A model generated the notes under the pieces. It was not told where the DNA came from. It made no database searches and saw only the letters and a program-made list of their open reading frames with translations. From positions 21,638,001 through 21,702,000 of the forward strand of contig OZ249445.1 in NCBI GenBank assembly GCA_965235115.1: DNA of 64,000 bases. The letters are read 5' to 3'. This document shows, piece after piece, positions 1 to 64,000 of the stretch (positions are counted from its first letter, which is position 1; each line of letters starts with the position of its first letter). Origin of the DNA: Laetmonice hystrix (lineage: Eukaryota). The translations under genes were made by a program, and so were the position numbers.

Positions 1-335
1 AGCACACCTCCATCATCCCCTTGTCCATCTTTAGTGTCCTCAATCCAGAGGTTGAGGGATTCACGAAACTGATCAAACATGAACTTGGCTTCTTTGAGGT
101 AATTGTTTGAACTCTCAATCTCCTTCGTTTCAGTCAGCACTCCATGGTACTCATTTTGTGCGTCCACAAATCGCCGGTATGCACTGTCAAACTCGTCTGC
201 CAAGGCTGTGACCTGAGGGAGATTCTGTTTTGATTCCATAAGGTTATCGGCCCGAGTTGTTAAGCGGGTGACTGCAGCCTTTGCTATTCCTCTCCTTTTC
301 CTTAACGGCTCTTGGACATTTTCTTTAGCTGCCAT
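1..335 (-). CDS. gag: ORF1 (Gag N-terminal part) of unit 0, truncated by the window edge
   Basis: Same sequence as 7371..7705; ATG at 335-333 in a GCCATGG context. Confidence 0.9.
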   Translation of the reverse strand, partial: MAAKENVQEPLRKRRGIAKAAVTRLTTRADNLMESKQNLPQVTALADEFDSAYRRFVDAQNEYHGVLTETKEIESSNNYLKEAKFMFDQFRESLNLWIEDTKDGQGDDGGV

Positions 336-430
336 GGCTGGTTTTGATCCTTGGGTAGTGAATTTGTACTTAATGTAAGCAACGGGAATTCACATGGATT
401 CACAACTAACTGGTCCTTGGCTTGACTACT

Positions 431-436
431 TTTATT
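431..436 (-). terminator. Candidate poly(A) signal AATAAA in the LTR (same offset in every LTR)
   Basis: Plus strand tttatt at 431-436, 57 nt from the inferred LTR 3' end. Confidence 0.6.
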
Positions 437-548
437 TTCCTAGCCTCAGCCTCAGAGTCTCCCCAGCAAACCGTCACTCGTACACAATGACTCGCTGACA
501 CGTACGGTACAAACTGTAAATAAAGCAAAAGATACTTGCTAGTCCAAT

Positions 549-555
549 ATTTATA
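549..555 (-). promoter_or_regulatory. Candidate TATA box (TATAAAT) in the LTR
   Basis: Plus strand atttata at 549-555, ~115 nt upstream of the AATAAA on the element strand, consistent with U3-R-U5 order. Confidence 0.5.
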
Positions 556-850
556 ACCATTAGGCTAGACGTTCCCACTACATTAACCGAAACTCGAAAC
601 CAGAAGCCCCAAACACGTGGGGGCGATAATAGGGTTATTATTGGAGACGGAGATATTTTAGAGGTTTGTGTCGAAGGAGAAGAAAAACCAGTACATATAT
701 ATTAGACCCAAGAAGACATCAATACAAACTTAGTTCAAAGAAACTCACTTCACTGGGTTCCCATGGGTGAACATTATTCTAGAGGCTAAACCCAAACTGT
801 CGAGGACCACGCTAGTGCCGTCACAATCTCCGTGTTTTTTCTCCCCTCTC

Positions 851-892
851 CTCACCAGAGGGCACCCCATATCCCTCGCTCACCAGAGGGCT
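851..892 (+). promoter_or_regulatory. Two direct-repeat CTCF-like motifs (CTCACCAGAGGGCA / CTCACCAGAGGGCT) in the LTR
   Basis: 13-bp exact direct repeat ctcaccagagggc at 851-863 and 879-891; close to the CTCF core consensus CCACCAGRKGGCRS. Confidence 0.5.
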
Positions 893-930
893 CCACCAAC
901 TGGCTTGCCGCCTAGCAGTCAAACCTAACA

Positions 931-943
931 TTTCCCGGCCCCC
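931..943 (-). other. Polypurine tract (GGGGGCCGGGAAA) directly upstream of the LTR's TGT start
   Basis: Plus strand tttcccggccccc directly follows ...cctaaca at 930; repeated at every LTR. Confidence 0.8.
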
Positions 944-1120
944 AATGCCACTATAAGGGGCATTCCTAACTAATAATAAACAAACTGCTGCCCCACACTA
1001 AACGACAAAAGATTCACCTGACAAATACATATGCCGGGTACCAAACCCATCAGGCAAAAAAAAACATCAAAAAGGTGGGACTGAACACTCGCAGAAACAC
1101 TAGTTCTGCAATTCCACTGA

Positions 1121-1242
1121 TATAGTCAAATGTTCCAATGGTATATTCAAAAGGCTCCGCTGGTACAGTCAAAAGTTCCAATGGTATATTCAAAGGCTCC
1201 GCTGGTATAGTCAAATGTTCCAATGGTATATTCAGCAACTCC
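1121..1242. repeat. 3' UTR minisatellite: ~42-bp dimer of 21-bp monomers, ~2.7 dimers (present in every unit)
   Basis: tatagtcaaatgttccaatgg / tatattcaaa(a)ggctccgctgg alternate from 1121. Confidence 0.9.
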
Positions 1243-1469
1243 AAGAGTACACCAGTCAGCTTACGGAAAAGTTTCCATAGGTTCAGTAACACAAAGAGGC
1301 AAAGTCAACCTTGGTGCAAACCAGGTACAAAGGTATACAAAAAATCTAACCACAATGGCCAGTGCTGACAATAAATTCTCCCAGTGGTTGACATGACATA
1401 GGTGTACAGGAACAAACAATACTCCTGATAATACAGTACTAAACGTTCCTGTTTGAAAACAGGTGTTCC

Positions 1470-4400
1470 TTAAGGAACAGGTGCTGCCTCAAGCAAGCAC
1501 AGCTTGGTAATCGGTCGGTCATAGAGAGACCCATTAAATCTGATCTGTGCAGAACGAACTCGGTTGTCTCGTCCGGGGTAGATCTGAGTAACCAGACCAA
1601 GAGGCCACCGGTACCGCGGCATGGCCTCATGTCGAACCAACACCAGGTCTCCAACGCGGACATCCCTTTCAATGGTTGTCCACTTTTGTCGCTCCTGCAA
1701 CAAAGGCAAGTACTCTTTGGTCCAACGTGACCAAAACACATCGGCCAGGTACTGGACCTGGCGCCAACGGCGTCGATACAGATCTTGTTTGGCAGTCAAA
1801 CAAGGTGGCAAGGTGGGCCCAGACCGCAGCAGCAGCAAATGGTTTGGGGTCAGAGGCGTGTCATCGTTGGGGTCGTCAGACAACTTGGTTATAGGTCTCC
1901 CATTTACTATGCTTTCTGTAACACAGAATAGGGTGTTGAGGGAGTCATCGTCCAACCTTTGTTGTTGTAGGAGAGCTGTCAGAATGGCCCTCACGGTGCG
2001 GATTTGCCGCTCCCACACCCCTCCCATGTGGGAGGCCCCAGGAAGGTTGAACACCCACTGGACTTCCCTCTGCAGCAGAGCTTCACAGATCTTGCCTTGG
2101 TTCCACTCCTTAAGTGCCCTCCCCAACTCTGCCTTAGCCCCAACAAAGTTGGTGCCGTTGTCCGAGCGAATGACCTTGGGCTGACCCCGACGCGCCATAA
2201 ACCGATGAAGGGCATTCAGATAGGCATCCGTGTCGAGAGAAGTAGCCACTTCCAAATGAACTGCGCGAGTTGTGAGGCAAGTAAACAGGCATCCATATCG
2301 CTTCACTTCGGTGCGCCCTCGTCTCACAATGATTGGTCCAAAATAATCAACACCCACCATGCTGAAAGGAGGGTCTCCAGGTGTAACTCTGTCGGCAGGT
2401 AGGTCAGCCATCTGCTGCCTCATGGCACATGCTCGTGCCCGTTTGCATGGGACACACTGTCCAATGACAGCTCGAACAACGGAACGTCCGCTTACAAGCC
2501 AATAACGAAGCCTTATCTCCGCTAGAACCCGCTCGACCCCAGCGTGTCCCAATTTGATGTGGTAATGGCCCACAATGAGCCGGGCCACGTGATGCTTGGC
2601 AGGCACAATCCAAGGATGCCTTCTGTCCTGTGGGAGGTCTGCTCTGGCAAGCCTGCCTCCTACACATAATACTCCCTCGGAAGAGAGAGTGGGTGCTAGT
2701 CTCTCATATCGGTTAGATCTCAGGGTGTCCTTACTGAGGGCTTGCCGCTGAATGTACCGCACTATCGCAGCTTCCGCAGCCCGCAGGTCAGCAGTAGTTA
2801 ACCACCGGTGTTCATGAGCATCAGGTGCCTTGCACCGATTCCCAAGGTAGCCCACGAAACGCAACAACCAACCAACAGACTTGCACAAGCGGTACCATGA
2901 GGAATACTTGGCTAGCAGCTGGTCAATGATAGACGCCTGGTGGTCCTCCGTGGCATACACCTGCGCATCCTTCTTCACTTCTGCTTCATCAGGTGGTAGG
3001 TTTCCCTTGACTGGAGAAACTGGCCAGGAGTCCTCAGTCCGGTAGAGGAACTCAGGCCCTATGAGCCAACGCTCAGAGTGGCATAGTTCAGTAGCGGTGA
3101 GACCACGGGAGCAATCATCAGCAGGGTTGTCTTCCGTCCTGACATGTCTCCATTGCGAGGGTTTGCTGATTTCCATGATTTGGGCCACGCGATTAGCCAC
3201 AAAGGTCTGAAAACGCTTATCTTCATTGGCTAGGTACCACAGGACAATTGTGGAGTCTGTCCAAAAAACAGACCTCAACAGAGGGATTTCTAGGTCTTCC
3301 CTCAGCATACGGTCCAACTTGACCGCTTCCACGGCTGCCGTCAGCTCAAGCCTAGGAACAGTTGTAGTTTTCATAGGCGCTAGCTTGGCCTTTGCAGCCA
3401 GAAGACCCATGTGAATGACCTGGTCAACATCCACAACACGCAAATAACTGACAGCTCCATAAGCTCCAGTCGACGCGTCGGCAAAGTGGTGCAATTGGGC
3501 TGATATCATGGGACGACTGGGCTTCAGACAGCGAGGAACAGTGAAACTGGCAATGTTTGGCAAGTCTCCAAGCCACCGTGCCCATTGCAGAGACAGTCCG
3601 TCAGGCACACTTTCGTCCCAAGTGGTAGTCAAGCGGCAGGTTTCCTGGAAGATCAGCTTGGCCCGCAGGACGAACGGGCATACGAAACCCAAGGGATCGT
3701 ATACCGAGCTAAGAGTGCTGAGAATTCCCCGTTTAGTAACAGGCTTCCTCGTTGGAGTGACGTCATAACCAAACACATCCTCCTCAAGCTTCCATAGCAC
3801 TCCCAGTGCTCTCTCGGAGGGCAAGGATCCCCGGTCCAAGTCCAGGCTGGCAATACCTTTGGCGTGATCCTCCAGGGGGATAGTCTTGAGTAGTTCTCTT
3901 GAATTGCTGATCCATTTAGCGAGCCGAAACCCGCCCGTTTTTAGCAAACCACGAAGTTGTTGTGACAATCTGATGGCAGCAGGCAGTCCATCAACTGCTT
4001 TAAGACAGTCATCAACATAAAAGTTTCGTTGGACCGTCTTGATGGCTACATCATCAAACCGGTCCCTATTGTCATCTGCACATTTTCTGAGTGCATAATT
4101 TGCCGCACTGGGTGACCACACGCCACCAAACAAATGCGCTGTCATCCTGTATGTGGCAGGTTCCTGGTTCGGGTCGTCATTCTGCCACCAGAGGAAACGG
4201 AGCATATCACGGTCTTGGGGTGTGACTCTAACCTGGTGGAACATGGATTCCACATCAGCCATGAATGCCACGGGCTCCTGCCTAAATCTTATCAAGACGC
4301 CGACTAACTTGTTGGTGAGATCAGGACCCTGATGCACTTTATCGTTTAGGGAGACTCCTCGGAACTTTGCCGCACAATCAAACACGACGCGGACTTTCTC

Positions 4401-6509
4401 CGGCTTCCGGGGGCGAGTTACTGCGTGATGGGGAATGTAGTTGACATAGCCATCAATTTCGTTATTTGAGCCGGGCGAGACTGGCTCTGCATACCCCTTC
4501 GCGACCAGTTCCCTTATCTGAGTGGTATACAAAGCTCTGAGATCCTCGTCTCGAGTTAGGCGCCTGCCTAGCAACTTGAGTCTATGTTCGGCCATAGGTC
4601 GGTTGTCTGGCATGCATGGGGGTCTGTGTTTGAAGGGGATTCCAAAGGTGTAGTGACCATCACTCAAACAAGCAGTATTGTCCCACTCCTCAAGAACTCT
4701 CCGATCAGCTACTGATTGGGGCGTGACTGAGTTTCCCATATCCTCCAGTTCCCAGAAGCGGCCGACCTGTTGCTCTAGGGCTACAAAGCACGAGTAGACT
4801 GTATGGCTCCTGGCATCTCCAATTGGTCCATTTATGGTCCATCCCAAGAGGGTTCTTGAAGCGTAGGGTTCGCCCGGTCCACCTGAACGGAGTTCCAAGG
4901 GCATGAGGGCCTGTGGTACGTCGTTACCGATTATCAAATGCACTTCGTTTGAATTGGTGTTTGGAATCTCTATGCCATCAAAGTGTTTCCACTTCCCGAG
5001 TTCCTTATCCGACACCAAGCTGGTCAGCCCAACATAGATATTTGGACGGACGTAAACTGTCCTCAGATCGATAATCGATTGTTCCTCCAGATCAGATGCC
5101 TGGAGCCGTATCGACGTGGTCTGAAGCTTTTCCTTCCCGCTTAGGGTCATTAAATCCAGGGTTTCACACCTTCGGGCCGCCCCGAGCCTGTCAGCCAGGT
5201 GATTAGAACAGAAAGTGGCGGTACTCCCTGGATCCAGAAGTGCATAGGTATCCACATAGGCTGGCGACTGTAGGCCACGGACTCTAACAGGTACAATAGG
5301 CAAGGCAATCTTGCCTTCACGGGCCCCAGCAAAGCTACAACTGACTGTCTGGGATGTGCTAGCGGAGGTCTGAGCTCTTGAAACGGCTGGTGTCGCTGCA
5401 GGGAGGACAGTGGAATCACCTGTGGTTGATTGATTTGCAGTCTGCACATCTGCAGTCCTATTGGCATTTTCCCACCTCAGGTGCAAGAAACGGCTGTGTT
5501 TAAGGTTGCACCCATCAATTCCGCAAACAAATGACCGAGGACAATCTCTACCAAAATGACCTACATTGAAGCAGTTCATACAACGACCTGTTGATCGCAC
5601 TAGACCAATACGATCCTTGATCCTCATGGCTTTGAAAGCAGGGCATGCAACAATGGAGTGTTGATCACCACAACACCAGCAGAGGACTCTGGAGCCTGGA
5701 TCCTGGGCTTGAGGGGCCATAGTAGCACCACCTGGCGCTTGGAGTGATGCTTGCACTGCAAAGCTTCCCTTGTTTCGCTGCTTCATGTCGACTTTCTTCT
5801 CAGAAGGCTTCCTCTCAGAGGTCAGATCAGCCAGTGCACCAAACACAGGATCGGAAACCTCGCTTGCTGCCAACTCAATGAACTTCACCACATCCTCCAA
5901 ACTAGGCCTTCTGTGACGCTTTATCTCCTGGTTCTTGGATAACCAACGTGTTCTCAGGCGTTGCGGGAGCTTCTCGAGAATGGTCCTTAAATTTTGTGCA
6001 CTTTCCAACTCGTGAAGATATCCCATCGTTTCCAGGGTTTCCTTGCAGCAGCGTAACACATCTGCATACTCTTGGAGGCCAACATTGCCTGTCAACTGCG
6101 AATGATTACAGATCCTTTCAATCCAAGCCTGCGAGATTATATTTTCATCCCCAAACCGCTCTTTCAAGAGTTTTCTGGCAAGGCGATATCCATCAGGAGG
6201 TGGGAGTACTTCACAACACTGGAGCAAGTTGCGAGCCTTGCCTGTGCAATATTGTAACAGAGCATTAAGTTTGACGCCATCACTAATAGTGTCTCTCTCC
6301 AAGGTGTGATCAAACCGCCTGATAAACGACCAATACTGTAACGGATTTCCATCAAAGTAGGTCAATTCTGACTTTGGCAACTGCAGACTTTCCACCAAGG
6401 ATTGGTGTTGCCGCTGTGTGGCGTCGAGCATGCTGTACAAGACATGTGAGACATCAGGAGATCCCTGGGGCCCTATTGCAGATGGGTCCCATGAACGGTG
6501 TGACCTCAT
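1470..6509 (-). CDS. pol: ORF2, 1679 aa Gag(C-terminal)-Pol polyprotein, unit 1, intact
   Basis: Gag capsid-like LPKSELTYFDGNPLQYWSF (DUF1759-like); three Cys/His motifs CWCCGDQHSIVAC, CMNCFNVGHFGRDC, CGIDGCNLKHSRFLH; protease ALLDPGS (5226-5234); RT VRVVFDCAA, ADVESMFHQV, FYVDD (4008-4019); RNase H HHFADAS, PRLEL, FWTDS, DNPADDCSRG; integrase HHCC, VDYFGP, SDNGTNF, GVWER; C-terminal WRQVQYLADVFWSRW. Domain names come from motif recognition, not a database search. Confidence 0.95.
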   Translation of the reverse strand: MRSHRSWDPSAIGPQGSPDVSHVLYSMLDATQRQHQSLVESLQLPKSELTYFDGNPLQYWSFIRRFDHTLERDTISDGVKLNALLQYCTGKARNLLQCCEVLPPPDGYRLARKLLKERFGDENIISQAWIERICNHSQLTGNVGLQEYADVLRCCKETLETMGYLHELESAQNLRTILEKLPQRLRTRWLSKNQEIKRHRRPSLEDVVKFIELAASEVSDPVFGALADLTSERKPSEKKVDMKQRNKGSFAVQASLQAPGGATMAPQAQDPGSRVLCWCCGDQHSIVACPAFKAMRIKDRIGLVRSTGRCMNCFNVGHFGRDCPRSFVCGIDGCNLKHSRFLHLRWENANRTADVQTANQSTTGDSTVLPAATPAVSRAQTSASTSQTVSCSFAGAREGKIALPIVPVRVRGLQSPAYVDTYALLDPGSTATFCSNHLADRLGAARRCETLDLMTLSGKEKLQTTSIRLQASDLEEQSIIDLRTVYVRPNIYVGLTSLVSDKELGKWKHFDGIEIPNTNSNEVHLIIGNDVPQALMPLELRSGGPGEPYASRTLLGWTINGPIGDARSHTVYSCFVALEQQVGRFWELEDMGNSVTPQSVADRRVLEEWDNTACLSDGHYTFGIPFKHRPPCMPDNRPMAEHRLKLLGRRLTRDEDLRALYTTQIRELVAKGYAEPVSPGSNNEIDGYVNYIPHHAVTRPRKPEKVRVVFDCAAKFRGVSLNDKVHQGPDLTNKLVGVLIRFRQEPVAFMADVESMFHQVRVTPQDRDMLRFLWWQNDDPNQEPATYRMTAHLFGGVWSPSAANYALRKCADDNRDRFDDVAIKTVQRNFYVDDCLKAVDGLPAAIRLSQQLRGLLKTGGFRLAKWISNSRELLKTIPLEDHAKGIASLDLDRGSLPSERALGVLWKLEEDVFGYDVTPTRKPVTKRGILSTLSSVYDPLGFVCPFVLRAKLIFQETCRLTTTWDESVPDGLSLQWARWLGDLPNIASFTVPRCLKPSRPMISAQLHHFADASTGAYGAVSYLRVVDVDQVIHMGLLAAKAKLAPMKTTTVPRLELTAAVEAVKLDRMLREDLEIPLLRSVFWTDSTIVLWYLANEDKRFQTFVANRVAQIMEISKPSQWRHVRTEDNPADDCSRGLTATELCHSERWLIGPEFLYRTEDSWPVSPVKGNLPPDEAEVKKDAQVYATEDHQASIIDQLLAKYSSWYRLCKSVGWLLRFVGYLGNRCKAPDAHEHRWLTTADLRAAEAAIVRYIQRQALSKDTLRSNRYERLAPTLSSEGVLCVGGRLARADLPQDRRHPWIVPAKHHVARLIVGHYHIKLGHAGVERVLAEIRLRYWLVSGRSVVRAVIGQCVPCKRARACAMRQQMADLPADRVTPGDPPFSMVGVDYFGPIIVRRGRTEVKRYGCLFTCLTTRAVHLEVATSLDTDAYLNALHRFMARRGQPKVIRSDNGTNFVGAKAELGRALKEWNQGKICEALLQREVQWVFNLPGASHMGGVWERQIRTVRAILTALLQQQRLDDDSLNTLFCVTESIVNGRPITKLSDDPNDDTPLTPNHLLLLRSGPTLPPCLTAKQDLYRRRWRQVQYLADVFWSRWTKEYLPLLQERQKWTTIERDVRVGDLVLVRHEAMPRYRWPLGLVTQIYPGRDNRVRSAQIRFNGSLYDRPITKLCLLEAAPVP

Positions 6510-7705
6510 TGGGTCATCAGTGGAACTGGTGTGTGGGCTTGACGGCTGCCCCCCTGGGAGTGCCTCGTGGCAGACATAGGTGTAGAGGAAGTGAGGTCCT
6601 CTCCCCTGGGGTTCCCGTCTGGTTTCTTATTCGTGGAACTTGGGTTTGGGTTTGACGGCCAGCCCCCCTGGGAGTACCTCGGGGCAGACATAGGTGTAGA
6701 TGAAATGAGGTCATCTCCCCTGGGGTTCCCGTCTGGTTTCTTATCCGTGGAACTTGGGTTTGGGTTTGACGGCCAGCCCCCCTGGGAGTACCTCGGGGCA
6801 GACATAGGTGTAGATGAAATGAGGTCATCTCCCCTGGGGTTCCCGTCAGGTTTCTTATCCATGGAACTGGGTTTTGGGTTTGACGGCCAGCCCCCCTGGG
6901 AGTACCTCGGTGCAGACATAGGTGTAGAGGAAGTGAGATCATCTCCCCTGGGGTTCCCGTCAGGTTTCTTATCCATGGAACTGAGTTTTGGGTTTGACGG
7001 CCAGCCCCCCTGGGAGTACCTCGGGGCAGACATAGGTGTAGAGGAAGTGAGGTCATCTCCCCTGGGGTTCCCGTCAGGTTTCTCTTCATCCCACTCATCC
7101 AGTTCTCGATGCATCCTTTGCAGTTCCAAATAACGTTCCCTTTGTTCCTGCTTGAATTGTATCTCCAGCTTAATTCTCTCTCGTTTCAACTTGCTCTCCC
7201 GTTCCATTAGCTCCCGCTTTAATTCGTAATCCCGGATCATCAGGTCTTCACGAACGCGCAGCTCATTCAGTTGTGCCTCGCTGTGCCGCACAGACTGTTC
7301 CAGGTCGGTCTCGGTATCCTCGGGTTCAGTCTCTTTTGCTGTATCAGCTACAACATCAAAAGGTGTGGTCAGCACACCTCCATCATCCCCTTGTCCATCT
7401 TTAGTGTCCTCAATCCAGAGGTTGAGGGATTCACGAAACTGATCAAACATGAACTTGGCTTCTTTGAGGTAATTGTTTGAACTCTCAATCTCCTTCGTTT
7501 CAGTCAGCACTCCATGGTACTCATTTTGTGCGTCCACAAATCGCCGGTATGCACTGTCAAACTCGTCTGCCAAGGCTGTGACCTGAGGGAGATTCTGTTT
7601 TGATTCCATAAGGTTATCGGCCCGAGTTGTTAAGCGGGTGACTGCAGCCTTTGCTATTCCTCTCCTTTTCCTTAACGGCTCTTGGACATTTTCTTTAGCT
7701 GCCAT
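6506..7705 (-). CDS. gag: ORF1, 399 aa Gag N-terminal region (helical/coiled-coil plus 38-aa repeats), unit 1
   Basis: Strong Kozak GCCATGG 39 nt after the LTR; RKRRGIAKAAVTRL helical start; E/K/R-rich coiled coil; stop overlaps the ORF2 ATG (ATGA). Confidence 0.85.
   Translation of the reverse strand: MAAKENVQEPLRKRRGIAKAAVTRLTTRADNLMESKQNLPQVTALADEFDSAYRRFVDAQNEYHGVLTETKEIESSNNYLKEAKFMFDQFRESLNLWIEDTKDGQGDDGGVLTTPFDVVADTAKETEPEDTETDLEQSVRHSEAQLNELRVREDLMIRDYELKRELMERESKLKRERIKLEIQFKQEQRERYLELQRMHRELDEWDEEKPDGNPRGDDLTSSTPMSAPRYSQGGWPSNPKLSSMDKKPDGNPRGDDLTSSTPMSAPRYSQGGWPSNPKPSSMDKKPDGNPRGDDLISSTPMSAPRYSQGGWPSNPNPSSTDKKPDGNPRGDDLISSTPMSAPRYSQGGWPSNPNPSSTNKKPDGNPRGEDLTSSTPMSATRHSQGGSRQAHTPVPLMTQ
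6515..7085 (-). repeat. Five tandem 114-bp (38-aa) repeats inside ORF1; equivalents at ~13885-14455, 21255-21825, 28615-29185, 35976-36546, 43346-43916, 50716-51286, 58076-58646
   Basis: ctcccctggggttcccgtc recurs at 6601, 6715, 6829, 6943, 7057; peptide KPDGNPRGDDL(T/I)SSTPMSAPRYSQGGWPSNPxxSSxDK. Confidence 0.95.
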
Positions 7706-7743
7706 GGCTGGTTTTGATCCTTGGGTAGTGAATTTGTACTTAA

Positions 7744-8300
7744 TGTAAGCAACGGGAATTCACATGGATTCACAACTAACTGGTCCTTGGCTTGACTACT
7801 TTTATTTTCCTAGCCTCAGCCTCAGAGTCTCCCCAGCAAACCGTCACTCGTACACAATGACTCGCTGACACGTACGGTACAAACTGTAAATAAAGCAAAA
7901 GATACTTGCTAGTCCAATATTTATAACCATTAGGCTAGACGTTCCCACTACATTAACCGAAACTCGAAACCAGAAGCCCCAAACACGTGGGGGCGATAAT
8001 AGGGTTATTATTGGAGACGGAGATATTTTAGAGGTTTGTGTCGAAGGAGAAGAAAAACCAGTACATATATATTAGACCCAAGAAGACATCAATACAAACT
8101 TAGTTCAAAGAAACTCACTTCACTGGGTTCCCATGGGTGAACATTATTCTAGAGGCTAAACCCAAACTGTCGAGGACCACGCTAGTGCCGTCACAATCTC
8201 CGTGTTTTTTCTCCCCTCTCCTCACCAGAGGGCACCCCATATCCCTCGCTCACCAGAGGGCTCCACCAACTGGCTTGCCGCCTAGCAGTCAAACCTAACA
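7744..8300 (-). repeat. LTR copy 1 (shared by units 1 and 2)
   Basis: Same sequence as 374..930. Confidence 0.8.
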
Positions 8301-8839
8301 TTTCCCGGCCCCCAATGCCACTATAAGGGGCATTCCTAACTAATAATAAACAAACTGCTGCCCCACACTAAACGACAAAAGATTCACCTGACAAATACAT
8401 ATGCCGGGTACCAAACCCATCAGGCAAAAAAAAACATCAAAAAGGTGGGACTGAACACTCGCAGAAACACTAGTTCTGCAATTCCACTGATATAGTCAAA
8501 TGTTCCAATGGTATATTCAAAAGGCTCCGCTGGTACAGTCAAAAGTTCCAATGGTATATTCAAAGGCTCCGCTGGTATAGTCAAATGTTCCAATGGTATA
8601 TTCAGCAACTCCAAGAGTACACCAGTCAGCTTACGGAAAAGTTTCCATAGGTTCAGTAACACAAAGAGGCAAAGTCAACCTTGGTGCAAACCAGGTACAA
8701 AGGTATACAAAAAATCTAACCACAATGGCCAGTGCTGACAATAAATTCTCCCAGTGGTTGACATGACATAGGTGTACAGGAACAAACAATACTCCTGATA
8801 ATACAGTACTAAACGTTCCTGTTTGAAAACAGGTGTTCC

Positions 8840-11800
8840 TTAAGGAACAGGTGCTGCCTCAAGCAAGCACAGCTTGGTAATCGGTCGGTCATAGAGAGAC
8901 CCATTAAATCTGATCTGTGCAGAACGAACTCGGTTGTCTCGTCCGGGGTAGATCTGAGTAACCAGACCAAGAGGCCACCGGTACCGCGGCATGGCCTCAT
9001 GTCGAACCAACACCAGGTCTCCAACGCGGACATCCCTTTCAATGGTTGTCCACTTTTGTCGCTCCTGCAACAAAGGCAAGTACTCTTTGGTCCAACGTGA
9101 CCAAAACACATCGGCCAGGTACTGGACCTGGCGCCAACGGCGTCGATACAGATCTTGTTTGGCAGTCAAACAAGGTGGCAAGGTGGGCCCAGACCGCAGC
9201 AGCAGCAAATGGTTTGGGGTCAGAGGCGTGTCATCGTTGGGGTCGTCAGACAACTTGGTTATAGGTCTCCCATTTACTATGCTTTCTGTAACACAGAATA
9301 GGGTGTTGAGGGAGTCATCGTCCAACCTTTGTTGTTGTAGGAGAGCTGTCAGAATGGCCCTCACGGTGCGGATTTGCCGCTCCCACACCCCTCCCATGTG
9401 GGAGGCCCCAGGAGGGTTGAACACCCACTGGACTTCCCTCTGCAGCAGAGCTTCACAGATCTTGCCTTGGTTCCACTCCTTAAGTGCCCTCCCCAACTCT
9501 GCCTTAGCCCCAACAAAGTTGGTGCCGTTGTCCGAGCGAATGACCTTGGGCTGACCCCGACGCGCCATAAACCGATGAAGGGCATTCAGATAGGCATCCG
9601 TGTCGAGAGAAGTAGCCACTTCCAAATGAACTGCGCGAGTTGTGAGGCAAGTAAACAGGCATCCATATCGCTTCACTTCGGTGCGCCCTCGTCTCACAAT
9701 GATTGGTCCAAAATAATCAACACCCACCATGCTGAAAGGAGGGTCTCCAGGTGTAACTCTGTCGGCAGGTAGGTCAGCCATCTGCTGCCTCATGGCACAT
9801 GCTCGTGCCCGTTTGCATGGGACACACTGTCCAATGACAGCTCGAACAACGGAACGTCCGCTTACAAGCCAATAACGAAGCCTTATCTCCGCTAGAACCC
9901 GCTCGACCCCAGCGTGTCCCAATTTGATGTGGTAATGGCCCACAATGAGCCGGGCCACGTGATGCTTGGCAGGCACAATCCAAGGATGCCTTCTGTCCTG
10001 TGGGAGGTCTGCTCTGGCAAGCCTGCCTCCTACACATAATACTCCCTCGGAAGAGAGAGTGGGTGCTAGTCTCTCATATCGGTTAGATCTCAGGGTGTCC
10101 TTACTGAGGGCTTGCCGCTGAATGTACCGCACTATCGCAGCTTCCGCAGCCCGCAGGTCAGCAGTAGTTAACCACCGGTGTTCATGAGCATCAGGTGCCT
10201 TGCACCGATTCCCAAGGTAGCCCACGAAACGCAACAACCAACCAACAGACTTGCACAAGCGGTACCATGAGGAATACTTGGCTAGCAGCTGGTCAATGAT
10301 AGACGCCTGGTGGTCCTCCGTGGCATACACCTGCGCATCCTTCTTCACTTCTGCTTCATCAGGTGGTAGGTTTCCCTTGACTGGAGAAACTGGCCAGGAG
10401 TCCTCAGTCCGGTAGAGGAACTCAGGCCCTATGAGCCAACGCTCAGAGTGGCATAGTTCAGTAGCGGTGAGACCACGGGAGCAATCATCAGCAGGGTTGT
10501 CTTCCGTCCTGACATGTCTCCATTGCGAGGGTTTGCTGATTTCCATGATTTGGGCCACGCGATTAGCCACAAAGGTCTGAAAACGCTTATCTTCATTGGC
10601 TAGGTACCACAGGACAATTGTGGAGTCTGTCCAAAAAACAGACCTCAACAGAGGGATTTCTAGGTCTTCCCTCAGCATACGGTCCAACTTGACCGCTTCC
10701 ACGGCTGCCGTCAGCTCAAGCCTAGGAACAGTTGTAGTTTTCATAGGCGCTAGCTTGGCCTTTGCAGCCAGAAGACCCATGTGAATGACCTGGTCAACAT
10801 CCACAACACGCAAATAACTGACAGCTCCATAAGCTCCAGTCGACGCGTCGGCAAAGTGGTGCAATTGGGCTGATATCATGGGACGACTGGGCTTCAGACA
10901 GCGAGGAACAGTGAAACTGGCAATGTTTGGCAAGTCTCCAAGCCACCGTGCCCATTGCAGAGACAGTCCGTCAGGCACACTTTCGTCCCAAGTGGTAGTC
11001 AAGCGGCAGGTTTCCTGGAAGATCAGTTTGGCCCGCAGGACGAACGGGCATACGAAACCCAAGGGATCGTATACCGAGCTAAGAGTGCTGAGAATTCCCC
11101 GTTTAGTAACAGGCTTCCTCGTTGGAGTGACGTCATAACCAAACACATCCTCCTCAAGCTTCCATAGCACTCCCAGTGCTCTCTCGGAGGGCAAGGATCC
11201 CCGGTCCAAGTCCAGGCTGGCAATACCTTTGGCGTGATCCTCCAGGGGGATAGTCTTGAGTAGTTCTCTTGAATTGCTGATCCATTTAGCGAGCCGAAAC
11301 CCGCCCGTTTTTAGCAAACCACGAAGTTGTTGTGACAATCTGATGGCAGCAGGCAGTCCATCAACTGCTTTAAGACAGTCATCAACATAAAAGTTTCGTT
11401 GGACCGTCTTGATGGCTACATCATCAAACCGGTCCCTATTGTCATCTGCACATTTTCTGAGTGCATAATTTGCCGCACTGGGTGACCACACGCCACCAAA
11501 CAAATGCGCTGTCATCCTGTATGTGGCAGGTTCCTGGTTCGGGTCGTCATTCTGCCACCAGAGGAAACGGAGCATATCACGGTCTTGGGGTGTGACTCTA
11601 ACCTGGTGGAACATGGATTCCACATCAGCCATGAATGCCACGGGCTCCTGCCTAAATCTTATCAAGACGCCGACTAACTTGTTGGTGAGATCAGGACCCT
11701 GATGCACTTTATCGTTTAGGGAGACTCCTCGGAACTTTGCCGCACAATCAAACACGACGCGGACTTTCTCCGGCTTCCGGGGGCAAGTTACTGCGTGATG

Positions 11801-13879
11801 GGGAATGTAGTTGACATAGCCATCAATTTCGTCATTTGAGCCGGGCGAGACTGGCTCTGCATACCCCTTCGCGACCAGTTCCCTTATCTGAGTGGTATAC
11901 AAAGCTCTGAGATCCTCGTCTCGAGTTAGGCGCCTGCCTAGCAACTTGAGTCTATGTTCGGCCATAGGTCGGTTGTCTGGCATGCATGGGGGTCTGTGTT
12001 TGAAGGGGATTCCAAAGGTGTAGTGACCATCACTCAAACAAGCAGTATTGTCCCACTCCTCAAGAACTCTCCGATCAGCTACTGATTGGGGCGTGACTGA
12101 GTTTCCCATATCCTCCAGTTCCCAGAAGCGGCCGACCTGTTGCTCTAGGGCTACAAAGCACGAGTAGACTGTATGGCTCCTGGCATCTCCAATTGGTCCA
12201 TTTATGGTCCATCCCAAGAGGGTTCTTGAAGCGTAGGGTTCGCCCGGTCCACCTGAACGGAGTTCCAAGGGCATGAGGGCCTGTGGTACGTCGTTACCGA
12301 TTATCAAATGCACTTCGTTTGAATTGGTGTTTGGAATCTCTATGCCATCAAAGTGTTTCCACTTCCCGAGTTCCTTATCCGACACCAAGCTGGTCAGCCC
12401 AACATAGATATTTGGACGGACGTAAACTGTCCTCAGATCGATAATCGATTGTTCCTCCAGATCAGATGCCTGGAGCCGTATCGACGTGGTCTGAAGCTTT
12501 TCCTTCCCGCTTAGGGTCATTAAATCCAGGGTTTCACACCTTCGGGCCGCCCCGAGCCTGTCAGCCAGGTGATTAGAACAGAAAGTGGCGGTACTCCCTG
12601 GATCCAGAAGTGCATAGGTATCCACATAGGCTGGCGACTGTAGGCCACGGACTCTAACAGGTACAATAGGCAAGGCAATCTTGCCTTCACGGGCCCCAGC
12701 AAAGCTACAACTGACTGTCTGGGATGTGCTAGCGGAGGTCTGAGCTCTTGAAACGGCTGGTGTCGCTGCAGGGAGGACAGTGGAATCACCTGTGGTTGAT
12801 TGATTTGCAGTCTGCACATCTGCAGTCCTATTGGCATTTTCCCACCTCAGGTGCAAGAAACGGCTGTGTTTAAGGTTGCACCCATCAATTCCGCAAACAA
12901 ATGACCGAGGACAATCTCTACCAAAATGACCTACATTGAAGCAGTTCATACAACGACCTGTTGATCGCACTAGACCAATACGATCCTTGATCCTCATGGC
13001 TTTGAAAGCAGGGCATGCAACAATGGAGTGTTGATCACCACAACACCAGCAGAGGACTCTGGAGCCTGGATCCTGGGCTTGAGGGGCCATAGTAGCACCA
13101 CCTGGCGCTTGGAGTGATGCTTGCACTGCAAAGCTTCCCTTGTTTCGCTGCTTCATGTCGACTTTCTTCTCAGAAGGCTTCCTCTCAGAGGTCAGATCAG
13201 CCAGTGCACCAAACACAGGATCGGAAACCTCGCTTGCTGCCAACTCAATGAACTTCACCACATCCTCCAAACTAGGCCTTCTGTGACGCTTTATCTCCTG
13301 GTTCTTGGATAACCAACGTGTTCTCAGGCGTTGCGGGAGCTTCTCGAGAATGGTCCTTAAATTTTGTGCACTTTCCAACTCGTGAAGATATCCCATCGTT
13401 TCCAGGGTTTCCTTGCAGCAGCGTAACACATCTGCATACTCTTGGAGGCCAACATTGCCTGTCAACTGCGAATGATTACAGATCCTTTCAATCCAAGCCT
13501 GCGAGATTATATTTTCATCCCCAAACCGCTCTTTCAAGAGTTTTCTGGCAAGGCGATATCCATCAGGAGGTGGGAGTACTTCACAACACTGGAGCAAGTT
13601 GCGAGCCTTGCCTGTGCAATATTGTAACAGAGCATTAAGTTTGACGCCATCACTAATAGTGTCTCTCTCCAAGGTGTGATCAAACCGCCTGATAAACGAC
13701 CAATACTGTAACGGATTTCCATCAAAGTAGGTCAATTCTGACTTTGGCAACTGCAGACTTTCCACCAAGGATTGGTGTTGCCGCTGTGTGGCGTCGAGCA
13801 TGCTGTACAAGACATGTGAGACATCAGGAGATCCCTGGGGCCCTATTGCAGATGGGTCCCATGAACGGTGTGACCTCAT
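8840..13879 (-). CDS. pol: ORF2 Gag-Pol, 1679 aa, unit 2, intact
   Basis: Same motifs as unit 1; carries the TCPRK variant (11785). Confidence 0.95.
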   Translation of the reverse strand: MRSHRSWDPSAIGPQGSPDVSHVLYSMLDATQRQHQSLVESLQLPKSELTYFDGNPLQYWSFIRRFDHTLERDTISDGVKLNALLQYCTGKARNLLQCCEVLPPPDGYRLARKLLKERFGDENIISQAWIERICNHSQLTGNVGLQEYADVLRCCKETLETMGYLHELESAQNLRTILEKLPQRLRTRWLSKNQEIKRHRRPSLEDVVKFIELAASEVSDPVFGALADLTSERKPSEKKVDMKQRNKGSFAVQASLQAPGGATMAPQAQDPGSRVLCWCCGDQHSIVACPAFKAMRIKDRIGLVRSTGRCMNCFNVGHFGRDCPRSFVCGIDGCNLKHSRFLHLRWENANRTADVQTANQSTTGDSTVLPAATPAVSRAQTSASTSQTVSCSFAGAREGKIALPIVPVRVRGLQSPAYVDTYALLDPGSTATFCSNHLADRLGAARRCETLDLMTLSGKEKLQTTSIRLQASDLEEQSIIDLRTVYVRPNIYVGLTSLVSDKELGKWKHFDGIEIPNTNSNEVHLIIGNDVPQALMPLELRSGGPGEPYASRTLLGWTINGPIGDARSHTVYSCFVALEQQVGRFWELEDMGNSVTPQSVADRRVLEEWDNTACLSDGHYTFGIPFKHRPPCMPDNRPMAEHRLKLLGRRLTRDEDLRALYTTQIRELVAKGYAEPVSPGSNDEIDGYVNYIPHHAVTCPRKPEKVRVVFDCAAKFRGVSLNDKVHQGPDLTNKLVGVLIRFRQEPVAFMADVESMFHQVRVTPQDRDMLRFLWWQNDDPNQEPATYRMTAHLFGGVWSPSAANYALRKCADDNRDRFDDVAIKTVQRNFYVDDCLKAVDGLPAAIRLSQQLRGLLKTGGFRLAKWISNSRELLKTIPLEDHAKGIASLDLDRGSLPSERALGVLWKLEEDVFGYDVTPTRKPVTKRGILSTLSSVYDPLGFVCPFVLRAKLIFQETCRLTTTWDESVPDGLSLQWARWLGDLPNIASFTVPRCLKPSRPMISAQLHHFADASTGAYGAVSYLRVVDVDQVIHMGLLAAKAKLAPMKTTTVPRLELTAAVEAVKLDRMLREDLEIPLLRSVFWTDSTIVLWYLANEDKRFQTFVANRVAQIMEISKPSQWRHVRTEDNPADDCSRGLTATELCHSERWLIGPEFLYRTEDSWPVSPVKGNLPPDEAEVKKDAQVYATEDHQASIIDQLLAKYSSWYRLCKSVGWLLRFVGYLGNRCKAPDAHEHRWLTTADLRAAEAAIVRYIQRQALSKDTLRSNRYERLAPTLSSEGVLCVGGRLARADLPQDRRHPWIVPAKHHVARLIVGHYHIKLGHAGVERVLAEIRLRYWLVSGRSVVRAVIGQCVPCKRARACAMRQQMADLPADRVTPGDPPFSMVGVDYFGPIIVRRGRTEVKRYGCLFTCLTTRAVHLEVATSLDTDAYLNALHRFMARRGQPKVIRSDNGTNFVGAKAELGRALKEWNQGKICEALLQREVQWVFNPPGASHMGGVWERQIRTVRAILTALLQQQRLDDDSLNTLFCVTESIVNGRPITKLSDDPNDDTPLTPNHLLLLRSGPTLPPCLTAKQDLYRRRWRQVQYLADVFWSRWTKEYLPLLQERQKWTTIERDVRVGDLVLVRHEAMPRYRWPLGLVTQIYPGRDNRVRSAQIRFNGSLYDRPITKLCLLEAAPVP

Positions 13880-15075
13880 TGGGTCATCAGTGGAACTGGT
13901 GTGTGGGCTTGACGGCTGCCCCCCTGGGAGTGCCTCGTGGCAGACATAGGTGTAGAGGAAGTGAGGTCCTCTCCCCTGGGGTTCCCGTCTGGTTTCTTAT
14001 TCGTGGAACTTGGGTTTGGGTTTGACGGCCAGCCCCCCTGGGAGTACCTCGGGGCAGACATAGGTGTAGATGAAATGAGGTCATCTCCCCTGGGGTTCCC
14101 GTCTGGTTTCTTATCCGTGGAACTTGGGTTTGGGTTTGACGGCCAGCCCCCCTGGGAGTACCTCGGGGCAGACATAGGTGTAGATGAAATGAGGTCATCT
14201 CCCCTGGGGTTCCCGTCAGGTTTCTTATCCATGGAACTGGGTTTTGGGTTTGACGGCCAGCCCCCCTGGGAGTACCTCGGTGCAGACATAGGTGTAGAGG
14301 AAGTGAGATCATCTCCCCTGGGGTTCCCGTCAGGTTTCTTATCCATGGAACTGAGTTTTGGGTTTGACGGCCAGCCCCCCTGGGAGTACCTCGGGGCAGA
14401 CATAGGTGTAGAGGAAGTGAGGTCATCTCCCCTGGGGTTCCCGTCAGGTTTCTCTTCATCCCACTCATCCAGTTCTCGATGCATCCTTTGCAGTTCCAAA
14501 TAACGTTCCCTTTGTTCCTGCTTGAATTGTATCTCCAGCTTAATTCTCTCTCGTTTCAACTTGCTCTCCCGTTCCATTAGCTCCCGCTTTAATTCGTAAT
14601 CCCGGATCATCAGGTCTTCACGAACGCGCAGCTCATTCAGTTGTGCCTCGCTGTGCCGCACAGACTGTTCCAGGTCGGTCTCGGTATCCTCGGGTTCAGT
14701 CTCTTTTGCTGTATCAGCTACAACATCAACAGGTGTGGTCAGCACACCTCCATCATCCCCTTGTCCATCTTTAGTGTCCTCAATCCAGAGGTTGAGGGAT
14801 TCACGAAACTGATCAAACATGAACTTGGCTTCTTTGAGGTAATTGTTTGAACTCTCAATCTCCTTCGTTTCAGTCAGCACTCCATGGTACTCATTTTGTG
14901 CGTCCACAAATCGCCGGTATGCACTGTCAAACTCGTCTGCCAAGGCTGTGACCTGAGGGAGATTCTGTTTTGATTCCATAAGGTTATCGGCCCGAGTTGT
15001 TAAGCGGGTGACTGCAGCCTTTGCTATTCCTCTCCTTTTCCTTAACGGCTCTTGGACATTTTCTTTAGCTGCCAT
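13876..15075 (-). CDS. gag: ORF1 Gag N-terminal region, unit 2
   Basis: 399-aa copy of the unit 1 ORF1. Confidence 0.85.
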   Translation of the reverse strand: MAAKENVQEPLRKRRGIAKAAVTRLTTRADNLMESKQNLPQVTALADEFDSAYRRFVDAQNEYHGVLTETKEIESSNNYLKEAKFMFDQFRESLNLWIEDTKDGQGDDGGVLTTPVDVVADTAKETEPEDTETDLEQSVRHSEAQLNELRVREDLMIRDYELKRELMERESKLKRERIKLEIQFKQEQRERYLELQRMHRELDEWDEEKPDGNPRGDDLTSSTPMSAPRYSQGGWPSNPKLSSMDKKPDGNPRGDDLTSSTPMSAPRYSQGGWPSNPKPSSMDKKPDGNPRGDDLISSTPMSAPRYSQGGWPSNPNPSSTDKKPDGNPRGDDLISSTPMSAPRYSQGGWPSNPNPSSTNKKPDGNPRGEDLTSSTPMSATRHSQGGSRQAHTPVPLMTQ

Positions 15076-15113
15076 GGCTGGTTTTGATCCTTGGGTAGTG
15101 AATTTGTACTTAA

Positions 15114-15670
15114 TGTAAGCAACGGGAATTCACATGGATTCACAACTAACTGGTCCTTGGCTTGACTACTTTTATTTTCCTAGCCTCAGCCTCAGAGTCT
15201 CCCCAGCAAACCGTCACTCGTACACAATGACTCGCTGACACGTACGGTACAAACTGTAAATAAAGCAAAAGATACTTGCTAGTCCAATATTTATAACCAT
15301 TAGGCTAGACGTTCCCACTACATTAACCGAAACTCGAAACCAGAAGCCCCAAACACGTGGGGGCGATAATAGGGTTATTATTGGAGACGGAGATATTTTA
15401 GAGGTTTGTGTCGAAGGAGAAGAAAAACCAGTACATATATATTAGACCCAAGAAGACATCAATACAAACTTAGTTCAAAGAAACTCACTTCACTGGGTTC
15501 CCATGGGTGAACATTATTCTAGAGGCTAAACCCAAACTGTCGAGGACCACGCTAGTGCCGTCACAATCTCCGTGTTTTTTCTCCCCTCTCCTCACCAGAG
15601 GGCACCCCATATCCCTCGCTCACCAGAGGGCTCCACCAACTGGCTTGCCGCCTAGCAGTCAAACCTAACA
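15114..15670 (-). repeat. LTR copy 2
   Basis: Same sequence as 374..930. Confidence 0.8.
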
Positions 15671-16209
15671 TTTCCCGGCCCCCAATGCCACTATAAGGGG
15701 CATTCCTAACTAATAATAAACAAACTGCTGCCCCACACTAAACGACAAAAGATTCACCTGACAAATACATATGCCGGGTACCAAACCCATCAGGCAAAAA
15801 AAAACATCAAAAAGGTGGGACTGAACACTCGCAGAAACACTAGTTCTGCAATTCCACTGATATAGTCAAATGTTCCAATGGTATATTCAAAAGGCTCCGC
15901 TGGTACAGTCAAAAGTTCCAATGGTATATTCAAAGGCTCCGCTGGTATAGTCAAATGTTCCAATGGTATATTCAGCAACTCCAAGAGTACACCAGTCAGC
16001 TTACGGAAAAGTTTCCATAGGTTCAGTAACACAAAGAGGCAAAGTCAACCTTGGTGCAAACCAGGTACAAAGGTATACAAAAAATCTAACCACAATGGCC
16101 AGTGCTGACAATAAATTCTCCCAGTGGTTGACATGACATAGGTGTACAGGAACAAACAATACTCCTGATAATACAGTACTAAACGTTCCTGTTTGAAAAC
16201 AGGTGTTCC

Positions 16210-19200
16210 TTAAGGAACAGGTGCTGCCTCAAGCAAGCACAGCTTGGTAATCGGTCGGTCATAGAGAGACCCATTAAATCTGATCTGTGCAGAACGAACT
16301 CGGTTGTCTCGTCCGGGGTAGATCTGAGTAACCAGACCAAGAGGCCACCGGTACCGCGGCATGGCCTCATGTCGAACCAACACCAGGTCTCCAACGCGGA
16401 CATCCCTTTCAATGGTTGTCCACTTTTGTCGCTCCTGCAACAAAGGCAAGTACTCTTTGGTCCAACGTGACCAAAACACATCGGCCAGGTACTGGACCTG
16501 GCGCCAACGGCGTCGATACAGATCTTGTTTGGCAGTCAAACAAGGTGGCAAGGTGGGCCCAGACCGCAGCAGCAGCAAATGGTTTGGGGTCAGAGGCGTG
16601 TCATCGTTGGGGTCGTCAGACAACTTGGTTATAGGTCTCCCATTTACTATGCTTTCTGTAACACAGAATAGGGTGTTGAGGGAGTCATCGTCCAACCTTT
16701 GTTGTTGTAGGAGAGCTGTCAGAATGGCCCTCACGGTGCGGATTTGCCGCTCCCACACCCCTCCCATGTGGGAGGCCCCAGGAGGGTTGAACACCCACTG
16801 GACTTCCCTCTGCAGCAGAGCTTCACAGATCTTGCCTTGGTTCCACTCCTTAAGTGCCCTCCCCAACTCTGCCTTAGCCCCAACAAAGTTGGTGCCGTTG
16901 TCCGAGCGAATGACCTTGGGCTGACCCCGACGCGCCATAAACCGATGAAGGGCATTCAGATAGGCATCCGTGTCGAGAGAAGTAGCCACTTCCAAATGAA
17001 CTGCGCGAGTTGTGAGGCAAGTAAACAGGCATCCATATCGCTTCACTTCGGTGCGCCCTCGTCTCACAATGATTGGTCCAAAATAATCAACACCCACCAT
17101 GCTGAAAGGAGGGTCTCCAGGTGTAACTCTGTCGGCAGGTAGGTCAGCCATCTGCTGCCTCATGGCACATGCTCGTGCCCGTTTGCATGGGACACACTGT
17201 CCAATGACAGCTCGAACAACGGAACGTCCGCTTACAAGCCAATAACGAAGCCTTATCTCCGCTAGAACCCGCTCGACCCCAGCGTGTCCCAATTTGATGT
17301 GGTAATGGCCCACAATGAGCCGGGCCACGTGATGCTTGGCAGGCACAATCCAAGGATGCCTTCTGTCCTGTGGGAGGTCTGCTCTGGCAAGCCTGCCTCC
17401 TACACATAATACTCCCTCGGAAGAGAGAGTGGGTGCTAGTCTCTCATATCGGTTAGATCTCAGGGTGTCCTTACTGAGGGCTTGCCGCTGAATGTACCGC
17501 ACTATCGCAGCTTCCGCAGCCCGCAGGTCAGCAGTAGTTAACCACCGGTGTTCATGAGCATCAGGTGCCTTGCACCGATTCCCAAGGTAGCCCACGAAAC
17601 GCAACAACCAACCAACAGACTTGCACAAGCGGTACCATGAGGAATACTTGGCTAGCAGCTGGTCAATGATAGACGCCTGGTGGTCCTCCGTGGCATACAC
17701 CTGCGCATCCTTCTTCACTTCTGCTTCATCAGGTGGTAGGTTTCCCTTGACTGGAGAAACTGGCCAGGAGTCCTCAGTCCGGTAGAGGAACTCAGGCCCT
17801 ATGAGCCAACGCTCAGAGTGGCATAGTTCAGTAGCGGTGAGACCACGGGAGCAATCATCAGCAGGGTTGTCTTCCGTCCTGACATGTCTCCATTGCGAGG
17901 GTTTGCTGATTTCCATGATTTGGGCCACGCGATTAGCCACAAAGGTCTGAAAACGCTTATCTTCATTGGCTAGGTACCACAGGACAATTGTGGAGTCTGT
18001 CCAAAAAACAGACCTCAACAGAGGGATTTCTAGGTCTTCCCTCAGCATACGGTCCAACTTGACCGCTTCCACGGCTGCCGTCAGCTCAAGCCTAGGAACA
18101 GTTGTAGTTTTCATAGGCGCTAGCTTGGCCTTTGCAGCCAGAAGACCCATGTGAATGACCTGGTCAACATCCACAACACGCAAATAACTGACAGCTCCAT
18201 AAGCTCCAGTCGACGCGTCGGCAAAGTGGTGCAATTGGGCTGATATCATGGGACGACTGGGCTTCAGACAGCGAGGAACAGTGAAACTGGCAATGTTTGG
18301 CAAGTCTCCAAGCCACCGTGCCCATTGCAGAGACAGTCCGTCAGGCACACTTTCGTCCCAAGTGGTAGTCAAGCGGCAGGTTTCCTGGAAGATCAGCTTG
18401 GCCCGCAGGACGAACGGGCATACGAAACCCAAGGGATCGTATACCGAGCTAAGAGTGCTGAGAATTCCCCGTTTAGTAACAGGCTTCCTCGTTGGAGTGA
18501 CGTCATAACCAAACACATCCTCCTCAAGCTTCCATAGCACTCCCAGTGCTCTCTCGGAGGGCAAGGATCCCCGGTCCAAGTCCAGGCTGGCAATACCTTT
18601 GGCGTGATCCTCCAGGGGGATAGTCTTGAGTAGTTCTCTTGAATTGCTGATCCATTTAGCGAGCCGAAACCCGCCCGTTTTTAGCAAACCACGAAGTTGT
18701 TGTGACAATCTGATGGCAGCAGGCAGTCCATCAACTGCTTTAAGACAGTCATCAACATAAAAGTTTCGTTGGACCGTCTTGATGGCTACATCATCAAACC
18801 GGTCCCTATTGTCATCTGCACATTTTCTGAGTGCATAATTTGCCGCACTGGGTGACCACACGCCACCAAACAAATGCGCTGTCATCCTGTATGTGGCAGG
18901 TTCCTGGTTCGGGTCGTCATTCTGCCACCAGAGGAAACGGAGCATATCACGGTCTTGGGGTGTGACTCTAACCTGGTGGAACATGGATTCCACATCAGCC
19001 ATGAATGCCACGGGCTCCTGCCTAAATCTTATCAAGACGCCGACTAACTTGTTGGTGAGATCAGGACCCTGATGCACTTTATCGTTTAGGGAGACTCCTC
19101 GGAACTTTGCCGCACAATCAAACACGACGCGGACTTTCTCCGGCTTCCGGGGGCGAGTTACTGCGTGATGGGGAATGTAGTTGACATAGCCATCAATTTC

Positions 19201-21249
19201 GTTATTTGAGCCGGGCGAGACTGGCTCTGCATACCCCTTCGCGACCAGTTCCCTTATCTGAGTGGTATACAAAGCTCTGAGATCCTCGTCTCGAGTTAGG
19301 CGCCTGCCTAGCAACTTGAGTCTATGTTCGGCCATAGGTCGGTTGTCTGGCATGCATGGGGGTCTGTGTTTGAAGGGGATTCCAAAGGTGTAGTGACCAT
19401 CACTCAAACAAGCAGTATTGTCCCACTCCTCAAGAACTCTCCGATCAGCTACTGATTGGGGCGTGACTGAGTTTCCCATATCCTCCAGTTCCCAGAAGCG
19501 GCCGACCTGTTGCTCTAGGGCTACAAAGCACGAGTAGACTGTATGGCTCCTGGCATCTCCAATTGGTCCATTTATGGTCCATCCCAAGAGGGTTCTTGAA
19601 GCGTAGGGTTCGCCCGGTCCACCTGAACGGAGTTCCAAGGGCATGAGGGCCTGTGGTACGTCGTTACCGATTATCAAATGCACTTCGTTTGAATTGGTGT
19701 TTGGAATCTCTATGCCATCAAAGTGTTTCCACTTCCCGAGTTCCTTATCCGACACCAAGCTGGTCAGCCCAACATAGATATTTGGACGGACGTAAACTGT
19801 CCTCAGATCGATAATCGATTGTTCCTCCAGATCAGATGCCTGGAGCCGTATCGACGTGGTCTGAAGCTTTTCCTTCCCGCTTAGGGTCATTAAATCCAGG
19901 GTTTCACACCTTCGGGCCGCCCCGAGCCTGTCAGCCAGGTGATTAGAACAGAAAGTGGCGGTACTCCCTGGATCCAGAAGTGCATAGGTATCCACATAGG
20001 CTGGCGACTGTAGGCCACGGACTCTAACAGGTACAATAGGCAAGGCAATCTTGCCTTCACGGGCCCCAGCAAAGCTACAACTGACTGTCTGGGATGTGCT
20101 AGCGGAGGTCTGAGCTCTTGAAACGGCTGGTGTCGCTGCAGGGAGGACAGTGGAATCACCTGTGGTTGATTGATTTGCAGTCTGCACATCTGCAGTCCTA
20201 TTGGCATTTTCCCACCTCAGGTGCAAGAAACGGCTGTGTTTAAGGTTGCACCCATCAATTCCGCAAACAAATGACCGAGGACAATCTCTACCAAAATGAC
20301 CTACATTGAAGCAGTTCATACAACGACCTGTTGATCGCACTAGACCAATACGATCCTTGATCCTCATGGCTTTGAAAGCAGGGCATGCAACAATGGAGTG
20401 TTGATCACCACAACACCAGCAGAGGACTCTGGAGCCTGGATCCTGGGCTTGAGGGGCCATAGTAGCACCACCTGGCGCTTGGAGTGATGCTTGCACTGCA
20501 AAGCTTCCCTTGTTTCGCTGCTTCATGTCGACTTTCTTCTCAGAAGGCTTCCTCTCAGAGGTCAGATCAGCCAGTGCACCAAACACAGGATCGGAAACCT
20601 CGCTTGCTGCCAACTCAATGAACTTCACCACATCCTCCAAACTAGGCCTTCTGTGACGCTTTATCTCCTGGTTCTTGGATAACCAACGTGTTCTCAGGCG
20701 TTGCGGGAGCTTCTCGAGAATGGTCCTTAAATTTTGTGCACTTTCCAACTCGTGAAGATATCCCATCGTTTCCAGGGTTTCCTTGCAGCAGCGTAACACA
20801 TCTGCATACTCTTGGAGGCCAACATTGCCTGTCAACTGCGAATGATTACAGATCCTTTCAATCCAAGCCTGCGAGATTATATTTTCATCCCCAAACCGCT
20901 CTTTCAAGAGTTTTCTGGCAAGGCGATATCCATCAGGAGGTGGGAGTACTTCACAACACTGGAGCAAGTTGCGAGCCTTGCCTGTGCAATATTGTAACAG
21001 AGCATTAAGTTTGACGCCATCACTAATAGTGTCTCTCTCCAAGGTGTGATCAAACCGCCTGATAAACGACCAATACTGTAACGGATTTCCATCAAAGTAG
21101 GTCAATTCTGACTTTGGCAACTGCAGACTTTCCACCAAGGATTGGTGTTGCCGCTGTGTGGCGTCGAGCATGCTGTACAAGACATGTGAGACATCAGGAG
21201 ATCCCTGGGGCCCTATTGCAGATGGGTCCCATGAACGGTGTGACCTCAT
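16210..21249 (-). CDS. pol: ORF2 Gag-Pol, 1679 aa, unit 3, intact
   Basis: Same motifs; SNNEID variant (19203) shared with unit 1. Confidence 0.95.
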   Translation of the reverse strand: MRSHRSWDPSAIGPQGSPDVSHVLYSMLDATQRQHQSLVESLQLPKSELTYFDGNPLQYWSFIRRFDHTLERDTISDGVKLNALLQYCTGKARNLLQCCEVLPPPDGYRLARKLLKERFGDENIISQAWIERICNHSQLTGNVGLQEYADVLRCCKETLETMGYLHELESAQNLRTILEKLPQRLRTRWLSKNQEIKRHRRPSLEDVVKFIELAASEVSDPVFGALADLTSERKPSEKKVDMKQRNKGSFAVQASLQAPGGATMAPQAQDPGSRVLCWCCGDQHSIVACPAFKAMRIKDRIGLVRSTGRCMNCFNVGHFGRDCPRSFVCGIDGCNLKHSRFLHLRWENANRTADVQTANQSTTGDSTVLPAATPAVSRAQTSASTSQTVSCSFAGAREGKIALPIVPVRVRGLQSPAYVDTYALLDPGSTATFCSNHLADRLGAARRCETLDLMTLSGKEKLQTTSIRLQASDLEEQSIIDLRTVYVRPNIYVGLTSLVSDKELGKWKHFDGIEIPNTNSNEVHLIIGNDVPQALMPLELRSGGPGEPYASRTLLGWTINGPIGDARSHTVYSCFVALEQQVGRFWELEDMGNSVTPQSVADRRVLEEWDNTACLSDGHYTFGIPFKHRPPCMPDNRPMAEHRLKLLGRRLTRDEDLRALYTTQIRELVAKGYAEPVSPGSNNEIDGYVNYIPHHAVTRPRKPEKVRVVFDCAAKFRGVSLNDKVHQGPDLTNKLVGVLIRFRQEPVAFMADVESMFHQVRVTPQDRDMLRFLWWQNDDPNQEPATYRMTAHLFGGVWSPSAANYALRKCADDNRDRFDDVAIKTVQRNFYVDDCLKAVDGLPAAIRLSQQLRGLLKTGGFRLAKWISNSRELLKTIPLEDHAKGIASLDLDRGSLPSERALGVLWKLEEDVFGYDVTPTRKPVTKRGILSTLSSVYDPLGFVCPFVLRAKLIFQETCRLTTTWDESVPDGLSLQWARWLGDLPNIASFTVPRCLKPSRPMISAQLHHFADASTGAYGAVSYLRVVDVDQVIHMGLLAAKAKLAPMKTTTVPRLELTAAVEAVKLDRMLREDLEIPLLRSVFWTDSTIVLWYLANEDKRFQTFVANRVAQIMEISKPSQWRHVRTEDNPADDCSRGLTATELCHSERWLIGPEFLYRTEDSWPVSPVKGNLPPDEAEVKKDAQVYATEDHQASIIDQLLAKYSSWYRLCKSVGWLLRFVGYLGNRCKAPDAHEHRWLTTADLRAAEAAIVRYIQRQALSKDTLRSNRYERLAPTLSSEGVLCVGGRLARADLPQDRRHPWIVPAKHHVARLIVGHYHIKLGHAGVERVLAEIRLRYWLVSGRSVVRAVIGQCVPCKRARACAMRQQMADLPADRVTPGDPPFSMVGVDYFGPIIVRRGRTEVKRYGCLFTCLTTRAVHLEVATSLDTDAYLNALHRFMARRGQPKVIRSDNGTNFVGAKAELGRALKEWNQGKICEALLQREVQWVFNPPGASHMGGVWERQIRTVRAILTALLQQQRLDDDSLNTLFCVTESIVNGRPITKLSDDPNDDTPLTPNHLLLLRSGPTLPPCLTAKQDLYRRRWRQVQYLADVFWSRWTKEYLPLLQERQKWTTIERDVRVGDLVLVRHEAMPRYRWPLGLVTQIYPGRDNRVRSAQIRFNGSLYDRPITKLCLLEAAPVP

Positions 21250-22445
21250 TGGGTCATCAGTGGAACTGGTGTGTGGGCTTGACGGCTGCCCCCCTGGGAG
21301 TGCCTCGTGGCAGACATAGGTGTAGAGGAAGTGAGGTCCTCTCCCCTGGGGTTCCCGTCTGGTTTCTTATTCGTGGAACTTGGGTTTGGGTTTGACGGCC
21401 AGCCCCCCTGGGAGTACCTCGGGGCAGACATAGGTGTAGATGAAATGAGGTCATCTCCCCTGGGGTTCCCGTCTGGTTTCTTATCCGTGGAACTTGGGTT
21501 TGGGTTTGACGGCCAGCCCCCCTGGGAGTACCTCGGGGCAGACATAGGTGTAGATGAAATGAGGTCATCTCCCCTGGGGTTCCCGTCAGGTTTCTTATCC
21601 ATGGAACTGGGTTTTGGGTTTGACGGCCAGCCCCCCTGGGAGTACCTCGGTGCAGACATAGGTGTAGAGGAAGTGAGATCATCTCCCCTGGGGTTCCCGT
21701 CAGGTTTCTTATCCATGGAACTGAGTTTTGGGTTTGACGGCCAGCCCCCCTGGGAGTACCTCGGGGCAGACATAGGTGTAGAGGAAGTGAGGTCATCTCC
21801 CCTGGGGTTCCCGTCAGGTTTCTCTTCATCCCACTCATCCAGTTCTCGATGCATCCTTTGCAGTTCCAAATAACGTTCCCTTTGTTCCTGCTTGAATTGT
21901 ATCTCCAGCTTAATTCTCTCTCGTTTCAACTTGCTCTCCCGTTCCATTAGCTCCCGCTTTAATTCGTAATCCCGGATCATCAGGTCTTCACGAACGCGCA
22001 GCTCATTCAGTTGTGCCTCGCTGTGCCGCACAGACTGTTCCAGGTCGGTCTCGGTATCCTCGGGTTCAGTCTCTTTTGCTGTATCAGCTACAACATCAAC
22101 AGGTGTGGTCAGCACACCTCCATCATCCCCTTGTCCATCTTTAGTGTCCTTAATCCAGAGGTTGAGGGATTCACGAAACTGATCAAACATGAACTTGGCT
22201 TCTTTGAGGTAATTGTTTGAACTCTCAATCTCCTTCGTTTCAGTCAGCACTCCATGGTACTCATTTTGTGCGTCCACAAATCGCCGGTATGCACTGTCAA
22301 ACTCGTCTGCCAAGGCTGTGACCTGAGGGAGATTCTGTTTTGATTCCATAAGGTTATCGGCCCGAGTTGTTAAGCGGGTGACTGCAGCCTTTGCTATTCC
22401 TCTCCTTTTCCTTAACGGCTCTTGGACATTTTCTTTAGCTGCCAT
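21246..22445 (-). CDS. gag: ORF1 Gag N-terminal region, unit 3
   Basis: 399 aa; private E>K variant (22151). Confidence 0.85.
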   Translation of the reverse strand: MAAKENVQEPLRKRRGIAKAAVTRLTTRADNLMESKQNLPQVTALADEFDSAYRRFVDAQNEYHGVLTETKEIESSNNYLKEAKFMFDQFRESLNLWIKDTKDGQGDDGGVLTTPVDVVADTAKETEPEDTETDLEQSVRHSEAQLNELRVREDLMIRDYELKRELMERESKLKRERIKLEIQFKQEQRERYLELQRMHRELDEWDEEKPDGNPRGDDLTSSTPMSAPRYSQGGWPSNPKLSSMDKKPDGNPRGDDLTSSTPMSAPRYSQGGWPSNPKPSSMDKKPDGNPRGDDLISSTPMSAPRYSQGGWPSNPNPSSTDKKPDGNPRGDDLISSTPMSAPRYSQGGWPSNPNPSSTNKKPDGNPRGEDLTSSTPMSATRHSQGGSRQAHTPVPLMTQ

Positions 22446-22483
22446 GGCTGGTTTTGATCCTTGGGTAGTGAATTTGTACTTAA

Positions 22484-23040
22484 TGTAAGCAACGGGAATT
22501 CACATGGATTCACAACTAACTGGTCCTTGGCTTGACTACTTTTATTTTCCTAGCCTCAGCCTCAGAGTCTCCCCAGCAAACCGTCACTCGTACACAATGA
22601 CTCGCTGACACGTACGGTACAAACTGTAAATAAAGCAAAAGATACTTGCTAGTCCAATATTTATAACCATTAGGCTAGACGTTCCCACTACATTAACCGA
22701 AACTCGAAACCAGAAGCCCCAAACACGTGGGGGCGATAATAGGGTTATTATTGGAGACGGAGATATTTTAGAGGTTTGTGTCGAAGGAGAAGAAAAACCA
22801 GTACATATATATTAGACCCAAGAAGACATCAATACAAACTTAGTTCAAAGAAACTCACTTCACTGGGTTCCCATGGGTGAACATTATTCTAGAGGCTAAA
22901 CCCAAACTGTCGAGGACCACGCTAGTGCCGTCACAATCTCCGTGTTTTTTCTCCCCTCTCCTCACCAGAGGGCACCCCATATCCCTCGCTCACCAGAGGG
23001 CTCCACCAACTGGCTTGCCGCCTAGCAGTCAAACCTAACA
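22484..23040 (-). repeat. LTR copy 3
   Basis: Same sequence as 374..930. Confidence 0.8.
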
Positions 23041-23579
23041 TTTCCCGGCCCCCAATGCCACTATAAGGGGCATTCCTAACTAATAATAAACAAACTGCTG
23101 CCCCACACTAAACGACAAAAGATTCACCTGACAAATACATATGCCGGGTACCAAACCCATCAGGCAAAAAAAAACATCAAAAAGGTGGGACTGAACACTC
23201 GCAGAAACACTAGTTCTGCAATTCCACTGATATAGTCAAATGTTCCAATGGTATATTCAAAAGGCTCCGCTGGTACAGTCAAAAGTTCCAATGGTATATT
23301 CAAAGGCTCCGCTGGTATAGTCAAATGTTCCAATGGTATATTCAGCAACTCCAAGAGTACACCAGTCAGCTTACGGAAAAGTTTCCATAGGTTCAGTAAC
23401 ACAAAGAGGCAAAGTCAACCTTGGTGCAAACCAGGTACAAAGGTATACAAAAAATCTAACCACAATGGCCAGTGCTGACAATAAATTCTCCCAGTGGTTG
23501 ACATGACATAGGTGTACAGGAACAAACAATACTCCTGATAATACAGTACTAAACGTTCCTGTTTGAAAACAGGTGTTCC

Positions 23580-26500
23580 TTAAGGAACAGGTGCTGCCTC
23601 AAGCAAGCACAGCTTGGTAATCGGTCGGTCATAGAGAGACCCATTAAATCTGATCTGTGCAGAACGAACTCGGTTGTCTCGTCCGGGGTAGATCTGAGTA
23701 ACCAGACCAAGAGGCCACCGGTACCGCGGCATGGCCTCATGTCGAACCAACACCAGGTCTCCAACGCGGACATCCCTTTCAATGGTTGTCCACTTTTGTC
23801 GCTCCTGCAACAAAGGCAAGTACTCTTTGGTCCAACGTGACCAAAACACATCGGCCAGGTACTGGACCTGGCGCCAACGGCGTCGATACAGATCTTGTTT
23901 GGCAGTCAAACAAGGTGGCAAGGTGGGCCCAGACCGCAGCAGCAGCAAATGGTTTGGGGTCAGAGGCGTGTCATCGTTGGGGTCGTCAGACAACTTGGTT
24001 ATAGGTCTCCCATTTACTATGCTTTCTGTAACACAGAATAGGGTGTTGAGGGAGTCATCGTCCAACCTTTGTTGTTGTAGGAGAGCTGTCAGAATGGCCC
24101 TCACGGTGCGGATTTGCCGCTCCCACACCCCTCCCATGTGGGAGGCCCCAGGAGGGTTGAACACCCACTGGACTTCCCTCTGCAGCAGAGCTTCACAGAT
24201 CTTGCCTTGGTTCCACTCCTTAAGTGCCCTCCCCAACTCTGCCTTAGCCCCAACAAAGTTGGTGCCGTTGTCCGAGCGAATGACCTTGGGCTGACCCCGA
24301 CGCGCCATAAACCGATGAAGGGCATTCAGATAGGCATCCGTGTCGAGAGAAGTAGCCACTTCCAAATGAACTGCGCGAGTTGTGAGGCAAGTAAACAGGC
24401 ATCCATATCGCTTCACTTCGGTGCACCCTCGTCTCACAATGATTGGTCCAAAATAATCAACACCCACCATGCTGAAAGGAGGGTCTCCAGGTGTAACTCT
24501 GTCGGCAGGTAGGTCAGCCATCTGCTGCCTCATGGCACATGCTCGTGCCCGTTTGCATGGGACACACTGTCCAATGACAGCTCGAACAACGGAACGTCCG
24601 CTTACAAGCCAATAACGAAGCCTTATCTCCGCTAGAACCCGCTCGACCCCAGCGTGTCCCAATTTGATGTGGTAATGGCCCACAATGAGCCGGGCCACGT
24701 GATGCTTGGCAGGCACAATCCAAGGATGCCTTCTGTCCTGTGGGAGGTCTGCTCTGGCAAGCCTGCCTCCTACACATAATACTCCCTCGGAAGAGAGAGT
24801 GGGTGCTAGTCTCTCATATCGGTTAGATCTCAGGGTGTCCTTACTGAGGGCTTGCCGCTGAATGTACCGCACTATCGCAGCTTCCGCAGCCCGCAGGTCA
24901 GCAGTAGTTAACCACCGGTGTTCATGAGCATCAGGTGCCTTGCACCGATTCCCAAGGTAGCCCACGAAACGCAACAACCAACCAACAGACTTGCACAAGC
25001 GGTACCATGAGGAATACTTGGCTAGCAGCTGGTCAATGATAGACGCCTGGTGGTCCTCCGTGGCATACACCTGCGCATCCTTCTTCACTTCTGCTTCATC
25101 AGGTGGTAGGTTTCCCTTGACTGGAGAAACTGGCCAGGAGTCCTCAGTCCGGTAGAGGAACTCAGGCCCTATGAGCCAACGCTCAGAGTGGCATAGTTCA
25201 GTAGCGGTGAGACCACGGGAGCAATCATCAGCAGGGTTGTCTTCCGTCCTGACATGTCTCCATTGCGAGGGTTTGCTGATTTCCATGATTTGGGCCACGC
25301 GATTAGCCACAAAGGTCTGAAAACGCTTATCTTCATTGGCTAGGTACCACAGGACAATTGTGGAGTCTGTCCAAAAAACAGACCTCAACAGAGGGATTTC
25401 TAGGTCTTCCCTCAGCATACGGTCCAACTTGACCGCTTCCACGGCTGCCGTCAGCTCAAGCCTAGGAACAGTTGTAGTTTTCATAGGCGCTAGCTTGGCC
25501 TTTGCAGCCAGAAGACCCATGTGAATGACCTGGTCAACATCCACAACACGCAAATAACTGACAGCTCCATAAGCTCCAGTCGACGCGTCGGCAAAGTGGT
25601 GCAATTGGGCTGATATCATGGGACGACTGGGCTTCAGACAGCGAGGAACAGTGAAACTGGCAATGTTTGGCAAGTCTCCAAGCCACCGTGCCCATTGCAG
25701 AGACAGTCCGTCAGGCACACTTTCGTCCCAAGTGGTAGTCAAGCGGCAGGTTTCCTGGAAGATCAGCTTGGCCCGCAGGACGAACGGGCATACGAAACCC
25801 AAGGGATCGTATACCGAGCTAAGAGTGCTGAGAATTCCCCGTTTAGTAACAGGCTTCCTCGTTGGAGTGACGTCATAACCAAACACATCCTCCTCAAGCT
25901 TCTCAGTGCTCTCTCGGAGGGCAAGGATCCCCGGTCCAAGTCCAGGCTGGCAATACCTTTGGCGTGATCCTCCAGGGGGATAGTCTTGAGTAGTTCTCTT
26001 GAATTGCTGATCCATTTAGCGAGCCGAAACCCGCCCGTTTTTAGCAAACCACGAAGTTGTTGTGACAATCTGATGGCAGCAGGCAGTCCATCAACTGCTT
26101 TAAGACAGTCATCAACATAAAAGTTTCGTTGGACCGTCTTGATGGCTACATCATCAAACCGGTCCCTATTGTCATCTGCACATTTTCTGAGTGCATAATT
26201 TGCCGCACTGGGTGACCACACGCCACCAAACAAATGCGCTGTCATCCTGTATGTGGCAGGTTCCTGGTTCGGGTCGTCATTCTGCCACCAGAGGAAACGG
26301 AGCATATCACGGTCTTGGGGTGTGACTCTAACCTGGTGGAACATGGATTCCACATCAGCCATGAATGCCACGGGCTCCTGCCTAAATCTTATCAAGACGC
26401 CGACTAACTTGTTGGTGAGATCAGGACCCTGATGCACTTTATCGTTTAGGGAGACTCCTCGGAACTTTGCCGCACAATCAAACACGACGCGGACTTTCTC

Positions 26501-28609
26501 CGGCTTCCGGGGGCGAGTTACTGCGTGATGGGGAATGTAGTTGACATAGCCATCAATTTCGTCATTTGAGCCGGGCGAGACTGGCTCTGCATACCCCTTC
26601 GCGACCAGTTCCCTTATCTGAGTGGTATACAAAGCTCTGAGATCCTCGTCTCGAGTTAGGCGCCTGCCTAGCAACTTGAGTCTATGTTCGGCCATAGGTC
26701 GGTTGTCTGGCATGCATGGGGGTCTGTGTTTGAAGGGGATTCCAAAGGTGTAGTGACCATCACTCAAACAAGCAGTATTGTCCCACTCCTCAAGAACTCT
26801 CCGATCAGCTACTGATTGGGGCGTGACTGAGTTTCCCATATCCTCCAGTTCCCAGAAGCGGCCGACCTGTTGCTCTAGGGCTACAAAGCACGAGTAGACT
26901 GTATGGCTCCTGGCATCTCCAATTGGTCCATTTATGGTCCATCCCAAGAGGGTTCTTGAAGCGTAGGGTTCGCCCGGTCCACCTGAACGGAGTTCCAAGG
27001 GCATGAGGGCCTGTGGTACGTCGTTACCGATTATCAAATGCACTTCGTTTGAATTGGTGTTTGGAATCTCTATGCCATCAAAGTGTTTCCACTTCCCGAG
27101 TTCCTTATCCGACACCAAGCTGGTCAGCCCAACATAGATATTTGGACGGACGTAAACTGTCCTCAGATCGATAATCGATTGTTCCTCCAGATCAGATGCC
27201 TGGAGCCGTATCGACGTGGTCTGAAGCTTTTCCTTCCCGCTTAGGGTCATTAAATCCAGGGTTTCACACCTTCGGGCCGCCCCGAGCCTGTCAGCCAGGT
27301 GATTAGAACAGAAAGTGGCGGTACTCCCTGGATCCAGAAGTGCATAGGTATCCACATAGGCTGGCGACTGTAGGCCACGGACTCTAACAGGTACAATAGG
27401 CAAGGCAATCTTGCCTTCACGGGCCCCAGCAAAGCTACAACTGACTGTCTGGGATGTGCTAGCGGAGGTCTGAGCTCTTGAAACGGCTGGTGTCGCTGCA
27501 GGGAGGACAGTGGAATCACCTGTGGTTGATTGATTTGCAGTCTGCACATCTGCAGTCCTATTGGCATTTTCCCACCTCAGGTGCAAGAAACGGCTGTGTT
27601 TAAGGTTGCACCCATCAATTCCGCAAACAAATGACCGAGGACAATCTCTACCAAAATGACCTACATTGAAGCAGTTCATACAACGACCTGTTGATCGCAC
27701 TAGACCAATACGATCCTTGATCCTCATGGCTTTGAAAGCAGGGCATGCAACAATGGAGTGTTGATCACCACAACACCAGCAGAGGACTCTGGAGCCTGGA
27801 TCCTGGGCTTGAGGGGCCATAGTAGCACCACCTGGCGCTTGGAGTGATGCTTGCACTGCAAAGCTTCCCTTGTTTCGCTGCTTCATGTCGACTTTCTTCT
27901 CAGAAGGCTTCCTCTCAGAGGTCAGATCAGCCAGTGCACCAAACACAGGATCGGAAACCTCGCTTGCTGCCAACTCAATGAACTTCACCACATCCTCCAA
28001 ACTAGGCCTTCTGTGACGCTTTATCTCCTGGTTCTTGGATAACCAACGTGTTCTCAGGCGTTGCGGGAGCTTCTCGAGAATGGTCCTTAAATTTTGTGCA
28101 CTTTCCAACTCGTGAAGATATCCCATCGTTTCCAGGGTTTCCTTGCAGCAGCGTAACACATCTGCATACTCTTGGAGGCCAACATTGCCTGTCAACTGCG
28201 AATGATTACAGATCCTTTCAATCCAAGCCTGCGAGATTATATTTTCATCCCCAAACCGCTCTTTCAAGAGTTTTCTGGCAAGGCGATATCCATCAGGAGG
28301 TGGGAGTACTTCACAACACTGGAGCAAGTTGCGAGCCTTGCCTGTGCAATATTGTAACAGAGCATTAAGTTTGACGCCATCACTAATAGTGTCTCTCTCC
28401 AAGGTGTGATCAAACCGCCTGATAAACGACCAATACTGTAACGGATTTCCATCAAAGTAGGTCAATTCTGACTTTGGCAACTGCAGACTTTCCACCAAGG
28501 ATTGGTGTTGCCGCTGTGTGGCGTCGAGCATGCTGTACAAGACATGTGAGACATCAGGAGATCCCTGGGGCCCTATTGCAGATGGGTCCCATGAACGGTG
28601 TGACCTCAT
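23580..28609 (-). pseudogene. pol: ORF2 of unit 4, frameshifted by a net -10 bp indel after the RT core (fragments 25763..28609 and 23580..26015)
   Basis: aagcttctcagtgct replaces aagcttccatagcactcccagtgct at ~25902-25904. Confidence 0.93.
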
Positions 28610-29805
28610 TGGGTCATCAGTGGAACTGGTGTGTGGGCTTGACGGCTGCCCCCCTGGGAGTGCCTCGTGGCAGACATAGGTGTAGAGGAAGTGAGGTCCT
28701 CTCCCCTGGGGTTCCCGTCTGGTTTCTTATTCGTGGAACTTGGGTTTGGGTTTGACGGCCAGCCCCCCTGGGAGTACCTCGGGGCAGACATAGGTGTAGA
28801 TGAAATGAGGTCATCTCCCCTGGGGTTCCCGTCTGGTTTCTTATCCGTGGAACTTGGGTTTGGGTTTGACGGCCAGCCCCCCTGGGAGTACCTCGGGGCA
28901 GACATAGGTGTAGATGAAATGAGGTCATCTCCCCTGGGGTTCCCGTCAGGTTTCTTATCCATGGAACTGGGTTTTGGGTTTGACGGCCAGCCCCCCTGGG
29001 AGTACCTCGGTGCAGACATAGGTGTAGAGGAAGTGAGATCATCTCCCCTGGGGTTCCCGTCAGGTTTCTTATCCATGGAACTGAGTTTTGGGTTTGACGG
29101 CCAGCCCCCCTGGGAGTACCTCGGGGCAGACATAGGTGTAGAGGAAGTGAGGTCATCTCCCCTGGGGTTCCCGTCAGGTTTCTCTTCATCCCACTCATCC
29201 AGTTCTCGATGCATCCTTTGCAGTTCCAAATAACGTTCCCTTTGTTCCTGCTTGAATTGTATCTCCAGCTTAATTCTCTCTCGTTTCAACTTGCTCTCCC
29301 GTTCCATTAGCTCCCGCTTTAATTCGTAATCCCGGATCATCAGGTCTTCACGAACGCGCAGCTCATTCAGTTGTGCCTCGCTGTGCCGCACAGACTGTTC
29401 CAGGTCGGTCTCGGTATCCTCGGGTTCAGTCTCTTTTGCTGTATCAGCTACAACATCAACAGGTGTGGTCAGCACACCTCCATCATCCCCTTGTCCATCT
29501 TTAGTGTCCTCAATCCAGAGGTTGAGGGATTCACGAAACTGATCAAACATGAACTTGGCTTCTTTGAGGTAATTGTTTGAACTCTCAATCTCCTTCGTTT
29601 CAGTCAGCACTCCATGGTACTCATTTTGTGCGTCCACAAATCGCCGGTATGCACTGTCAAACTCGTCTGCCAAGGCTGTGACCTGAGGGAGATTCTGTTT
29701 TGATTCCATAAGGTTATCGGCCCGAGTTGTTAAGCGGGTGACTGCAGCCTTTGCTATTCCTCTCCTTTTCCTTAACGGCTCTTGGACATTTTCTTTAGCT
29801 GCCAT
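28606..29805 (-). CDS. gag: ORF1 Gag N-terminal region, unit 4
   Basis: 399-aa copy. Confidence 0.85.
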   Translation of the reverse strand: MAAKENVQEPLRKRRGIAKAAVTRLTTRADNLMESKQNLPQVTALADEFDSAYRRFVDAQNEYHGVLTETKEIESSNNYLKEAKFMFDQFRESLNLWIEDTKDGQGDDGGVLTTPVDVVADTAKETEPEDTETDLEQSVRHSEAQLNELRVREDLMIRDYELKRELMERESKLKRERIKLEIQFKQEQRERYLELQRMHRELDEWDEEKPDGNPRGDDLTSSTPMSAPRYSQGGWPSNPKLSSMDKKPDGNPRGDDLTSSTPMSAPRYSQGGWPSNPKPSSMDKKPDGNPRGDDLISSTPMSAPRYSQGGWPSNPNPSSTDKKPDGNPRGDDLISSTPMSAPRYSQGGWPSNPNPSSTNKKPDGNPRGEDLTSSTPMSATRHSQGGSRQAHTPVPLMTQ

Positions 29806-29843
29806 GGCTGGTTTTGATCCTTGGGTAGTGAATTTGTACTTAA

Positions 29844-30400
29844 TGTAAGCAACGGGAATTCACATGGATTCACAACTAACTGGTCCTTGGCTTGACTACT
29901 TTTATTTTCCTAGCCTCAGCCTCAGAGTCTCCCCAGCAAACCGTCACTCGTACACAATGACTCGCTGACACGTACGGTACAAACTGTAAATAAAGCAAAA
30001 GATACTTGCTAGTCCAATATTTATAACCATTAGGCTAGACGTTCCCACTACATTAACCGAAACTCGAAACCAGAAGCCCCAAACACGTGGGGGCGATAAT
30101 AGGGTTATTATTGGAGACGGAGATATTTTAGAGGTTTGTGTCGAAGGAGAAGAAAAACCAGTACATATATATTAGACCCAAGAAGACATCAATACAAACT
30201 TAGTTCAAAGAAACTCACTTCACTGGGTTCCCATGGGTGAACATTATTCTAGAGGCTAAACCCAAACTGTCGAGGACCACGCTAGTGCCGTCACAATCTC
30301 CGTGTTTTTTCTCCCCTCTCCTCACCAGAGGGCACCCCATATCCCTCGCTCACCAGAGGGCTCCACCAACTGGCTTGCCGCCTAGCAGTCAAACCTAACA
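29844..30400 (-). repeat. LTR copy 4
   Basis: Same sequence as 374..930. Confidence 0.8.
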
Positions 30401-30939
30401 TTTCCCGGCCCCCAATGCCACTATAAGGGGCATTCCTAACTAATAATAAACAAACTGCTGCCCCACACTAAACGACAAAAGATTCACCTGACAAATACAT
30501 ATGCCGGGTACCAAACCCATCAGGCAAAAAAAAACATCAAAAAGGTGGGACTGAACACTCGCAGAAACACTAGTTCTGCAATTCCACTGATATAGTCAAA
30601 TGTTCCAATGGTATATTCAAAAGGCTCCGCTGGTACAGTCAAAAGTTCCAATGGTATATTCAAAGGCTCCGCTGGTATAGTCAAATGTTCCAATGGTATA
30701 TTCAGCAACTCCAAGAGTACACCAGTCAGCTTACGGAAAAGTTTCCATAGGTTCAGTAACACAAAGAGGCAAAGTCAACCTTGGTGCAAACCAGGTACAA
30801 AGGTATACAAAAAATCTAACCACAATGGCCAGTGCTGACAATAAATTCTCCCAGTGGTTGACATGACATAGGTGTACAGGAACAAACAATACTCCTGATA
30901 ATACAGTACTAAACGTTCCTGTTTGAAAACAGGTGTTCC

Positions 30940-33900
30940 TTAAGGAACAGGTGCTGCCTCAAGCAAGCACAGCTTGGTAATCGGTCGGTCATAGAGAGAC
31001 CCATTAAATCTGATCTGTGCAGAACGAACTCGGTTGTCTCGTCCGGGGTAGATCTGAGTAACCAGACCAAGAGGCCACCGGTACCGCGGCATGGCCTCAT
31101 GTCGAACCAACACCAGGTCTCCAACGCGGACATCCCTTTCAATGGTTGTCCACTTTTGTCGCTCCTGCAACAAAGGCAAGTACTCTTTGGTCCAACGTGA
31201 CCAAAACACATCGGCCAGGTACTGGACCTGGCGCCAACGGCGTCGATACAGATCTTGTTTGGCAGTCAAACAAGGTGGCAAGGTGGGCCCAGACCGCAGC
31301 AGCAGCAAATGGTTTGGGGTCAGAGGCGTGTCATCGTTGGGGTCGTCAGACAACTTGGTTATAGGTCTCCCATTTACTATGCTTTCTGTAACACAGAATA
31401 GGGTGTTGAGGGAGTCATCGTCCAACCTTTGTTGTTGTAGGAGAGCTGTCAGAATGGCCCTCACGGTGCGGATTTGCCGCTCCCACACCCCTCCCATGTG
31501 GGAGGCCCCAGGAGGGTTGAACACCCACTGGACTTCCCTCTGCAGCAGAGCTTCACAGATCTTGCCTTGGTTCCACTCCTTAAGTGCCCTCCCCAACTCT
31601 GCCTTAGCCCCAACAAAGTTGGTGCCGTTGTCCGAGCGAATGACCTTGGGCTGACCCCGACGCGCCATAAACCGATGAAGGGCATTCAGATAGGCATCCG
31701 TGTCGAGAGAAGTAGCCACTTCCAAATGAACTGCGCGAGTTGTGAGGCAAGTAAACAGGCATCCATATCGCTTCACTTCGGTGCACCCTCGTCTCACAAT
31801 GATTGGTCCAAAATAATCAACACCCACCATGCTGAAAGGAGGGTCTCCAGGTGTAACTCTGTCGGCAGGTAGGTCAGCCATCTGCTGCCTCATGGCACAT
31901 GCTCGTGCCCGTTTGCATGGGACACACTGTCCAATGACAGCTCGAACAACGGAACGTCCGCTTACAAGCCAATAACGAAGCCTTATCTCCGCTAGAACCC
32001 GCTCGACCCCAGCGTGTCCCAATTTGATGTGGTAATGGCCCACAATGAGCCGGGCCACGTGATGCTTGGCAGGCACAATCCAAGGATGCCTTCTGTCCTG
32101 TGGGAGGTCTGCTCTGGCAAGCCTGCCTCCTACACATAATACTCCCTCGGAAGAGAGAGTGGGTGCTAGTCTCTCATATCGGTTAGATCTCAGGGTGTCC
32201 TTACTGAGGGCTTGCCGCTGAATGTACCGCACTATCGCAGCTTCCGCAGCCCGCAGGTCAGCAGTAGTTAACCACCGGTGTTCATGAGCATCAGGTGCCT
32301 TGCACCGATTCCCAAGGTAGCCCACGAAACGCAACAACCAACCAACAGACTTGCACAAGCGGTACCATGAGGAATACTTGGCTAGCAGCTGGTCAATGAT
32401 AGACGCCTGGTGGTCCTCCGTGGCATACACCTGCGCATCCTTCTTCACTTCTGCTTCATCAGGTGGTAGGTTTCCCTTGACTGGAGAAACTGGCCAGGAG
32501 TCCTCAGTCCGGTAGAGGAACTCAGGCCCTATGAGCCAACGCTCAGAGTGGCATAGTTCCCATAGCGGTGAGACCACGGGAGCAATCATCAGCAGGGTTG
32601 TCTTCCGTCCTGACATGTCTCCATTGCGAGGGTTTGCTGATTTCCATGATTTGGGCCACGCGATTAGCCACAAAGGTCTGAAAACGCTTATCTTCATTGG
32701 CTAGGTACCACAGGACAATTGTGGAGTCTGTCCAAAAAACAGACCTCAACAGAGGGATTTCTAGGTCTTCCCTCAGCATACGGTCCAACTTGACCGCTTC
32801 CACGGCTGCCGTCAGCTCAAGCCTAGGAACAGTTGTAGTTTTCATAGGCGCTAGCTTGGCCTTTGCAGCCAGAAGACCCATGTGAATGACCTGGTCAACA
32901 TCCACAACACGCAAATAACTGACAGCTCCATAAGCTCCAGTCGACGCGTCGGCAAAGTGGTGCAATTGGGCTGATATCATGGGACGACTGGGCTTCAGAC
33001 AGCGAGGAACAGTGAAACTGGCAATGTTTGGCAAGTCTCCAAGCCACCGTGCCCATTGCAGAGACAGTCCGTCAGGCACACTTTCGTCCCAAGTGGTAGT
33101 CAAGCGGCAGGTTTCCTGGAAGATCAGCTTGGCCCGCAGGACGAACGGGCATACGAAACCCAAGGGATCGTATACCGAGCTAAGAGTGCTGAGAATTCCC
33201 CGTTTAGTAACAGGCTTCCTCGTTGGAGTGACGTCATAACCAAACACATCCTCCTCAAGCTTCTCAGTGCTCTCTCGGAGGGCAAGGATCCCCGGTCCAA
33301 GTCCAGGCTGGCAATACCTTTGGCGTGATCCTCCAGGGGGATAGTCTTGAGTAGTTCTCTTGAATTGCTGATCCATTTAGCGAGCCGAAACCCGCCCGTT
33401 TTTAGCAAACCACGAAGTTGTTGTGACAATCTGATGGCAGCAGGCAGTCCATCAACTGCTTTAAGACAGTCATCAACATAAAAGTTTCGTTGGACCGTCT
33501 TGATGGCTACATCATCAAACCGGTCCCTATTGTCATCTGCACATTTTCTGAGTGCATAATTTGCCGCACTGGGTGACCACACGCCACCAAACAAATGCGC
33601 TGTCATCCTGTATGTGGCAGGTTCCTGGTTCGGGTCGTCATTCTGCCACCAGAGGAAACGGAGCATATCACGGTCTTGGGGTGTGACTCTAACCTGGTGG
33701 AACATGGATTCCACATCAGCCATGAATGCCACGGGCTCCTGCCTAAATCTTATCAAGACGCCGACTAACTTGTTGGTGAGATCAGGACCCTGATGCACTT
33801 TATCGTTTAGGGAGACTCCTCGGAACTTTGCCGCACAATCAAACACGACGCGGACTTTCTCCGGCTTCCGGGGGCGAGTTACTGCGTGATGGGGAATGTA

Positions 33901-35970
33901 GTTGACATAGCCATCAATTTCGTCATTTGAGCCGGGCGAGACTGGCTCTGCATACCCCTTCGCGACCAGTTCCCTTATCTGAGTGGTATACAAAGCTCTG
34001 AGATCCTCGTCTCGAGTTAGGCGCCTGCCTAGCAACTTGAGTCTATGTTCGGCCATAGGTCGGTTGTCTGGCATGCATGGGGGTCTGTGTTTGAAGGGGA
34101 TTCCAAAGGTGTAGTGACCATCACTCAAACAAGCAGTATTGTCCCACTCCTCAAGAACTCTCCGATCAGCTACTGATTGGGGCGTGACTGAGTTTCCCAT
34201 ATCCTCCAGTTCCCAGAAGCGGCCGACCTGTTGCTCTAGGGCTACAAAGCACGAGTAGACTGTATGGCTCCTGGCATCTCCAATTGGTCCATTTATGGTC
34301 CATCCCAAGAGGGTTCTTGAAGCGTAGGGTTCGCCCGGTCCACCTGAACGGAGTTCCAAGGGCATGAGGGCCTGTGGTACGTCGTTACCGATTATCAAAT
34401 GCACTTCGTTTGAATTGGTGTTTGGAATCTCTATGCCATCAAAGTGTTTCCACTTCCCGAGTTCCTTATCCGACACCAAGCTGGTCAGCCCAACATAGAT
34501 ATTTGGACGGACGTAAACTGTCCTCAGATCGATAATCGATTGTTCCTCCAGATCAGATGCCTGGAGCCGTATCGACGTGGTCTGAAGCTTTTCCTTCCCG
34601 CTTAGGGTCATTAAATCCAGGGTTTCACACCTTCGGGCCGCCCCGAGCCTGTCAGCCAGGTGATTAGAACAGAAAGTGGCGGTACTCCCTGGATCCAGAA
34701 GTGCATAGGTATCCACATAGGCTGGCGACTGTAGGCCACGGACTCTAACAGGTACAATAGGCAAGGCAATCTTGCCTTCACGGGCCCCAGCAAAGCTACA
34801 ACTGACTGTCTGGGATGTGCTAGCGGAGGTCTGAGCTCTTGAAACGGCTGGTGTCGCTGCAGGGAGGACAGTGGAATCACCTGTGGTTGATTGATTTGCA
34901 GTCTGCACATCTGCAGTCCTATTGGCATTTTCCCACCTCAGGTGCAAGAAACGGCTGTGTTTAAGGTTGCACCCATCAATTCCGCAAACAAATGACCGAG
35001 GACAATCTCTACCAAAATGACCTACATTGAAGCAGTTCATACAACGACCTGTTGATCGCACTAGACCAATACGATCCTTGATCCTCATGGCTTTGAAAGC
35101 AGGGCATGCAACAATGGAGTGTTGATCACCACAACACCAGCAGAGGACTCTGGAGCCTGGATCCTGGGCTTGAGGGGCCATAGTAGCACCACCTGGCGCT
35201 TGGAGTGATGCTTGCACTGCAAAGCTTCCCTTGTTTCGCTGCTTCATGTCGACTTTCTTCTCAGAAGGCTTCCTCTCAGAGGTCAGATCAGCCAGTGCAC
35301 CAAACACAGGATCGGAAACCTCGCTTGCTGCCAACTCAATGAACTTCACCACATCCTCCAAACTAGGCCTTCTGTGACGCTTTATCTCCTGGTTCTTGGA
35401 TAACCAACGTGTTCTCAGGCGTTGCGGGAGCTTCTCGAGAATGGTCCTTAAATTTTGTGCACTTTCCAACTCGTGAAGATATCCCATCGTTTCCAGGGTT
35501 TCCTTGCAGCAGCGTAACACATCTGCATACTCTTGGAGGCCAACATTGCCTGTCAACTGCGAATGATTACAGATCCGTTCAATCCAAGCCTGCGAGATTA
35601 TATTTTCATCCCCAAACCGCTCTTTCAAGAGTTTTCTGGCAAGGCGATATCCATCAGGAGGTGGGAGTACTTCACAACACTGGAGCAAGTTGCGAGCCTT
35701 GCCTGTGCAATATTGTAACAGAGCATTAAGTTTGACGCCATCACTAATAGTGTCTCTCTCCAAGGTGTGATCAAACCGCCTGATAAACGACCAATACTGT
35801 AACGGATTTCCATCAAAGTAGGTCAATTCTGACTTTGGCAACTGCAGACTTTCCACCAAGGATTGGTGTTGCCGCTGTGTGGCGTCGAGCATGCTGTACA
35901 AGACATGTGAGACATCAGGAGATCCCTGGGGCCCTATTGCAGATGGGTCCCATGAACGGTGTGACCTCAT
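30940..35970 (-). pseudogene. pol: ORF2 of unit 5, broken by two frameshifts (fragments 33124..35970, 32543..33376, 30940..32697)
   Basis: Same -10 bp indel as unit 4, plus ttcagtagc>ttcccatagc. Confidence 0.93.
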
Positions 35971-37166
35971 TGGGTCATCAGTGGAACTGGTGTGTGGGCT
36001 TGACGGCTGCCCCCCTGGGAGTGCCTCGTGGCAGACATAGGTGTAGAGGAAGTGAGGTCCTCTCCCCTGGGGTTCCCGTCTGGTTTCTTATTCGTGGAAC
36101 TTGGGTTTGGGTTTGACGGCCAGCCCCCCTGGGAGTACCTCGGGGCAGACATAGGTGTAGATGAAATGAGGTCATCTCCCCTGGGGTTCCCGTCTGGTTT
36201 CTTATCCGTGGAACTTGGGTTTGGGTTTGACGGCCAGCCCCCCTGGGAGTACCTCGGGGCAGACATAGGTGTAGATGAAATGAGGTCATCTCCCCTGGGG
36301 TTCCCGTCAGGTTTCTTATCCATGGAACTGGGTTTTGGGTTTGACGGCCAGCCCCCCTGGGAGTACCTCGGTGCAGACATAGGTGTAGAGGAAGTGAGAT
36401 CATCTCCCCTGGGGTTCCCGTCAGGTTTCTTATCCATGGAACTGAGTTTTGGGTTTGACGGCCAGCCCCCCTGGGAGTACCTCGGGGCAGACATAGGTGT
36501 AGAGGAAGTGAGGTCATCTCCCCTGGGGTTCCCGTCAGGTTTCTCTTCATCCCACTCATCCAGTTCTCGATGCATCCTTTGCAGTTCCAAATAACGTTCC
36601 CTTTGTTCCTGCTTGAATTGTATCTCCAGCTTAATTCTCTCTCGTTTCAACTTGCTCTCCCGTTCCATTAGCTCCCGCTTTAATTCGTAATCCCGGATCA
36701 TCAGGTCTTCACGAACGCGCAGCTCATTCAGTTGTGCCTCGCTGTGCCGCACAGACTGTTCCAGGTCGGTCTCGGTATCCTCGGGTTCAGTCTCTTTTGC
36801 TGTATCAGCTACAACATCAAAAGGTGTGGTCAGCACACCTCCATCATCCCCTTGTCCATCTTTAGTGTCCTCAATCCAGAGGTTGAGGGATTCACGAAAC
36901 TGATCAAACATGAACTTGGCTTCTTTGAGGTAATTGTTTGAACTCTCAATCTCCTTCGTTTCAGTCAGCACTCCATGGTACTCATTTTGTGCGTCCACAA
37001 ATCGCCGGTATGCACTGTCAAACTCGTCTGCCAAGGCTGTGACCTGAGGGAGATTCTGTTTTGATTCCATAAGGTTATCGGCCCGAGTTGTTAAGCGGGT
37101 GACTGCAGCCTTTGCTATTCCTCTCCTTTTCCTTAACGGCTCTTGGACATTTTCTTTAGCTGCCAT
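35967..37166 (-). CDS. gag: ORF1 Gag N-terminal region, unit 5
   Basis: 399 aa; TPFDV variant (36821) shared with unit 1 (7360). Confidence 0.85.
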   Translation of the reverse strand: MAAKENVQEPLRKRRGIAKAAVTRLTTRADNLMESKQNLPQVTALADEFDSAYRRFVDAQNEYHGVLTETKEIESSNNYLKEAKFMFDQFRESLNLWIEDTKDGQGDDGGVLTTPFDVVADTAKETEPEDTETDLEQSVRHSEAQLNELRVREDLMIRDYELKRELMERESKLKRERIKLEIQFKQEQRERYLELQRMHRELDEWDEEKPDGNPRGDDLTSSTPMSAPRYSQGGWPSNPKLSSMDKKPDGNPRGDDLTSSTPMSAPRYSQGGWPSNPKPSSMDKKPDGNPRGDDLISSTPMSAPRYSQGGWPSNPNPSSTDKKPDGNPRGDDLISSTPMSAPRYSQGGWPSNPNPSSTNKKPDGNPRGEDLTSSTPMSATRHSQGGSRQAHTPVPLMTQ

Positions 37167-37204
37167 GGCTGGTTTTGATCCTTGGGTAGTGAATTTGTAC
37201 TTAA

Positions 37205-37761
37205 TGTAAGCAACGGGAATTCACATGGATTCACAACTAACTGGTCCTTGGCTTGACTACTTTTATTTTCCTAGCCTCAGCCTCAGAGTCTCCCCAGCAA
37301 ACCGTCACTCGTACACAATGACTCGCTGACACGTACGGTACAAACTGTAAATAAAGCAAAAGATACTTGCTAGTCCAATATTTATAACCATTAGGCTAGA
37401 CGTTCCCACTACATTAACCGAAACTCGAAACCAGAAGCCCCAAACACGTGGGGGCGATAATAGGGTTATTATTGGAGACGGAGATATTTTAGAGGTTTGT
37501 GTCGAAGGAGAAGAAAAACCAGTACATATATATTAGACCCAAGAAGACATCAATACAAACTTAGTTCAAAGAAACTCACTTCACTGGGTTCCCATGGGTG
37601 AACATTATTCTAGAGGCTAAACCCAAACTGTCGAGGACCACGCTAGTGCCGTCACAATCTCCGTGTTTTTTCTCCCCTCTCCTCACCAGAGGGCACCCCA
37701 TATCCCTCGCTCACCAGAGGGCTCCACCAACTGGCTTGCCGCCTAGCAGTCAAACCTAACA
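37205..37761 (-). repeat. LTR copy 5
   Basis: Same sequence as 374..930. Confidence 0.8.
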
Positions 37762-38300
37762 TTTCCCGGCCCCCAATGCCACTATAAGGGGCATTCCTAA
37801 CTAATAATAAACAAACTGCTGCCCCACACTAAACGACAAAAGATTCACCTGACAAATACATATGCCGGGTACCAAACCCATCAGGCAAAAAAAAACATCA
37901 AAAAGGTGGGACTGAACACTCGCAGAAACACTAGTTCTGCAATTCCACTGATATAGTCAAATGTTCCAATGGTATATTCAAAAGGCTCCGCTGGTACAGT
38001 CAAAAGTTCCAATGGTATATTCAAAGGCTCCGCTGGTATAGTCAAATGTTCCAATGGTATATTCAGCAACTCCAAGAGTACACCAGTCAGCTTACGGAAA
38101 AGTTTCCATAGGTTCAGTAACACAAAGAGGCAAAGTCAACCTTGGTGCAAACCAGGTACAAAGGTATACAAAAAATCTAACCACAATGGCCAGTGCTGAC
38201 AATAAATTCTCCCAGTGGTTGACATGACATAGGTGTACAGGAACAAACAATACTCCTGATAATACAGTACTAAACGTTCCTGTTTGAAAACAGGTGTTCC

Positions 38301-41300
38301 TTAAGGAACAGGTGCTGCCTCAAGCAAGCACAGCTTGGTAATCGGTCGGTCATAGAGAGACCCATTAAATCTGATCTGTGCAGAACGAACTCGGTTGTCT
38401 CGTCCGGGGTAGATCTGAGTAACCAGACCAAGAGGCCACCGGTACCGCGGCATGGCCTCATGTCGAACCAACACCAGGTCTCCAACGCGGACATCCCTTT
38501 CAATGGTTGTCCACTTTTGTCGCTCCTGCAACAAAGGCAAGTACTCTTTGGTCCAACGTGACCAAAACACATCGGCCAGGTACTGGACCTGGCGCCAACG
38601 GCGTCGATACAGATCTTGTTTGGCAGTCAAACAAGGTGGCAAGGTGGGCCCAGACCGCAGCAGCAGCAAATGGTTTGGGGTCAGAGGCGTGTCATCGTTG
38701 GGGTCGTCAGACAACTTGGTTATAGGTCTCCCATTTACTATGCTTTCTGTAACACAGAATAGGGTGTTGAGGGAGTCATCGTCCAACCTTTGTTGTTGTA
38801 GGAGAGATGTCAGAATGGCCCTCACGGTGCGGATTTGCCGCTCCCACACCCCTCCCATGTGGGAGGCCCCAGGAGGGTTGAACACCCACTGGACTTCCCT
38901 CTGCAGCAGAGCTTCACAGATCTTGCCTTGGTTCCACTCCTTAAGTGCCCTCCCCAACTCTGCCTTAGCCCCAACAAAGTTGGTGCCGTTGTCCGAGCGA
39001 ATGACCTTGGGCTGACCCCGACGCGCCATAAACCGATGAAGGGCATTCAGATAGGCATCCGTGTCGAGAGAAGTAGCCACTTCCAAATGAACTGCGCGAG
39101 TTGTGAGGCAAGTAAACAGGCATCCATATCGCTTCACTTCGGTGCGCCCTCGTCTCACAATGATTGGTCCAAAATAATCAACACCCACCATGCTGAAAGG
39201 AGGGTCTCCAGGTGTAACTCTGTCGGCAGGTAGGTCAGCCATCTGCTGCCTCATGGCACATGCTCGTGCCCGTTTGCATGGGACACACTGTCCAATGACA
39301 GCTCGAACAACGGAACGTCCGCTTACAAGCCAATAACGAAGCCTTATCTCCGCTAGAACCCGCTCGACCCCAGCGTGTCCCAATTTGATGTGGTAATGGC
39401 CCACAATGAGCCGGGCCACGTGATGCTTGGCAGGCACAATCCAAGGATGCCTTCTGTCCTGTGGGAGGTCTGCTCTGGCAAGCCTGCCTCCTACACATAA
39501 TACTCCCTCGGAAGAGAGAGTGGGTGCTAGTCTCTCATATCGGTTAGATCTCAGGGTGTCCTTACTGAGGGCTTGCCGCTGAATGTACCGCACTATCGCA
39601 GCTTCCGCAGCCCGCAGGTCAGCAGTAGTTAACCACCGGTGTTCATGAGCATCAGGTGCCTTGCACCGATTCCCAAGGTAGCCCACGAAACGCAACAACC
39701 AACCAACAGACTTGCACAAGCGGTACCATGAGGAATACTTGGCTAGCAGCTGGTCAATGATAGACGCCTGGTGGTCCTCCGTGGCATACACCTGCGCATC
39801 CTTCTTCACTTCTGCTTCATCAGGTGGTAGGTTTCCCTTGACTGGAGAAACTGGCCAGGAGTCCTCAGTCCGGTAGAGGAACTCAGGCCCTATGAGCCAA
39901 CGCTCAGAGTGGCATAGTTCAGTAGCGGTGAGACCACGGGAGCAATCATCAGCAGGGTTGTCTTCCGTCCTGACATGTCTCCATTGCGAGGGTTTGCTGA
40001 TTTCCATGATTTGGGCCACGCGATTAGCCACAAAGGTCTGAAAACGCTTATCTTCATTGGCTAGGTACCACAGGACAATTGTGGAGTCTGTCCAAAAAAC
40101 AGACCTCAACAGAGGGATTTCTAGGTCTTCCCTCAGCATACGGTCCAACTTGACCGCTTCCACGGCTGCCGTCAGCTCAAGCCTAGGAACAGTTGTAGTT
40201 TTCATAGGCGCTAGCTTGGCCTTTGCAGCCAGAAGACCCATGTGAATGACCTGGTCAACATCCACAACACGCAAATAACTGACAGCTCCATAAGCTCCAG
40301 TCGACGCGTCGGCAAAGTGGTGCAATTGGGCTGATATCATGGGACGACTGGGCTTCAGACAGCGAGGAACAGTGAAACTGGCAATGTTTGGCAAGTCTCC
40401 AAGCCACCGTGCCCATTGCAGAGACAGTCCGTCAGGCACACTTTCGTCCCAAGTGGTAGTCAAGCGGCAGGTTTCCTGGAAGATCAGTTTGGCCCGCAGG
40501 ACGAACGGGCATACGAAACCCAAGGGATCGTATACCGAGCTAAGAGTGCTGAGAATTCCCCGTTTAGTAACAGGCTTCCTCGTTGGAGTGACGTCATAAC
40601 CAAACACATCCTCCTCAAGCTTCCATAGCACTCCCAGTGCTCTCTCGGAGGGCAAGGATCCCCGGTCCAAGTCCAGGCTGGCAATACCTTTGGCGTGATC
40701 CTCCAGGGGGATAGTCTTGAGTAGTTCTCTTGAATTGCTGATCCATTTAGCGAGCCGAAACCCGCCCGTTTTTAGCAAACCACGAAGTTGTTGTGACAAT
40801 CTGATGGCAGCAGGCAGTCCATCAACTGCTTTAAGACAGTCATCAACATAAAAGTTTCGTTGGACCGTCTTGATGGCTACATCATCAAACCGGTCCCTAT
40901 TGTCATCTGCACATTTTCTGAGTGCATAATTTGCCGCACTGGGTGACCACACGCCACCAAACAAATGCGCTGTCATCCTGTATGTGGCAGGTTCCTGGTT
41001 CGGGTCGTCATTCTGCCACCAGAGGAAACGGAGCATATCACGGTCTTGGGGTGTGACTCTAACCTGGTGGAACATGGATTCCACATCAGCCATGAATGCC
41101 ACGGGCTCCTGCCTAAATCTTATCAAGACGCCGACTAACTTGTTGGTGAGATCAGGACCCTGATGCACTTTATCGTTTAGGGAGACTCCTCGGAACTTTG
41201 CCGCACAATCAAACACGACGCGGACTTTCTCCGGCTTCCGGGGGCAAGTTACTGCGTGATGGGGAATGTAGTTGACATAGCCATCAATTTCGTCATTTGA

Positions 41301-43340
41301 GCCGGGCGAGACTGGCTCTGCATACCCCTTCGCGACCAGTTCCCTTATCTGAGTGGTATACAAAGCTCTGAGATCCTCGTCTCGAGTTAGGCGCCTGCCT
41401 AGCAACTTGAGTCTATGTTCGGCCATAGGTCGGTTGTCTGGCATGCATGGGGGTCTGTGTTTGAAGGGGATTCCAAAGGTGTAGTGACCATCACTCAAAC
41501 AAGCAGTATTGTCCCACTCCTCAAGAACTCTCCGATCAGCTACTGATTGGGGCGTGACTGAGTTTCCCATATCCTCCAGTTCCCAGAAGCGGCCGACCTG
41601 TTGCTCTAGGGCTACAAAGCACGAGTAGACTGTATGGCTCCTGGCATCTCCAATTGGTCCATTTATGGTCCATCCCAAGAGGGTTCTTGAAGCGTAGGGT
41701 TCGCCCGGTCCACCTGAACGGAGTTCCAAGGGCATGAGGGCCTGTGGTACGTCGTTACCGATTATCAAATGCACTTCGTTTGAATTGGTGTTTGGAATCT
41801 CTATGCCATCAAAGTGTTTCCACTTCCCGAGTTCCTTATCCGACACCAAGCTGGTCAGCCCAACATAGATATTTGGACGGACGTAAACTGTCCTCAGATC
41901 GATAATCGATTGTTCCTCCAGATCAGATGCCTGGAGCCGTATCGACGTGGTCTGAAGCTTTTCCTTCCCGCTTAGGGTCATTAAATCCAGGGTTTCACAC
42001 CTTCGGGCCGCCCCGAGCCTGTCAGCCAGGTGATTAGAACAGAAAGTGGCGGTACTCCCTGGATCCAGAAGTGCATAGGTATCCACATAGGCTGGCGACT
42101 GTAGGCCACGGACTCTAACAGGTACAATAGGCAAGGCAATCTTGCCTTCACGGGCCCCAGCAAAGCTACAACTGACTGTCTGGGATGTGCTAGCGGAGGT
42201 CTGAGCTCTTGAAACGGCTGGTGTCGCTGCAGGGAGGACAGTGGAATCACCTGTGGTTGATTGATTTGCAGTCTGCACATCTGCAGTCCTATTGGCATTT
42301 TCCCACCTCAGGTGCAAGAAACGGCTGTGTTTAAGGTTGCACCCATCAATTCCGCAAACAAATGACCGAGGACAATCTCTACCAAAATGACCTACATTGA
42401 AGCAGTTCATACAACGACCTGTTGATCGCACTAGACCAATACGATCCTTGATCCTCATGGCTTTGAAAGCAGGGCATGCAACAATGGAGTGTTGATCACC
42501 ACAACACCAGCAGAGGACTCTGGAGCCTGGATCCTGGGCTTGAGGGGCCATAGTAGCACCACCTGGCGCTTGGAGTGATGCTTGCACTGCAAAGCTTCCC
42601 TTGTTTCGCTGCTTCATGTCGACTTTCTTCTCAGAAGGCTTCCTCTCAGAGGTCAGATCAGCCAGTGCACCAAACACAGGATCGGAAACCTCGCTTGCTG
42701 CCAACTCAATGAACTTCACCACATCCTCCAAACTAGGCCTTCTGTGACGCTTTATCTCCTGGTTCTTGGATAACCAACGTGTTCTCAGGCGTTGCGGGAG
42801 CTTCTCGAGAATGGTCCTTAAATTTTGTGCACTTTCCAACTCGTGAAGATATCCCATCGTTTCCAGGGTTTCCTTGCAGCAGCGTAACACATCTGCATAC
42901 TCTTGGAGGCCAACATTGCCTGTCAACTGCGAATGATTACAGATCCTTTCAATCCAAGCCTGCGAGATTATATTTTCATCCCCAAACCGCTCTTTCAAGA
43001 GTTTTCTGGCAAGGCGATATCCATCAGGAGGTGGGAGTACTTCACAACACTGGAGCAAGTTGCGAGCCTTGCCTGTGCAATATTGTAACAGAGCATTAAG
43101 TTTGACGCCATCACTAATAGTGTCTCTCTCCAAGGTGTGATCAAACCGCCTGATAAACGACCAATACTGTAACGGATTTCCATCAAAGTAGGTCAATTCT
43201 GACTTTGGCAACTGCAGACTTTCCACCAAGGATTGGTGTTGCCGCTGTGTGGCGTCGAGCATGCTGTACAAGACATGTGAGACATCAGGAGATCCCTGGG
43301 GCCCTATTGCAGATGGGTCCCATGAACGGTGTGACCTCAT
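38301..43340 (-). CDS. pol: ORF2 Gag-Pol, 1679 aa, unit 6, intact
   Basis: Same motifs; TCPRK (41246) shared with unit 2; private A>S (38807). Confidence 0.95.
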   Translation of the reverse strand: MRSHRSWDPSAIGPQGSPDVSHVLYSMLDATQRQHQSLVESLQLPKSELTYFDGNPLQYWSFIRRFDHTLERDTISDGVKLNALLQYCTGKARNLLQCCEVLPPPDGYRLARKLLKERFGDENIISQAWIERICNHSQLTGNVGLQEYADVLRCCKETLETMGYLHELESAQNLRTILEKLPQRLRTRWLSKNQEIKRHRRPSLEDVVKFIELAASEVSDPVFGALADLTSERKPSEKKVDMKQRNKGSFAVQASLQAPGGATMAPQAQDPGSRVLCWCCGDQHSIVACPAFKAMRIKDRIGLVRSTGRCMNCFNVGHFGRDCPRSFVCGIDGCNLKHSRFLHLRWENANRTADVQTANQSTTGDSTVLPAATPAVSRAQTSASTSQTVSCSFAGAREGKIALPIVPVRVRGLQSPAYVDTYALLDPGSTATFCSNHLADRLGAARRCETLDLMTLSGKEKLQTTSIRLQASDLEEQSIIDLRTVYVRPNIYVGLTSLVSDKELGKWKHFDGIEIPNTNSNEVHLIIGNDVPQALMPLELRSGGPGEPYASRTLLGWTINGPIGDARSHTVYSCFVALEQQVGRFWELEDMGNSVTPQSVADRRVLEEWDNTACLSDGHYTFGIPFKHRPPCMPDNRPMAEHRLKLLGRRLTRDEDLRALYTTQIRELVAKGYAEPVSPGSNDEIDGYVNYIPHHAVTCPRKPEKVRVVFDCAAKFRGVSLNDKVHQGPDLTNKLVGVLIRFRQEPVAFMADVESMFHQVRVTPQDRDMLRFLWWQNDDPNQEPATYRMTAHLFGGVWSPSAANYALRKCADDNRDRFDDVAIKTVQRNFYVDDCLKAVDGLPAAIRLSQQLRGLLKTGGFRLAKWISNSRELLKTIPLEDHAKGIASLDLDRGSLPSERALGVLWKLEEDVFGYDVTPTRKPVTKRGILSTLSSVYDPLGFVCPFVLRAKLIFQETCRLTTTWDESVPDGLSLQWARWLGDLPNIASFTVPRCLKPSRPMISAQLHHFADASTGAYGAVSYLRVVDVDQVIHMGLLAAKAKLAPMKTTTVPRLELTAAVEAVKLDRMLREDLEIPLLRSVFWTDSTIVLWYLANEDKRFQTFVANRVAQIMEISKPSQWRHVRTEDNPADDCSRGLTATELCHSERWLIGPEFLYRTEDSWPVSPVKGNLPPDEAEVKKDAQVYATEDHQASIIDQLLAKYSSWYRLCKSVGWLLRFVGYLGNRCKAPDAHEHRWLTTADLRAAEAAIVRYIQRQALSKDTLRSNRYERLAPTLSSEGVLCVGGRLARADLPQDRRHPWIVPAKHHVARLIVGHYHIKLGHAGVERVLAEIRLRYWLVSGRSVVRAVIGQCVPCKRARACAMRQQMADLPADRVTPGDPPFSMVGVDYFGPIIVRRGRTEVKRYGCLFTCLTTRAVHLEVATSLDTDAYLNALHRFMARRGQPKVIRSDNGTNFVGAKAELGRALKEWNQGKICEALLQREVQWVFNPPGASHMGGVWERQIRTVRAILTSLLQQQRLDDDSLNTLFCVTESIVNGRPITKLSDDPNDDTPLTPNHLLLLRSGPTLPPCLTAKQDLYRRRWRQVQYLADVFWSRWTKEYLPLLQERQKWTTIERDVRVGDLVLVRHEAMPRYRWPLGLVTQIYPGRDNRVRSAQIRFNGSLYDRPITKLCLLEAAPVP

Positions 43341-44536
43341 TGGGTCATCAGTGGAACTGGTGTGTGGGCTTGACGGCTGCCCCCCTGGGAGTGCCTCGTG
43401 GCAGACATAGGTGTAGAGGAAGTGAGGTCCTCTCCCCTGGGGTTCCCGTCTGGTTTCTTATTCGTGGAACTTGGGTTTGGGTTTGACGGCCAGCCCCCCT
43501 GGGAGTACCTCGGGGCAGACATAGGTGTAGATGAAATGAGGTCATCTCCCCTGGGGTTCCCGTCTGGTTTCTTATCCGTGGAACTTGGGTTTGGGTTTGA
43601 CGGCCAGCCCCCCTGGGAGTACCTCGGGGCAGACATAGGTGTAGATGAAATGAGGTCATCTCCCCTGGGGTTCCCGTCAGGTTTCTTATCCATGGAACTG
43701 GGTTTTGGGTTTGACGGCCAGCCCCCCTGGGAGTACCTCGGTGCAGACATAGGTGTAGAGGAAGTGAGATCATCTCCCCTGGGGTTCCCGTCAGGTTTCT
43801 TATCCATGGAACTGAGTTTTGGGTTTGACGGCCAGCCCCCCTGGGAGTACCTCGGGGCAGACATAGGTGTAGAGGAAGTGAGGTCATCTCCCCTGGGGTT
43901 CCCGTCAGGTTTCTCTTCATCCCACTCATCCAGTTCTCGATGCATCCTTTGCAGTTCCAAATAACGTTCCCTTTGTTCCTGCTTGAATTGTATCTCCAGC
44001 TTAATTCTCTCTCGTTTCAACTTGCTCTCCCGTTCCATTAGCTCCCGCTTTAATTCGTAATCCCGGATCATCAGGTCTTCACGAACGCGCAGCTCATTCA
44101 GTTGTGCCTCGCTGTGCCGCACAGACTGTTCCAGGTCGGTCTCGGTATCCTCGGGTTCAGTCTCTTTTGCTGTATCAGCTACAACATCAACAGGTGTGGT
44201 CAGCACACCTCCATCATCCCCTTGTCCATCTTTAGTGTCCTCAATCCAGAGGTTGAGGGATTCACGAAACTGATCAAACATGAACTTGGCTTCTTTGAGG
44301 TAATTGTTTGAACTCTCAATCTCCTTCGTTTCAGTCAGCACTCCATGGTACTCATTTTGTGCGTCCACAAATCGCCGGTATGCACTGTCAAACTCGTCTG
44401 CCAAGGCTGTGACCTGAGGGAGATTCTGTTTTGATTCCATAAGGTTATCGGCCCGAGTTGTTAAGCGGGTGACTGCAGCCTTTGCTATTCCTCTCCTTTT
44501 CCTTAACGGCTCTTGGACATTTTCTTTAGCTGCCAT
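43337..44536 (-). CDS. gag: ORF1 Gag N-terminal region, unit 6
   Basis: 399-aa copy. Confidence 0.85.
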   Translation of the reverse strand: MAAKENVQEPLRKRRGIAKAAVTRLTTRADNLMESKQNLPQVTALADEFDSAYRRFVDAQNEYHGVLTETKEIESSNNYLKEAKFMFDQFRESLNLWIEDTKDGQGDDGGVLTTPVDVVADTAKETEPEDTETDLEQSVRHSEAQLNELRVREDLMIRDYELKRELMERESKLKRERIKLEIQFKQEQRERYLELQRMHRELDEWDEEKPDGNPRGDDLTSSTPMSAPRYSQGGWPSNPKLSSMDKKPDGNPRGDDLTSSTPMSAPRYSQGGWPSNPKPSSMDKKPDGNPRGDDLISSTPMSAPRYSQGGWPSNPNPSSTDKKPDGNPRGDDLISSTPMSAPRYSQGGWPSNPNPSSTNKKPDGNPRGEDLTSSTPMSATRHSQGGSRQAHTPVPLMTQ

Positions 44537-44574
44537 GGCTGGTTTTGATCCTTGGGTAGTGAATTTGTACTTAA

Positions 44575-45131
44575 TGTAAGCAACGGGAATTCACATGGAT
44601 TCACAACTAACTGGTCCTTGGCTTGACTACTTTTATTTTCCTAGCCTCAGCCTCAGAGTCTCCCCAGCAAACCGTCACTCGTACACAATGACTCGCTGAC
44701 ACGTACGGTACAAACTGTAAATAAAGCAAAAGATACTTGCTAGTCCAATATTTATAACCATTAGGCTAGACGTTCCCACTACATTAACCGAAACTCGAAA
44801 CCAGAAGCCCCAAACACGTGGGGGCGATAATAGGGTTATTATTGGAGACGGAGATATTTTAGAGGTTTGTGTCGAAGGAGAAGAAAAACCAGTACATATA
44901 TATTAGACCCAAGAAGACATCAATACAAACTTAGTTCAAAGAAACTCACTTCACTGGGTTCCCATGGGTGAACATTATTCTAGAGGCTAAACCCAAACTG
45001 TCGAGGACCACGCTAGTGCCGTCACAATCTCCGTGTTTTTTCTCCCCTCTCCTCACCAGAGGGCACCCCATATCCCTCGCTCACCAGAGGGCTCCACCAA
45101 CTGGCTTGCCGCCTAGCAGTCAAACCTAACA
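44575..45131 (-). repeat. LTR copy 6
   Basis: Same sequence as 374..930. Confidence 0.8.
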
Positions 45132-45670
45132 TTTCCCGGCCCCCAATGCCACTATAAGGGGCATTCCTAACTAATAATAAACAAACTGCTGCCCCACACT
45201 AAACGACAAAAGATTCACCTGACAAATACATATGCCGGGTACCAAACCCATCAGGCAAAAAAAAACATCAAAAAGGTGGGACTGAACACTCGCAGAAACA
45301 CTAGTTCTGCAATTCCACTGATATAGTCAAATGTTCCAATGGTATATTCAAAAGGCTCCGCTGGTACAGTCAAAAGTTCCAATGGTATATTCAAAGGCTC
45401 CGCTGGTATAGTCAAATGTTCCAATGGTATATTCAGCAACTCCAAGAGTACACCAGTCAGCTTACGGAAAAGTTTCCATAGGTTCAGTAACACAAAGAGG
45501 CAAAGTCAACCTTGGTGCAAACCAGGTACAAAGGTATACAAAAAATCTAACCACAATGGCCAGTGCTGACAATAAATTCTCCCAGTGGTTGACATGACAT
45601 AGGTGTACAGGAACAAACAATACTCCTGATAATACAGTACTAAACGTTCCTGTTTGAAAACAGGTGTTCC

Positions 45671-48600
45671 TTAAGGAACAGGTGCTGCCTCAAGCAAGCA
45701 CAGCTTGGTAATCGGTCGGTCATAGAGAGACCCATTAAATCTGATCTGTGCAGAACGAACTCGGTTGTCTCGTCCGGGGTAGATCTGAGTAACCAGACCA
45801 AGAGGCCACCGGTACCGCGGCATGGCCTCATGTCGAACCAACACCAGGTCTCCAACGCGGACATCCCTTTCAATGGTTGTCCACTTTTGTCGCTCCTGCA
45901 ACAAAGGCAAGTACTCTTTGGTCCAACGTGACCAAAACACATCGGCCAGGTACTGGACCTGGCGCCAACGGCGTCGATACAGATCTTGTTTGGCAGTCAA
46001 ACAAGGTGGCAAGGTGGGCCCAGACCGCAGCAGCAGCAAATGGTTTGGGGTCAGAGGCGTGTCATCGTTGGGGTCGTCAGACAACTTGGTTATAGGTCTC
46101 CCATTTACTATGCTTTCTGTAACACAGAATAGGGTGTTGAGGGAGTCATCGTCCAACCTTTGTTGTTGTAGGAGAGCTGTCAGAATGGCCCTCACGGTGC
46201 GGATTTGCCGCTCCCACACCCCTCCCATGTGGGAGGCCCCAGGAGGGTTGAACACCCACTGGACTTCCCTCTGCAGCAGAGCTTCACAGATCTTGCCTTG
46301 GTTCCACTCCTTAAGTGCCCTCCCCAACTCTGCCTTAGCCCCAACAAAGTTGGTGCCGTTGTCCGAGCGAATGACCTTGGGCTGACCCCGACGCGCCATA
46401 AACCGATGAAGGGCATTCAGATAGGCATCCGTGTCGAGAGAAGTAGCCACTTCCAAATGAACTGCGCGAGTTGTGAGGCAAGTAAACAGGCATCCATATC
46501 GCTTCACTTCGGTGCGCCCTCGTCTCACAATGATTGGTCCAAAATAATCAACACCCACCATGCTGAAAGGAGGGTCTCCAGGTGTAACTCTGTCGGCAGG
46601 TAGGTCAGCCATCTGCTGCCTCATGGCACATGCTCGTGCCCGTTTGCATGGGACACACTGTCCAATGACAGCTCGAACAACGGAACGTCCGCTTACAAGC
46701 CAATAACGAAGCCTTATCTCCGCTAGAACCCGCTCGACCCCAGCGTGTCCCAATTTGATGTGGTAATGGCCCACAATGAGCCGGGCCACGTGATGCTTGG
46801 CAGGCACAATCCAAGGATGCCTTCTGTCCTGTGGGAGGTCTGCTCTGGCAAGCCTGCCTCCTACACATAATACTCCCTCGGAAGAGAGAGTGGGTGCTAG
46901 TCTCTCATATCGGTTAGATCTCAGGGTGTCCTTACTGAGGGCTTGCCGCTGAATGTACCGCACTATCGCAGCTTCCGCAGCCCGCAGGTCAGCAGTAGTT
47001 AACCACCGGTGTTCATGAGCATCAGGTGCCTTGCACCGATTCCCAAGGTAGCCCACGAAACGCAACAACCAACCAACAGACTTGCACAAGCGGTACCATG
47101 AGGAATACTTGGCTAGCAGCTGGTCAATGATAGACGCCTGGTGGTCCTCCGTGGCATACACCTGCGCATCCTTCTTCACTTCTGCTTCATCAGGTGGTAG
47201 GTTTCCCTTGACTGGAGAAACTGGCCAGGAGTCCTCAGTCCGGTAGAGGAACTCAGGCCCTATGAGCCAACGCTCAGAGTGGCATAGTTCAGTAGCGGTG
47301 AGACCACGGGAGCAATCATCAGCAGGGTTGTCTTCCGTCCTGACATGTCTCCATTGCGAGGGTTTGCTGATTTCCATGATTTGGGCCACGCGATTAGCCA
47401 CAAAGGTCTGAAAACGCTTATCTTCATTGGCTAGGTACCACAGGACAATTGTGGAGTCTGTCCAAAAAACAGACCTCAACAGAGGGATTTCTAGGTCTTC
47501 CCTCAGCATACGGTCCAACTTGACCGCTTCCACGGCTGCCGTCAGCTCAAGCCTAGGAACAGTTGTAGTTTTCATAGGCGCTAGCTTGGCCTTTGCAGCC
47601 AGAAGACCCATGTGAATGACCTGGTCAACATCCACAACACGCAAATAACTGACAGCTCCATAAGCTCCAGTCGACGCGTCGGCAAAGTGGTGCAATTGGG
47701 CTGATATCATGGGACGACTGGGCTTCAGACAGCGAGGAACAGTGAAACTGGCAATGTTTGGCAAGTCTCCAAGCCACCGTGCCCATTGCAGAGACAGTCC
47801 GTCAGGCACACTTTCGTCCCAAGTGGTAGTCAAGCGGCAGGTTTCCTGGAAGATCAGCTTGGCCCGCAGGACGAACGGGCATACGAAACCCAAGGGATCG
47901 TATACCGAGCTAAGAGTGCTGAGAATTCCCCGTTTAGTAACAGGCTTCCTCGTTGGAGTGACGTCATAACCAAACACATCCTCCTCAAGCTTCCATAGCA
48001 CTCCCAGTGCTCTCTCGGAGGGCAAGGATCCCCGGTCCAAGTCCAGGCTGGCAATACCTTTGGCGTGATCCTCCAGGGGGATAGTCTTGAGTAGTTCTCT
48101 TGAATTGCTGATCCATTTAGCGAGCCGAAACCCGCCCGTTTTTAGCAAACCACGAAGTTGTTGTGACAATCTGATGGCAGCAGGCAGTCCATCAACTGCT
48201 TTAAGACAGTCATCAACATAAAAGTTTCGTTGGACCGTCTTGATGGCTACATCATCAAACCGGTCCCTATTGTCATCTGCACATTTTCTGAGTGCATAAT
48301 TTGCCGCACTGGGTGACCACACGCCACCAAACAAATGCGCTGTCATCCTGTATGTGGCAGGTTCCTGGTTCGGGTCGTCATTCTGCCACCAGAGGAAACG
48401 GAGCATATCACGGTCTTGGGGTGTGACTCTAACCTGGTGGAACATGGATTCCACATCAGCCATGAATGCCACGGGCTCCTGCCTAAATCTTATCAAGACG
48501 CCGACTAACTTGTTGGTGAGATCAGGACCCTGATGCACTTTATCGTTTAGGGAGACTCCTCGGAACTTTGCCGCACAATCAAACACGACGCGGACTTTCT

Positions 48601-50710
48601 CCGGCTTCCGGGGGCGAGTTACTGCGTGATGGGGAATGTAGTTGACATAGCCATCAATTTCGTCATTTGAGCCGGGCGAGACTGGCTCTGCATACCCCTT
48701 CGCGACCAGTTCCCTTATCTGAGTGGTATACAAAGCTCTGAGATCCTCGTCTCGAGTTAGGCGCCTGCCTAGCAACTTGAGTCTATGTTCGGCCATAGGT
48801 CGGTTGTCTGGCATGCATGGGGGTCTGTGTTTGAAGGGGATTCCAAAGGTGTAGTGACCATCACTCAAACAAGCAGTATTGTCCCACTCCTCAAGAACTC
48901 TCCGATCAGCTACTGATTGGGGCGTGACTGAGTTTCCCATATCCTCCAGTTCCCAGAAGCGGCCGACCTGTTGCTCTAGGGCTACAAAGCACGAGTAGAC
49001 TGTATGGCTCCTGGCATCTCCAATTGGTCCATTTATGGTCCATCCCAAGAGGGTTCTTGAAGCGTAGGGTTCGCCCGGTCCACCTGAACGGAGTTCCAAG
49101 GGCATGAGGGCCTGTGGTACGTCGTTACCGATTATCAAATGCACTTCGTTTGAATTGGTGTTTGGAATCTCTATGCCATCAAAGTGTTTCCACTTCCCGA
49201 GTTCCTTATCCGACACCAAGCTGGTCAGCCCAACATAGATATTTGGACGGACGTAAACTGTCCTCAGATCGATAATCGATTGTTCCTCCAGATCAGATGC
49301 CTGGAGCCGTATCGACGTGGTCTGAAGCTTTTCCTTCCCGCTTAGGGTCATTAAATCCAGGGTTTCACACCTTCGGGCCGCCCCGAGCCTGTCAGCCAGG
49401 TGATTAGAACAGAAAGTGGCGGTACTCCCTGGATCCAGAAGTGCATAGGTATCCACATAGGCTGGCGACTGTAGGCCACGGACTCTAACAGGTACAATAG
49501 GCAAGGCAATCTTGCCTTCACGGGCCCCAGCAAAGCTACAACTGACTGTCTGGGATGTGCTAGCGGAGGTCTGAGCTCTTGAAACGGCTGGTGTCGCTGC
49601 AGGGAGGACAGTGGAATCACCTGTGGTTGATTGATTTGCAGTCTGCACATCTGCAGTCCTATTGGCATTTTCCCACCTCAGGTGCAAGAAACGGCTGTGT
49701 TTAAGGTTGCACCCATCAATTCCGCAAACAAATGACCGAGGACAATCTCTACCAAAATGACCTACATTGAAGCAGTTCATACAACGACCTGTTGATCGCA
49801 CTAGACCAATACGATCCTTGATCCTCATGGCTTTGAAAGCAGGGCATGCAACAATGGAGTGTTGATCACCACAACACCAGCAGAGGACTCTGGAGCCTGG
49901 ATCCTGGGCTTGAGGGGCCATAGTAGCACCACCTGGCGCTTGGAGTGATGCTTGCACTGCAAAGCTTCCCTTGTTTCGCTGCTTCATGTCGACTTTCTTC
50001 TCAGAAGGCTTCCTCTCAGAGGTCAGATCAGCCAGTGCACCAAACACAGGATCGGAAACCTCGCTTGCTGCCAACTCAATGAACTTCACCACATCCTCCA
50101 AACTAGGCCTTCTGTGACGCTTTATCTCCTGGTTCTTGGATAACCAACGTGTTCTCAGGCGTTGCGGGAGCTTCTCGAGAATGGTCCTTAAATTTTGTGC
50201 ACTTTCCAACTCGTGAAGATATCCCATCGTTTCCAGGGTTTCCTTGCAGCAGCGTAACACATCTGCATACTCTTGGAGGCCAACATTGCCTGTCAACTGC
50301 GAATGATTACAGATCCTTTCAATCCAAGCCTGCGAGATTATATTTTCATCCCCAAACCGCTCTTTCAAGAGTTTTCTGGCAAGGCGATATCCATCAGGAG
50401 GTGGGAGTACTTCACAACACTGGAGCAAGTTGCGAGCCTTGCCTGTGCAATATTGTAACAGAGCATTAAGTTTGACGCCATCACTAATAGTGTCTCTCTC
50501 CAAGGTGTGATCAAACCGCCTGATAAACGACCAATACTGTAACGGATTTCCATCAAAGTAGGTCAATTCTGACTTTGGCAACTGCAGACTTTCCACCAAG
50601 GATTGGTGTTGCCGCTGTGTGGCGTCGAGCATGCTGTACAAGACATGTGAGACATCAGGAGATCCCTGGGGCCCTATTGCAGATGGGTCCCATGAACGGT
50701 GTGACCTCAT
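45671..50710 (-). CDS. pol: ORF2 Gag-Pol, 1679 aa, unit 7, intact (consensus-like)
   Basis: Same motifs as unit 1. Confidence 0.95.
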   Translation of the reverse strand: MRSHRSWDPSAIGPQGSPDVSHVLYSMLDATQRQHQSLVESLQLPKSELTYFDGNPLQYWSFIRRFDHTLERDTISDGVKLNALLQYCTGKARNLLQCCEVLPPPDGYRLARKLLKERFGDENIISQAWIERICNHSQLTGNVGLQEYADVLRCCKETLETMGYLHELESAQNLRTILEKLPQRLRTRWLSKNQEIKRHRRPSLEDVVKFIELAASEVSDPVFGALADLTSERKPSEKKVDMKQRNKGSFAVQASLQAPGGATMAPQAQDPGSRVLCWCCGDQHSIVACPAFKAMRIKDRIGLVRSTGRCMNCFNVGHFGRDCPRSFVCGIDGCNLKHSRFLHLRWENANRTADVQTANQSTTGDSTVLPAATPAVSRAQTSASTSQTVSCSFAGAREGKIALPIVPVRVRGLQSPAYVDTYALLDPGSTATFCSNHLADRLGAARRCETLDLMTLSGKEKLQTTSIRLQASDLEEQSIIDLRTVYVRPNIYVGLTSLVSDKELGKWKHFDGIEIPNTNSNEVHLIIGNDVPQALMPLELRSGGPGEPYASRTLLGWTINGPIGDARSHTVYSCFVALEQQVGRFWELEDMGNSVTPQSVADRRVLEEWDNTACLSDGHYTFGIPFKHRPPCMPDNRPMAEHRLKLLGRRLTRDEDLRALYTTQIRELVAKGYAEPVSPGSNDEIDGYVNYIPHHAVTRPRKPEKVRVVFDCAAKFRGVSLNDKVHQGPDLTNKLVGVLIRFRQEPVAFMADVESMFHQVRVTPQDRDMLRFLWWQNDDPNQEPATYRMTAHLFGGVWSPSAANYALRKCADDNRDRFDDVAIKTVQRNFYVDDCLKAVDGLPAAIRLSQQLRGLLKTGGFRLAKWISNSRELLKTIPLEDHAKGIASLDLDRGSLPSERALGVLWKLEEDVFGYDVTPTRKPVTKRGILSTLSSVYDPLGFVCPFVLRAKLIFQETCRLTTTWDESVPDGLSLQWARWLGDLPNIASFTVPRCLKPSRPMISAQLHHFADASTGAYGAVSYLRVVDVDQVIHMGLLAAKAKLAPMKTTTVPRLELTAAVEAVKLDRMLREDLEIPLLRSVFWTDSTIVLWYLANEDKRFQTFVANRVAQIMEISKPSQWRHVRTEDNPADDCSRGLTATELCHSERWLIGPEFLYRTEDSWPVSPVKGNLPPDEAEVKKDAQVYATEDHQASIIDQLLAKYSSWYRLCKSVGWLLRFVGYLGNRCKAPDAHEHRWLTTADLRAAEAAIVRYIQRQALSKDTLRSNRYERLAPTLSSEGVLCVGGRLARADLPQDRRHPWIVPAKHHVARLIVGHYHIKLGHAGVERVLAEIRLRYWLVSGRSVVRAVIGQCVPCKRARACAMRQQMADLPADRVTPGDPPFSMVGVDYFGPIIVRRGRTEVKRYGCLFTCLTTRAVHLEVATSLDTDAYLNALHRFMARRGQPKVIRSDNGTNFVGAKAELGRALKEWNQGKICEALLQREVQWVFNPPGASHMGGVWERQIRTVRAILTALLQQQRLDDDSLNTLFCVTESIVNGRPITKLSDDPNDDTPLTPNHLLLLRSGPTLPPCLTAKQDLYRRRWRQVQYLADVFWSRWTKEYLPLLQERQKWTTIERDVRVGDLVLVRHEAMPRYRWPLGLVTQIYPGRDNRVRSAQIRFNGSLYDRPITKLCLLEAAPVP

Positions 50711-51906
50711 TGGGTCATCAGTGGAACTGGTGTGTGGGCTTGACGGCTGCCCCCCTGGGAGTGCCTCGTGGCAGACATAGGTGTAGAGGAAGTGAGGTCC
50801 TCTCCCCTGGGGTTCCCGTCTGGTTTCTTATTCGTGGAACTTGGGTTTGGGTTTGACGGCCAGCCCCCCTGGGAGTACCTCGGGGCAGACATAGGTGTAG
50901 ATGAAATGAGGTCATCTCCCCTGGGGTTCCCGTCTGGTTTCTTATCCGTGGAACTTGGGTTTGGGTTTGACGGCCAGCCCCCCTGGGAGTACCTCGGGGC
51001 AGACATAGGTGTAGATGAAATGAGGTCATCTCCCCTGGGGTTCCCGTCAGGTTTCTTATCCATGGAACTGGGTTTTGGGTTTGACGGCCAGCCCCCCTGG
51101 GAGTACCTCGGTGCAGACATAGGTGTAGAGGAAGTGAGATCATCTCCCCTGGGGTTCCCGTCAGGTTTCTTATCCATGGAACTGAGTTTTGGGTTTGACG
51201 GCCAGCCCCCCTGGGAGTACCTCGGGGCAGACATAGGTGTAGAGGAAGTGAGGTCATCTCCCCTGGGGTTCCCGTCAGGTTTCTCTTCATCCCACTCATC
51301 CAGTTCTCGATGCATCCTTTGCAGTTCCAAATAACGTTCCCTTTGTTCCTGCTTGAATTGTATCTCCAGCTTAATTCTCTCTCGTTTCAACTTGCTCTCC
51401 CGTTCCATTAGCTCCCGCTTTAATTCGTAATCCCGGATCATCAGGTCTTCACGAACGCGCAGCTCATTCAGTTGTGCCTCGCTGTGCCGCACAGACTGTT
51501 CCAGGTCGGTCTCGGTATCCTCGGGTTCAGTCTCTTTTGCTGTATCAGCTACAACATCAACAGGTGTGGTCAGCACACCTCCATCATCCCCTTGTCCATC
51601 TTTAGTGTCCTCAATCCAGAGGTTGAGGGATTCACGAAACTGATCAAACATGAACTTGGCTTCTTTGAGGTAATTGTTTGAACTCTCAATCTCCTTCGTT
51701 TCAGTCAGCACTCCATGGTACTCATTTTGTGCGTCCACAAATCGCCGGTATGCACTGTCAAACTCGTCTGCCAAGGCTGTGACCTGAGGGAGATTCTGTT
51801 TTGATTCCATAAGGTTATCGGCCCGAGTTGTTAAGCGGGTGACTGCAGCCTTTGCTATTCCTCTCCTTTTCCTTAACGGCTCTTGGACATTTTCTTTAGC
51901 TGCCAT
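50707..51906 (-). CDS. gag: ORF1 Gag N-terminal region, unit 7
   Basis: 399-aa copy. Confidence 0.85.
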   Translation of the reverse strand: MAAKENVQEPLRKRRGIAKAAVTRLTTRADNLMESKQNLPQVTALADEFDSAYRRFVDAQNEYHGVLTETKEIESSNNYLKEAKFMFDQFRESLNLWIEDTKDGQGDDGGVLTTPVDVVADTAKETEPEDTETDLEQSVRHSEAQLNELRVREDLMIRDYELKRELMERESKLKRERIKLEIQFKQEQRERYLELQRMHRELDEWDEEKPDGNPRGDDLTSSTPMSAPRYSQGGWPSNPKLSSMDKKPDGNPRGDDLTSSTPMSAPRYSQGGWPSNPKPSSMDKKPDGNPRGDDLISSTPMSAPRYSQGGWPSNPNPSSTDKKPDGNPRGDDLISSTPMSAPRYSQGGWPSNPNPSSTNKKPDGNPRGEDLTSSTPMSATRHSQGGSRQAHTPVPLMTQ

Positions 51907-51944
51907 GGCTGGTTTTGATCCTTGGGTAGTGAATTTGTACTTAA

Positions 51945-52501
51945 TGTAAGCAACGGGAATTCACATGGATTCACAACTAACTGGTCCTTGGCTTGACTAC
52001 TTTTATTTTCCTAGCCTCAGCCTCAGAGTCTCCCCAGCAAACCGTCACTCGTACACAATGACTCGCTGACACGTACGGTACAAACTGTAAATAAAGCAAA
52101 AGATACTTGCTAGTCCAATATTTATAACCATTAGGCTAGACGTTCCCACTACATTAACCGAAACTCGAAACCAGAAGCCCCAAACACGTGGGGGCGATAA
52201 TAGGGTTATTATTGGAGACGGAGATATTTTAGAGGTTTGTGTCGAAGGAGAAGAAAAACCAGTACATATATATTAGACCCAAGAAGACATCAATACAAAC
52301 TTAGTTCAAAGAAACTCACTTCACTGGGTTCCCATGGGTGAACATTATTCTAGAGGCTAAACCCAAACTGTCGAGGACCACGCTAGTGCCGTCACAATCT
52401 CCGTGTTTTTTCTCCCCTCTCCTCACCAGAGGGCACCCCATATCCCTCGCTCACCAGAGGGCTCCACCAACTGGCTTGCCGCCTAGCAGTCAAACCTAAC
52501 A
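51945..52501 (-). repeat. LTR copy 7
   Basis: Same sequence as 374..930. Confidence 0.8.
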
Positions 52502-53040
52502 TTTCCCGGCCCCCAATGCCACTATAAGGGGCATTCCTAACTAATAATAAACAAACTGCTGCCCCACACTAAACGACAAAAGATTCACCTGACAAATACA
52601 TATGCCGGGTACCAAACCCATCAGGCAAAAAAAAACATCAAAAAGGTGGGACTGAACACTCGCAGAAACACTAGTTCTGCAATTCCACTGATATAGTCAA
52701 ATGTTCCAATGGTATATTCAAAAGGCTCCGCTGGTACAGTCAAAAGTTCCAATGGTATATTCAAAGGCTCCGCTGGTATAGTCAAATGTTCCAATGGTAT
52801 ATTCAGCAACTCCAAGAGTACACCAGTCAGCTTACGGAAAAGTTTCCATAGGTTCAGTAACACAAAGAGGCAAAGTCAACCTTGGTGCAAACCAGGTACA
52901 AAGGTATACAAAAAATCTAACCACAATGGCCAGTGCTGACAATAAATTCTCCCAGTGGTTGACATGACATAGGTGTACAGGAACAAACAATACTCCTGAT
53001 AATACAGTACTAAACGTTCCTGTTTGAAAACAGGTGTTCC

Positions 53041-56000
53041 TTAAGGAACAGGTGCTGCCTCAAGCAAGCACAGCTTGGTAATCGGTCGGTCATAGAGAGA
53101 CCCATTAAATCTGATCTGTGCAGAACGAACTCGGTTGTCTCGTCCGGGGTAGATCTGAGTAACCAGACCAAGAGGCCACCGGTACCGCGGCATGGCCTCA
53201 TGTCGAACCAACACCAGGTCTCCAACGCGGACATCCCTTTCAATGGTTGTCCACTTTTGTCGCTCCTGCAACAAAGGCAAGTACTCTTTGGTCCAACGTG
53301 ACCAAAACACATCGGCCAGGTACTGGACCTGGCGCCAACGGCGTCGATACAGATCTTGTTTGGCAGTCAAACAAGGTGGCAAGGTGGGCCCAGACCGCAG
53401 CAGCAGCAAATGGTTTGGGGTCAGAGGCGTGTCATCGTTGGGGTCGTCAGACAACTTGGTTATAGGTCTCCCATTTACTATGCTTTCTGTAACACAGAAT
53501 AGGGTGTTGAGGGAGTCATCGTCCAACCTTTGTTGTTGTAGGAGAGCTGTCAGAATGGCCCTCACGGTGCGGATTTGCCGCTCCCACACCCCTCCCATGT
53601 GGGAGGCCCCAGGAGGGTTGAACACCCACTGGACTTCCCTCTGCAGCAGAGCTTCACAGATCTTGCCTTGGTTCCACTCCTTAAGTGCCCTCCCCAACTC
53701 TGCCTTAGCCCCAACAAAGTTGGTGCCGTTGTCCGAGCGAATGACCTTGGGCTGACCCCGACGCGCCATAAACCGATGAAGGGCATTCAGATAGGCATCC
53801 GTGTCGAGAGAAGTAGCCACTTCCAAATGAACTGCGCGAGTTGTGAGGCAAGTAAACAGGCATCCATATCGCTTCACTTCGGTGCGCCCTCGTCTCACAA
53901 TGATTGGTCCAAAATAATCAACACCCACCATGCTGAAAGGAGGGTCTCCAGGTGTAACTCTGTCGGCAGGTAGGTCAGCCATCTGCTGCCTCATGGCACA
54001 TGCTCGTGCCCGTTTGCATGGGACACACTGTCCAATGACAGCTCGAACAACGGAACGTCCGCTTACAAGCCAATAACGAAGCCTTATCTCCGCTAGAACC
54101 CGCTCGACCCCAGCGTGTCCCAATTTGATGTGGTAATGGCCCACAATGAGCCGGGCCACGTGATGCTTGGCAGGCACAATCCAAGGATGCCTTCTGTCCT
54201 GTGGGAGGTCTGCTCTGGCAAGCCTGCCTCCTACACATAATACTCCCTCGGAAGAGAGAGTGGGTGCTAGTCTCTCATATCGGTTAGATCTCAGGGTGTC
54301 CTTACTGAGGGCTTGCCGCTGAATGTACCGCACTATCGCAGCTTCCGCAGCCCGCAGGTCAGCAGTAGTTAACCACCGGTGTTCATGAGCATCAGGTGCC
54401 TTGCACCGATTCCCAAGGTAGCCCACGAAACGCAACAACCAACCAACAGACTTGCACAAGCGGTACCATGAGGAATACTTGGCTAGCAGCTGGTCAATGA
54501 TAGACGCCTGGTGGTCCTCCGTGGCATACACCTGCGCATCCTTCTTCACTTCTGCTTCATCAGGTGGTAGGTTTCCCTTGACTGGAGAAACTGGCCAGGA
54601 GTCCTCAGTCCGGTAGAGGAACTCAGGCCCTATGAGCCAACGCTCAGAGTGGCATAGTTCAGTAGCGGTGAGACCACGGGAGCAATCATCAGCAGGGTTG
54701 TCTTCCGTCCTGACATGTCTCCATTGCGAGGGTTTGCTGATTTCCATGATTTGGGCCACGCGATTAGCCACAAAGGTCTGAAAACGCTTATCTTCATTGG
54801 CTAGGTACCACAGGACAATTGTGGAGTCTGTCCAAAAAACAGACCTCAACAGAGGGATTTCTAGGTCTTCCCTCAGCATACGGTCCAACTTGACCGCTTC
54901 CACGGCTGCCGTCAGCTCAAGCCTAGGAACAGTTGTAGTTTTCATAGGCGCTAGCTTGGCCTTTGCAGCCAGAAGACCCATGTGAATGACCTGGTCAACA
55001 TCCACAACACGCAAATAACTGACAGCTCCATAAGCTCCAGTCGACGCGTCGGCAAAGTGGTGCAATTGGGCTGATATCATGGGACGACTGGGCTTCAGAC
55101 AGCGAGGAACAGTGAAACTGGCAATGTTTGGCAAGTCTCCAAGCCACCGTGCCCATTGCAGAGACAGTCCGTCAGGCACACTTTCGTCCCAAGTGGTAGT
55201 CAAGCGGCAGGTTTCCTGGAAGATCAGCTTGGCCCGCAGGACGAACGGGCATACGAAACCCAAGGGATCGTATACCGAGCTAAGAGTGCTGAGAATTCCC
55301 CGTTTAGTAACAGGCTTCCTCGTTGGAGTGACGTCATAACCAAACACATCCTCCTCAAGCTTCTCAGTGCTCTCTCGGAGGGCAAGGATCCCCGGTCCAA
55401 GTCCAGGCTGGCAATACCTTTGGCGTGATCCTCCAGGGGGATAGTCTTGAGTAGTTCTCTTGAATTGCTGATCCATTTAGCGAGCCGAAACCCGCCCGTT
55501 TTTAGCAAACCACGAAGTTGTTGTGACAATCTGATGGCAGCAGGCAGTCCATCAACTGCTTTAAGACAGTCATCAACATAAAAGTTTCGTTGGACCGTCT
55601 TGATGGCTACATCATCAAACCGGTCCCTATTGTCATCTGCACATTTTCTGAGTGCATAATTTGCCGCACTGGGTGACCACACGCCACCAAACAAATGCGC
55701 TGTCATCCTGTATGTGGCAGGTTCCTGGTTCGGGTCGTCATTCTGCCACCAGAGGAAACGGAGCATATCACGGTCTTGGGGTGTGACTCTAACCTGGTGG
55801 AACATGGATTCCACATCAGCCATGAATGCCACGGGCTCCTGCCTAAATCTTATCAAGACGCCGACTAACTTGTTGGTGAGATCAGGACCCTGATGCACTT
55901 TATCGTTTAGGGAGACTCCTCGGAACTTTGCCGCACAATCAAACACGACGCGGACTTTCTCCGGCTTCCGGGGGCGAGTTACTGCGTGATGGGGAATGTA

Positions 56001-58070
56001 GTTGACATAGCCATCAATTTCGTCATTTGAGCCGGGCGAGACTGGCTCTGCATACCCCTTCGCGACCAGTTCCCTTATCTGAGTGGTATACAAAGCTCTG
56101 AGATCCTCGTCTCGAGTTAGGCGCCTGCCTAGCAACTTGAGTCTATGTTCGGCCATAGGTCGGTTGTCTGGCATGCATGGGGGTCTGTGTTTGAAGGGGA
56201 TTCCAAAGGTGTAGTGACCATCACTCAAACAAGCAGTATTGTCCCACTCCTCAAGAACTCTCCGATCAGCTACTGATTGGGGCGTGACTGAGTTTCCCAT
56301 ATCCTCCAGTTCCCAGAAGCGGCCGACCTGTTGCTCTAGGGCTACAAAGCACGAGTAGACTGTATGGCTCCTGGCATCTCCAATTGGTCCATTTATGGTC
56401 CATCCCAAGAGGGTTCTTGAAGCGTAGGGTTCGCCCGGTCCACCTGAACGGAGTTCCAAGGGCATGAGGGCCTGTGGTACGTCGTTACCGATTATCAAAT
56501 GCACTTCGTTTGAATTGGTGTTTGGAATCTCTATGCCATCAAAGTGTTTCCACTTCCCGAGTTCCTTATCCGACACCAAGCTGGTCAGCCCAACATAGAT
56601 ATTTGGACGGACGTAAACTGTCCTCAGATCGATAATCGATTGTTCCTCCAGATCAGATGCCTGGAGCCGTATCGACGTGGTCTGAAGCTTTTCCTTCCCG
56701 CTTAGGGTCATTAAATCCAGGGTTTCACACCTTCGGGCCGCCCCGAGCCTGTCAGCCAGGTGATTAGAACAGAAAGTGGCGGTACTCCCTGGATCCAGAA
56801 GTGCATAGGTATCCACATAGGCTGGCGACTGTAGGCCACGGACTCTAACAGGTACAATAGGCAAGGCAATCTTGCCTTCACGGGCCCCAGCAAAGCTACA
56901 ACTGACTGTCTGGGATGTGCTAGCGGAGGTCTGAGCTCTTGAAACGGCTGGTGTCGCTGCAGGGAGGACAGTGGAATCACCTGTGGTTGATTGATTTGCA
57001 GTCTGCACATCTGCAGTCCTATTGGCATTTTCCCACCTCAGGTGCAAGAAACGGCTGTGTTTAAGGTTGCACCCATCAATTCCGCAAACAAATGACCGAG
57101 GACAATCTCTACCAAAATGACCTACATTGAAGCAGTTCATACAACGACCTGTTGATCGCACTAGACCAATACGATCCTTGATCCTCATGGCTTTGAAAGC
57201 AGGGCATGCAACAATGGAGTGTTGATCACCACAACACCAGCAGAGGACTCTGGAGCCTGGATCCTGGGCTTGAGGGGCCATAGTAGCACCACCTGGCGCT
57301 TGGAGTGATGCTTGCACTGCAAAGCTTCCCTTGTTTCGCTGCTTCATGTCGACTTTCTTCTCAGAAGGCTTCCTCTCAGAGGTCAGATCAGCCAGTGCAC
57401 CAAACACAGGATCGGAAACCTCGCTTGCTGCCAACTCAATGAACTTCACCACATCCTCCAAACTAGGCCTTCTGTGACGCTTTATCTCCTGGTTCTTGGA
57501 TAACCAACGTGTTCTCAGGCGTTGCGGGAGCTTCTCGAGAATGGTCCTTAAATTTTGTGCACTTTCCAACTCGTGAAGATATCCCATCGTTTCCAGGGTT
57601 TCCTTGCAGCAGCGTAACACATCTGCATACTCTTGGAGGCCAACATTGCCTGTCAACTGCGAATGATTACAGATCCTTTCAATCCAAGCCTGCGAGATTA
57701 TATTTTCATCCCCAAACCGCTCTTTCAAGAGTTTTCTGGCAAGGCGATATCCATCAGGAGGTGGGAGTACTTCACAACACTGGAGCAAGTTGCGAGCCTT
57801 GCCTGTGCAATATTGTAACAGAGCATTAAGTTTGACGCCATCACTAATAGTGTCTCTCTCCAAGGTGTGATCAAACCGCCTGATAAACGACCAATACTGT
57901 AACGGATTTCCATCAAAGTAGGTCAATTCTGACTTTGGCAACTGCAGACTTTCCACCAAGGATTGGTGTTGCCGCTGTGTGGCGTCGAGCATGCTGTACA
58001 AGACATGTGAGACATCAGGAGATCCCTGGGGCCCTATTGCAGATGGGTCCCATGAACGGTGTGACCTCAT
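53041..58070 (-). pseudogene. pol: ORF2 of unit 8, frameshifted by the -10 bp indel (fragments 55224..58070 and 53041..55476)
   Basis: Same junction aagcttctcagtgct as units 4 and 5. Confidence 0.93.
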
Positions 58071-59266
58071 TGGGTCATCAGTGGAACTGGTGTGTGGGCT
58101 TGACGGCTGCCCCCCTGGGAGTGCCTCGTGGCAGACATAGGTGTAGAGGAAGTGAGGTCCTCTCCCCTGGGGTTCCCGTCTGGTTTCTTATTCGTGGAAC
58201 TTGGGTTTGGGTTTGACGGCCAGCCCCCCTGGGAGTACCTCGGGGCAGACATAGGTGTAGATGAAATGAGGTCATCTCCCCTGGGGTTCCCGTCTGGTTT
58301 CTTATCCGTGGAACTTGGGTTTGGGTTTGACGGCCAGCCCCCCTGGGAGTACCTCGGGGCAGACATAGGTGTAGATGAAATGAGGTCATCTCCCCTGGGG
58401 TTCCCGTCAGGTTTCTTATCCATGGAACTGGGTTTTGGGTTTGACGGCCAGCCCCCCTGGGAGTACCTCGGTGCAGACATAGGTGTAGAGGAAGTGAGAT
58501 CATCTCCCCTGGGGTTCCCGTCAGGTTTCTTATCCATGGAACTGAGTTTTGGGTTTGACGGCCAGCCCCCCTGGGAGTACCTCGGGGCAGACATAGGTGT
58601 AGAGGAAGTGAGGTCATCTCCCCTGGGGTTCCCGTCAGGTTTCTCTTCATCCCACTCATCCAGTTCTCGATGCATCCTTTGCAGTTCCAAATAACGTTCC
58701 CTTTGTTCCTGCTTGAATTGTATCTCCAGCTTAATTCTCTCTCGTTTCAACTTGCTCTCCCGTTCCATTAGCTCCCGCTTTAATTCGTAATCCCGGATCA
58801 TCAGGTCTTCACGAACGCGCAGCTCATTCAGTTGTGCCTCGCTGTGCCGCACAGACTGTTCCAGGTCGGTCTCGGTATCCTCGGGTTCAGTCTCTTTTGC
58901 TGTATCAGCTACAACATCAACAGGTGTGGTCAGCACACCTCCATCATCCCCTTGTCCATCTTTAGTGTCCTCAATCCAGAGGTTGAGGGATTCACGAAAC
59001 TGATCAAACATGAACTTGGCTTCTTTGAGGTAATTGTTTGAACTCTCAATCTCCTTCGTTTCAGTCAGCACTCCATGGTACTCATTTTGTGCGTCCACAA
59101 ATCGCCGGTATGCACTGTCAAACTCGTCTGCCAAGGCTGTGACCTGAGGGAGATTCTGTTTTGATTCCATAAGGTTATCGGCCCGAGTTGTTAAGCGGGT
59201 GACTGCAGCCTTTGCTATTCCTCTCCTTTTCCTTAACGGCTCTTGGACATTTTCTTTAGCTGCCAT
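58067..59266 (-). CDS. gag: ORF1 Gag N-terminal region, unit 8
   Basis: 399-aa copy. Confidence 0.85.
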   Translation of the reverse strand: MAAKENVQEPLRKRRGIAKAAVTRLTTRADNLMESKQNLPQVTALADEFDSAYRRFVDAQNEYHGVLTETKEIESSNNYLKEAKFMFDQFRESLNLWIEDTKDGQGDDGGVLTTPVDVVADTAKETEPEDTETDLEQSVRHSEAQLNELRVREDLMIRDYELKRELMERESKLKRERIKLEIQFKQEQRERYLELQRMHRELDEWDEEKPDGNPRGDDLTSSTPMSAPRYSQGGWPSNPKLSSMDKKPDGNPRGDDLTSSTPMSAPRYSQGGWPSNPKPSSMDKKPDGNPRGDDLISSTPMSAPRYSQGGWPSNPNPSSTDKKPDGNPRGDDLISSTPMSAPRYSQGGWPSNPNPSSTNKKPDGNPRGEDLTSSTPMSATRHSQGGSRQAHTPVPLMTQ

Positions 59267-59304
59267 GGCTGGTTTTGATCCTTGGGTAGTGAATTTGTAC
59301 TTAA

Positions 59305-59861
59305 TGTAAGCAACGGGAATTCACATGGATTCACAACTAACTGGTCCTTGGCTTGACTACTTTTATTTTCCTAGCCTCAGCCTCAGAGTCTCCCCAGCAA
59401 ACCGTCACTCGTACACAATGACTCGCTGACACGTACGGTACAAACTGTAAATAAAGCAAAAGATACTTGCTAGTCCAATATTTATAACCATTAGGCTAGA
59501 CGTTCCCACTACATTAACCGAAACTCGAAACCAGAAGCCCCAAACACGTGGGGGCGATAATAGGGTTATTATTGGAGACGGAGATATTTTAGAGGTTTGT
59601 GTCGAAGGAGAAGAAAAACCAGTACATATATATTAGACCCAAGAAGACATCAATACAAACTTAGTTCAAAGAAACTCACTTCACTGGGTTCCCATGGGTG
59701 AACATTATTCTAGAGGCTAAACCCAAACTGTCGAGGACCACGCTAGTGCCGTCACAATCTCCGTGTTTTTTCTCCCCTCTCCTCACCAGAGGGCACCCCA
59801 TATCCCTCGCTCACCAGAGGGCTCCACCAACTGGCTTGCCGCCTAGCAGTCAAACCTAACA
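59305..59861 (-). repeat. LTR copy 8
   Basis: Same sequence as 374..930. Confidence 0.8.
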
Positions 59862-60400
59862 TTTCCCGGCCCCCAATGCCACTATAAGGGGCATTCCTAA
59901 CTAATAATAAACAAACTGCTGCCCCACACTAAACGACAAAAGATTCACCTGACAAATACATATGCCGGGTACCAAACCCATCAGGCAAAAAAAAACATCA
60001 AAAAGGTGGGACTGAACACTCGCAGAAACACTAGTTCTGCAATTCCACTGATATAGTCAAATGTTCCAATGGTATATTCAAAAGGCTCCGCTGGTACAGT
60101 CAAAAGTTCCAATGGTATATTCAAAGGCTCCGCTGGTATAGTCAAATGTTCCAATGGTATATTCAGCAACTCCAAGAGTACACCAGTCAGCTTACGGAAA
60201 AGTTTCCATAGGTTCAGTAACACAAAGAGGCAAAGTCAACCTTGGTGCAAACCAGGTACAAAGGTATACAAAAAATCTAACCACAATGGCCAGTGCTGAC
60301 AATAAATTCTCCCAGTGGTTGACATGACATAGGTGTACAGGAACAAACAATACTCCTGATAATACAGTACTAAACGTTCCTGTTTGAAAACAGGTGTTCC

Positions 60401-63400
60401 TTAAGGAACAGGTGCTGCCTCAAGCAAGCACAGCTTGGTAATCGGTCGGTCATAGAGAGACCCATTAAATCTGATCTGTGCAGAACGAACTCGGTTGTCT
60501 CGTCCGGGGTAGATCTGAGTAACCAGACCAAGAGGCCACCGGTACCGCGGCATGGCCTCATGTCGAACCAACACCAGGTCTCCAACGCGGACATCCCTTT
60601 CAATGGTTGTCCACTTTTGTCGCTCCTGCAACAAAGGCAAGTACTCTTTGGTCCAACGTGACCAAAACACATCGGCCAGGTACTGGACCTGGCGCCAACG
60701 GCGTCGATACAGATCTTGTTTGGCAGTCAAACAAGGTGGCAAGGTGGGCCCAGACCGCAGCAGCAGCAAATGGTTTGGGGTCAGAGGCGTGTCATCGTTG
60801 GGGTCGTCAGACAACTTGGTTATAGGTCTCCCATTTACTATGCTTTCTGTAACACAGAATAGGGTGTTGAGGGAGTCATCGTCCAACCTTTGTTGTTGTA
60901 GGAGAGCTGTCAGAATGGCCCTCACGGTGCGGATTTGCCGCTCCCACACCCCTCCCATGTGGGAGGCCCCAGGAGGGTTGAACACCCACTGGACTTCCCT
61001 CTGCAGCAGAGCTTCACAGATCTTGCCTTGGTTCCACTCCTTAAGTGCCCTCCCCAACTCTGCCTTAGCCCCAACAAAGTTGGTGCCGTTGTCCGAGCGA
61101 ATGACCTTGGGCTGACCCCGACGCGCCATAAACCGATGAAGGGCATTCAGATAGGCATCCGTGTCGAGAGAAGTAGCCACTTCCAAATGAACTGCGCGAG
61201 TTGTGAGGCAAGTAAACAGGCATCCATATCGCTTCACTTCGGTGCGCCCTCGTCTCACAATGATTGGTCCAAAATAATCAACACCCACCATGCTGAAAGG
61301 AGGGTCTCCAGGTGTAACTCTGTCGGCAGGTAGGTCAGCCATCTGCTGCCTCATGGCACATGCTCGTGCCCGTTTGCATGGGACACACTGTCCAATGACA
61401 GCTCGAACAACGGAACGTCCGCTTACAAGCCAATAACGAAGCCTTATCTCCGCTAGAACCCGCTCGACCCCAGCGTGTCCCAATTTGATGTGGTAATGGC
61501 CCACAATGAGCCGGGCCACGTGATGCTTGGCAGGCACAATCCAAGGATGCCTTCTGTCCTGTGGGAGGTCTGCTCTGGCAAGCCTGCCTCCTACACATAA
61601 TACTCCCTCGGAAGAGAGAGTGGGTGCTAGTCTCTCATATCGGTTAGATCTCAGGGTGTCCTTACTGAGGGCTTGCCGCTGAATGTACCGCACTATCGCA
61701 GCTTCCGCAGCCCGCAGGTCAGCAGTAGTTAACCACCGGTGTTCATGAGCATCAGGTGCCTTGCACCGATTCCCAAGGTAGCCCACGAAACGCAACAACC
61801 AACCAACAGACTTGCACAAGCGGTACCATGAGGAATACTTGGCTAGCAGCTGGTCAATGATAGACGCCTGGTGGTCCTCCGTGGCATACACCTGCGCATC
61901 CTTCTTCACTTCTGCTTCATCAGGTGGTAGGTTTCCCTTGACTGGAGAAACTGGCCAGGAGTCCTCAGTCCGGTAGAGGAACTCAGGCCCTATGAGCCAA
62001 CGCTCAGAGTGGCATAGTTCCCATAGCGGTGAGACCACGGGAGCAATCATCAGCAGGGTTGTCTTCCGTCCTGACATGTCTCCATTGCGAGGGTTTGCTG
62101 ATTTCCATGATTTGGGCCACGCGATTAGCCACAAAGGTCTGAAAACGCTTATCTTCATTGGCTAGGTACCACAGGACAATTGTGGAGTCTGTCCAAAAAA
62201 CAGACCTCAACAGAGGGATTTCTAGGTCTTCCCTCAGCATACGGTCCAACTTGACCGCTTCCACGGCTGCCGTCAGCTCAAGCCTAGGAACAGTTGTAGT
62301 TTTCATAGGCGCTAGCTTGGCCTTTGCAGCCAGAAGACCCATGTGAATGACCTGGTCAACATCCACAACACGCAAATAACTGACAGCTCCATAAGCTCCA
62401 GTCGACGCGTCGGCAAAGTGGTGCAATTGGGCTGATATCGTGGGACGACTGGGCTTCAGACAGCGAGGAACAGTGAAACTGGCAATGTTTGGCAAGTCTC
62501 CAAGCCACCGTGCCCATTGCAGAGACAGTCCGTCAGGCACACTTTCGTCCCAAGTGGTAGTCAAGCGGCAGGTTTCCTGGAAGATCAGCTTGGCCCGCAG
62601 GACGAACGGGCATACGAAACCCAAGGGATCGTATACCGAGCTAAGAGTGCTGAGAATTCCCCGTTTAGTAACAGGCTTCCTCATTGGAGTGACGTCATAA
62701 CCAAACACATCCTCCTCAAGCTTCCATAGCACTCCCAGTGCTCTCTCGGAGGGCAAGGATCCCCGGTCCAAGTCCAGGCTGGCAATACCTTTGGCGTGAT
62801 CCTCCAGGGGGATAGTCTTGAGTAGTTCTCTTGAATTGCTGATCCATTTAGCGAGCCGAAACCCGCCCGTTTTTAGCAAACCACGAAGTTGTTGTGACAA
62901 TCTGATGGCAGCAGGCAGTCCATCAACTGCTTTAAGACAGTCATCAACATAAAAGTTTCGTTGGACCGTCTTGATGGCTACATCATCAAACCGGTCCCTA
63001 TTGTCATCTGCACATTTTCTGAGCGCATAATTTGCCGCACTGGGTGACCACACGCCACCAAACAAATGCGCTGTCATCCTGTATGTGGCAGGTTCCTGGT
63101 TCGGGTCGTCATTCTGCCACCAGAGGAAACGGAGCATATCACGGTCTTGGGGTGTGACTCTAACCTGGTGGAACATGGATTCCACATCAGCCATGAATGC
63201 CACGGGCTCCTGCCTAAATCTTATCAAGACGCCGACTAACTTGTTGGTGAGATCAGGACCCTGATGCACTTTATCGTTTAGGGAGACTCCTCGGAACTTT
63301 GCCGCACAATCAAACACGACGCGGACTTTCTCCGGCTTCCGGGGGTGAGTTACTGCGTGATGGGGAATGTAGTTGACATAGCCATCAATTTCGTCATTTG

Positions 63401-64000
63401 AGCCGGGCGAGACTGGCTCTGCATACCCCTTCGCGACCAGTTCCCTTATCTGAGTGGTATACAAAGCTCTGAGATCCTCGTCTCGAGTTAGGCGCCTGCC
63501 TAGCAACTTGAGTCTATGTTCGGCCATAGGTCGGTTGTCTGGCATGCATGGGGGTCTGTGTTTGAAGGGGATTCCAAAGGTGTAGTGACCATCACTCAAA
63601 CAAGCAGTATTGTCCCACTCCTCAAGAACTCTCCGATCAGCTACTGATTGGGGCGTGACTGAGTTTCCCATATCCTCCAGTTCCCAGAAGCGGCCGACCT
63701 GTTGCTCTAGGGCTACAAAGCACGAGTAGACTGTATGGCTCCTGGCATCTCCAATTGGTCCATTTATGGTCCATCCCAAGAGGGTTCTTGAAGCGTAGGG
63801 TTCGCCCGGTCCACCTGAACGGAGTTCCAAGGGCATGAGGGCCTGTGGTACGTCGTTACCGATTATCAAATGCACTTCGTTTGAATTGGTGTTTGGAATC
63901 TCTATGCCATCAAAGTGTTTCCACTTCCCGAGTTCCTTATCCGACACCAAGCTGGTCAGCCCAACATAGATATTTGGACGGACGTAAACTGTCCTCAGAT
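60401..64000 (-). pseudogene. pol: ORF2 of unit 9, partial, frameshifted by the +1 indel in the RNase H region
   Basis: ttcccatagc allele as in unit 5; lacks the -10 bp indel; the frame is open to the window edge, so the ATG at 63950 is internal. Confidence 0.9.

What the first reader, a model, noticed from the sequence alone, without database searches (positions are those of the whole stretch)
1..64000. Megasatellite of a full-length, largely intact Bel/Pao retrotransposon with single shared LTRs
Seen: at least 8.7 near-identical copies in strict LTR-internal-LTR-internal order. There is one LTR per junction, with no LTR-LTR doublets, no spacer DNA and no target-site duplications between units. 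The 7,370-bp period equals one LTR plus one internal region, the length of a 1-LTR circle. Known: ordinary integrase-mediated insertion gives dispersed two-LTR copies with TSDs; shared-LTR tandems arise by unequal LTR-LTR recombination or by circle/rolling-circle amplification; retrotransposon-derived tandem repeats have been described in plant centromeres (e.g. maize CRM-derived arrays). Inference: a single insertion was amplified very recently at the DNA level into a satellite of >64 kb. It could be a nascent centromeric/heterochromatic array, a high-dosage source locus, or a one-strand piRNA source.
Basis: partly seen in the sequence, partly recalled or inferred. Interest (0 to 1): 0.88.

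Follow-up and report, generated by a model that had tools for sequence, protein, structure and literature searches.

The report
Shared-LTR tandem array of Bel/Pao
The whole 64-kb window is about nine head-to-tail, 99.9%-identical copies of one 7.4-kb Bel/Pao retrotransposon, each joined to the next by a single shared LTR; this kind of structure is already known, and this is an unusually long, full-length example in an animal genome.

Summary
The window is 8.68 units with a period of 7,370 bp (7,360 and 7,361 in three units). Each unit is one 557-bp LTR plus one 6,813-bp internal region. All nine LTRs are 100% identical, and there are no LTR doublets and no Ns. Pfam confirms a Bel/Pao gag-pol on the minus strand.

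"Largely intact" is only partly right. In every unit the polyprotein, a single ORF in the closest relative, is split into two overlapping frames. Units 4, 5 and 8 also carry frameshifts in pol.

Two results support DNA-level amplification of one founder copy:
- All window copies share letters that differ from the family's commonest form in the same individual's reads.
- Derived variants recur at a four-unit (29.5 kb) spacing (p≈0.02), the footprint of block duplication by unequal exchange.

Substitutions between units look unselected.

Shared-LTR tandems are already described in Drosophila, plants and kangaroo centromeres. This is therefore a new, unusually long member of a known kind.

I could not test the array ends, a flanking TSD, the true copy number, expression, or the centromere and piRNA ideas. 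No genome, raw reads or RNA runs were available. An assembly artefact is unlikely but not excluded.

A first-stage note (s1-319919) reports a possible small shared-LTR array elsewhere in this genome; I did not check it.

The parts
1..64000 (-). Tandem array, 8.68 units of 7,370 bp (units 4 and 8: 7,360; unit 5: 7,361). It runs off both ends of the window.
374..930 (-). LTR copy 1 of 9 (557 bp, TGTTAGG...GCTTACA on the minus strand)
7744..8300 (-). LTR copy 2. Its edges are defined by contig branch points and a depth step in reads. TATA-like box near 7925 and AATAAA near 7805. It serves as 3' LTR for the unit above it and 5' LTR for the unit below it.
15114..15670 (-). LTR copy 3
22484..23040 (-). 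LTR copy 4
29844..30400 (-). LTR copy 5
37205..37761 (-). LTR copy 6
44575..45131 (-). LTR copy 7
51945..52501 (-). LTR copy 8
59305..59861 (-). LTR copy 9
931..7743 (-). Internal region of unit 1 (6,813 bp). The same layout repeats at 8301-15113, 15671-22483, 23041-29843, 30401-37204, 37762-44574, 45132-51944 and 52502-59304.
1470..6509 (-). 1,679-aa ORF: gag (DUF1759, Zn knuckle), protease, RT (YVDD), Peptidase_A17 region, integrase (HHCC, core), DUF5641. The frame is open in units 1, 2, 3, 6 and 7.
6506..7705 (-). 399-aa upstream ORF. It corresponds to the N-terminal ~250 aa of the single polyprotein of the closest relative. It contains the 38-aa repeats. The gag-pol frame lies at -1 relative to it.
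6509..6626 (-). Overlap of the two frames, where the polyprotein is split in every unit. The C-run at 6549-6554 differs in length from the read-derived contigs.
6516..7083 (-). 5 x 114-bp in-frame tandem repeat inside the N-terminal gag part; recurs in every unit
1113..1234 (-). 2.9 x 42-bp tandem repeat in the 3' UTR between the pol stop and the LTR; recurs in every unit
8301..8313 (-). Purine-rich tract (GGGGGCCGGGAAA) abutting the LTR start; candidate polypurine tract
25766..26015 (-). Overlap of the two open stretches in pol of unit 4. The frame is broken here by a 10-bp deletion. The same break is in units 5 (33127-33376) and 8 (55227-55476).
32546..32700 (-). Second frame break in pol of unit 5 (1-bp indel with two adjacent substitutions). 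The same variant is in partial unit 9 near 62020-62023.
8483..30582 (-). Units 2-4. They form a near-duplicate block with units 6-8 (37944-60043), at 1, 2 and 1 differences per unit pair. This is the four-unit higher-order register.

Best explanation
This is a real chromosomal tandem array of a Bel/Pao LTR retrotransposon in which neighbouring copies share one LTR. A single founder insertion already carried a split gag-pol frame and two private LTR letters. It first became a two-unit, three-LTR structure by out-of-register recombination between its own LTRs on sister chromatids or homologues. It then grew, and is still being reshuffled, by unequal exchange between whole units. That growth includes at least one duplication of a block of about four units (29.5 kb).

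Each LTR can serve as terminator for the unit upstream and promoter for the unit downstream. In cis the array is therefore equivalent to N proviruses with N+1 LTRs. The copies behave as unselected DNA, not as products of repeated retrotransposition.

Shown: the structure, the family, the shared private changes, the higher-order pattern and the unselected substitutions. Inferred: the LTR-LTR first step, the chromosomal reality of all nine units, and transcription.
For: - **Structure.** Period 7,370 bp, 8.68 units, about 99.9% identity. There are nine identical 557-bp LTRs, one per unit. The LTR edges were set independently from read-graph branch points and a depth step.
- **Family.** Bel/Pao domains are present in the canonical order.
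- **One founder.** Every unit has the same split of a polyprotein that is one ORF in the 71% relative P0001. Every unit has the same letters at 7913 and 8195, where contigs from the same sample show only another letter. Only 1 of 9 homopolymers of 6 or more bases disagrees with the reads, so the split is not a general assembly weakness.
- **DNA-level growth.** Units 2-3-4 versus 6-7-8 differ by 1, 2 and 1 events, against about 5 between neighbours. Pairs u1/u5 and u5/u9 also share derived variants. Permutation p=0.019, binomial p=0.022.
- **No selection between units.** 8-9 of 11 coding substitutions are nonsynonymous, and there are two frameshifting indels.
- **Not a library artefact of one circle.** Variants shared by subsets of units rule out rolling-circle copying of a single molecule during library preparation.
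- **Position.** The window lies more than 20 Mb into a chromosome-scale piece.
- **Precedent.** LTR-LTR ectopic recombination is the published route to such tandems (PMC5932611, PMC11899658).
Against: - No native long read spanning two or more units could be examined. Only de Bruijn contigs from one sample were available, and these cannot tell a tandem junction from an ordinary element.
- I have not seen the array ends or a flanking TSD, and I could not compare read depth with single-copy depth.
- The shared length difference in a homopolymer could still be a systematic consensus error.
- The array-private variants were not seen as separate contigs, because contigs drop minor variants. Their presence in the reads is therefore unconfirmed.
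- The higher-order signal rests on few variants (p≈0.02).
- The first step, LTR-LTR exchange versus insertion of a multimer, leaves no distinguishing trace in the window.
Confidence: 0.6

Rival explanations
1. The multimer was made in one step by the retroelement's own replication, then integrated or recombined into the chromosome. Candidate routes are rolling-circle copying of a 1-LTR circle, read-through transcription across a 1-LTR circle or weak terminator, or homologous recombination of cDNA molecules into a resident LTR, as in yeast Ty1 multimers (own knowledge). Unequal exchange only remodelled it later.
For: The unit length equals that of a 1-LTR circle, 557 + 6,813 bp. Units are extremely uniform. 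PMC11899658 and Fig. 1B of PMC5932611 treat this route as open for LTR tandems. Other family members in the same genome appear to have the undivided form and could supply proteins in trans.
Against: A one-step product would start with identical units and then collect mainly private changes. Here more than half of the variant classes are shared by non-adjacent units in a four-unit register. At least part of the growth was therefore block duplication of chromosomal DNA. The founder has a split polyprotein. There is no evidence of circles.
Confidence: 0.17
2. It is an assembly artefact. The true locus has fewer units, or is an ordinary two-LTR element, an episomal circle or two haplotypes. The assembler walked the LTR-internal cycle too many times, or concatenated allelic copies.
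For: No spanning reads could be checked. Only contigs from a single sample hold the sequence. Arrays of 7.4-kb units at 99.9% identity are hard to assemble. The near-identity at lag 4 could in principle be allelic copies placed in tandem. All units share a homopolymer length that the read contigs do not show.
Against: - There are no Ns or gaps in 64 kb.
- Units carry an ordered, non-random set of SNPs and indels, and the lag-4 pairs are not identical.
- The array extends beyond both window ends, so a simple 4+4 haplotype join does not fit.
- 8 of 9 long homopolymers agree with the reads.
- K-mer depth of the element is high, about 520 internal and about 870 or more in the LTR, and the commonest between-unit letters match the contigs.
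- The window sits deep inside a chromosome-scale piece.
Confidence: 0.13
3. The array is a selected functional locus: a young centromeric or heterochromatic satellite, a one-strand piRNA source, or a high-dosage master locus for the family. Under this view it is more than a neutral by-product of recombination.
For: All units lie on one strand, and each unit keeps an identical LTR with TATA and poly(A) signals. Tandem LTR-retroelement arrays occur in kangaroo centromeres (cited in PMC11899658).
Against: Nothing in the window speaks for function. Substitutions between units are unselected and three units have fresh frameshifts. No RNA run is on record. The contigs of run X4, the only data that might be RNA, differ from the array copies by 1-3%. 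The chromosomal position relative to a centromere is unknown.
Confidence: 0.08

Closest known systems
Shared-LTR tandem LTR retrotransposons formed by ectopic LTR-LTR recombination (Drosophila survey, McGurk & Barbash 2018, PMC5932611; Ke & Voytas 1997 as cited there)
   Same: Head-to-tail elements share one LTR, with no target-site copy in the junction. They are proposed as seeds that unequal exchange can expand into satellites.
   Different: Those are mostly dimers or low-copy tandems inferred from short-read junctions. Here at least nine LTRs and eight full 6.8-kb internal regions are assembled contiguously, with a higher-order four-unit register.
Tandem LTR-RT structures in plants (rice TLI1/TLI2, IDENTAM survey; PMC11899658)
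   Same: LTRs alternate with internal regions that contain coding domains. Units are highly identical, and the structure is interpreted as stemming from one insertion.
   Different: The plant cases are Ty3/gypsy or Ty1/copia. Here the element is an animal Bel/Pao, the array exceeds 64 kb, and the TSD was not observable.
Long tandem arrays of Cassandra TRIM elements (PMC7215508)
   Same: Many units (12 or more) in LTR-internal-LTR order with single LTRs between them.
   Different: Cassandra is a non-coding miniature element. Twelve units span about 6 kb, and it carries a Pol III 5S promoter in its LTR. Here each unit is a 7.4-kb gag-pol element.
Retroelement tandem arrays in kangaroo centromeres (as cited in PMC11899658) and CRM-derived tandem repeats in maize (PMC3648361, title and abstract only)
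   Same: Retroelement sequence is turned into tandem repeats.
   Different: Those are tied to centromeres by cytology or ChIP. No such evidence exists here, and the maize repeats are fragments, not full-length units.
Ty1 multimeric arrays in yeast
   Same: Tandem full-length elements are separated by single LTRs.
   Different: They form by cDNA recombination when integration is impaired, in a laboratory setting. Whether cDNA was involved here is unknown.

Membership tests
Bel/Pao LTR retrotransposon | pol with Pao-type domains in the order protease - RT - RNase H region (Peptidase_A17) - integrase | tested here: met
   Pfam hits: Asp_protease_2 at residues 406-485 (weak), RVT_1 743-863, Peptidase_A17 925-1086 (E=6.6e-45), Integrase_H2C2 1308-1359, rve 1403-1458. 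YVDD, HHCC and integrase core motifs are present.
Bel/Pao LTR retrotransposon | gag of the DUF1759 type and C-terminal DUF5641, as in other members | tested here: met
   DUF1759 at residues 52-197 and DUF5641 at 1580-1673. 941 homologues carry the same Pfam set, from echinoderms, fishes, nemerteans, priapulids, molluscs and corals.
Bel/Pao LTR retrotransposon | Long terminal repeats with TG...CA ends and a polypurine tract before the 3' LTR | tested here: met
   The 557-bp LTR reads TGTTAGG...GCTTACA. Its edges come from read-graph branch points at 7744 and 8301, and GGGGGCCGGGAAA abuts the LTR start.
Bel/Pao LTR retrotransposon | tRNA-type primer binding site just after the 5' LTR | tested here: inconclusive
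   Only 38 nt lie between the LTR end (7744) and the ATG (7705). No TGG start occurs there except the one overlapping the ATG. No tRNAs of this genome were available.
Bel/Pao LTR retrotransposon | Target-site duplication flanking the insertion | not testable with these tools
   The array runs off both ends of the window and no genome is held.
Shared-LTR tandem LTR-RT array | Strict alternation of LTR and internal region, same orientation, exactly one LTR between internal regions | tested here: met
   Nine LTR hits spaced 7,370/7,360/7,361 bp apart, with no other LTR-like sequence in the window.
Shared-LTR tandem LTR-RT array | No flanking DNA or target-site copy inside the junctions | tested here: met
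   LTR (557) + internal (6,813) = the period. The internal region abuts the LTR edges defined from the reads, to within 1 nt at 8301.
Shared-LTR tandem LTR-RT array | One TSD around the whole array (single insertion) | not testable with these tools
   The array ends lie outside the window. The single-founder origin is supported only indirectly, by array-wide private changes.
Shared-LTR tandem LTR-RT array | Physical support from single molecules spanning two or more units | not testable with these tools
   Only k-mer contigs were served, and the single read-laying run is used.
Satellite DNA with higher-order repeat structure | Multi-unit blocks more alike than neighbouring units | tested here: met
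   Lag-4 pairs differ by 1, 2 and 1 events against about 5 for neighbours. Permutation p=0.019, binomial p=0.022. The sample is small.
Centromeric satellite / piRNA cluster | CENP-A or heterochromatin marks, or small RNAs mapping to the locus | not testable with these tools
   No chromatin or small-RNA data were available, and no RNA run is on record.

The most novel reading that the evidence does not exclude
The array is an early-stage satellite caught in the act. A coding-size retroelement, still with identical promoters in every unit, is being expanded by block duplication into a long array that extends well beyond this window. It has acquired, or is acquiring, a chromosomal role such as heterochromatin or centromere seed, or a one-strand small-RNA source against its own still-active family.
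Probability: 0.08. Interest if true: 0.75.

Novelty: new member of a known kind. Interest (0 to 1): 0.45.

Why it matters
Models of satellite birth hold that transposable-element dimers are the seeds, and that unequal exchange turns them into arrays. Most documented shared-LTR tandems are dimers or trimers, or are made of miniature elements. An array of at least nine full-length 7.4-kb units, with only about 0.07% divergence and a visible four-unit higher-order register, would be a rare snapshot of the expansion phase in an animal. It would also be a concrete locus on which copy-number polymorphism, silencing and the LTR-LTR versus multimer-insertion question could be tested with long reads. 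There is a practical warning too: counting such units as independent young insertions would inflate estimates of recent Bel/Pao activity.

Tried and rejected
- **Whole-genome access.** The genome search 'own' and the fetch from genomes both report that no genome is held. I therefore have no array ends, TSD, dispersed copies or centromere context.
- **Exact-protein look-up.** The 1,679-aa product is not on record.
- **Sequencing runs.** Only four runs from one sample hold the element, all served as contigs, and none is on record as RNA. Depth could not be normalised to single-copy sequence, so I give no copy-number estimate.
- **tRNA scan.** No tRNA genes in the unit, and no PBS could be assigned.
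- **Relatives' context.** L001 (52% relative) is an ordinary two-LTR copy, but its 3' LTR is cut by the contig end, so it did not help with the PBS. The P0014 locus had no DNA.
- **Programmed -1 frameshift** as the reason for the two frames: rejected as the main reading. The split lies inside the N-terminal gag part, not at a gag/pol boundary. The closest relative is one ORF, and the read contigs differ from the assembly exactly there.
- **General homopolymer error of the assembly:** made unlikely.
- **Library rolling-circle artefact from one circle:** rejected because subsets of units share variants.
- **Earlier notes of this scan.** Nothing near the window and nothing on this family.
- **Literature.** No report found of long full-length Bel/Pao arrays.


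Full report
**1. What is there**

The window contains no Ns and has an even base composition. A count of offsets between repeated 20-mers gives one dominant period, 7,370 bp, with minor periods of 7,360 and 7,361. Tandem Repeats Finder finds two small nested repeats, 42 bp x 2.9 and 114 bp x 5, each recurring at that spacing across the window.

I cut the window at a fixed landmark into eight complete units and two partial ones. The unit lengths are 7370, 7370, 7370, 7360, 7361, 7370, 7370 and 7360. In a 7,371-column alignment the complete units differ at only about 12 variant events, or 1 to 11 events per pair.

**2. What the unit is**

All long open frames lie on the minus strand. The 1,679-aa ORF (1470-6509 in unit 1) matches, in order:
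- DUF1759 (gag)
- an aspartic protease (weak)
- RVT_1
- Peptidase_A17, the Pao signature (E=6.6e-45)
- Integrase_H2C2
- rve
- DUF5641

A gag zinc knuckle, the RT motif YVDD, the integrase HHCC motif and integrase core motifs are all present. A database search gives 941 homologues with the same domain set from many animal phyla. The best is only 71% identical, so the family itself is not in that collection. The Bel/Pao assignment stands.

**3. Where the LTR is**

In a shared-LTR array the LTR cannot be found as a repeat within a unit, so I used the reads. Contigs from three runs of one sample cover the element at k-mer depth of about 520-650 in the internal region. Depth rises to about 870-1,370 between 7744 and 8301. 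Unitigs break with 30-nt overlaps exactly at 7744 and 8301, and a contig leaves the element beyond 8301 into sequence that is absent from the window.

On the minus strand this gives a 557-bp LTR reading TGTTAGG...GCTTACA. It is directly preceded by GGGGGCCGGGAAA and contains a TATA-like box and an AATAAA. BLAST of this LTR against the window finds exactly nine copies, all 100% identical, one per unit.

557 + 6,813 = 7,370, so there is no room for a second LTR, a spacer or a target-site copy, to within 1 nt at the 8301 edge. I could not assign a tRNA-type primer binding site in the 38 nt between the LTR and the first ATG.

**4. Coding state**

"Largely intact" is too generous. The closest relative, P0001, is one ORF of 1,947 aa. 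Its first ~250 residues align with the 399-aa ORF upstream of gag-pol (6506-7705), and its residues from 269 on align with the 1,679-aa ORF. A 52% relative on contig L001 is likewise a single 1,993-aa ORF between two LTRs.

In every window unit the polyprotein is instead in two overlapping frames. The switch lies within 6509-6626. Units 4, 5 and 8 also have a 10-bp deletion that breaks pol. Unit 5 and the partial unit 9 have a further 1-bp indel. Five of the eight complete units therefore keep the 1,679-aa frame, and none has the undivided form.

**5. One founder**

At three places the contigs from the same individual show only a form that differs from all window copies: LTR positions 7913 and 8195, and the length of the C-run at 6549-6554, inside the frame overlap. 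Contigs keep the commoner branch. The window's form is therefore the minority in that genome, or, for the homopolymer, possibly a consensus error.

The laid stretch holds nine homopolymers of 6 or more bases, including an A9, and only this one disagrees. I therefore favour a real, array-wide private change. Changes shared by all units but not by the bulk of the family are what one founder copy amplified in place would leave.

The LTR-to-internal depth ratio is about 1.5-1.7, and branch sequences are absent from the window. Other copies, solo LTRs or fragments of the family therefore exist elsewhere.

**6. How it grew**

Derived variants are not mostly private to single units.
- Units 2 and 6 share two variants.
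- Units 4 and 8 share the deletion and a linked SNP.
- Units 1 and 5 share one variant.
- Units 5 and 9 share a complex indel.

All four pairs are four units apart. Units 2-3-4 differ from 6-7-8 by 1, 2 and 1 events, against about 5 for neighbouring units. A permutation of unit order gives p=0.019, and a binomial on doubleton classes gives p=0.022. This higher-order register of about 29.5 kb needs duplication of a multi-unit block of chromosomal DNA, and retrotransposition or single-unit cDNA addition cannot produce it.

Of 11 coding substitutions between units, 8-9 are nonsynonymous, and 7 of 10 substitutions are transitions. That fits unselected DNA copies.

The most economical history is an LTR-LTR out-of-register exchange in one insertion, followed by unequal exchange between units. 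This is the route drawn in Fig. 1A of PMC5932611. A one-step multimer from a 1-LTR circle, read-through transcript or cDNA recombination remains possible as the first event (discussion of PMC11899658). It cannot be the whole story.

**7. Could it be an artefact?**

I could not look at single molecules. Only de Bruijn contigs from one sample were served, and they cannot tell a tandem junction from the junctions of an ordinary element.

Against an artefact:
- The 64 kb are gap-free.
- The units carry an ordered set of SNPs and indels.
- The lag-4 pairs are similar but not identical.
- The array runs off both window ends.
- The commonest between-unit letters agree with the contigs.
- The window lies more than 20 Mb into a chromosome-scale piece.

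Variants shared by subsets of units exclude rolling-circle copying of one circle during library preparation. I put an artefact at about 0.13.

**8. Comparison with what is known**

Shared-LTR tandems are a described class:
- Most LTR families of Drosophila melanogaster can be detected as tandems, attributed mainly to LTR-LTR recombination (PMC5932611).
- In plants, 28 such loci were selected in the rice reference, 266 were found in a 76-accession pangenome, and others were found in Arabidopsis, almond and cotton. They are highly polymorphic in unit number (PMC11899658).
- Cassandra TRIM arrays reach 12 or more units but span only about 6 kb (PMC7215508).
- PMC11899658 cites kangaroo centromeres as another case.

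I found no report of a long array of full-length Bel/Pao elements. The window therefore holds a new, unusually long and full-length member of a known kind, not a new kind.

**9. What remains open**

I could not test the array length beyond the window, the TSD, the true copy number, expression, or the centromere, piRNA and source-locus ideas.

Run X4, of unknown kind, covers the 3' UTR plus LTR 10-25 times more deeply than gag-pol. Its contigs differ from the array copies by 1-3%. If it is RNA, it reports other family members and not this array.

A first-stage note (s1-319919) reports a possible small TRIM-like shared-LTR array elsewhere in this genome. I did not check it.

Noticed in passing
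window 6516-7083 and the same place in every unit: Five in-frame 114-bp (38-aa) repeats in the N-terminal gag part (KKPDGNPRGDDLTSSTPMSAPRYSQGGWPSNP...). The 71% relative P0001 has a single copy of the motif, so this internal expansion is specific to this family.
   Followed up: partly
window 1113-1234 and the same place in every unit: 2.9 copies of a 42-bp repeat in the 3' UTR between the pol stop and the LTR. This region is known in plant elements as a source of satellites (Macas 2009, as listed in PMC5932611).
   Followed up: no
window 7850-8450 (run X4): One small run of unknown kind covers the 3' UTR plus LTR at depth 245-350 but gag-pol at 0-35. Its contigs are 1-3% different from the window copies and show several internal deletions. 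This is either 3'-biased RNA of other family members or many 3' fragments.
   Followed up: no
window 9377-9532 (integrase core, unit 2): About 150 bp here continue into at least two other sequence contexts in the read contigs (four different loose ends, none present in the window). Another element family or gene shares this segment almost exactly.
   Followed up: partly
window 7705-7743: Only 38 nt separate the LTR end from the first ATG, and no ordinary TGG-starting primer binding site is present there. The priming mode of this element is unassigned.
   Followed up: partly
window 46516 and 48616 (unit 7 coordinates; variants in units 4/5 and 2/6): Two of the between-unit substitutions are CGC>TGC changes at CpG, and transitions dominate (7 of 10). 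This hints at deamination of methylated repeat DNA, but the numbers are too small to test.
   Followed up: no
L001:7147-14279: A 52% relative from another assembly is an ordinary two-LTR copy. Its LTR starts lie 6,739 bp apart, it has a single 1,993-aa ORF, and the upstream neighbours are unrelated. The single shared LTRs seen here are thus not found in every relative.
   Followed up: partly

What the first reader, a model, noticed from the sequence alone, without database searches (positions are those of the whole stretch)
6506..6629. Gag is split by a 1-nt frameshift at a G6 run, with an ATGA stop-start overlap, in all eight copies
Seen: repeats 1-4 read CAG GGG GGC TGG CCG TCA AAC CCA, but repeat 5 reads CAG GGG GGC AG CCG TCA AGC CCA, one base shorter (G6 = plus-strand C 6549-6554). 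Adding one base gives ...SQGGQPSSPHTSSTDDPMRSH..., which aligns with the repeat consensus SQGGWPSNPNPSSTD and fuses ORF1 and ORF2 into one polyprotein of ~2,080 aa. The ORF2 frame is open back to a TAA at 6627-6629. G GGG GGC is in X XXY YYZ phase (non-canonical). A -1 slip at the same motif in repeats 1-4 would hit a TAA a few codons later. ORF1 also stops on ATGA overlapping the ORF2 ATG (weak Kozak), within the loop of a 5-bp stem TGACC/GGTCA (6501-6516). The break lies upstream of the capsid domain, not at the usual gag/pol boundary. Known: Bel/Pao elements often have one gag-pol ORF; -1 frameshifting, polymerase slippage on homopolymers and AUGA/UAAUG termination-reinitiation are all used by viruses or retroelements. 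Inference: either an unusual recoding site, or a founder mutation, meaning a disabled element was amplified.
Basis: partly seen in the sequence, partly recalled or inferred. Interest (0 to 1): 0.72.

Follow-up and report, generated by a model that had tools for sequence, protein, structure and literature searches.

The report
One broken retrotransposon copy, amplified tandemly
The split in this retrotransposon's main gene is real in the sequence, but it looks like one ordinary inactivating frame break, copied eight times when the DNA duplicated in tandem, and not like a programmed recoding signal.

Summary
A 399-aa ORF1 and a 1679-aa ORF2 lie on the minus strand. ORF2 is in the -1 frame, the two share an ATGA stop-start overlap, and a G6 run sits in the fifth 114-nt repeat. 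The junction is identical in all eight copies.

Those eight copies are not independent. The whole window is a head-to-tail array of 7.37-kb units, each with one internal region and one LTR-bearing spacer, differing at only 11 sites among the eight units. That is DNA-level amplification of a single copy, so the break has been observed once.

The closest relative (71% identical in ORF2) and every other informative relative encode the ORF1-like N-terminal domain and the DUF1759 capsid-like domain in one continuous frame. That relative has neither the G run nor the ATG.

I found no support for recoding. No RNA structure downstream of the run beats shuffled sequence. The same heptamer occurs four more times upstream and leads to dead ends there. 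There is no UGGGA motif upstream of the ATGA, and an ATGA overlap arises at 7-9% of random break sites. Differences between units look neutral: 7 nonsynonymous against 2 synonymous changes, plus two pol-breaking indels.

Verdict: a founder frame break in one Bel/Pao copy that became a tandem array. A systematic assembly error is the main rival. Programmed recoding is unlikely.

The parts
1..64000 (-). Head-to-tail tandem array of about 8.7 units of a Bel/Pao LTR retrotransposon. Unit length is 7360-7371 bp. The array runs off both ends of the window.
   Evidence: Start-to-start spacing is 7370/7360/7361 with 100% identity over 300-nt probes. Eight full units show only 9 SNP columns plus 2 indels. 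ORF pairs recur every unit.
6506..7705 (-). ORF1, 399 aa: a conserved N-terminal Gag module (residues 1-~205) followed by five 38-aa repeats and a 13-residue out-of-frame tail. Its ATG is in a strong context (GCCATGG).
   Evidence: Translation. No Pfam family. The N-module is 43-45% identical to residues 1-249 of P0001 and is conserved in 13 relatives. The AF2 model has pLDDT 86.6 and shows a three-helix bundle plus a long helix.
6506..7075 (-). Five tandem 114-nt (38-aa) repeats in the Gag linker. Repeats 1-4 are 93-100% alike. Repeat 5 (6506-6619) is the diverged one and carries the break.
   Evidence: The closest relative L001 has a single unit.
6546..6554 (-). Break zone: the G6 run (6549-6554) plus the following bases. 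The sequence here is one nucleotide shorter than repeats 1-4 and than the relative L001. ORF1 and ORF2 frames diverge here, with ORF2 at -1.
6506..6509 (-). ATGA: the ORF2 ATG (6507-6509) overlaps the ORF1 TGA (6506-6508). The ATG context is weak (CCAATGA).
   Evidence: The Met is absent at the homologous position of L001. The chance rate of such an overlap is 7-9%.
1470..6509 (-). ORF2, 1679 aa. Domain order: DUF1759 (capsid-like Gag domain), Cys/His knuckles, aspartic protease, RT, Pao peptidase_A17 region, integrase (H2C2 + rve), DUF5641.
   Evidence: Pfam scan. 71% identical over 1688 columns to P0001.
7744..8195 (-). Putative single LTR of the unit (TGT...ACA ends), with a TATAAATA box near 7925 and an AATAAA near 7806. 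The boundaries are inferred, not shown.
   Evidence: Read directly. There is no second LTR-size direct repeat in the 1134-nt spacer. The TACATTA at the inferred 3' edge is shared with the 5' leader of L001.
8197..8226 (-). Purine-rich tract, a candidate polypurine tract just upstream of the inferred LTR start.
   Evidence: Read directly. This is an inference.
25892..25913 (-). Site of a 10-bp deletion that breaks pol in this unit. The same deletion is at 33253-33274 and 55353-55374.
32550..32570 (-). Site of a 1-bp insertion that breaks pol in this unit. The same insertion is at 62011-62031.

Best explanation
One copy of a young Bel/Pao (Belpaoviridae) LTR retrotransposon acquired a one-nucleotide frame break. 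The break lies in the repeat-rich linker between its N-terminal Gag module and its capsid-like DUF1759 domain. In this clade those two parts are normally one continuous gag-pol ORF.

That single copy was then multiplied as DNA into a head-to-tail array with one shared LTR between neighbouring internal regions. The likely route is unequal exchange between LTRs, followed by further unequal exchange among units. Every unit inherited the break.

As sequenced, a scanning ribosome would make only the 399-aa N-terminal fragment. Capsid, protease, RT and integrase would not be translated at useful levels. The array units are therefore most likely non-autonomous and are decaying neutrally.

The G GGG GGC phase and the ATGA overlap are by-products. 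The first comes from the repeat's Gln-Gly-Gly coding. The second is simply where the first out-of-frame stop falls.

**Shown:** the anatomy, the array structure, the fused architecture of relatives, and the absence of recoding signals.
**Inferred:** that the break is a true mutation rather than a consensus error, and the route by which the array formed.
For: 1. **Array, not dispersed copies.** There are 7.37-kb units, one LTR-bearing spacer per unit, and no internal LTR-size repeat. Eight units differ at 9 SNP columns plus 2 indels.
2. **Fused architecture is ancestral.** P0001/L001 is a single 1947-aa ORF. Its residues 5-249 match ORF1 (43%) and its residues 269 onward match ORF2 from residue 3 (71%).
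3. **Other relatives agree.** At least 12 further long relatives carry the N-module 200-350 aa upstream of DUF1759 in the same protein. Mid-length hits of the exhaustive search do too.
4. **Apparent exceptions are breaks elsewhere.** Two short look-alikes, L003 and L004, break inside DUF1759 and not in the linker. L002 keeps both parts in one frame.
5. **No stand-alone ORF1.** A word search found no ORF1-like protein of 219-698 aa.
6. **No recoding signals.**
   - Folds downstream of the run give z = +0.44 and +1.30.
   - No helix of 6 bp or more starts 3-10 nt after the heptamer, and repeats 1-4 have equal or better helices.
   - No UGGGA occurs in the 150 nt upstream of the ATGA, and 27 ATG triplets lie before the ORF2 start.
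   - Rfam returns nothing.
7. **Putative signals are not conserved.** L001 reads CAG GGA CCC CAG at the site and has no ATG at the restart position.
8. **Units show no coding constraint.** There are 7 nonsynonymous and 2 synonymous differences. A 10-bp deletion and a 1-bp insertion break pol in 4 of the 9 visible pol copies.
9. **Functional logic.** The break lies upstream of capsid and nucleocapsid, so it cannot set a Gag:Pol ratio, which is the usual reason for retroelement frameshifting (established knowledge).
10. **Literature.**
    - Tandem LTR elements with shared LTRs are a known product of LTR-LTR exchange (PMC5932611, PMC11899658).
    - Bel/Pao copies are scored as potentially active only when they have one ORF without frameshifts (PMC3087523).
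Against: - Apart from this one break, ORF1 and ORF2 are fully open in 5 of 8 units. A single defect sitting exactly at a homopolymer in formal X XXY YYZ phase is also what a recoding site or a consensus error would look like.
- A -1 slip at the run would give a product exactly colinear with relatives.
- No dispersed copies, reads or RNA of the host were available, so the state of the site outside this array is unknown.
- The between-unit substitution counts are small.
Confidence: 0.76

Rival explanations
1. Consensus or assembly artefact. The true sequence has one more nucleotide at or next to the G run, and the element has an ordinary single gag-pol ORF. A systematic homopolymer miscall, or polishing with reads cross-mapped from repeats 1-4, produced the same error in every unit.
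For: - The break sits at or next to a homopolymer, inside a 114-nt repeat, inside a 7.4-kb tandem repeat. All of these are hard contexts for consensus calling.
- It is the only defect in otherwise open ORFs in 5 of 8 units.
- The ORF2-frame reading is colinear with relatives.
Against: - All 72 homopolymers of 6 nt or more, and 136 of 5 nt or more, have identical lengths across the eight units. Stochastic homopolymer error is therefore very low.
- The same CCCAGGGGGGC context is called G6 in 32 in-frame instances.
- No other coding homopolymer is out of frame.
- The assembly resolves single SNPs and a 1-bp insertion that differ between units, which argues for accurate long reads.
Confidence: 0.13
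2. Programmed -1 ribosomal frameshifting, or polymerase slippage during transcription, at G GGG GGC in repeat 5 makes a small amount of full-length N-module-capsid-Pol fusion. Most ribosomes would make the N-terminal protein alone.
For: - The heptamer is in the correct phase. After a -1 slip both glycine tRNAs can re-pair at their first two positions, which follows directly from the sequence.
- The product would be colinear with relatives.
- The -1 frame is open only after the fifth heptamer.
Against: - Efficient -1 frameshifting needs a stimulator 5-8 nt downstream (PMC6321510), and none is found.
- From my own recollection of the classic slippery-site mutagenesis work, a GGG A-site triplet is a poor slippery sequence in eukaryotic systems. 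This was not checked here.
- Four identical heptamers upstream would each divert ribosomes to a dead end.
- The closest relative lacks the run and is unsplit.
- No relative is split at this linker.
- The break lies upstream of capsid, so it would make capsid and Pol equally scarce.
- The units carry further uncorrected pol breaks.
Confidence: 0.04
3. Termination-reinitiation at the ATGA overlap. After finishing ORF1 the ribosome restarts at the overlapping ATG and makes capsid-Pol without the N-module.
For: A 4-nt stop-start overlap is present in all units. It lies in the loop of a small hairpin.
Against: - From my own knowledge of the calicivirus and influenza B cases, reinitiation after a 399-codon ORF in eukaryotes needs a dedicated upstream element such as a TURBS with a UGGGA core. 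None occurs in the 150 nt upstream.
- The ATG context is weak.
- The Met is not conserved in the closest relative.
- The hairpin is not better than shuffles (z = -0.87).
- The overlap is expected at 7-9% of random breaks.
Confidence: 0.03

Closest known systems
Bel/Pao LTR retrotransposons (Belpaoviridae) with a single gag-pol ORF, such as BEL, Pao, Sinbad and roo-type elements
   Same: The domain set and order are the same: DUF1759 Gag domain, Cys/His knuckles, protease, RT, Pao peptidase_A17 region, integrase, DUF5641. The closest relatives are single ORFs of 1850-2060 aa. Copies with frameshifts are routinely treated as defective (PMC554778, PMC3087523).
   Different: This copy is split by a one-nucleotide frame offset in the Gag linker. 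It carries a lineage-specific five-fold 38-aa repeat there. It sits in a tandem array rather than as a two-LTR insertion.
Tandem LTR-retrotransposon arrays with shared LTRs (Drosophila, rice and other plants)
   Same: The structure is head-to-tail internal region, LTR, internal region, with one LTR between neighbours. Units are nearly identical and the variant-sharing pattern shows further unequal exchange. This matches what is described in PMC5932611 (Fig. 1A) and PMC11899658.
   Different: This array has at least 8.7 units and more than 64 kb of a Bel/Pao element in an unidentified animal-type genome. Published tandems are mostly dimers or short arrays of gypsy or copia elements.
Retroviral and retrotransposon -1 programmed frameshift sites at the gag/pol boundary
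   Same: There is a heptamer in X XXY YYZ phase, and the downstream ORF is in the -1 frame.
   Different: - The site has a GGG triplet in the A-site position.
- There is no downstream stimulator.
- The site lies upstream of capsid and not at gag/pol.
- The split is not conserved in relatives.
- The heptamer is repeated five times, and only the last repeat is productive.
Termination-reinitiation at AUGA/UAAUG overlaps (calicivirus VP1/VP2, influenza B M1/BM2)
   Same: There is a four-nucleotide stop-start overlap.
   Different: There is no upstream UGGGA-type element. The start codon is not conserved. The overlap is explicable by chance.

Membership tests
Bel/Pao LTR retrotransposon (Belpaoviridae) | Pol with the Pao-type peptidase_A17 region, RT, and integrase with a C-terminal DUF5641, in the order PR-RT-RH-IN | tested here: met
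   Pfam: PF05380 at 6.6e-45, PF18701 at 1.5e-31, PF17921, PF00665, PF00078 and Asp_protease_2, in that order.
Bel/Pao LTR retrotransposon (Belpaoviridae) | Gag with a DUF1759 domain and Cys/His knuckles upstream of the protease | tested here: met
   PF03564 at residues 52-197 of ORF2. CxxC...H...C motifs are visible in the translation.
Bel/Pao LTR retrotransposon (Belpaoviridae) | Two long terminal repeats flanking the internal region, with target-site duplication | not testable with these tools
   There is only one LTR-bearing spacer per unit, and the array runs off both ends of the window. The LTR boundaries at 7744-8195 are inferred from TGT..ACA ends, a TATA box, AATAAA and an adjacent purine tract.
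Programmed -1 ribosomal frameshift site | In-phase X XXY YYZ slippery heptamer | tested here: inconclusive
   G GGG GGC is in phase. However, it is not one of the canonical A/U-rich A-site triplets. It also occurs in identical phase in four non-productive repeats.
Programmed -1 ribosomal frameshift site | Stimulatory hairpin or pseudoknot 5-8 nt downstream (PMC6321510) | tested here: not met
   MFE z-scores are +0.44 (78 nt) and +1.30 (108 nt). The only helix is weak, 5 bp with 2 G-C pairs, at spacer 3. Rfam gives no match. Pseudoknots were not modelled explicitly.
Programmed -1 ribosomal frameshift site | Conservation of the two-ORF arrangement and slip site in related elements | tested here: not met
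   The closest relative is one ORF and lacks the run. No relative is split at this linker.
Programmed -1 ribosomal frameshift site | Detectable trans-frame product | not testable with these tools
   This needs a reporter assay, ribosome profiling or proteomics.
Termination-reinitiation (TURBS-type) | Stop and restart codons overlapping or adjacent | tested here: met
   ATGA at 6506-6509 in all units. The chance expectation is 7-9%.
Termination-reinitiation (TURBS-type) | Upstream 18S-complementary motif (UGGGA core) within about 100 nt | tested here: not met
   No TGGGA in the 150 nt upstream.
Transcriptional slippage site | Heterogeneous run length in transcripts | not testable with these tools
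   No RNA reads of the host are available. The host is absent from the searched collections.
Tandem LTR-retrotransposon array with shared LTRs | Head-to-tail units, each one internal region plus exactly one LTR | tested here: met
   Unit period is 7360-7371 bp. The 1134-nt spacer has no internal LTR-size direct repeat.

The most novel reading that the evidence does not exclude
The break is a functional recoding site: low-level -1 slippage by the ribosome or the polymerase at a G6 run. It would let a Belpaoviridae element make a free N-terminal helical Gag module in large excess over a capsid-Pol fusion. That would be a gag-internal expression switch not described for this family.
Probability: 0.04. 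Interest if true: 0.6.

Novelty: new member of a known kind. Interest (0 to 1): 0.15.

Why it matters
As it stands, this matters little. It is a cautionary example: identical features across the copies of a tandem array are one observation, not eight. A frame break at a homopolymer in an otherwise open retroelement needs independent copies or reads before recoding is invoked.

Two side results are modestly useful for annotating transposable elements. The first is a long Bel/Pao tandem array with shared LTRs and a higher-order pattern. The second is a conserved N-terminal Gag module of this clade that has no Pfam family, modelled as a three-helix bundle plus a long helix.

If the recoding reading were true, it would be a new expression strategy for Belpaoviridae.

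Tried and rejected
- **Exact-sequence look-ups** of ORF1 and ORF2 in public assemblies found nothing on record. The host and its dispersed copies could not be examined.
- **Word search with a 299-aa ORF2-frame piece spanning the junction**, meant to catch fragments from the same species: the best hit was only 54% identical.
- **Metagenome scan for the junction** with a variable-length gap at the run gave 0 hits. A protein-guided scan found only relatives at 41-50% identity.
- **Paper search for the sample accession** of the closest relative gave 0 papers, so the organism stays unknown.
- **Two short N-module proteins that looked like stand-alone ORF1s in the -1 arrangement** (P0073/L003, and P0075/L004 with a 4-nt overlap call) turned out to be degraded copies broken inside DUF1759 at other positions. 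I rejected them as evidence for a recurrent split.
- **Fold search of the N-module model against PDB** gave no significant match (best E 0.099).
- **Rfam scan of one unit** found nothing.
- **dN/dS against L001** was considered and dropped, because synonymous sites are saturated at 71% and 43% amino-acid identity.
- **No read-through or joined ORF1+ORF2 protein was built, searched or folded.** The two pieces were searched apart.
- **No consensus of the units was made.**
- **Nothing in the window or the fetched loci looked human.**

Full report
**What is there**

The window is entirely a head-to-tail array, on the minus strand, of a 7.37-kb unit. Start-to-start spacings are 7370, 7360 or 7361 bp, and 300-nt probes are 100% identical between units.

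Each unit has four parts:
- a 399-aa ORF1;
- a 1679-aa ORF2 in the -1 frame;
- an ATGA overlap joining the two;
- a 1134-nt non-coding spacer.

ORF2 has the full Bel/Pao complement in order: DUF1759, Cys/His knuckles, aspartic protease, RT, the Pao peptidase_A17 region, integrase and DUF5641.

ORF1 has no Pfam family. It consists of a 205-residue N-terminal module followed by five 38-aa (114-nt) repeats.

**Check of the observation**

- G6 at 6549-6554;
- ATGA at 6506-6509;
- TAA at 6627-6629;
- the TGACC/GGTCA stem at 6501-6516;
- repeat 5 one nucleotide shorter than repeats 1-4 in the stretch after the run;
- an ORF2-frame reading that continues the repeat homology.

A 60-nt junction string is identical in all eight units.

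Two refinements matter.

First, the run is G6 in all 40 repeat instances, and 32 of them are in frame. The missing nucleotide therefore cannot be assigned to the run itself. It lies somewhere between the run and the following AG.

Second, the eight copies are not independent, as the next section shows.

**The copies are one event**

The spacer holds no LTR-size internal direct repeat, so each unit has at most one LTR. I infer the LTR at about 7744-8195 from four features read:
- TGT...ACA ends;
- a TATA box;
- an AATAAA;
- an adjacent purine tract.

An array of internal region, LTR, internal region and so on is the known product of unequal exchange between LTRs, or of a single complex insertion (PMC5932611, PMC11899658). 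It is not the product of repeated retrotransposition.

The eight complete units differ at only nine SNP columns, one 10-bp deletion and one 1-bp insertion. Variants are shared between units four apart and also recombined. For example, one unit has both indels and others have one each. This indicates continuing unequal exchange inside a real array.

Of the nine SNPs, seven are nonsynonymous and two synonymous. The two indels break pol in four of the nine visible pol copies. There is no sign of coding constraint since amplification.

**What relatives look like**

The closest relative in the protein collection, P0001, comes from locus L001, a 6.2-kb Logan contig. It is a single 1947-aa ORF.
- Its residues 5-249 align with ORF1 at 43% identity (E = 6e-52).
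- Its residues 269 onward align with ORF2 from residue 3 at 71% identity.
- The two pieces of the window's element are therefore colinear with one continuous protein.
- L001 has only one copy of the 38-aa unit.
- At the site it reads CAG GGA CCC CAG, with no G run, and it has no ATG at the position of the ORF2 start.

Other relatives agree:
- At least twelve further relatives of 1185-2026 aa carry a recognisable N-module at their own N-terminus, 200-350 residues upstream of DUF1759 in the same protein.
- A word search with ORF1 found no stand-alone protein of 219-698 aa.
- Because the argument leans on absence, I ran the exhaustive HMMER search with ORF1 residues 1-235. It gave 20 hits, all with the module at the N-terminus. 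Those long enough, at 479 aa or more, also contain DUF1759.
- Two hits of about 390-400 aa looked at first like ORF1/ORF2 pairs in the -1 arrangement. They are degraded copies broken inside DUF1759 at other positions, with the linker crossed in frame.
- L002 also keeps both parts in one frame.

The split at this linker is thus unique to the window's element among everything retrievable.

**Tests of recoding**

*-1 frameshifting.* The heptamer G GGG GGC is in phase, but efficient -1 frameshifting needs a stimulator 5-8 nt downstream (PMC6321510).
- The 78 and 108 nt after the heptamer fold no better than shuffles (z = +0.44 and +1.30).
- The only helix starting 3-10 nt downstream is 5 bp with two G-C pairs. 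The four non-productive repeats have equal or better helices.
- Rfam finds nothing.
- The same heptamer in repeats 1-4 leads to a stop after 13 codons, so an efficient slip would mostly waste ribosomes.

*Reinitiation.*
- No UGGGA core occurs in the 150 nt upstream.
- The ATG context is weak.
- The hairpin is unremarkable (z = -0.87).
- The Met is not conserved.
- An ATGA on the first in-frame ATG is expected at 7-9% of random break sites. The first out-of-frame stop falls a median of 11-14 codons downstream, against 15 observed.

*Leaky scanning.* This is excluded by 27 intervening ATG triplets.

*Functional logic.* The break is upstream of capsid and nucleocapsid, so it cannot serve the usual purpose of setting a Gag:Pol ratio.

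**Assembly error**

I cannot see reads. Several points argue against both random and general systematic homopolymer error:
- All 72 homopolymers of 6 nt or more have the same length across the eight units.
- No other coding homopolymer is out of frame.
- The same 11-nt context is called G6 in 32 in-frame places.
- The assembly resolves unit-specific SNPs and a 1-bp insertion.

A site-specific polishing artefact remains possible. I give it about 0.13.

**Conclusion**

The most likely history has four steps:
1. A young Bel/Pao copy suffered a one-nucleotide frame break in its Gag linker.
2. LTR-mediated unequal exchange turned that copy into a tandem array.
3. All units inherited the break.
4. 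The units are now drifting.

Reverse-transcriptase or replication slippage near a run is a common source of such errors. That statement rests on my own knowledge and was not tested here.

The correction is that the amplification was of DNA in tandem. The recoding alternative is not supported by any test available here, though only wet-lab or read-level data can exclude it.

**Limits and rules followed**

- The host species is unidentified and absent from the collections. Dispersed copies, reads and transcripts could not be examined.
The pieces were searched apart. I describe where the break is but not a change that would remove it.
- The window has no N stretches.
- Nothing looked human.

Noticed in passing
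window 1-64000 (units start on the minus strand at plus-coordinates about 59272, 51912, 44542, 37172, 29811, 22451, 15081, 7711): The array has higher-order structure. Several variants are shared by units four apart: two SNPs in units 3 and 7, one SNP in units 4 and 8, and the 10-bp deletion in units 1 and 5. The two pol indels also occur in all combinations (neither, one, both). This implies block duplication plus exchange or conversion between units.
   Followed up: partly
window 7091-7705 (-) and the N-termini of P0001, P0004-P0007, P0009, P0011-P0013, P0017, P0018, P0020, P0062: A conserved N-terminal Gag module of this Bel/Pao clade has no Pfam family. Its motif is LKxxRGxAKxxVTR ... YH..LL ... 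Y ... W. The AF2 model (pLDDT 86.6) shows a three-helix bundle at residues 2-109, a disordered acidic stretch at 110-130 and a long helix at 131-208. There is no significant PDB fold match.
   Followed up: partly
window 6620-7075 (-): The 38-aa linker unit is expanded four to five fold in this lineage (units 93-100% identical). The closest relative has the unit only once. The expansion is in frame in ORF1.
   Followed up: partly
window 8477-8624: A 21/42-nt tandem repeat of about 5 overlapping copies lies in the roughly 600-nt untranslated region between the pol stop and the candidate polypurine tract. Its function is unknown.
   Followed up: no
window 25892-25913, 33253-33274, 55353-55374; 32550-32570, 62011-62031: Secondary pol-breaking lesions are confined to some units: a 10-bp deletion in three units and a 1-bp insertion in two. 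Neither is at a homopolymer.
   Followed up: yes
window 1621-2184 (+), 6567-7133 (+) and their copies in each unit: Antisense ORFs of 187-188 aa lie opposite pol and opposite the Gag repeats. They are probably chance open frames, the second one being inside the repeats.
   Followed up: no
P0045: A fish gene model named CNK3/IPCEF1 fusion protein-like (Neoarius graeffei, 1383 aa) contains a DUF1759 segment 35-36% identical to ORF2. It is probably a Bel/Pao Gag fragment absorbed into a host gene prediction.
   Followed up: no
L002 8001-10972: This is a degraded relative, 60-65% identical in DUF1759. It has an in-frame stop in the linker and a hAT-transposase-like ORF inserted between the DUF1759 pieces.
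   Followed up: no

What the first reader, a model, noticed from the sequence alone, without database searches (positions are those of the whole stretch)
7360..62023. Nascent 4-unit higher-order repeat (29,461 bp)
Seen: five rare variants recur at exactly +29,461 bp. These are 7360/36821 (V>F; units 1 and 5), 11027/40488 (synonymous; 2 and 6), 11785/41246 (R>C; 2 and 6), the -10 bp indel ~25903/~55364 (4 and 8), and the +1 indel 32560/62021 (5 and 9). Discordant sites between the two blocks are 19203, 22151, 24425, 31785, 35577 and 38807. Known: multi-monomer higher-order repeats are the hallmark of satellite evolution by unequal exchange (e.g. alpha satellite). Inference: a block of four units was duplicated in one event, so the retrotransposon is now evolving as satellite DNA with ~7.4-kb monomers.
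Basis: partly seen in the sequence, partly recalled or inferred. Interest (0 to 1): 0.72.

Follow-up and report, generated by a model that had tools for sequence, protein, structure and literature searches.

The report
Two-copy 4-unit duplication in retrotransposon array
A tandem array of near-identical 7.4-kb BEL/Pao retrotransposon copies probably contains one imperfect duplication of a four-copy block, which is the expected outcome of unequal exchange and not yet a true higher-order repeat.

Summary
The window holds 8.7 head-to-tail units (7,370 bp) of a BEL/Pao LTR retrotransposon. One LTR-sized spacer separates each pair of units, and they differ by only 15 variant events.

It also missed 6 discordant sites in a row to the left and 5 in a row to the right of the chosen interval.

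The enrichment at offset 4 is moderate. P is 0.002-0.01 for that offset and 0.03-0.12 if any offset is allowed.

The best fit is one unequal exchange giving P Q R S [T|P] Q R S T, with the junction in unit 5. This explains 10 of the 15 variants, including the private variants clustered at both ends. It still needs about 8 later events, and unit 5 is a four-part mosaic.

The phase does not continue on either side, so this is a single two-copy duplication. The pattern is ordinary for arrays evolving by unequal exchange.

The parts
1..64000 (-). Tandem array of 8.7 units of a BEL/Pao LTR retrotransposon. The period is 7,370 bp, with 7,360 in U4 and U8 and 7,361 in U5. Genes lie on the minus strand.
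   Evidence: Word offsets and anchors. Unit alignment with only 15 variant events. Pfam hits on the 1679-aa ORF2: Peptidase_A17, DUF1759, DUF5641, Integrase_H2C2, rve, RVT_1.
3518..32978 (.). Block A of the best-fit duplication: right part of U1, then U2, U3, U4 and the left part of U5. Both ends can shift left by up to 416 bp.
   Evidence: This is the phase that minimises discordant sites at +29,461, with 8 discordant (my count from the event list; same total in the phase fit). It is bounded by the +1 variant at 62020-62023 and the first U9-only site at 62440.
32979..62439 (.). Block B of the best-fit duplication: right part of U5, then U6, U7, U8 and the left part of U9. Both ends can shift left by up to 416 bp.
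   Evidence: Shifted unit V2 (U2 right + U3 left) is identical to V6. V4 differs from V8 by 1 event, V1 from V5 by 4, and V3 from V7 by 3.
32563..32978 (.). Inferred exchange junction inside U5. To its left U5 shares the +1 complex variant with U9. Further right it shares 36821 C>A with U1.
   Evidence: Variant matrix. The junction itself carries no sequence mark because the units are identical there.
7360..7360 (-). C>A (V116F in ORF1), shared with 36821. Carriers U1 and U5. Non-CpG transversion.
11027..11785 (-). Two linked variants: 11027 (K951 synonymous) and 11785 (R699C, a CpG transition). They are shared with 40488 and 41246. Carriers U2 and U6.
25901..25903 (-). Site of the 10-bp deletion plus adjacent C>T, which shifts the ORF2 frame. 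The identical lesion is at 33262-33264 (U5) and 55362-55364 (U8).
32559..32562 (-). Complex +1 change (CAG to CCCA on the + strand), which shifts the ORF2 frame. The identical lesion is at 62020-62023 (U9).
62440..63346 (-). Four variants found only in U9 within the window: 62440, 62683, 63024 and 63346. They mark where the +29,461 match ends.
   Evidence: The alleles at 63024 and 63346 also occur in contigs of the sample's sequencing runs.
7744..8831 (-). Approximate single LTR shared between successive elements. It lies in the 1,134-bp non-coding stretch between the ORF2 stop (8840) and the next ORF1 start (7705), and holds a 21/42-bp tandem repeat.
   Evidence: The boundaries are inferred from TG..CA ends and could not be checked against a solo LTR or a flank.

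Best explanation
The window lies inside a tandem array of a BEL/Pao LTR retrotransposon whose units share single LTRs. The array is maintained by DNA-level unequal exchange, not by transposition.

Within it, one out-of-register exchange between units four apart (offset 29,461 bp) turned ...P Q R S T... into ...P Q R S [T-left|P-right] Q R S T.... In window terms U1 = P, U2/U6 = Q, U3/U7 = R, U4/U8 = S, U5 is the hybrid junction unit and U9 = T.

Afterwards a few point mutations, about half of them CpG transitions, and short conversion patches blurred the match. The conversions mainly moved sequence from U4 into its neighbour U5.

Shown: the variant pattern, the period, the coding state of the units and the CpG bias. 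Inferred: the single exchange, its junction and the later conversions.
For: - Five of the 7 shared variant groups sit 4 units apart, and other offsets score 0-2.
- The markers include a transversion and two complex indels that are very unlikely to arise twice.
- The model predicts a hybrid unit. U5 shares its left marker with U9 and its right-end marker with U1.
- The model predicts that unduplicated flanks keep unmatched variants. The U1-only site 2044 and all four U9-only sites 62440-63346 lie there.
- V2 and V6 are identical over 7.37 kb including two derived sites. V4 and V8 differ once.
- The longest exact self-matches in the window, 9,858 bp and 7,370 bp, are at this offset.
- Identical frameshifts occur in U4/U5/U8 and in U5/U9, and the 13 single-base variants split 10 amino-acid-changing to 3 synonymous. 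This shows copying in place without selection on the genes.
- Unequal LTR-LTR exchange giving shared-LTR tandems, and the organisation of array variants into multi-unit repeats by unequal exchange, are both established ideas (PMC5932611, read).
Against: - The statistics are moderate once the offset is not fixed in advance, with P 0.03-0.12.
- Even in the best phase, 8 sites disagree between the blocks against 5 that agree.
- V1/V5 (4 differences) and V3/V7 (3 differences) are no closer than random pairs, whose mean is 4.17.
- U5 is a four-part mosaic: 2315A like U4, +1 like U9, the deletion like U4 and U8, and 36821A like U1. A clean exchange predicts only two parts.
- Clean concordance covers only 25.2-26.9 kb, less than one full period.
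- The unit order rests on the assembly alone. There is a 14.1-kb stretch without any marker (41246-55364), so reads shorter than that could not fix the copy number in block B.
Confidence: 0.5

Rival explanations
1. Assembly artefact. The two blocks are the two haplotypes (or two read groups) of one 4-unit stretch, joined falsely in tandem inside a 99.95%-identical repeat. The mosaic unit U5 is the false join, with a mixed consensus.
For: - The signature is the same as a real exchange between homologues.
- U5 sits at the join. It is a four-part mosaic and carries a private variant.
- The blocks differ at only 8 sites in 29.5 kb, which could be allelic.
- Block B has a 14.1-kb marker-free stretch.
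- Contigs of the same sample show alleles absent from all nine window units. Other copies or another haplotype of this sequence therefore exist.
Against: - The window has no gaps.
- An assembler collapsing ambiguous overlaps would tend to drop the unmarked unit U7 rather than keep it (my inference).
- The flanks (left part of U1, right part of U9) differ from U5. This fits a real array continuing on both sides.
- Nothing in the data points directly to an error.
Confidence: 0.22
2. There was no 4-unit event. The interleaved sharing comes from several independent short gene conversions, recurrent CpG mutations and exchanges of other sizes. The excess at offset 4 is a small-number accident.
For: - Only 7 shared groups exist, and P is 0.03-0.12 when any offset may win.
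- Non-fitting sharing is present: U4+U5, U1+U3, and the deletion in U5.
- Four-gamete conflicts show that conversion or exchange happened inside units.
- Six of the 13 single-base variants are at CpG bases, which make up 7.6% of the unit (P = 2e-4). One CpG was hit twice, at alignment columns 4415 and 4416.
Against: - Four separate unit pairs (1/5, 2/6, 4/8, 5/9) would each need their own conversion at the same distance.
- The markers are mostly not CpG sites, and two are complex indels.
- The clustering of private variants in the two flanks would be unexplained.
Confidence: 0.18
3. A true, continuing higher-order repeat. The 29.5-kb block is the repeating module of a much longer array, and the window shows two of many copies.
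For: Same period-4 sharing. Contigs of the sample show further variants of this element that are not in the window, so more copies exist somewhere.
Against: - The +29,461 match fails at all 6 informative sites left of 7360 and at all 5 right of 32560 (partners 62440-63346).
- The right part of U9 is unlike the right part of U5. A third block in phase does not start inside the window.
Confidence: 0.1

Closest known systems
[quoted passage not shown]
   Same: The layout is internal region, one LTR, internal region, repeated head to tail. Expansion is at the DNA level and broken copies are copied along.
   Different: Here the array has at least 8.7 full-length 7.4-kb units at about 99.95% identity, from a BEL/Pao element in a probable annelid. 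Most described cases are dimers or short arrays. The array ends and LTR boundaries were not seen.
Alpha-satellite higher-order repeats
   Same: A multi-unit block recurs at a fixed period. The mechanism is the same in principle, namely out-of-register exchange.
   Different: - Only two copies are present and they do not continue.
- Units within a block differ by about 0.06% and block partners by about 0.03%. That is a twofold contrast, whereas in alpha satellite the monomers within a block differ far more than the block copies do (from my own knowledge, not checked here).
- The monomer is 7.4 kb and codes for protein, not 171 bp.
TE-derived satellite arrays in Drosophila (R1 and Bari1 arrays; McGurk and Barbash 2018, PMC5932611)
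   Same: Whole transposable elements are arrayed in tandem. Theory (Stephan 1989, cited there) predicts that unequal exchange organises variants into multi-unit repeats, and this is suspected for the R1 array.
   Different: Those arrays arose by double insertion of elements without LTRs, and their internal order could not be assembled. Here the order is read from an assembly but is unverified.
Human macrosatellites and largest tandem repeats (Warburton et al. 2008, PMC2588610)
   Same: Kilobase-scale units in tandem.
   Different: I saw only the title and abstract in the search list, so no detailed comparison is claimed.

Membership tests
Higher-order repeat satellite (alpha-satellite type) | A block of several monomers recurs head to tail at a constant period. 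| tested here: met
   Five variant groups recur at exactly +29,461 bp, which is 4 units. Only two copies are present.
Higher-order repeat satellite (alpha-satellite type) | The block phase continues over three or more copies through the array. | tested here: not met
   All 6 informative sites left of 7360 and all 5 right of 32560 (partners 62440-63346) disagree at +29,461. Neighbouring windows could not be reached.
Higher-order repeat satellite (alpha-satellite type) | Block copies are clearly more alike than the monomers within a block. | tested here: inconclusive
   Partners differ by 4, 0, 3 and 1 events (mean 2.0) against a mean of 4.17 for other pairs, P = 0.02. Two of the four partner pairs are not closer than average.
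Tandem duplication by one unequal exchange | A hybrid junction unit, and unmatched variants confined to the unduplicated flanks. | tested here: inconclusive
   U5 shares +1 with U9 on its left and 36821A with U1 on its right. Site 2044 and sites 62440-63346 lie in the flanks. However, U5 also carries U4-like patches (2315A and the 10-bp deletion), so it is a four-part mosaic.
Tandem duplication by one unequal exchange | The unit order is supported by single molecules spanning both copies. | not testable with these tools
   Only short contigs of the same sample were available.
Shared-LTR tandem retrotransposon array | Exactly one LTR-sized non-coding block lies between successive internal regions. 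| tested here: met
   There are 1,134 bp between the ORF2 stop and the next ORF1 start in every unit, at a constant period. The LTR ends are inferred only.
Shared-LTR tandem retrotransposon array | No target-site duplication or flanking DNA lies between units. | tested here: inconclusive
   The units are contiguous and identical at their junctions. Without a solo LTR or an array end, the exact LTR termini cannot be fixed.
BEL/Pao LTR retrotransposon | A polyprotein with a Pao-type domain set. | tested here: met
   Peptidase_A17 (6.6e-45), DUF5641 (1.6e-31), DUF1759 and Integrase_H2C2 pass their curated cut-offs. rve and RVT_1 match below cut-off.

The most novel reading that the evidence does not exclude
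The 29.5-kb block is the first visible module of a genuine higher-order repeat in a very long array, possibly heterochromatic or centromeric. The array would be built from a full-length protein-coding BEL/Pao retrotransposon, caught at the moment a multi-unit period emerges.
Probability: 0.08. Interest if true: 0.55.

Novelty: new member of a known kind. Interest (0 to 1): 0.27.

Why it matters
If the unit order is real, this is a clean, datable snapshot of how a tandem array of whole retrotransposons starts to gain multi-unit structure by unequal exchange. Theory predicts this step, but it is seldom seen at single-variant resolution in kilobase-unit arrays.

The case also carries a practical warning. 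In arrays this uniform, with 15 variants in 64 kb and a 14-kb marker-free stretch, apparent periodic structure depends wholly on assembly phasing. It should not be interpreted without spanning reads.

Tried and rejected
- Whole-genome search of the window's own assembly: no genome is held for this window.
- Earlier notes of the scan: nothing on neighbouring windows. The search by sequence was blank.
- Laying sequencing runs: all four runs are short de Bruijn contigs from one sample, probably the one that was assembled.
  - They cannot phase units, and their depth is not a copy number.
  - They did not show the 10-bp deletion or the +1 change. Contigs drop rare variants, so this is no evidence of absence.
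- Single-unit duplications only: rejected. Descendants would then sit side by side, yet 6 of the 7 shared groups are not contiguous.
- An earlier 2-unit duplication to explain 4464T in U1+U3: rejected, because U5 and U7 lack that allele.
- Moving the junction right of the deletion, to make the U5 deletion fit: rejected, because it raises the discordant sites from 8 to 10-11 (my count from the event list).
- Protein-atlas search for ORF1: the best score was 0.86, below the level the tool treats as meaningful.
Full report
**What is there**

The 64-kb window has no gaps and is one tandem array. Identical 20-mers recur at 7,370, 7,360 or 7,361 bp, and anchors from any part of the unit recur nine times. 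I cut it into nine units:

| Unit | Window coordinates | Length |
|---|---|---|
| U1 | 1-7370 | 7,370 |
| U2 | 7371-14740 | 7,370 |
| U3 | 14741-22110 | 7,370 |
| U4 | 22111-29470 | 7,360 |
| U5 | 29471-36831 | 7,361 |
| U6 | 36832-44201 | 7,370 |
| U7 | 44202-51571 | 7,370 |
| U8 | 51572-58931 | 7,360 |
| U9 | 58932-64000 | partial |

Each unit carries two ORFs on the minus strand.
- ORF1 is 399 aa. It has no Pfam match and no credible atlas relative. It contains the 5 x 114-bp repeat.
- ORF2 is 1679 aa, with DUF1759, RVT_1, Peptidase_A17 (Pao), Integrase_H2C2, rve and DUF5641. This domain set marks a BEL/Pao LTR retrotransposon.

Between the ORF2 stop and the next ORF1 start lie 1,134 non-coding bases, enough for one LTR. 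The layout is therefore internal region, one LTR, internal region, and so on. This is the structure produced by unequal LTR-LTR recombination (PMC5932611). Earlier notes of this scan place the genome in a spiralian, probably an annelid. I did not test that.

**The variant matrix**

Only 15 variant events separate the nine units. Positions are alignment columns.

| Column | Carriers |
|---|---|
| 41 | U4 |
| 1976 | U6 |
| 2044 | U1 |
| 2315 | U4+U5 |
| 3089-3092 (complex +1) | U5+U9 |
| 3509 | U9 |
| 3658 | U2+U6 |
| 3752 | U9 |
| 3792-3804 (10-bp deletion plus C>T) | U4+U5+U8 |
| 4093 | U9 |
| 4415 | U9 |
| 4416 | U2+U6 |
| 4464 | U1+U3 |
| 6117 | U5 |
| 7361 | U1+U5 |

ORF2 is uninterrupted in U1, U2, U3, U6 and U7. 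It is split by the deletion in U4 and U8, by the deletion and the +1 in U5, and by the +1 in U9.

**Is it more than chance?**

Five of the 7 shared variant groups contain a pair 4 units apart. The other offsets score 2, 1, 1, 0, 0 and 0.
- Random placement of carriers, or random unit order, gives P = 0.002-0.01 for offset 4 taken alone.
- P rises to 0.03-0.12 when any offset is allowed to win.

The markers are of good quality. Column 7361 is a non-CpG transversion, column 3658 is a non-CpG transition, and the two indels are complex events. Independent recurrence is therefore unlikely.

The longest exact self-matches in the window, 9,858 bp and 7,370 bp, are at this offset. They are not much longer than the 6,746 bp seen at offsets 1 and 5, because there are so few variants.

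**Extent of the match**

At +29,461 the concordant derived sites lie only between 7360 and 32560 (partners 36821-62021).
- Left of that interval, six informative sites in a row disagree: 2044, 2315, 3089, 3792, 4463 and 6116.
- Right of it, five in a row disagree: 32979-33875 against 62440-63346.
- Inside it, five disagree: 9346/38807, 19203, 22151, 24425 and 31785.

The phase therefore does not run on into a third copy on either side within the window.

**Best model**

One out-of-register exchange between units four apart predicts P Q R S [T-left|P-right] Q R S T. The fit is best with the junction in U5 between 32563 and 32978. That gives block A at about 3518-32978 and block B at about 32979-62439, and both can shift left by up to 416 bp.

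The model explains 10 of the 15 variants as older than the event:
- The five duplicated ones.
- The U1-only site 2044, in the unduplicated left flank.
- The four U9-only sites, in the unduplicated right flank.

In this phase the partner pairs differ by 4, 0, 3 and 1 events, a mean of 2.0. Other pairs have a mean of 4.17, and the permutation P is 0.02.

**What does not fit**

Eight sites still disagree. There are three private changes (22151, 35577, 38807). The rest are 2315A in the neighbours U4 and U5, 4464T in U1 and U3, and the deletion in U5.

U5 is a four-part mosaic: 2315A like U4, the +1 like U9, the deletion like U4 and U8, and 36821A like U1. A clean exchange predicts a two-part hybrid. 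Short conversion patches from the neighbouring U4 would explain this. A mixed consensus at a false assembly join would explain it equally well.

Column 2315 is a CpG transition and may simply have happened twice. Six of the 13 single-base variants are CpG transitions, although CpG bases make up 7.6% of the unit (P = 2e-4). One CpG was hit on both strands, at column 4415 in U9 and column 4416 in U2/U6.

By simple event counting on the matrix (my own reckoning), the duplication saves only about three events compared with independent conversions.

**Evolving as satellite DNA**

This part of the reading holds in a limited sense. Identical frameshifts are present in several units, so broken copies were multiplied in place. 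The 13 single-base variants split 10 amino-acid-changing to 3 synonymous, which shows no sign of selection on the genes.

**Reads**

Four runs of one sample and one study hold the sequence, all as short de Bruijn contigs. I laid them on U7, which carries none of the variant alleles, at 45501-50700.
- They show the U9 alleles of columns 4093 and 4415, so those are not polishing errors.
- Contigs break at column 2315.
- They show several alleles absent from all nine window units: about 48425, a cluster at 48667-48749, 48797, 49520 and 49943.

More copies, or another haplotype, of this element therefore exist outside the window. These contigs cannot phase units, their depth is not a copy number, and they drop rare variants. 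They do not test the unit order.

The longest stretch without any marker is 14,118 bp, from 41246 to 55364. Only reads longer than that can fix how many unmarked units lie in block B.

**Limits**

No whole genome is held for this window. The scan's notes hold nothing on neighbouring windows.

**Verdict**

A single, imperfect, two-copy duplication of a four-unit block by unequal exchange is the best explanation, at about 0.5. Misassembly has about 0.2, and accidental patterning by conversion about 0.2. A true continuing higher-order repeat has about 0.1. The phenomenon is what theory and earlier work on TE-derived arrays predict, so it is a new instance of a known kind and of modest interest.

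Noticed in passing
window 43337-44536 (minus strand), and the same place in every unit: A 399-aa ORF lies upstream of the gag-pol ORF and overlaps its start by 4 bases. It contains five 38-aa repeats (the 114-bp tandem repeat). It has no Pfam match, and the best atlas score is 0.86, below a meaningful level. BEL/Pao elements usually have one gag-pol ORF, and DUF1759 (gag-like) already sits in ORF2 here, so this extra ORF is unexplained.
   Followed up: partly
alignment columns 2315, 3509, 3752, 4093, 4415, 4416 (for example window 24425, 62440, 62683, 63024, 63346, 11785): Six of the 13 single-base variants are CpG transitions, although CpG bases make up 7.6% of the unit (P = 2e-4). The unit's observed/expected CpG ratio is 0.59. 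One CpG was hit on both strands in different units. This suggests the array is methylated in the germ line. At columns 3509 and 4093, U9 keeps the CpG and the other eight units have lost it, so U9 may hold the older state there.
   Followed up: partly
window 32559-32562 and 62020-62023, compared with the deleted bases (alignment columns 3792-3801, for example window 11162-11171 in U2): The complex +1 change creates TTCCCATAGCG, which resembles TTCCATAGCAC. The latter is the very stretch removed by the 10-bp deletion about 700 bp away. This may be a templated mutation between two similar motifs, or it may be chance.
   Followed up: no
window 45501-50700 as laid, run X4: A fourth, small run of the same sample holds 95-99% similar contigs that skip 384-834 bp of ORF2 (for example 45714-46491 and 47144-47979). 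These are internally deleted relatives or a related family elsewhere in the genome. The run type is not on record.
   Followed up: no
window 1112-1234, and the same place in every unit: A 21/42-bp tandem repeat (about 2.9 copies of 42 bp) lies inside the presumed LTR.
   Followed up: no
window 41247-55361: A 14.1-kb stretch has no distinguishing variant at all, and unit U7 carries none. The copy number here depends entirely on reads longer than 14 kb.
   Followed up: partly
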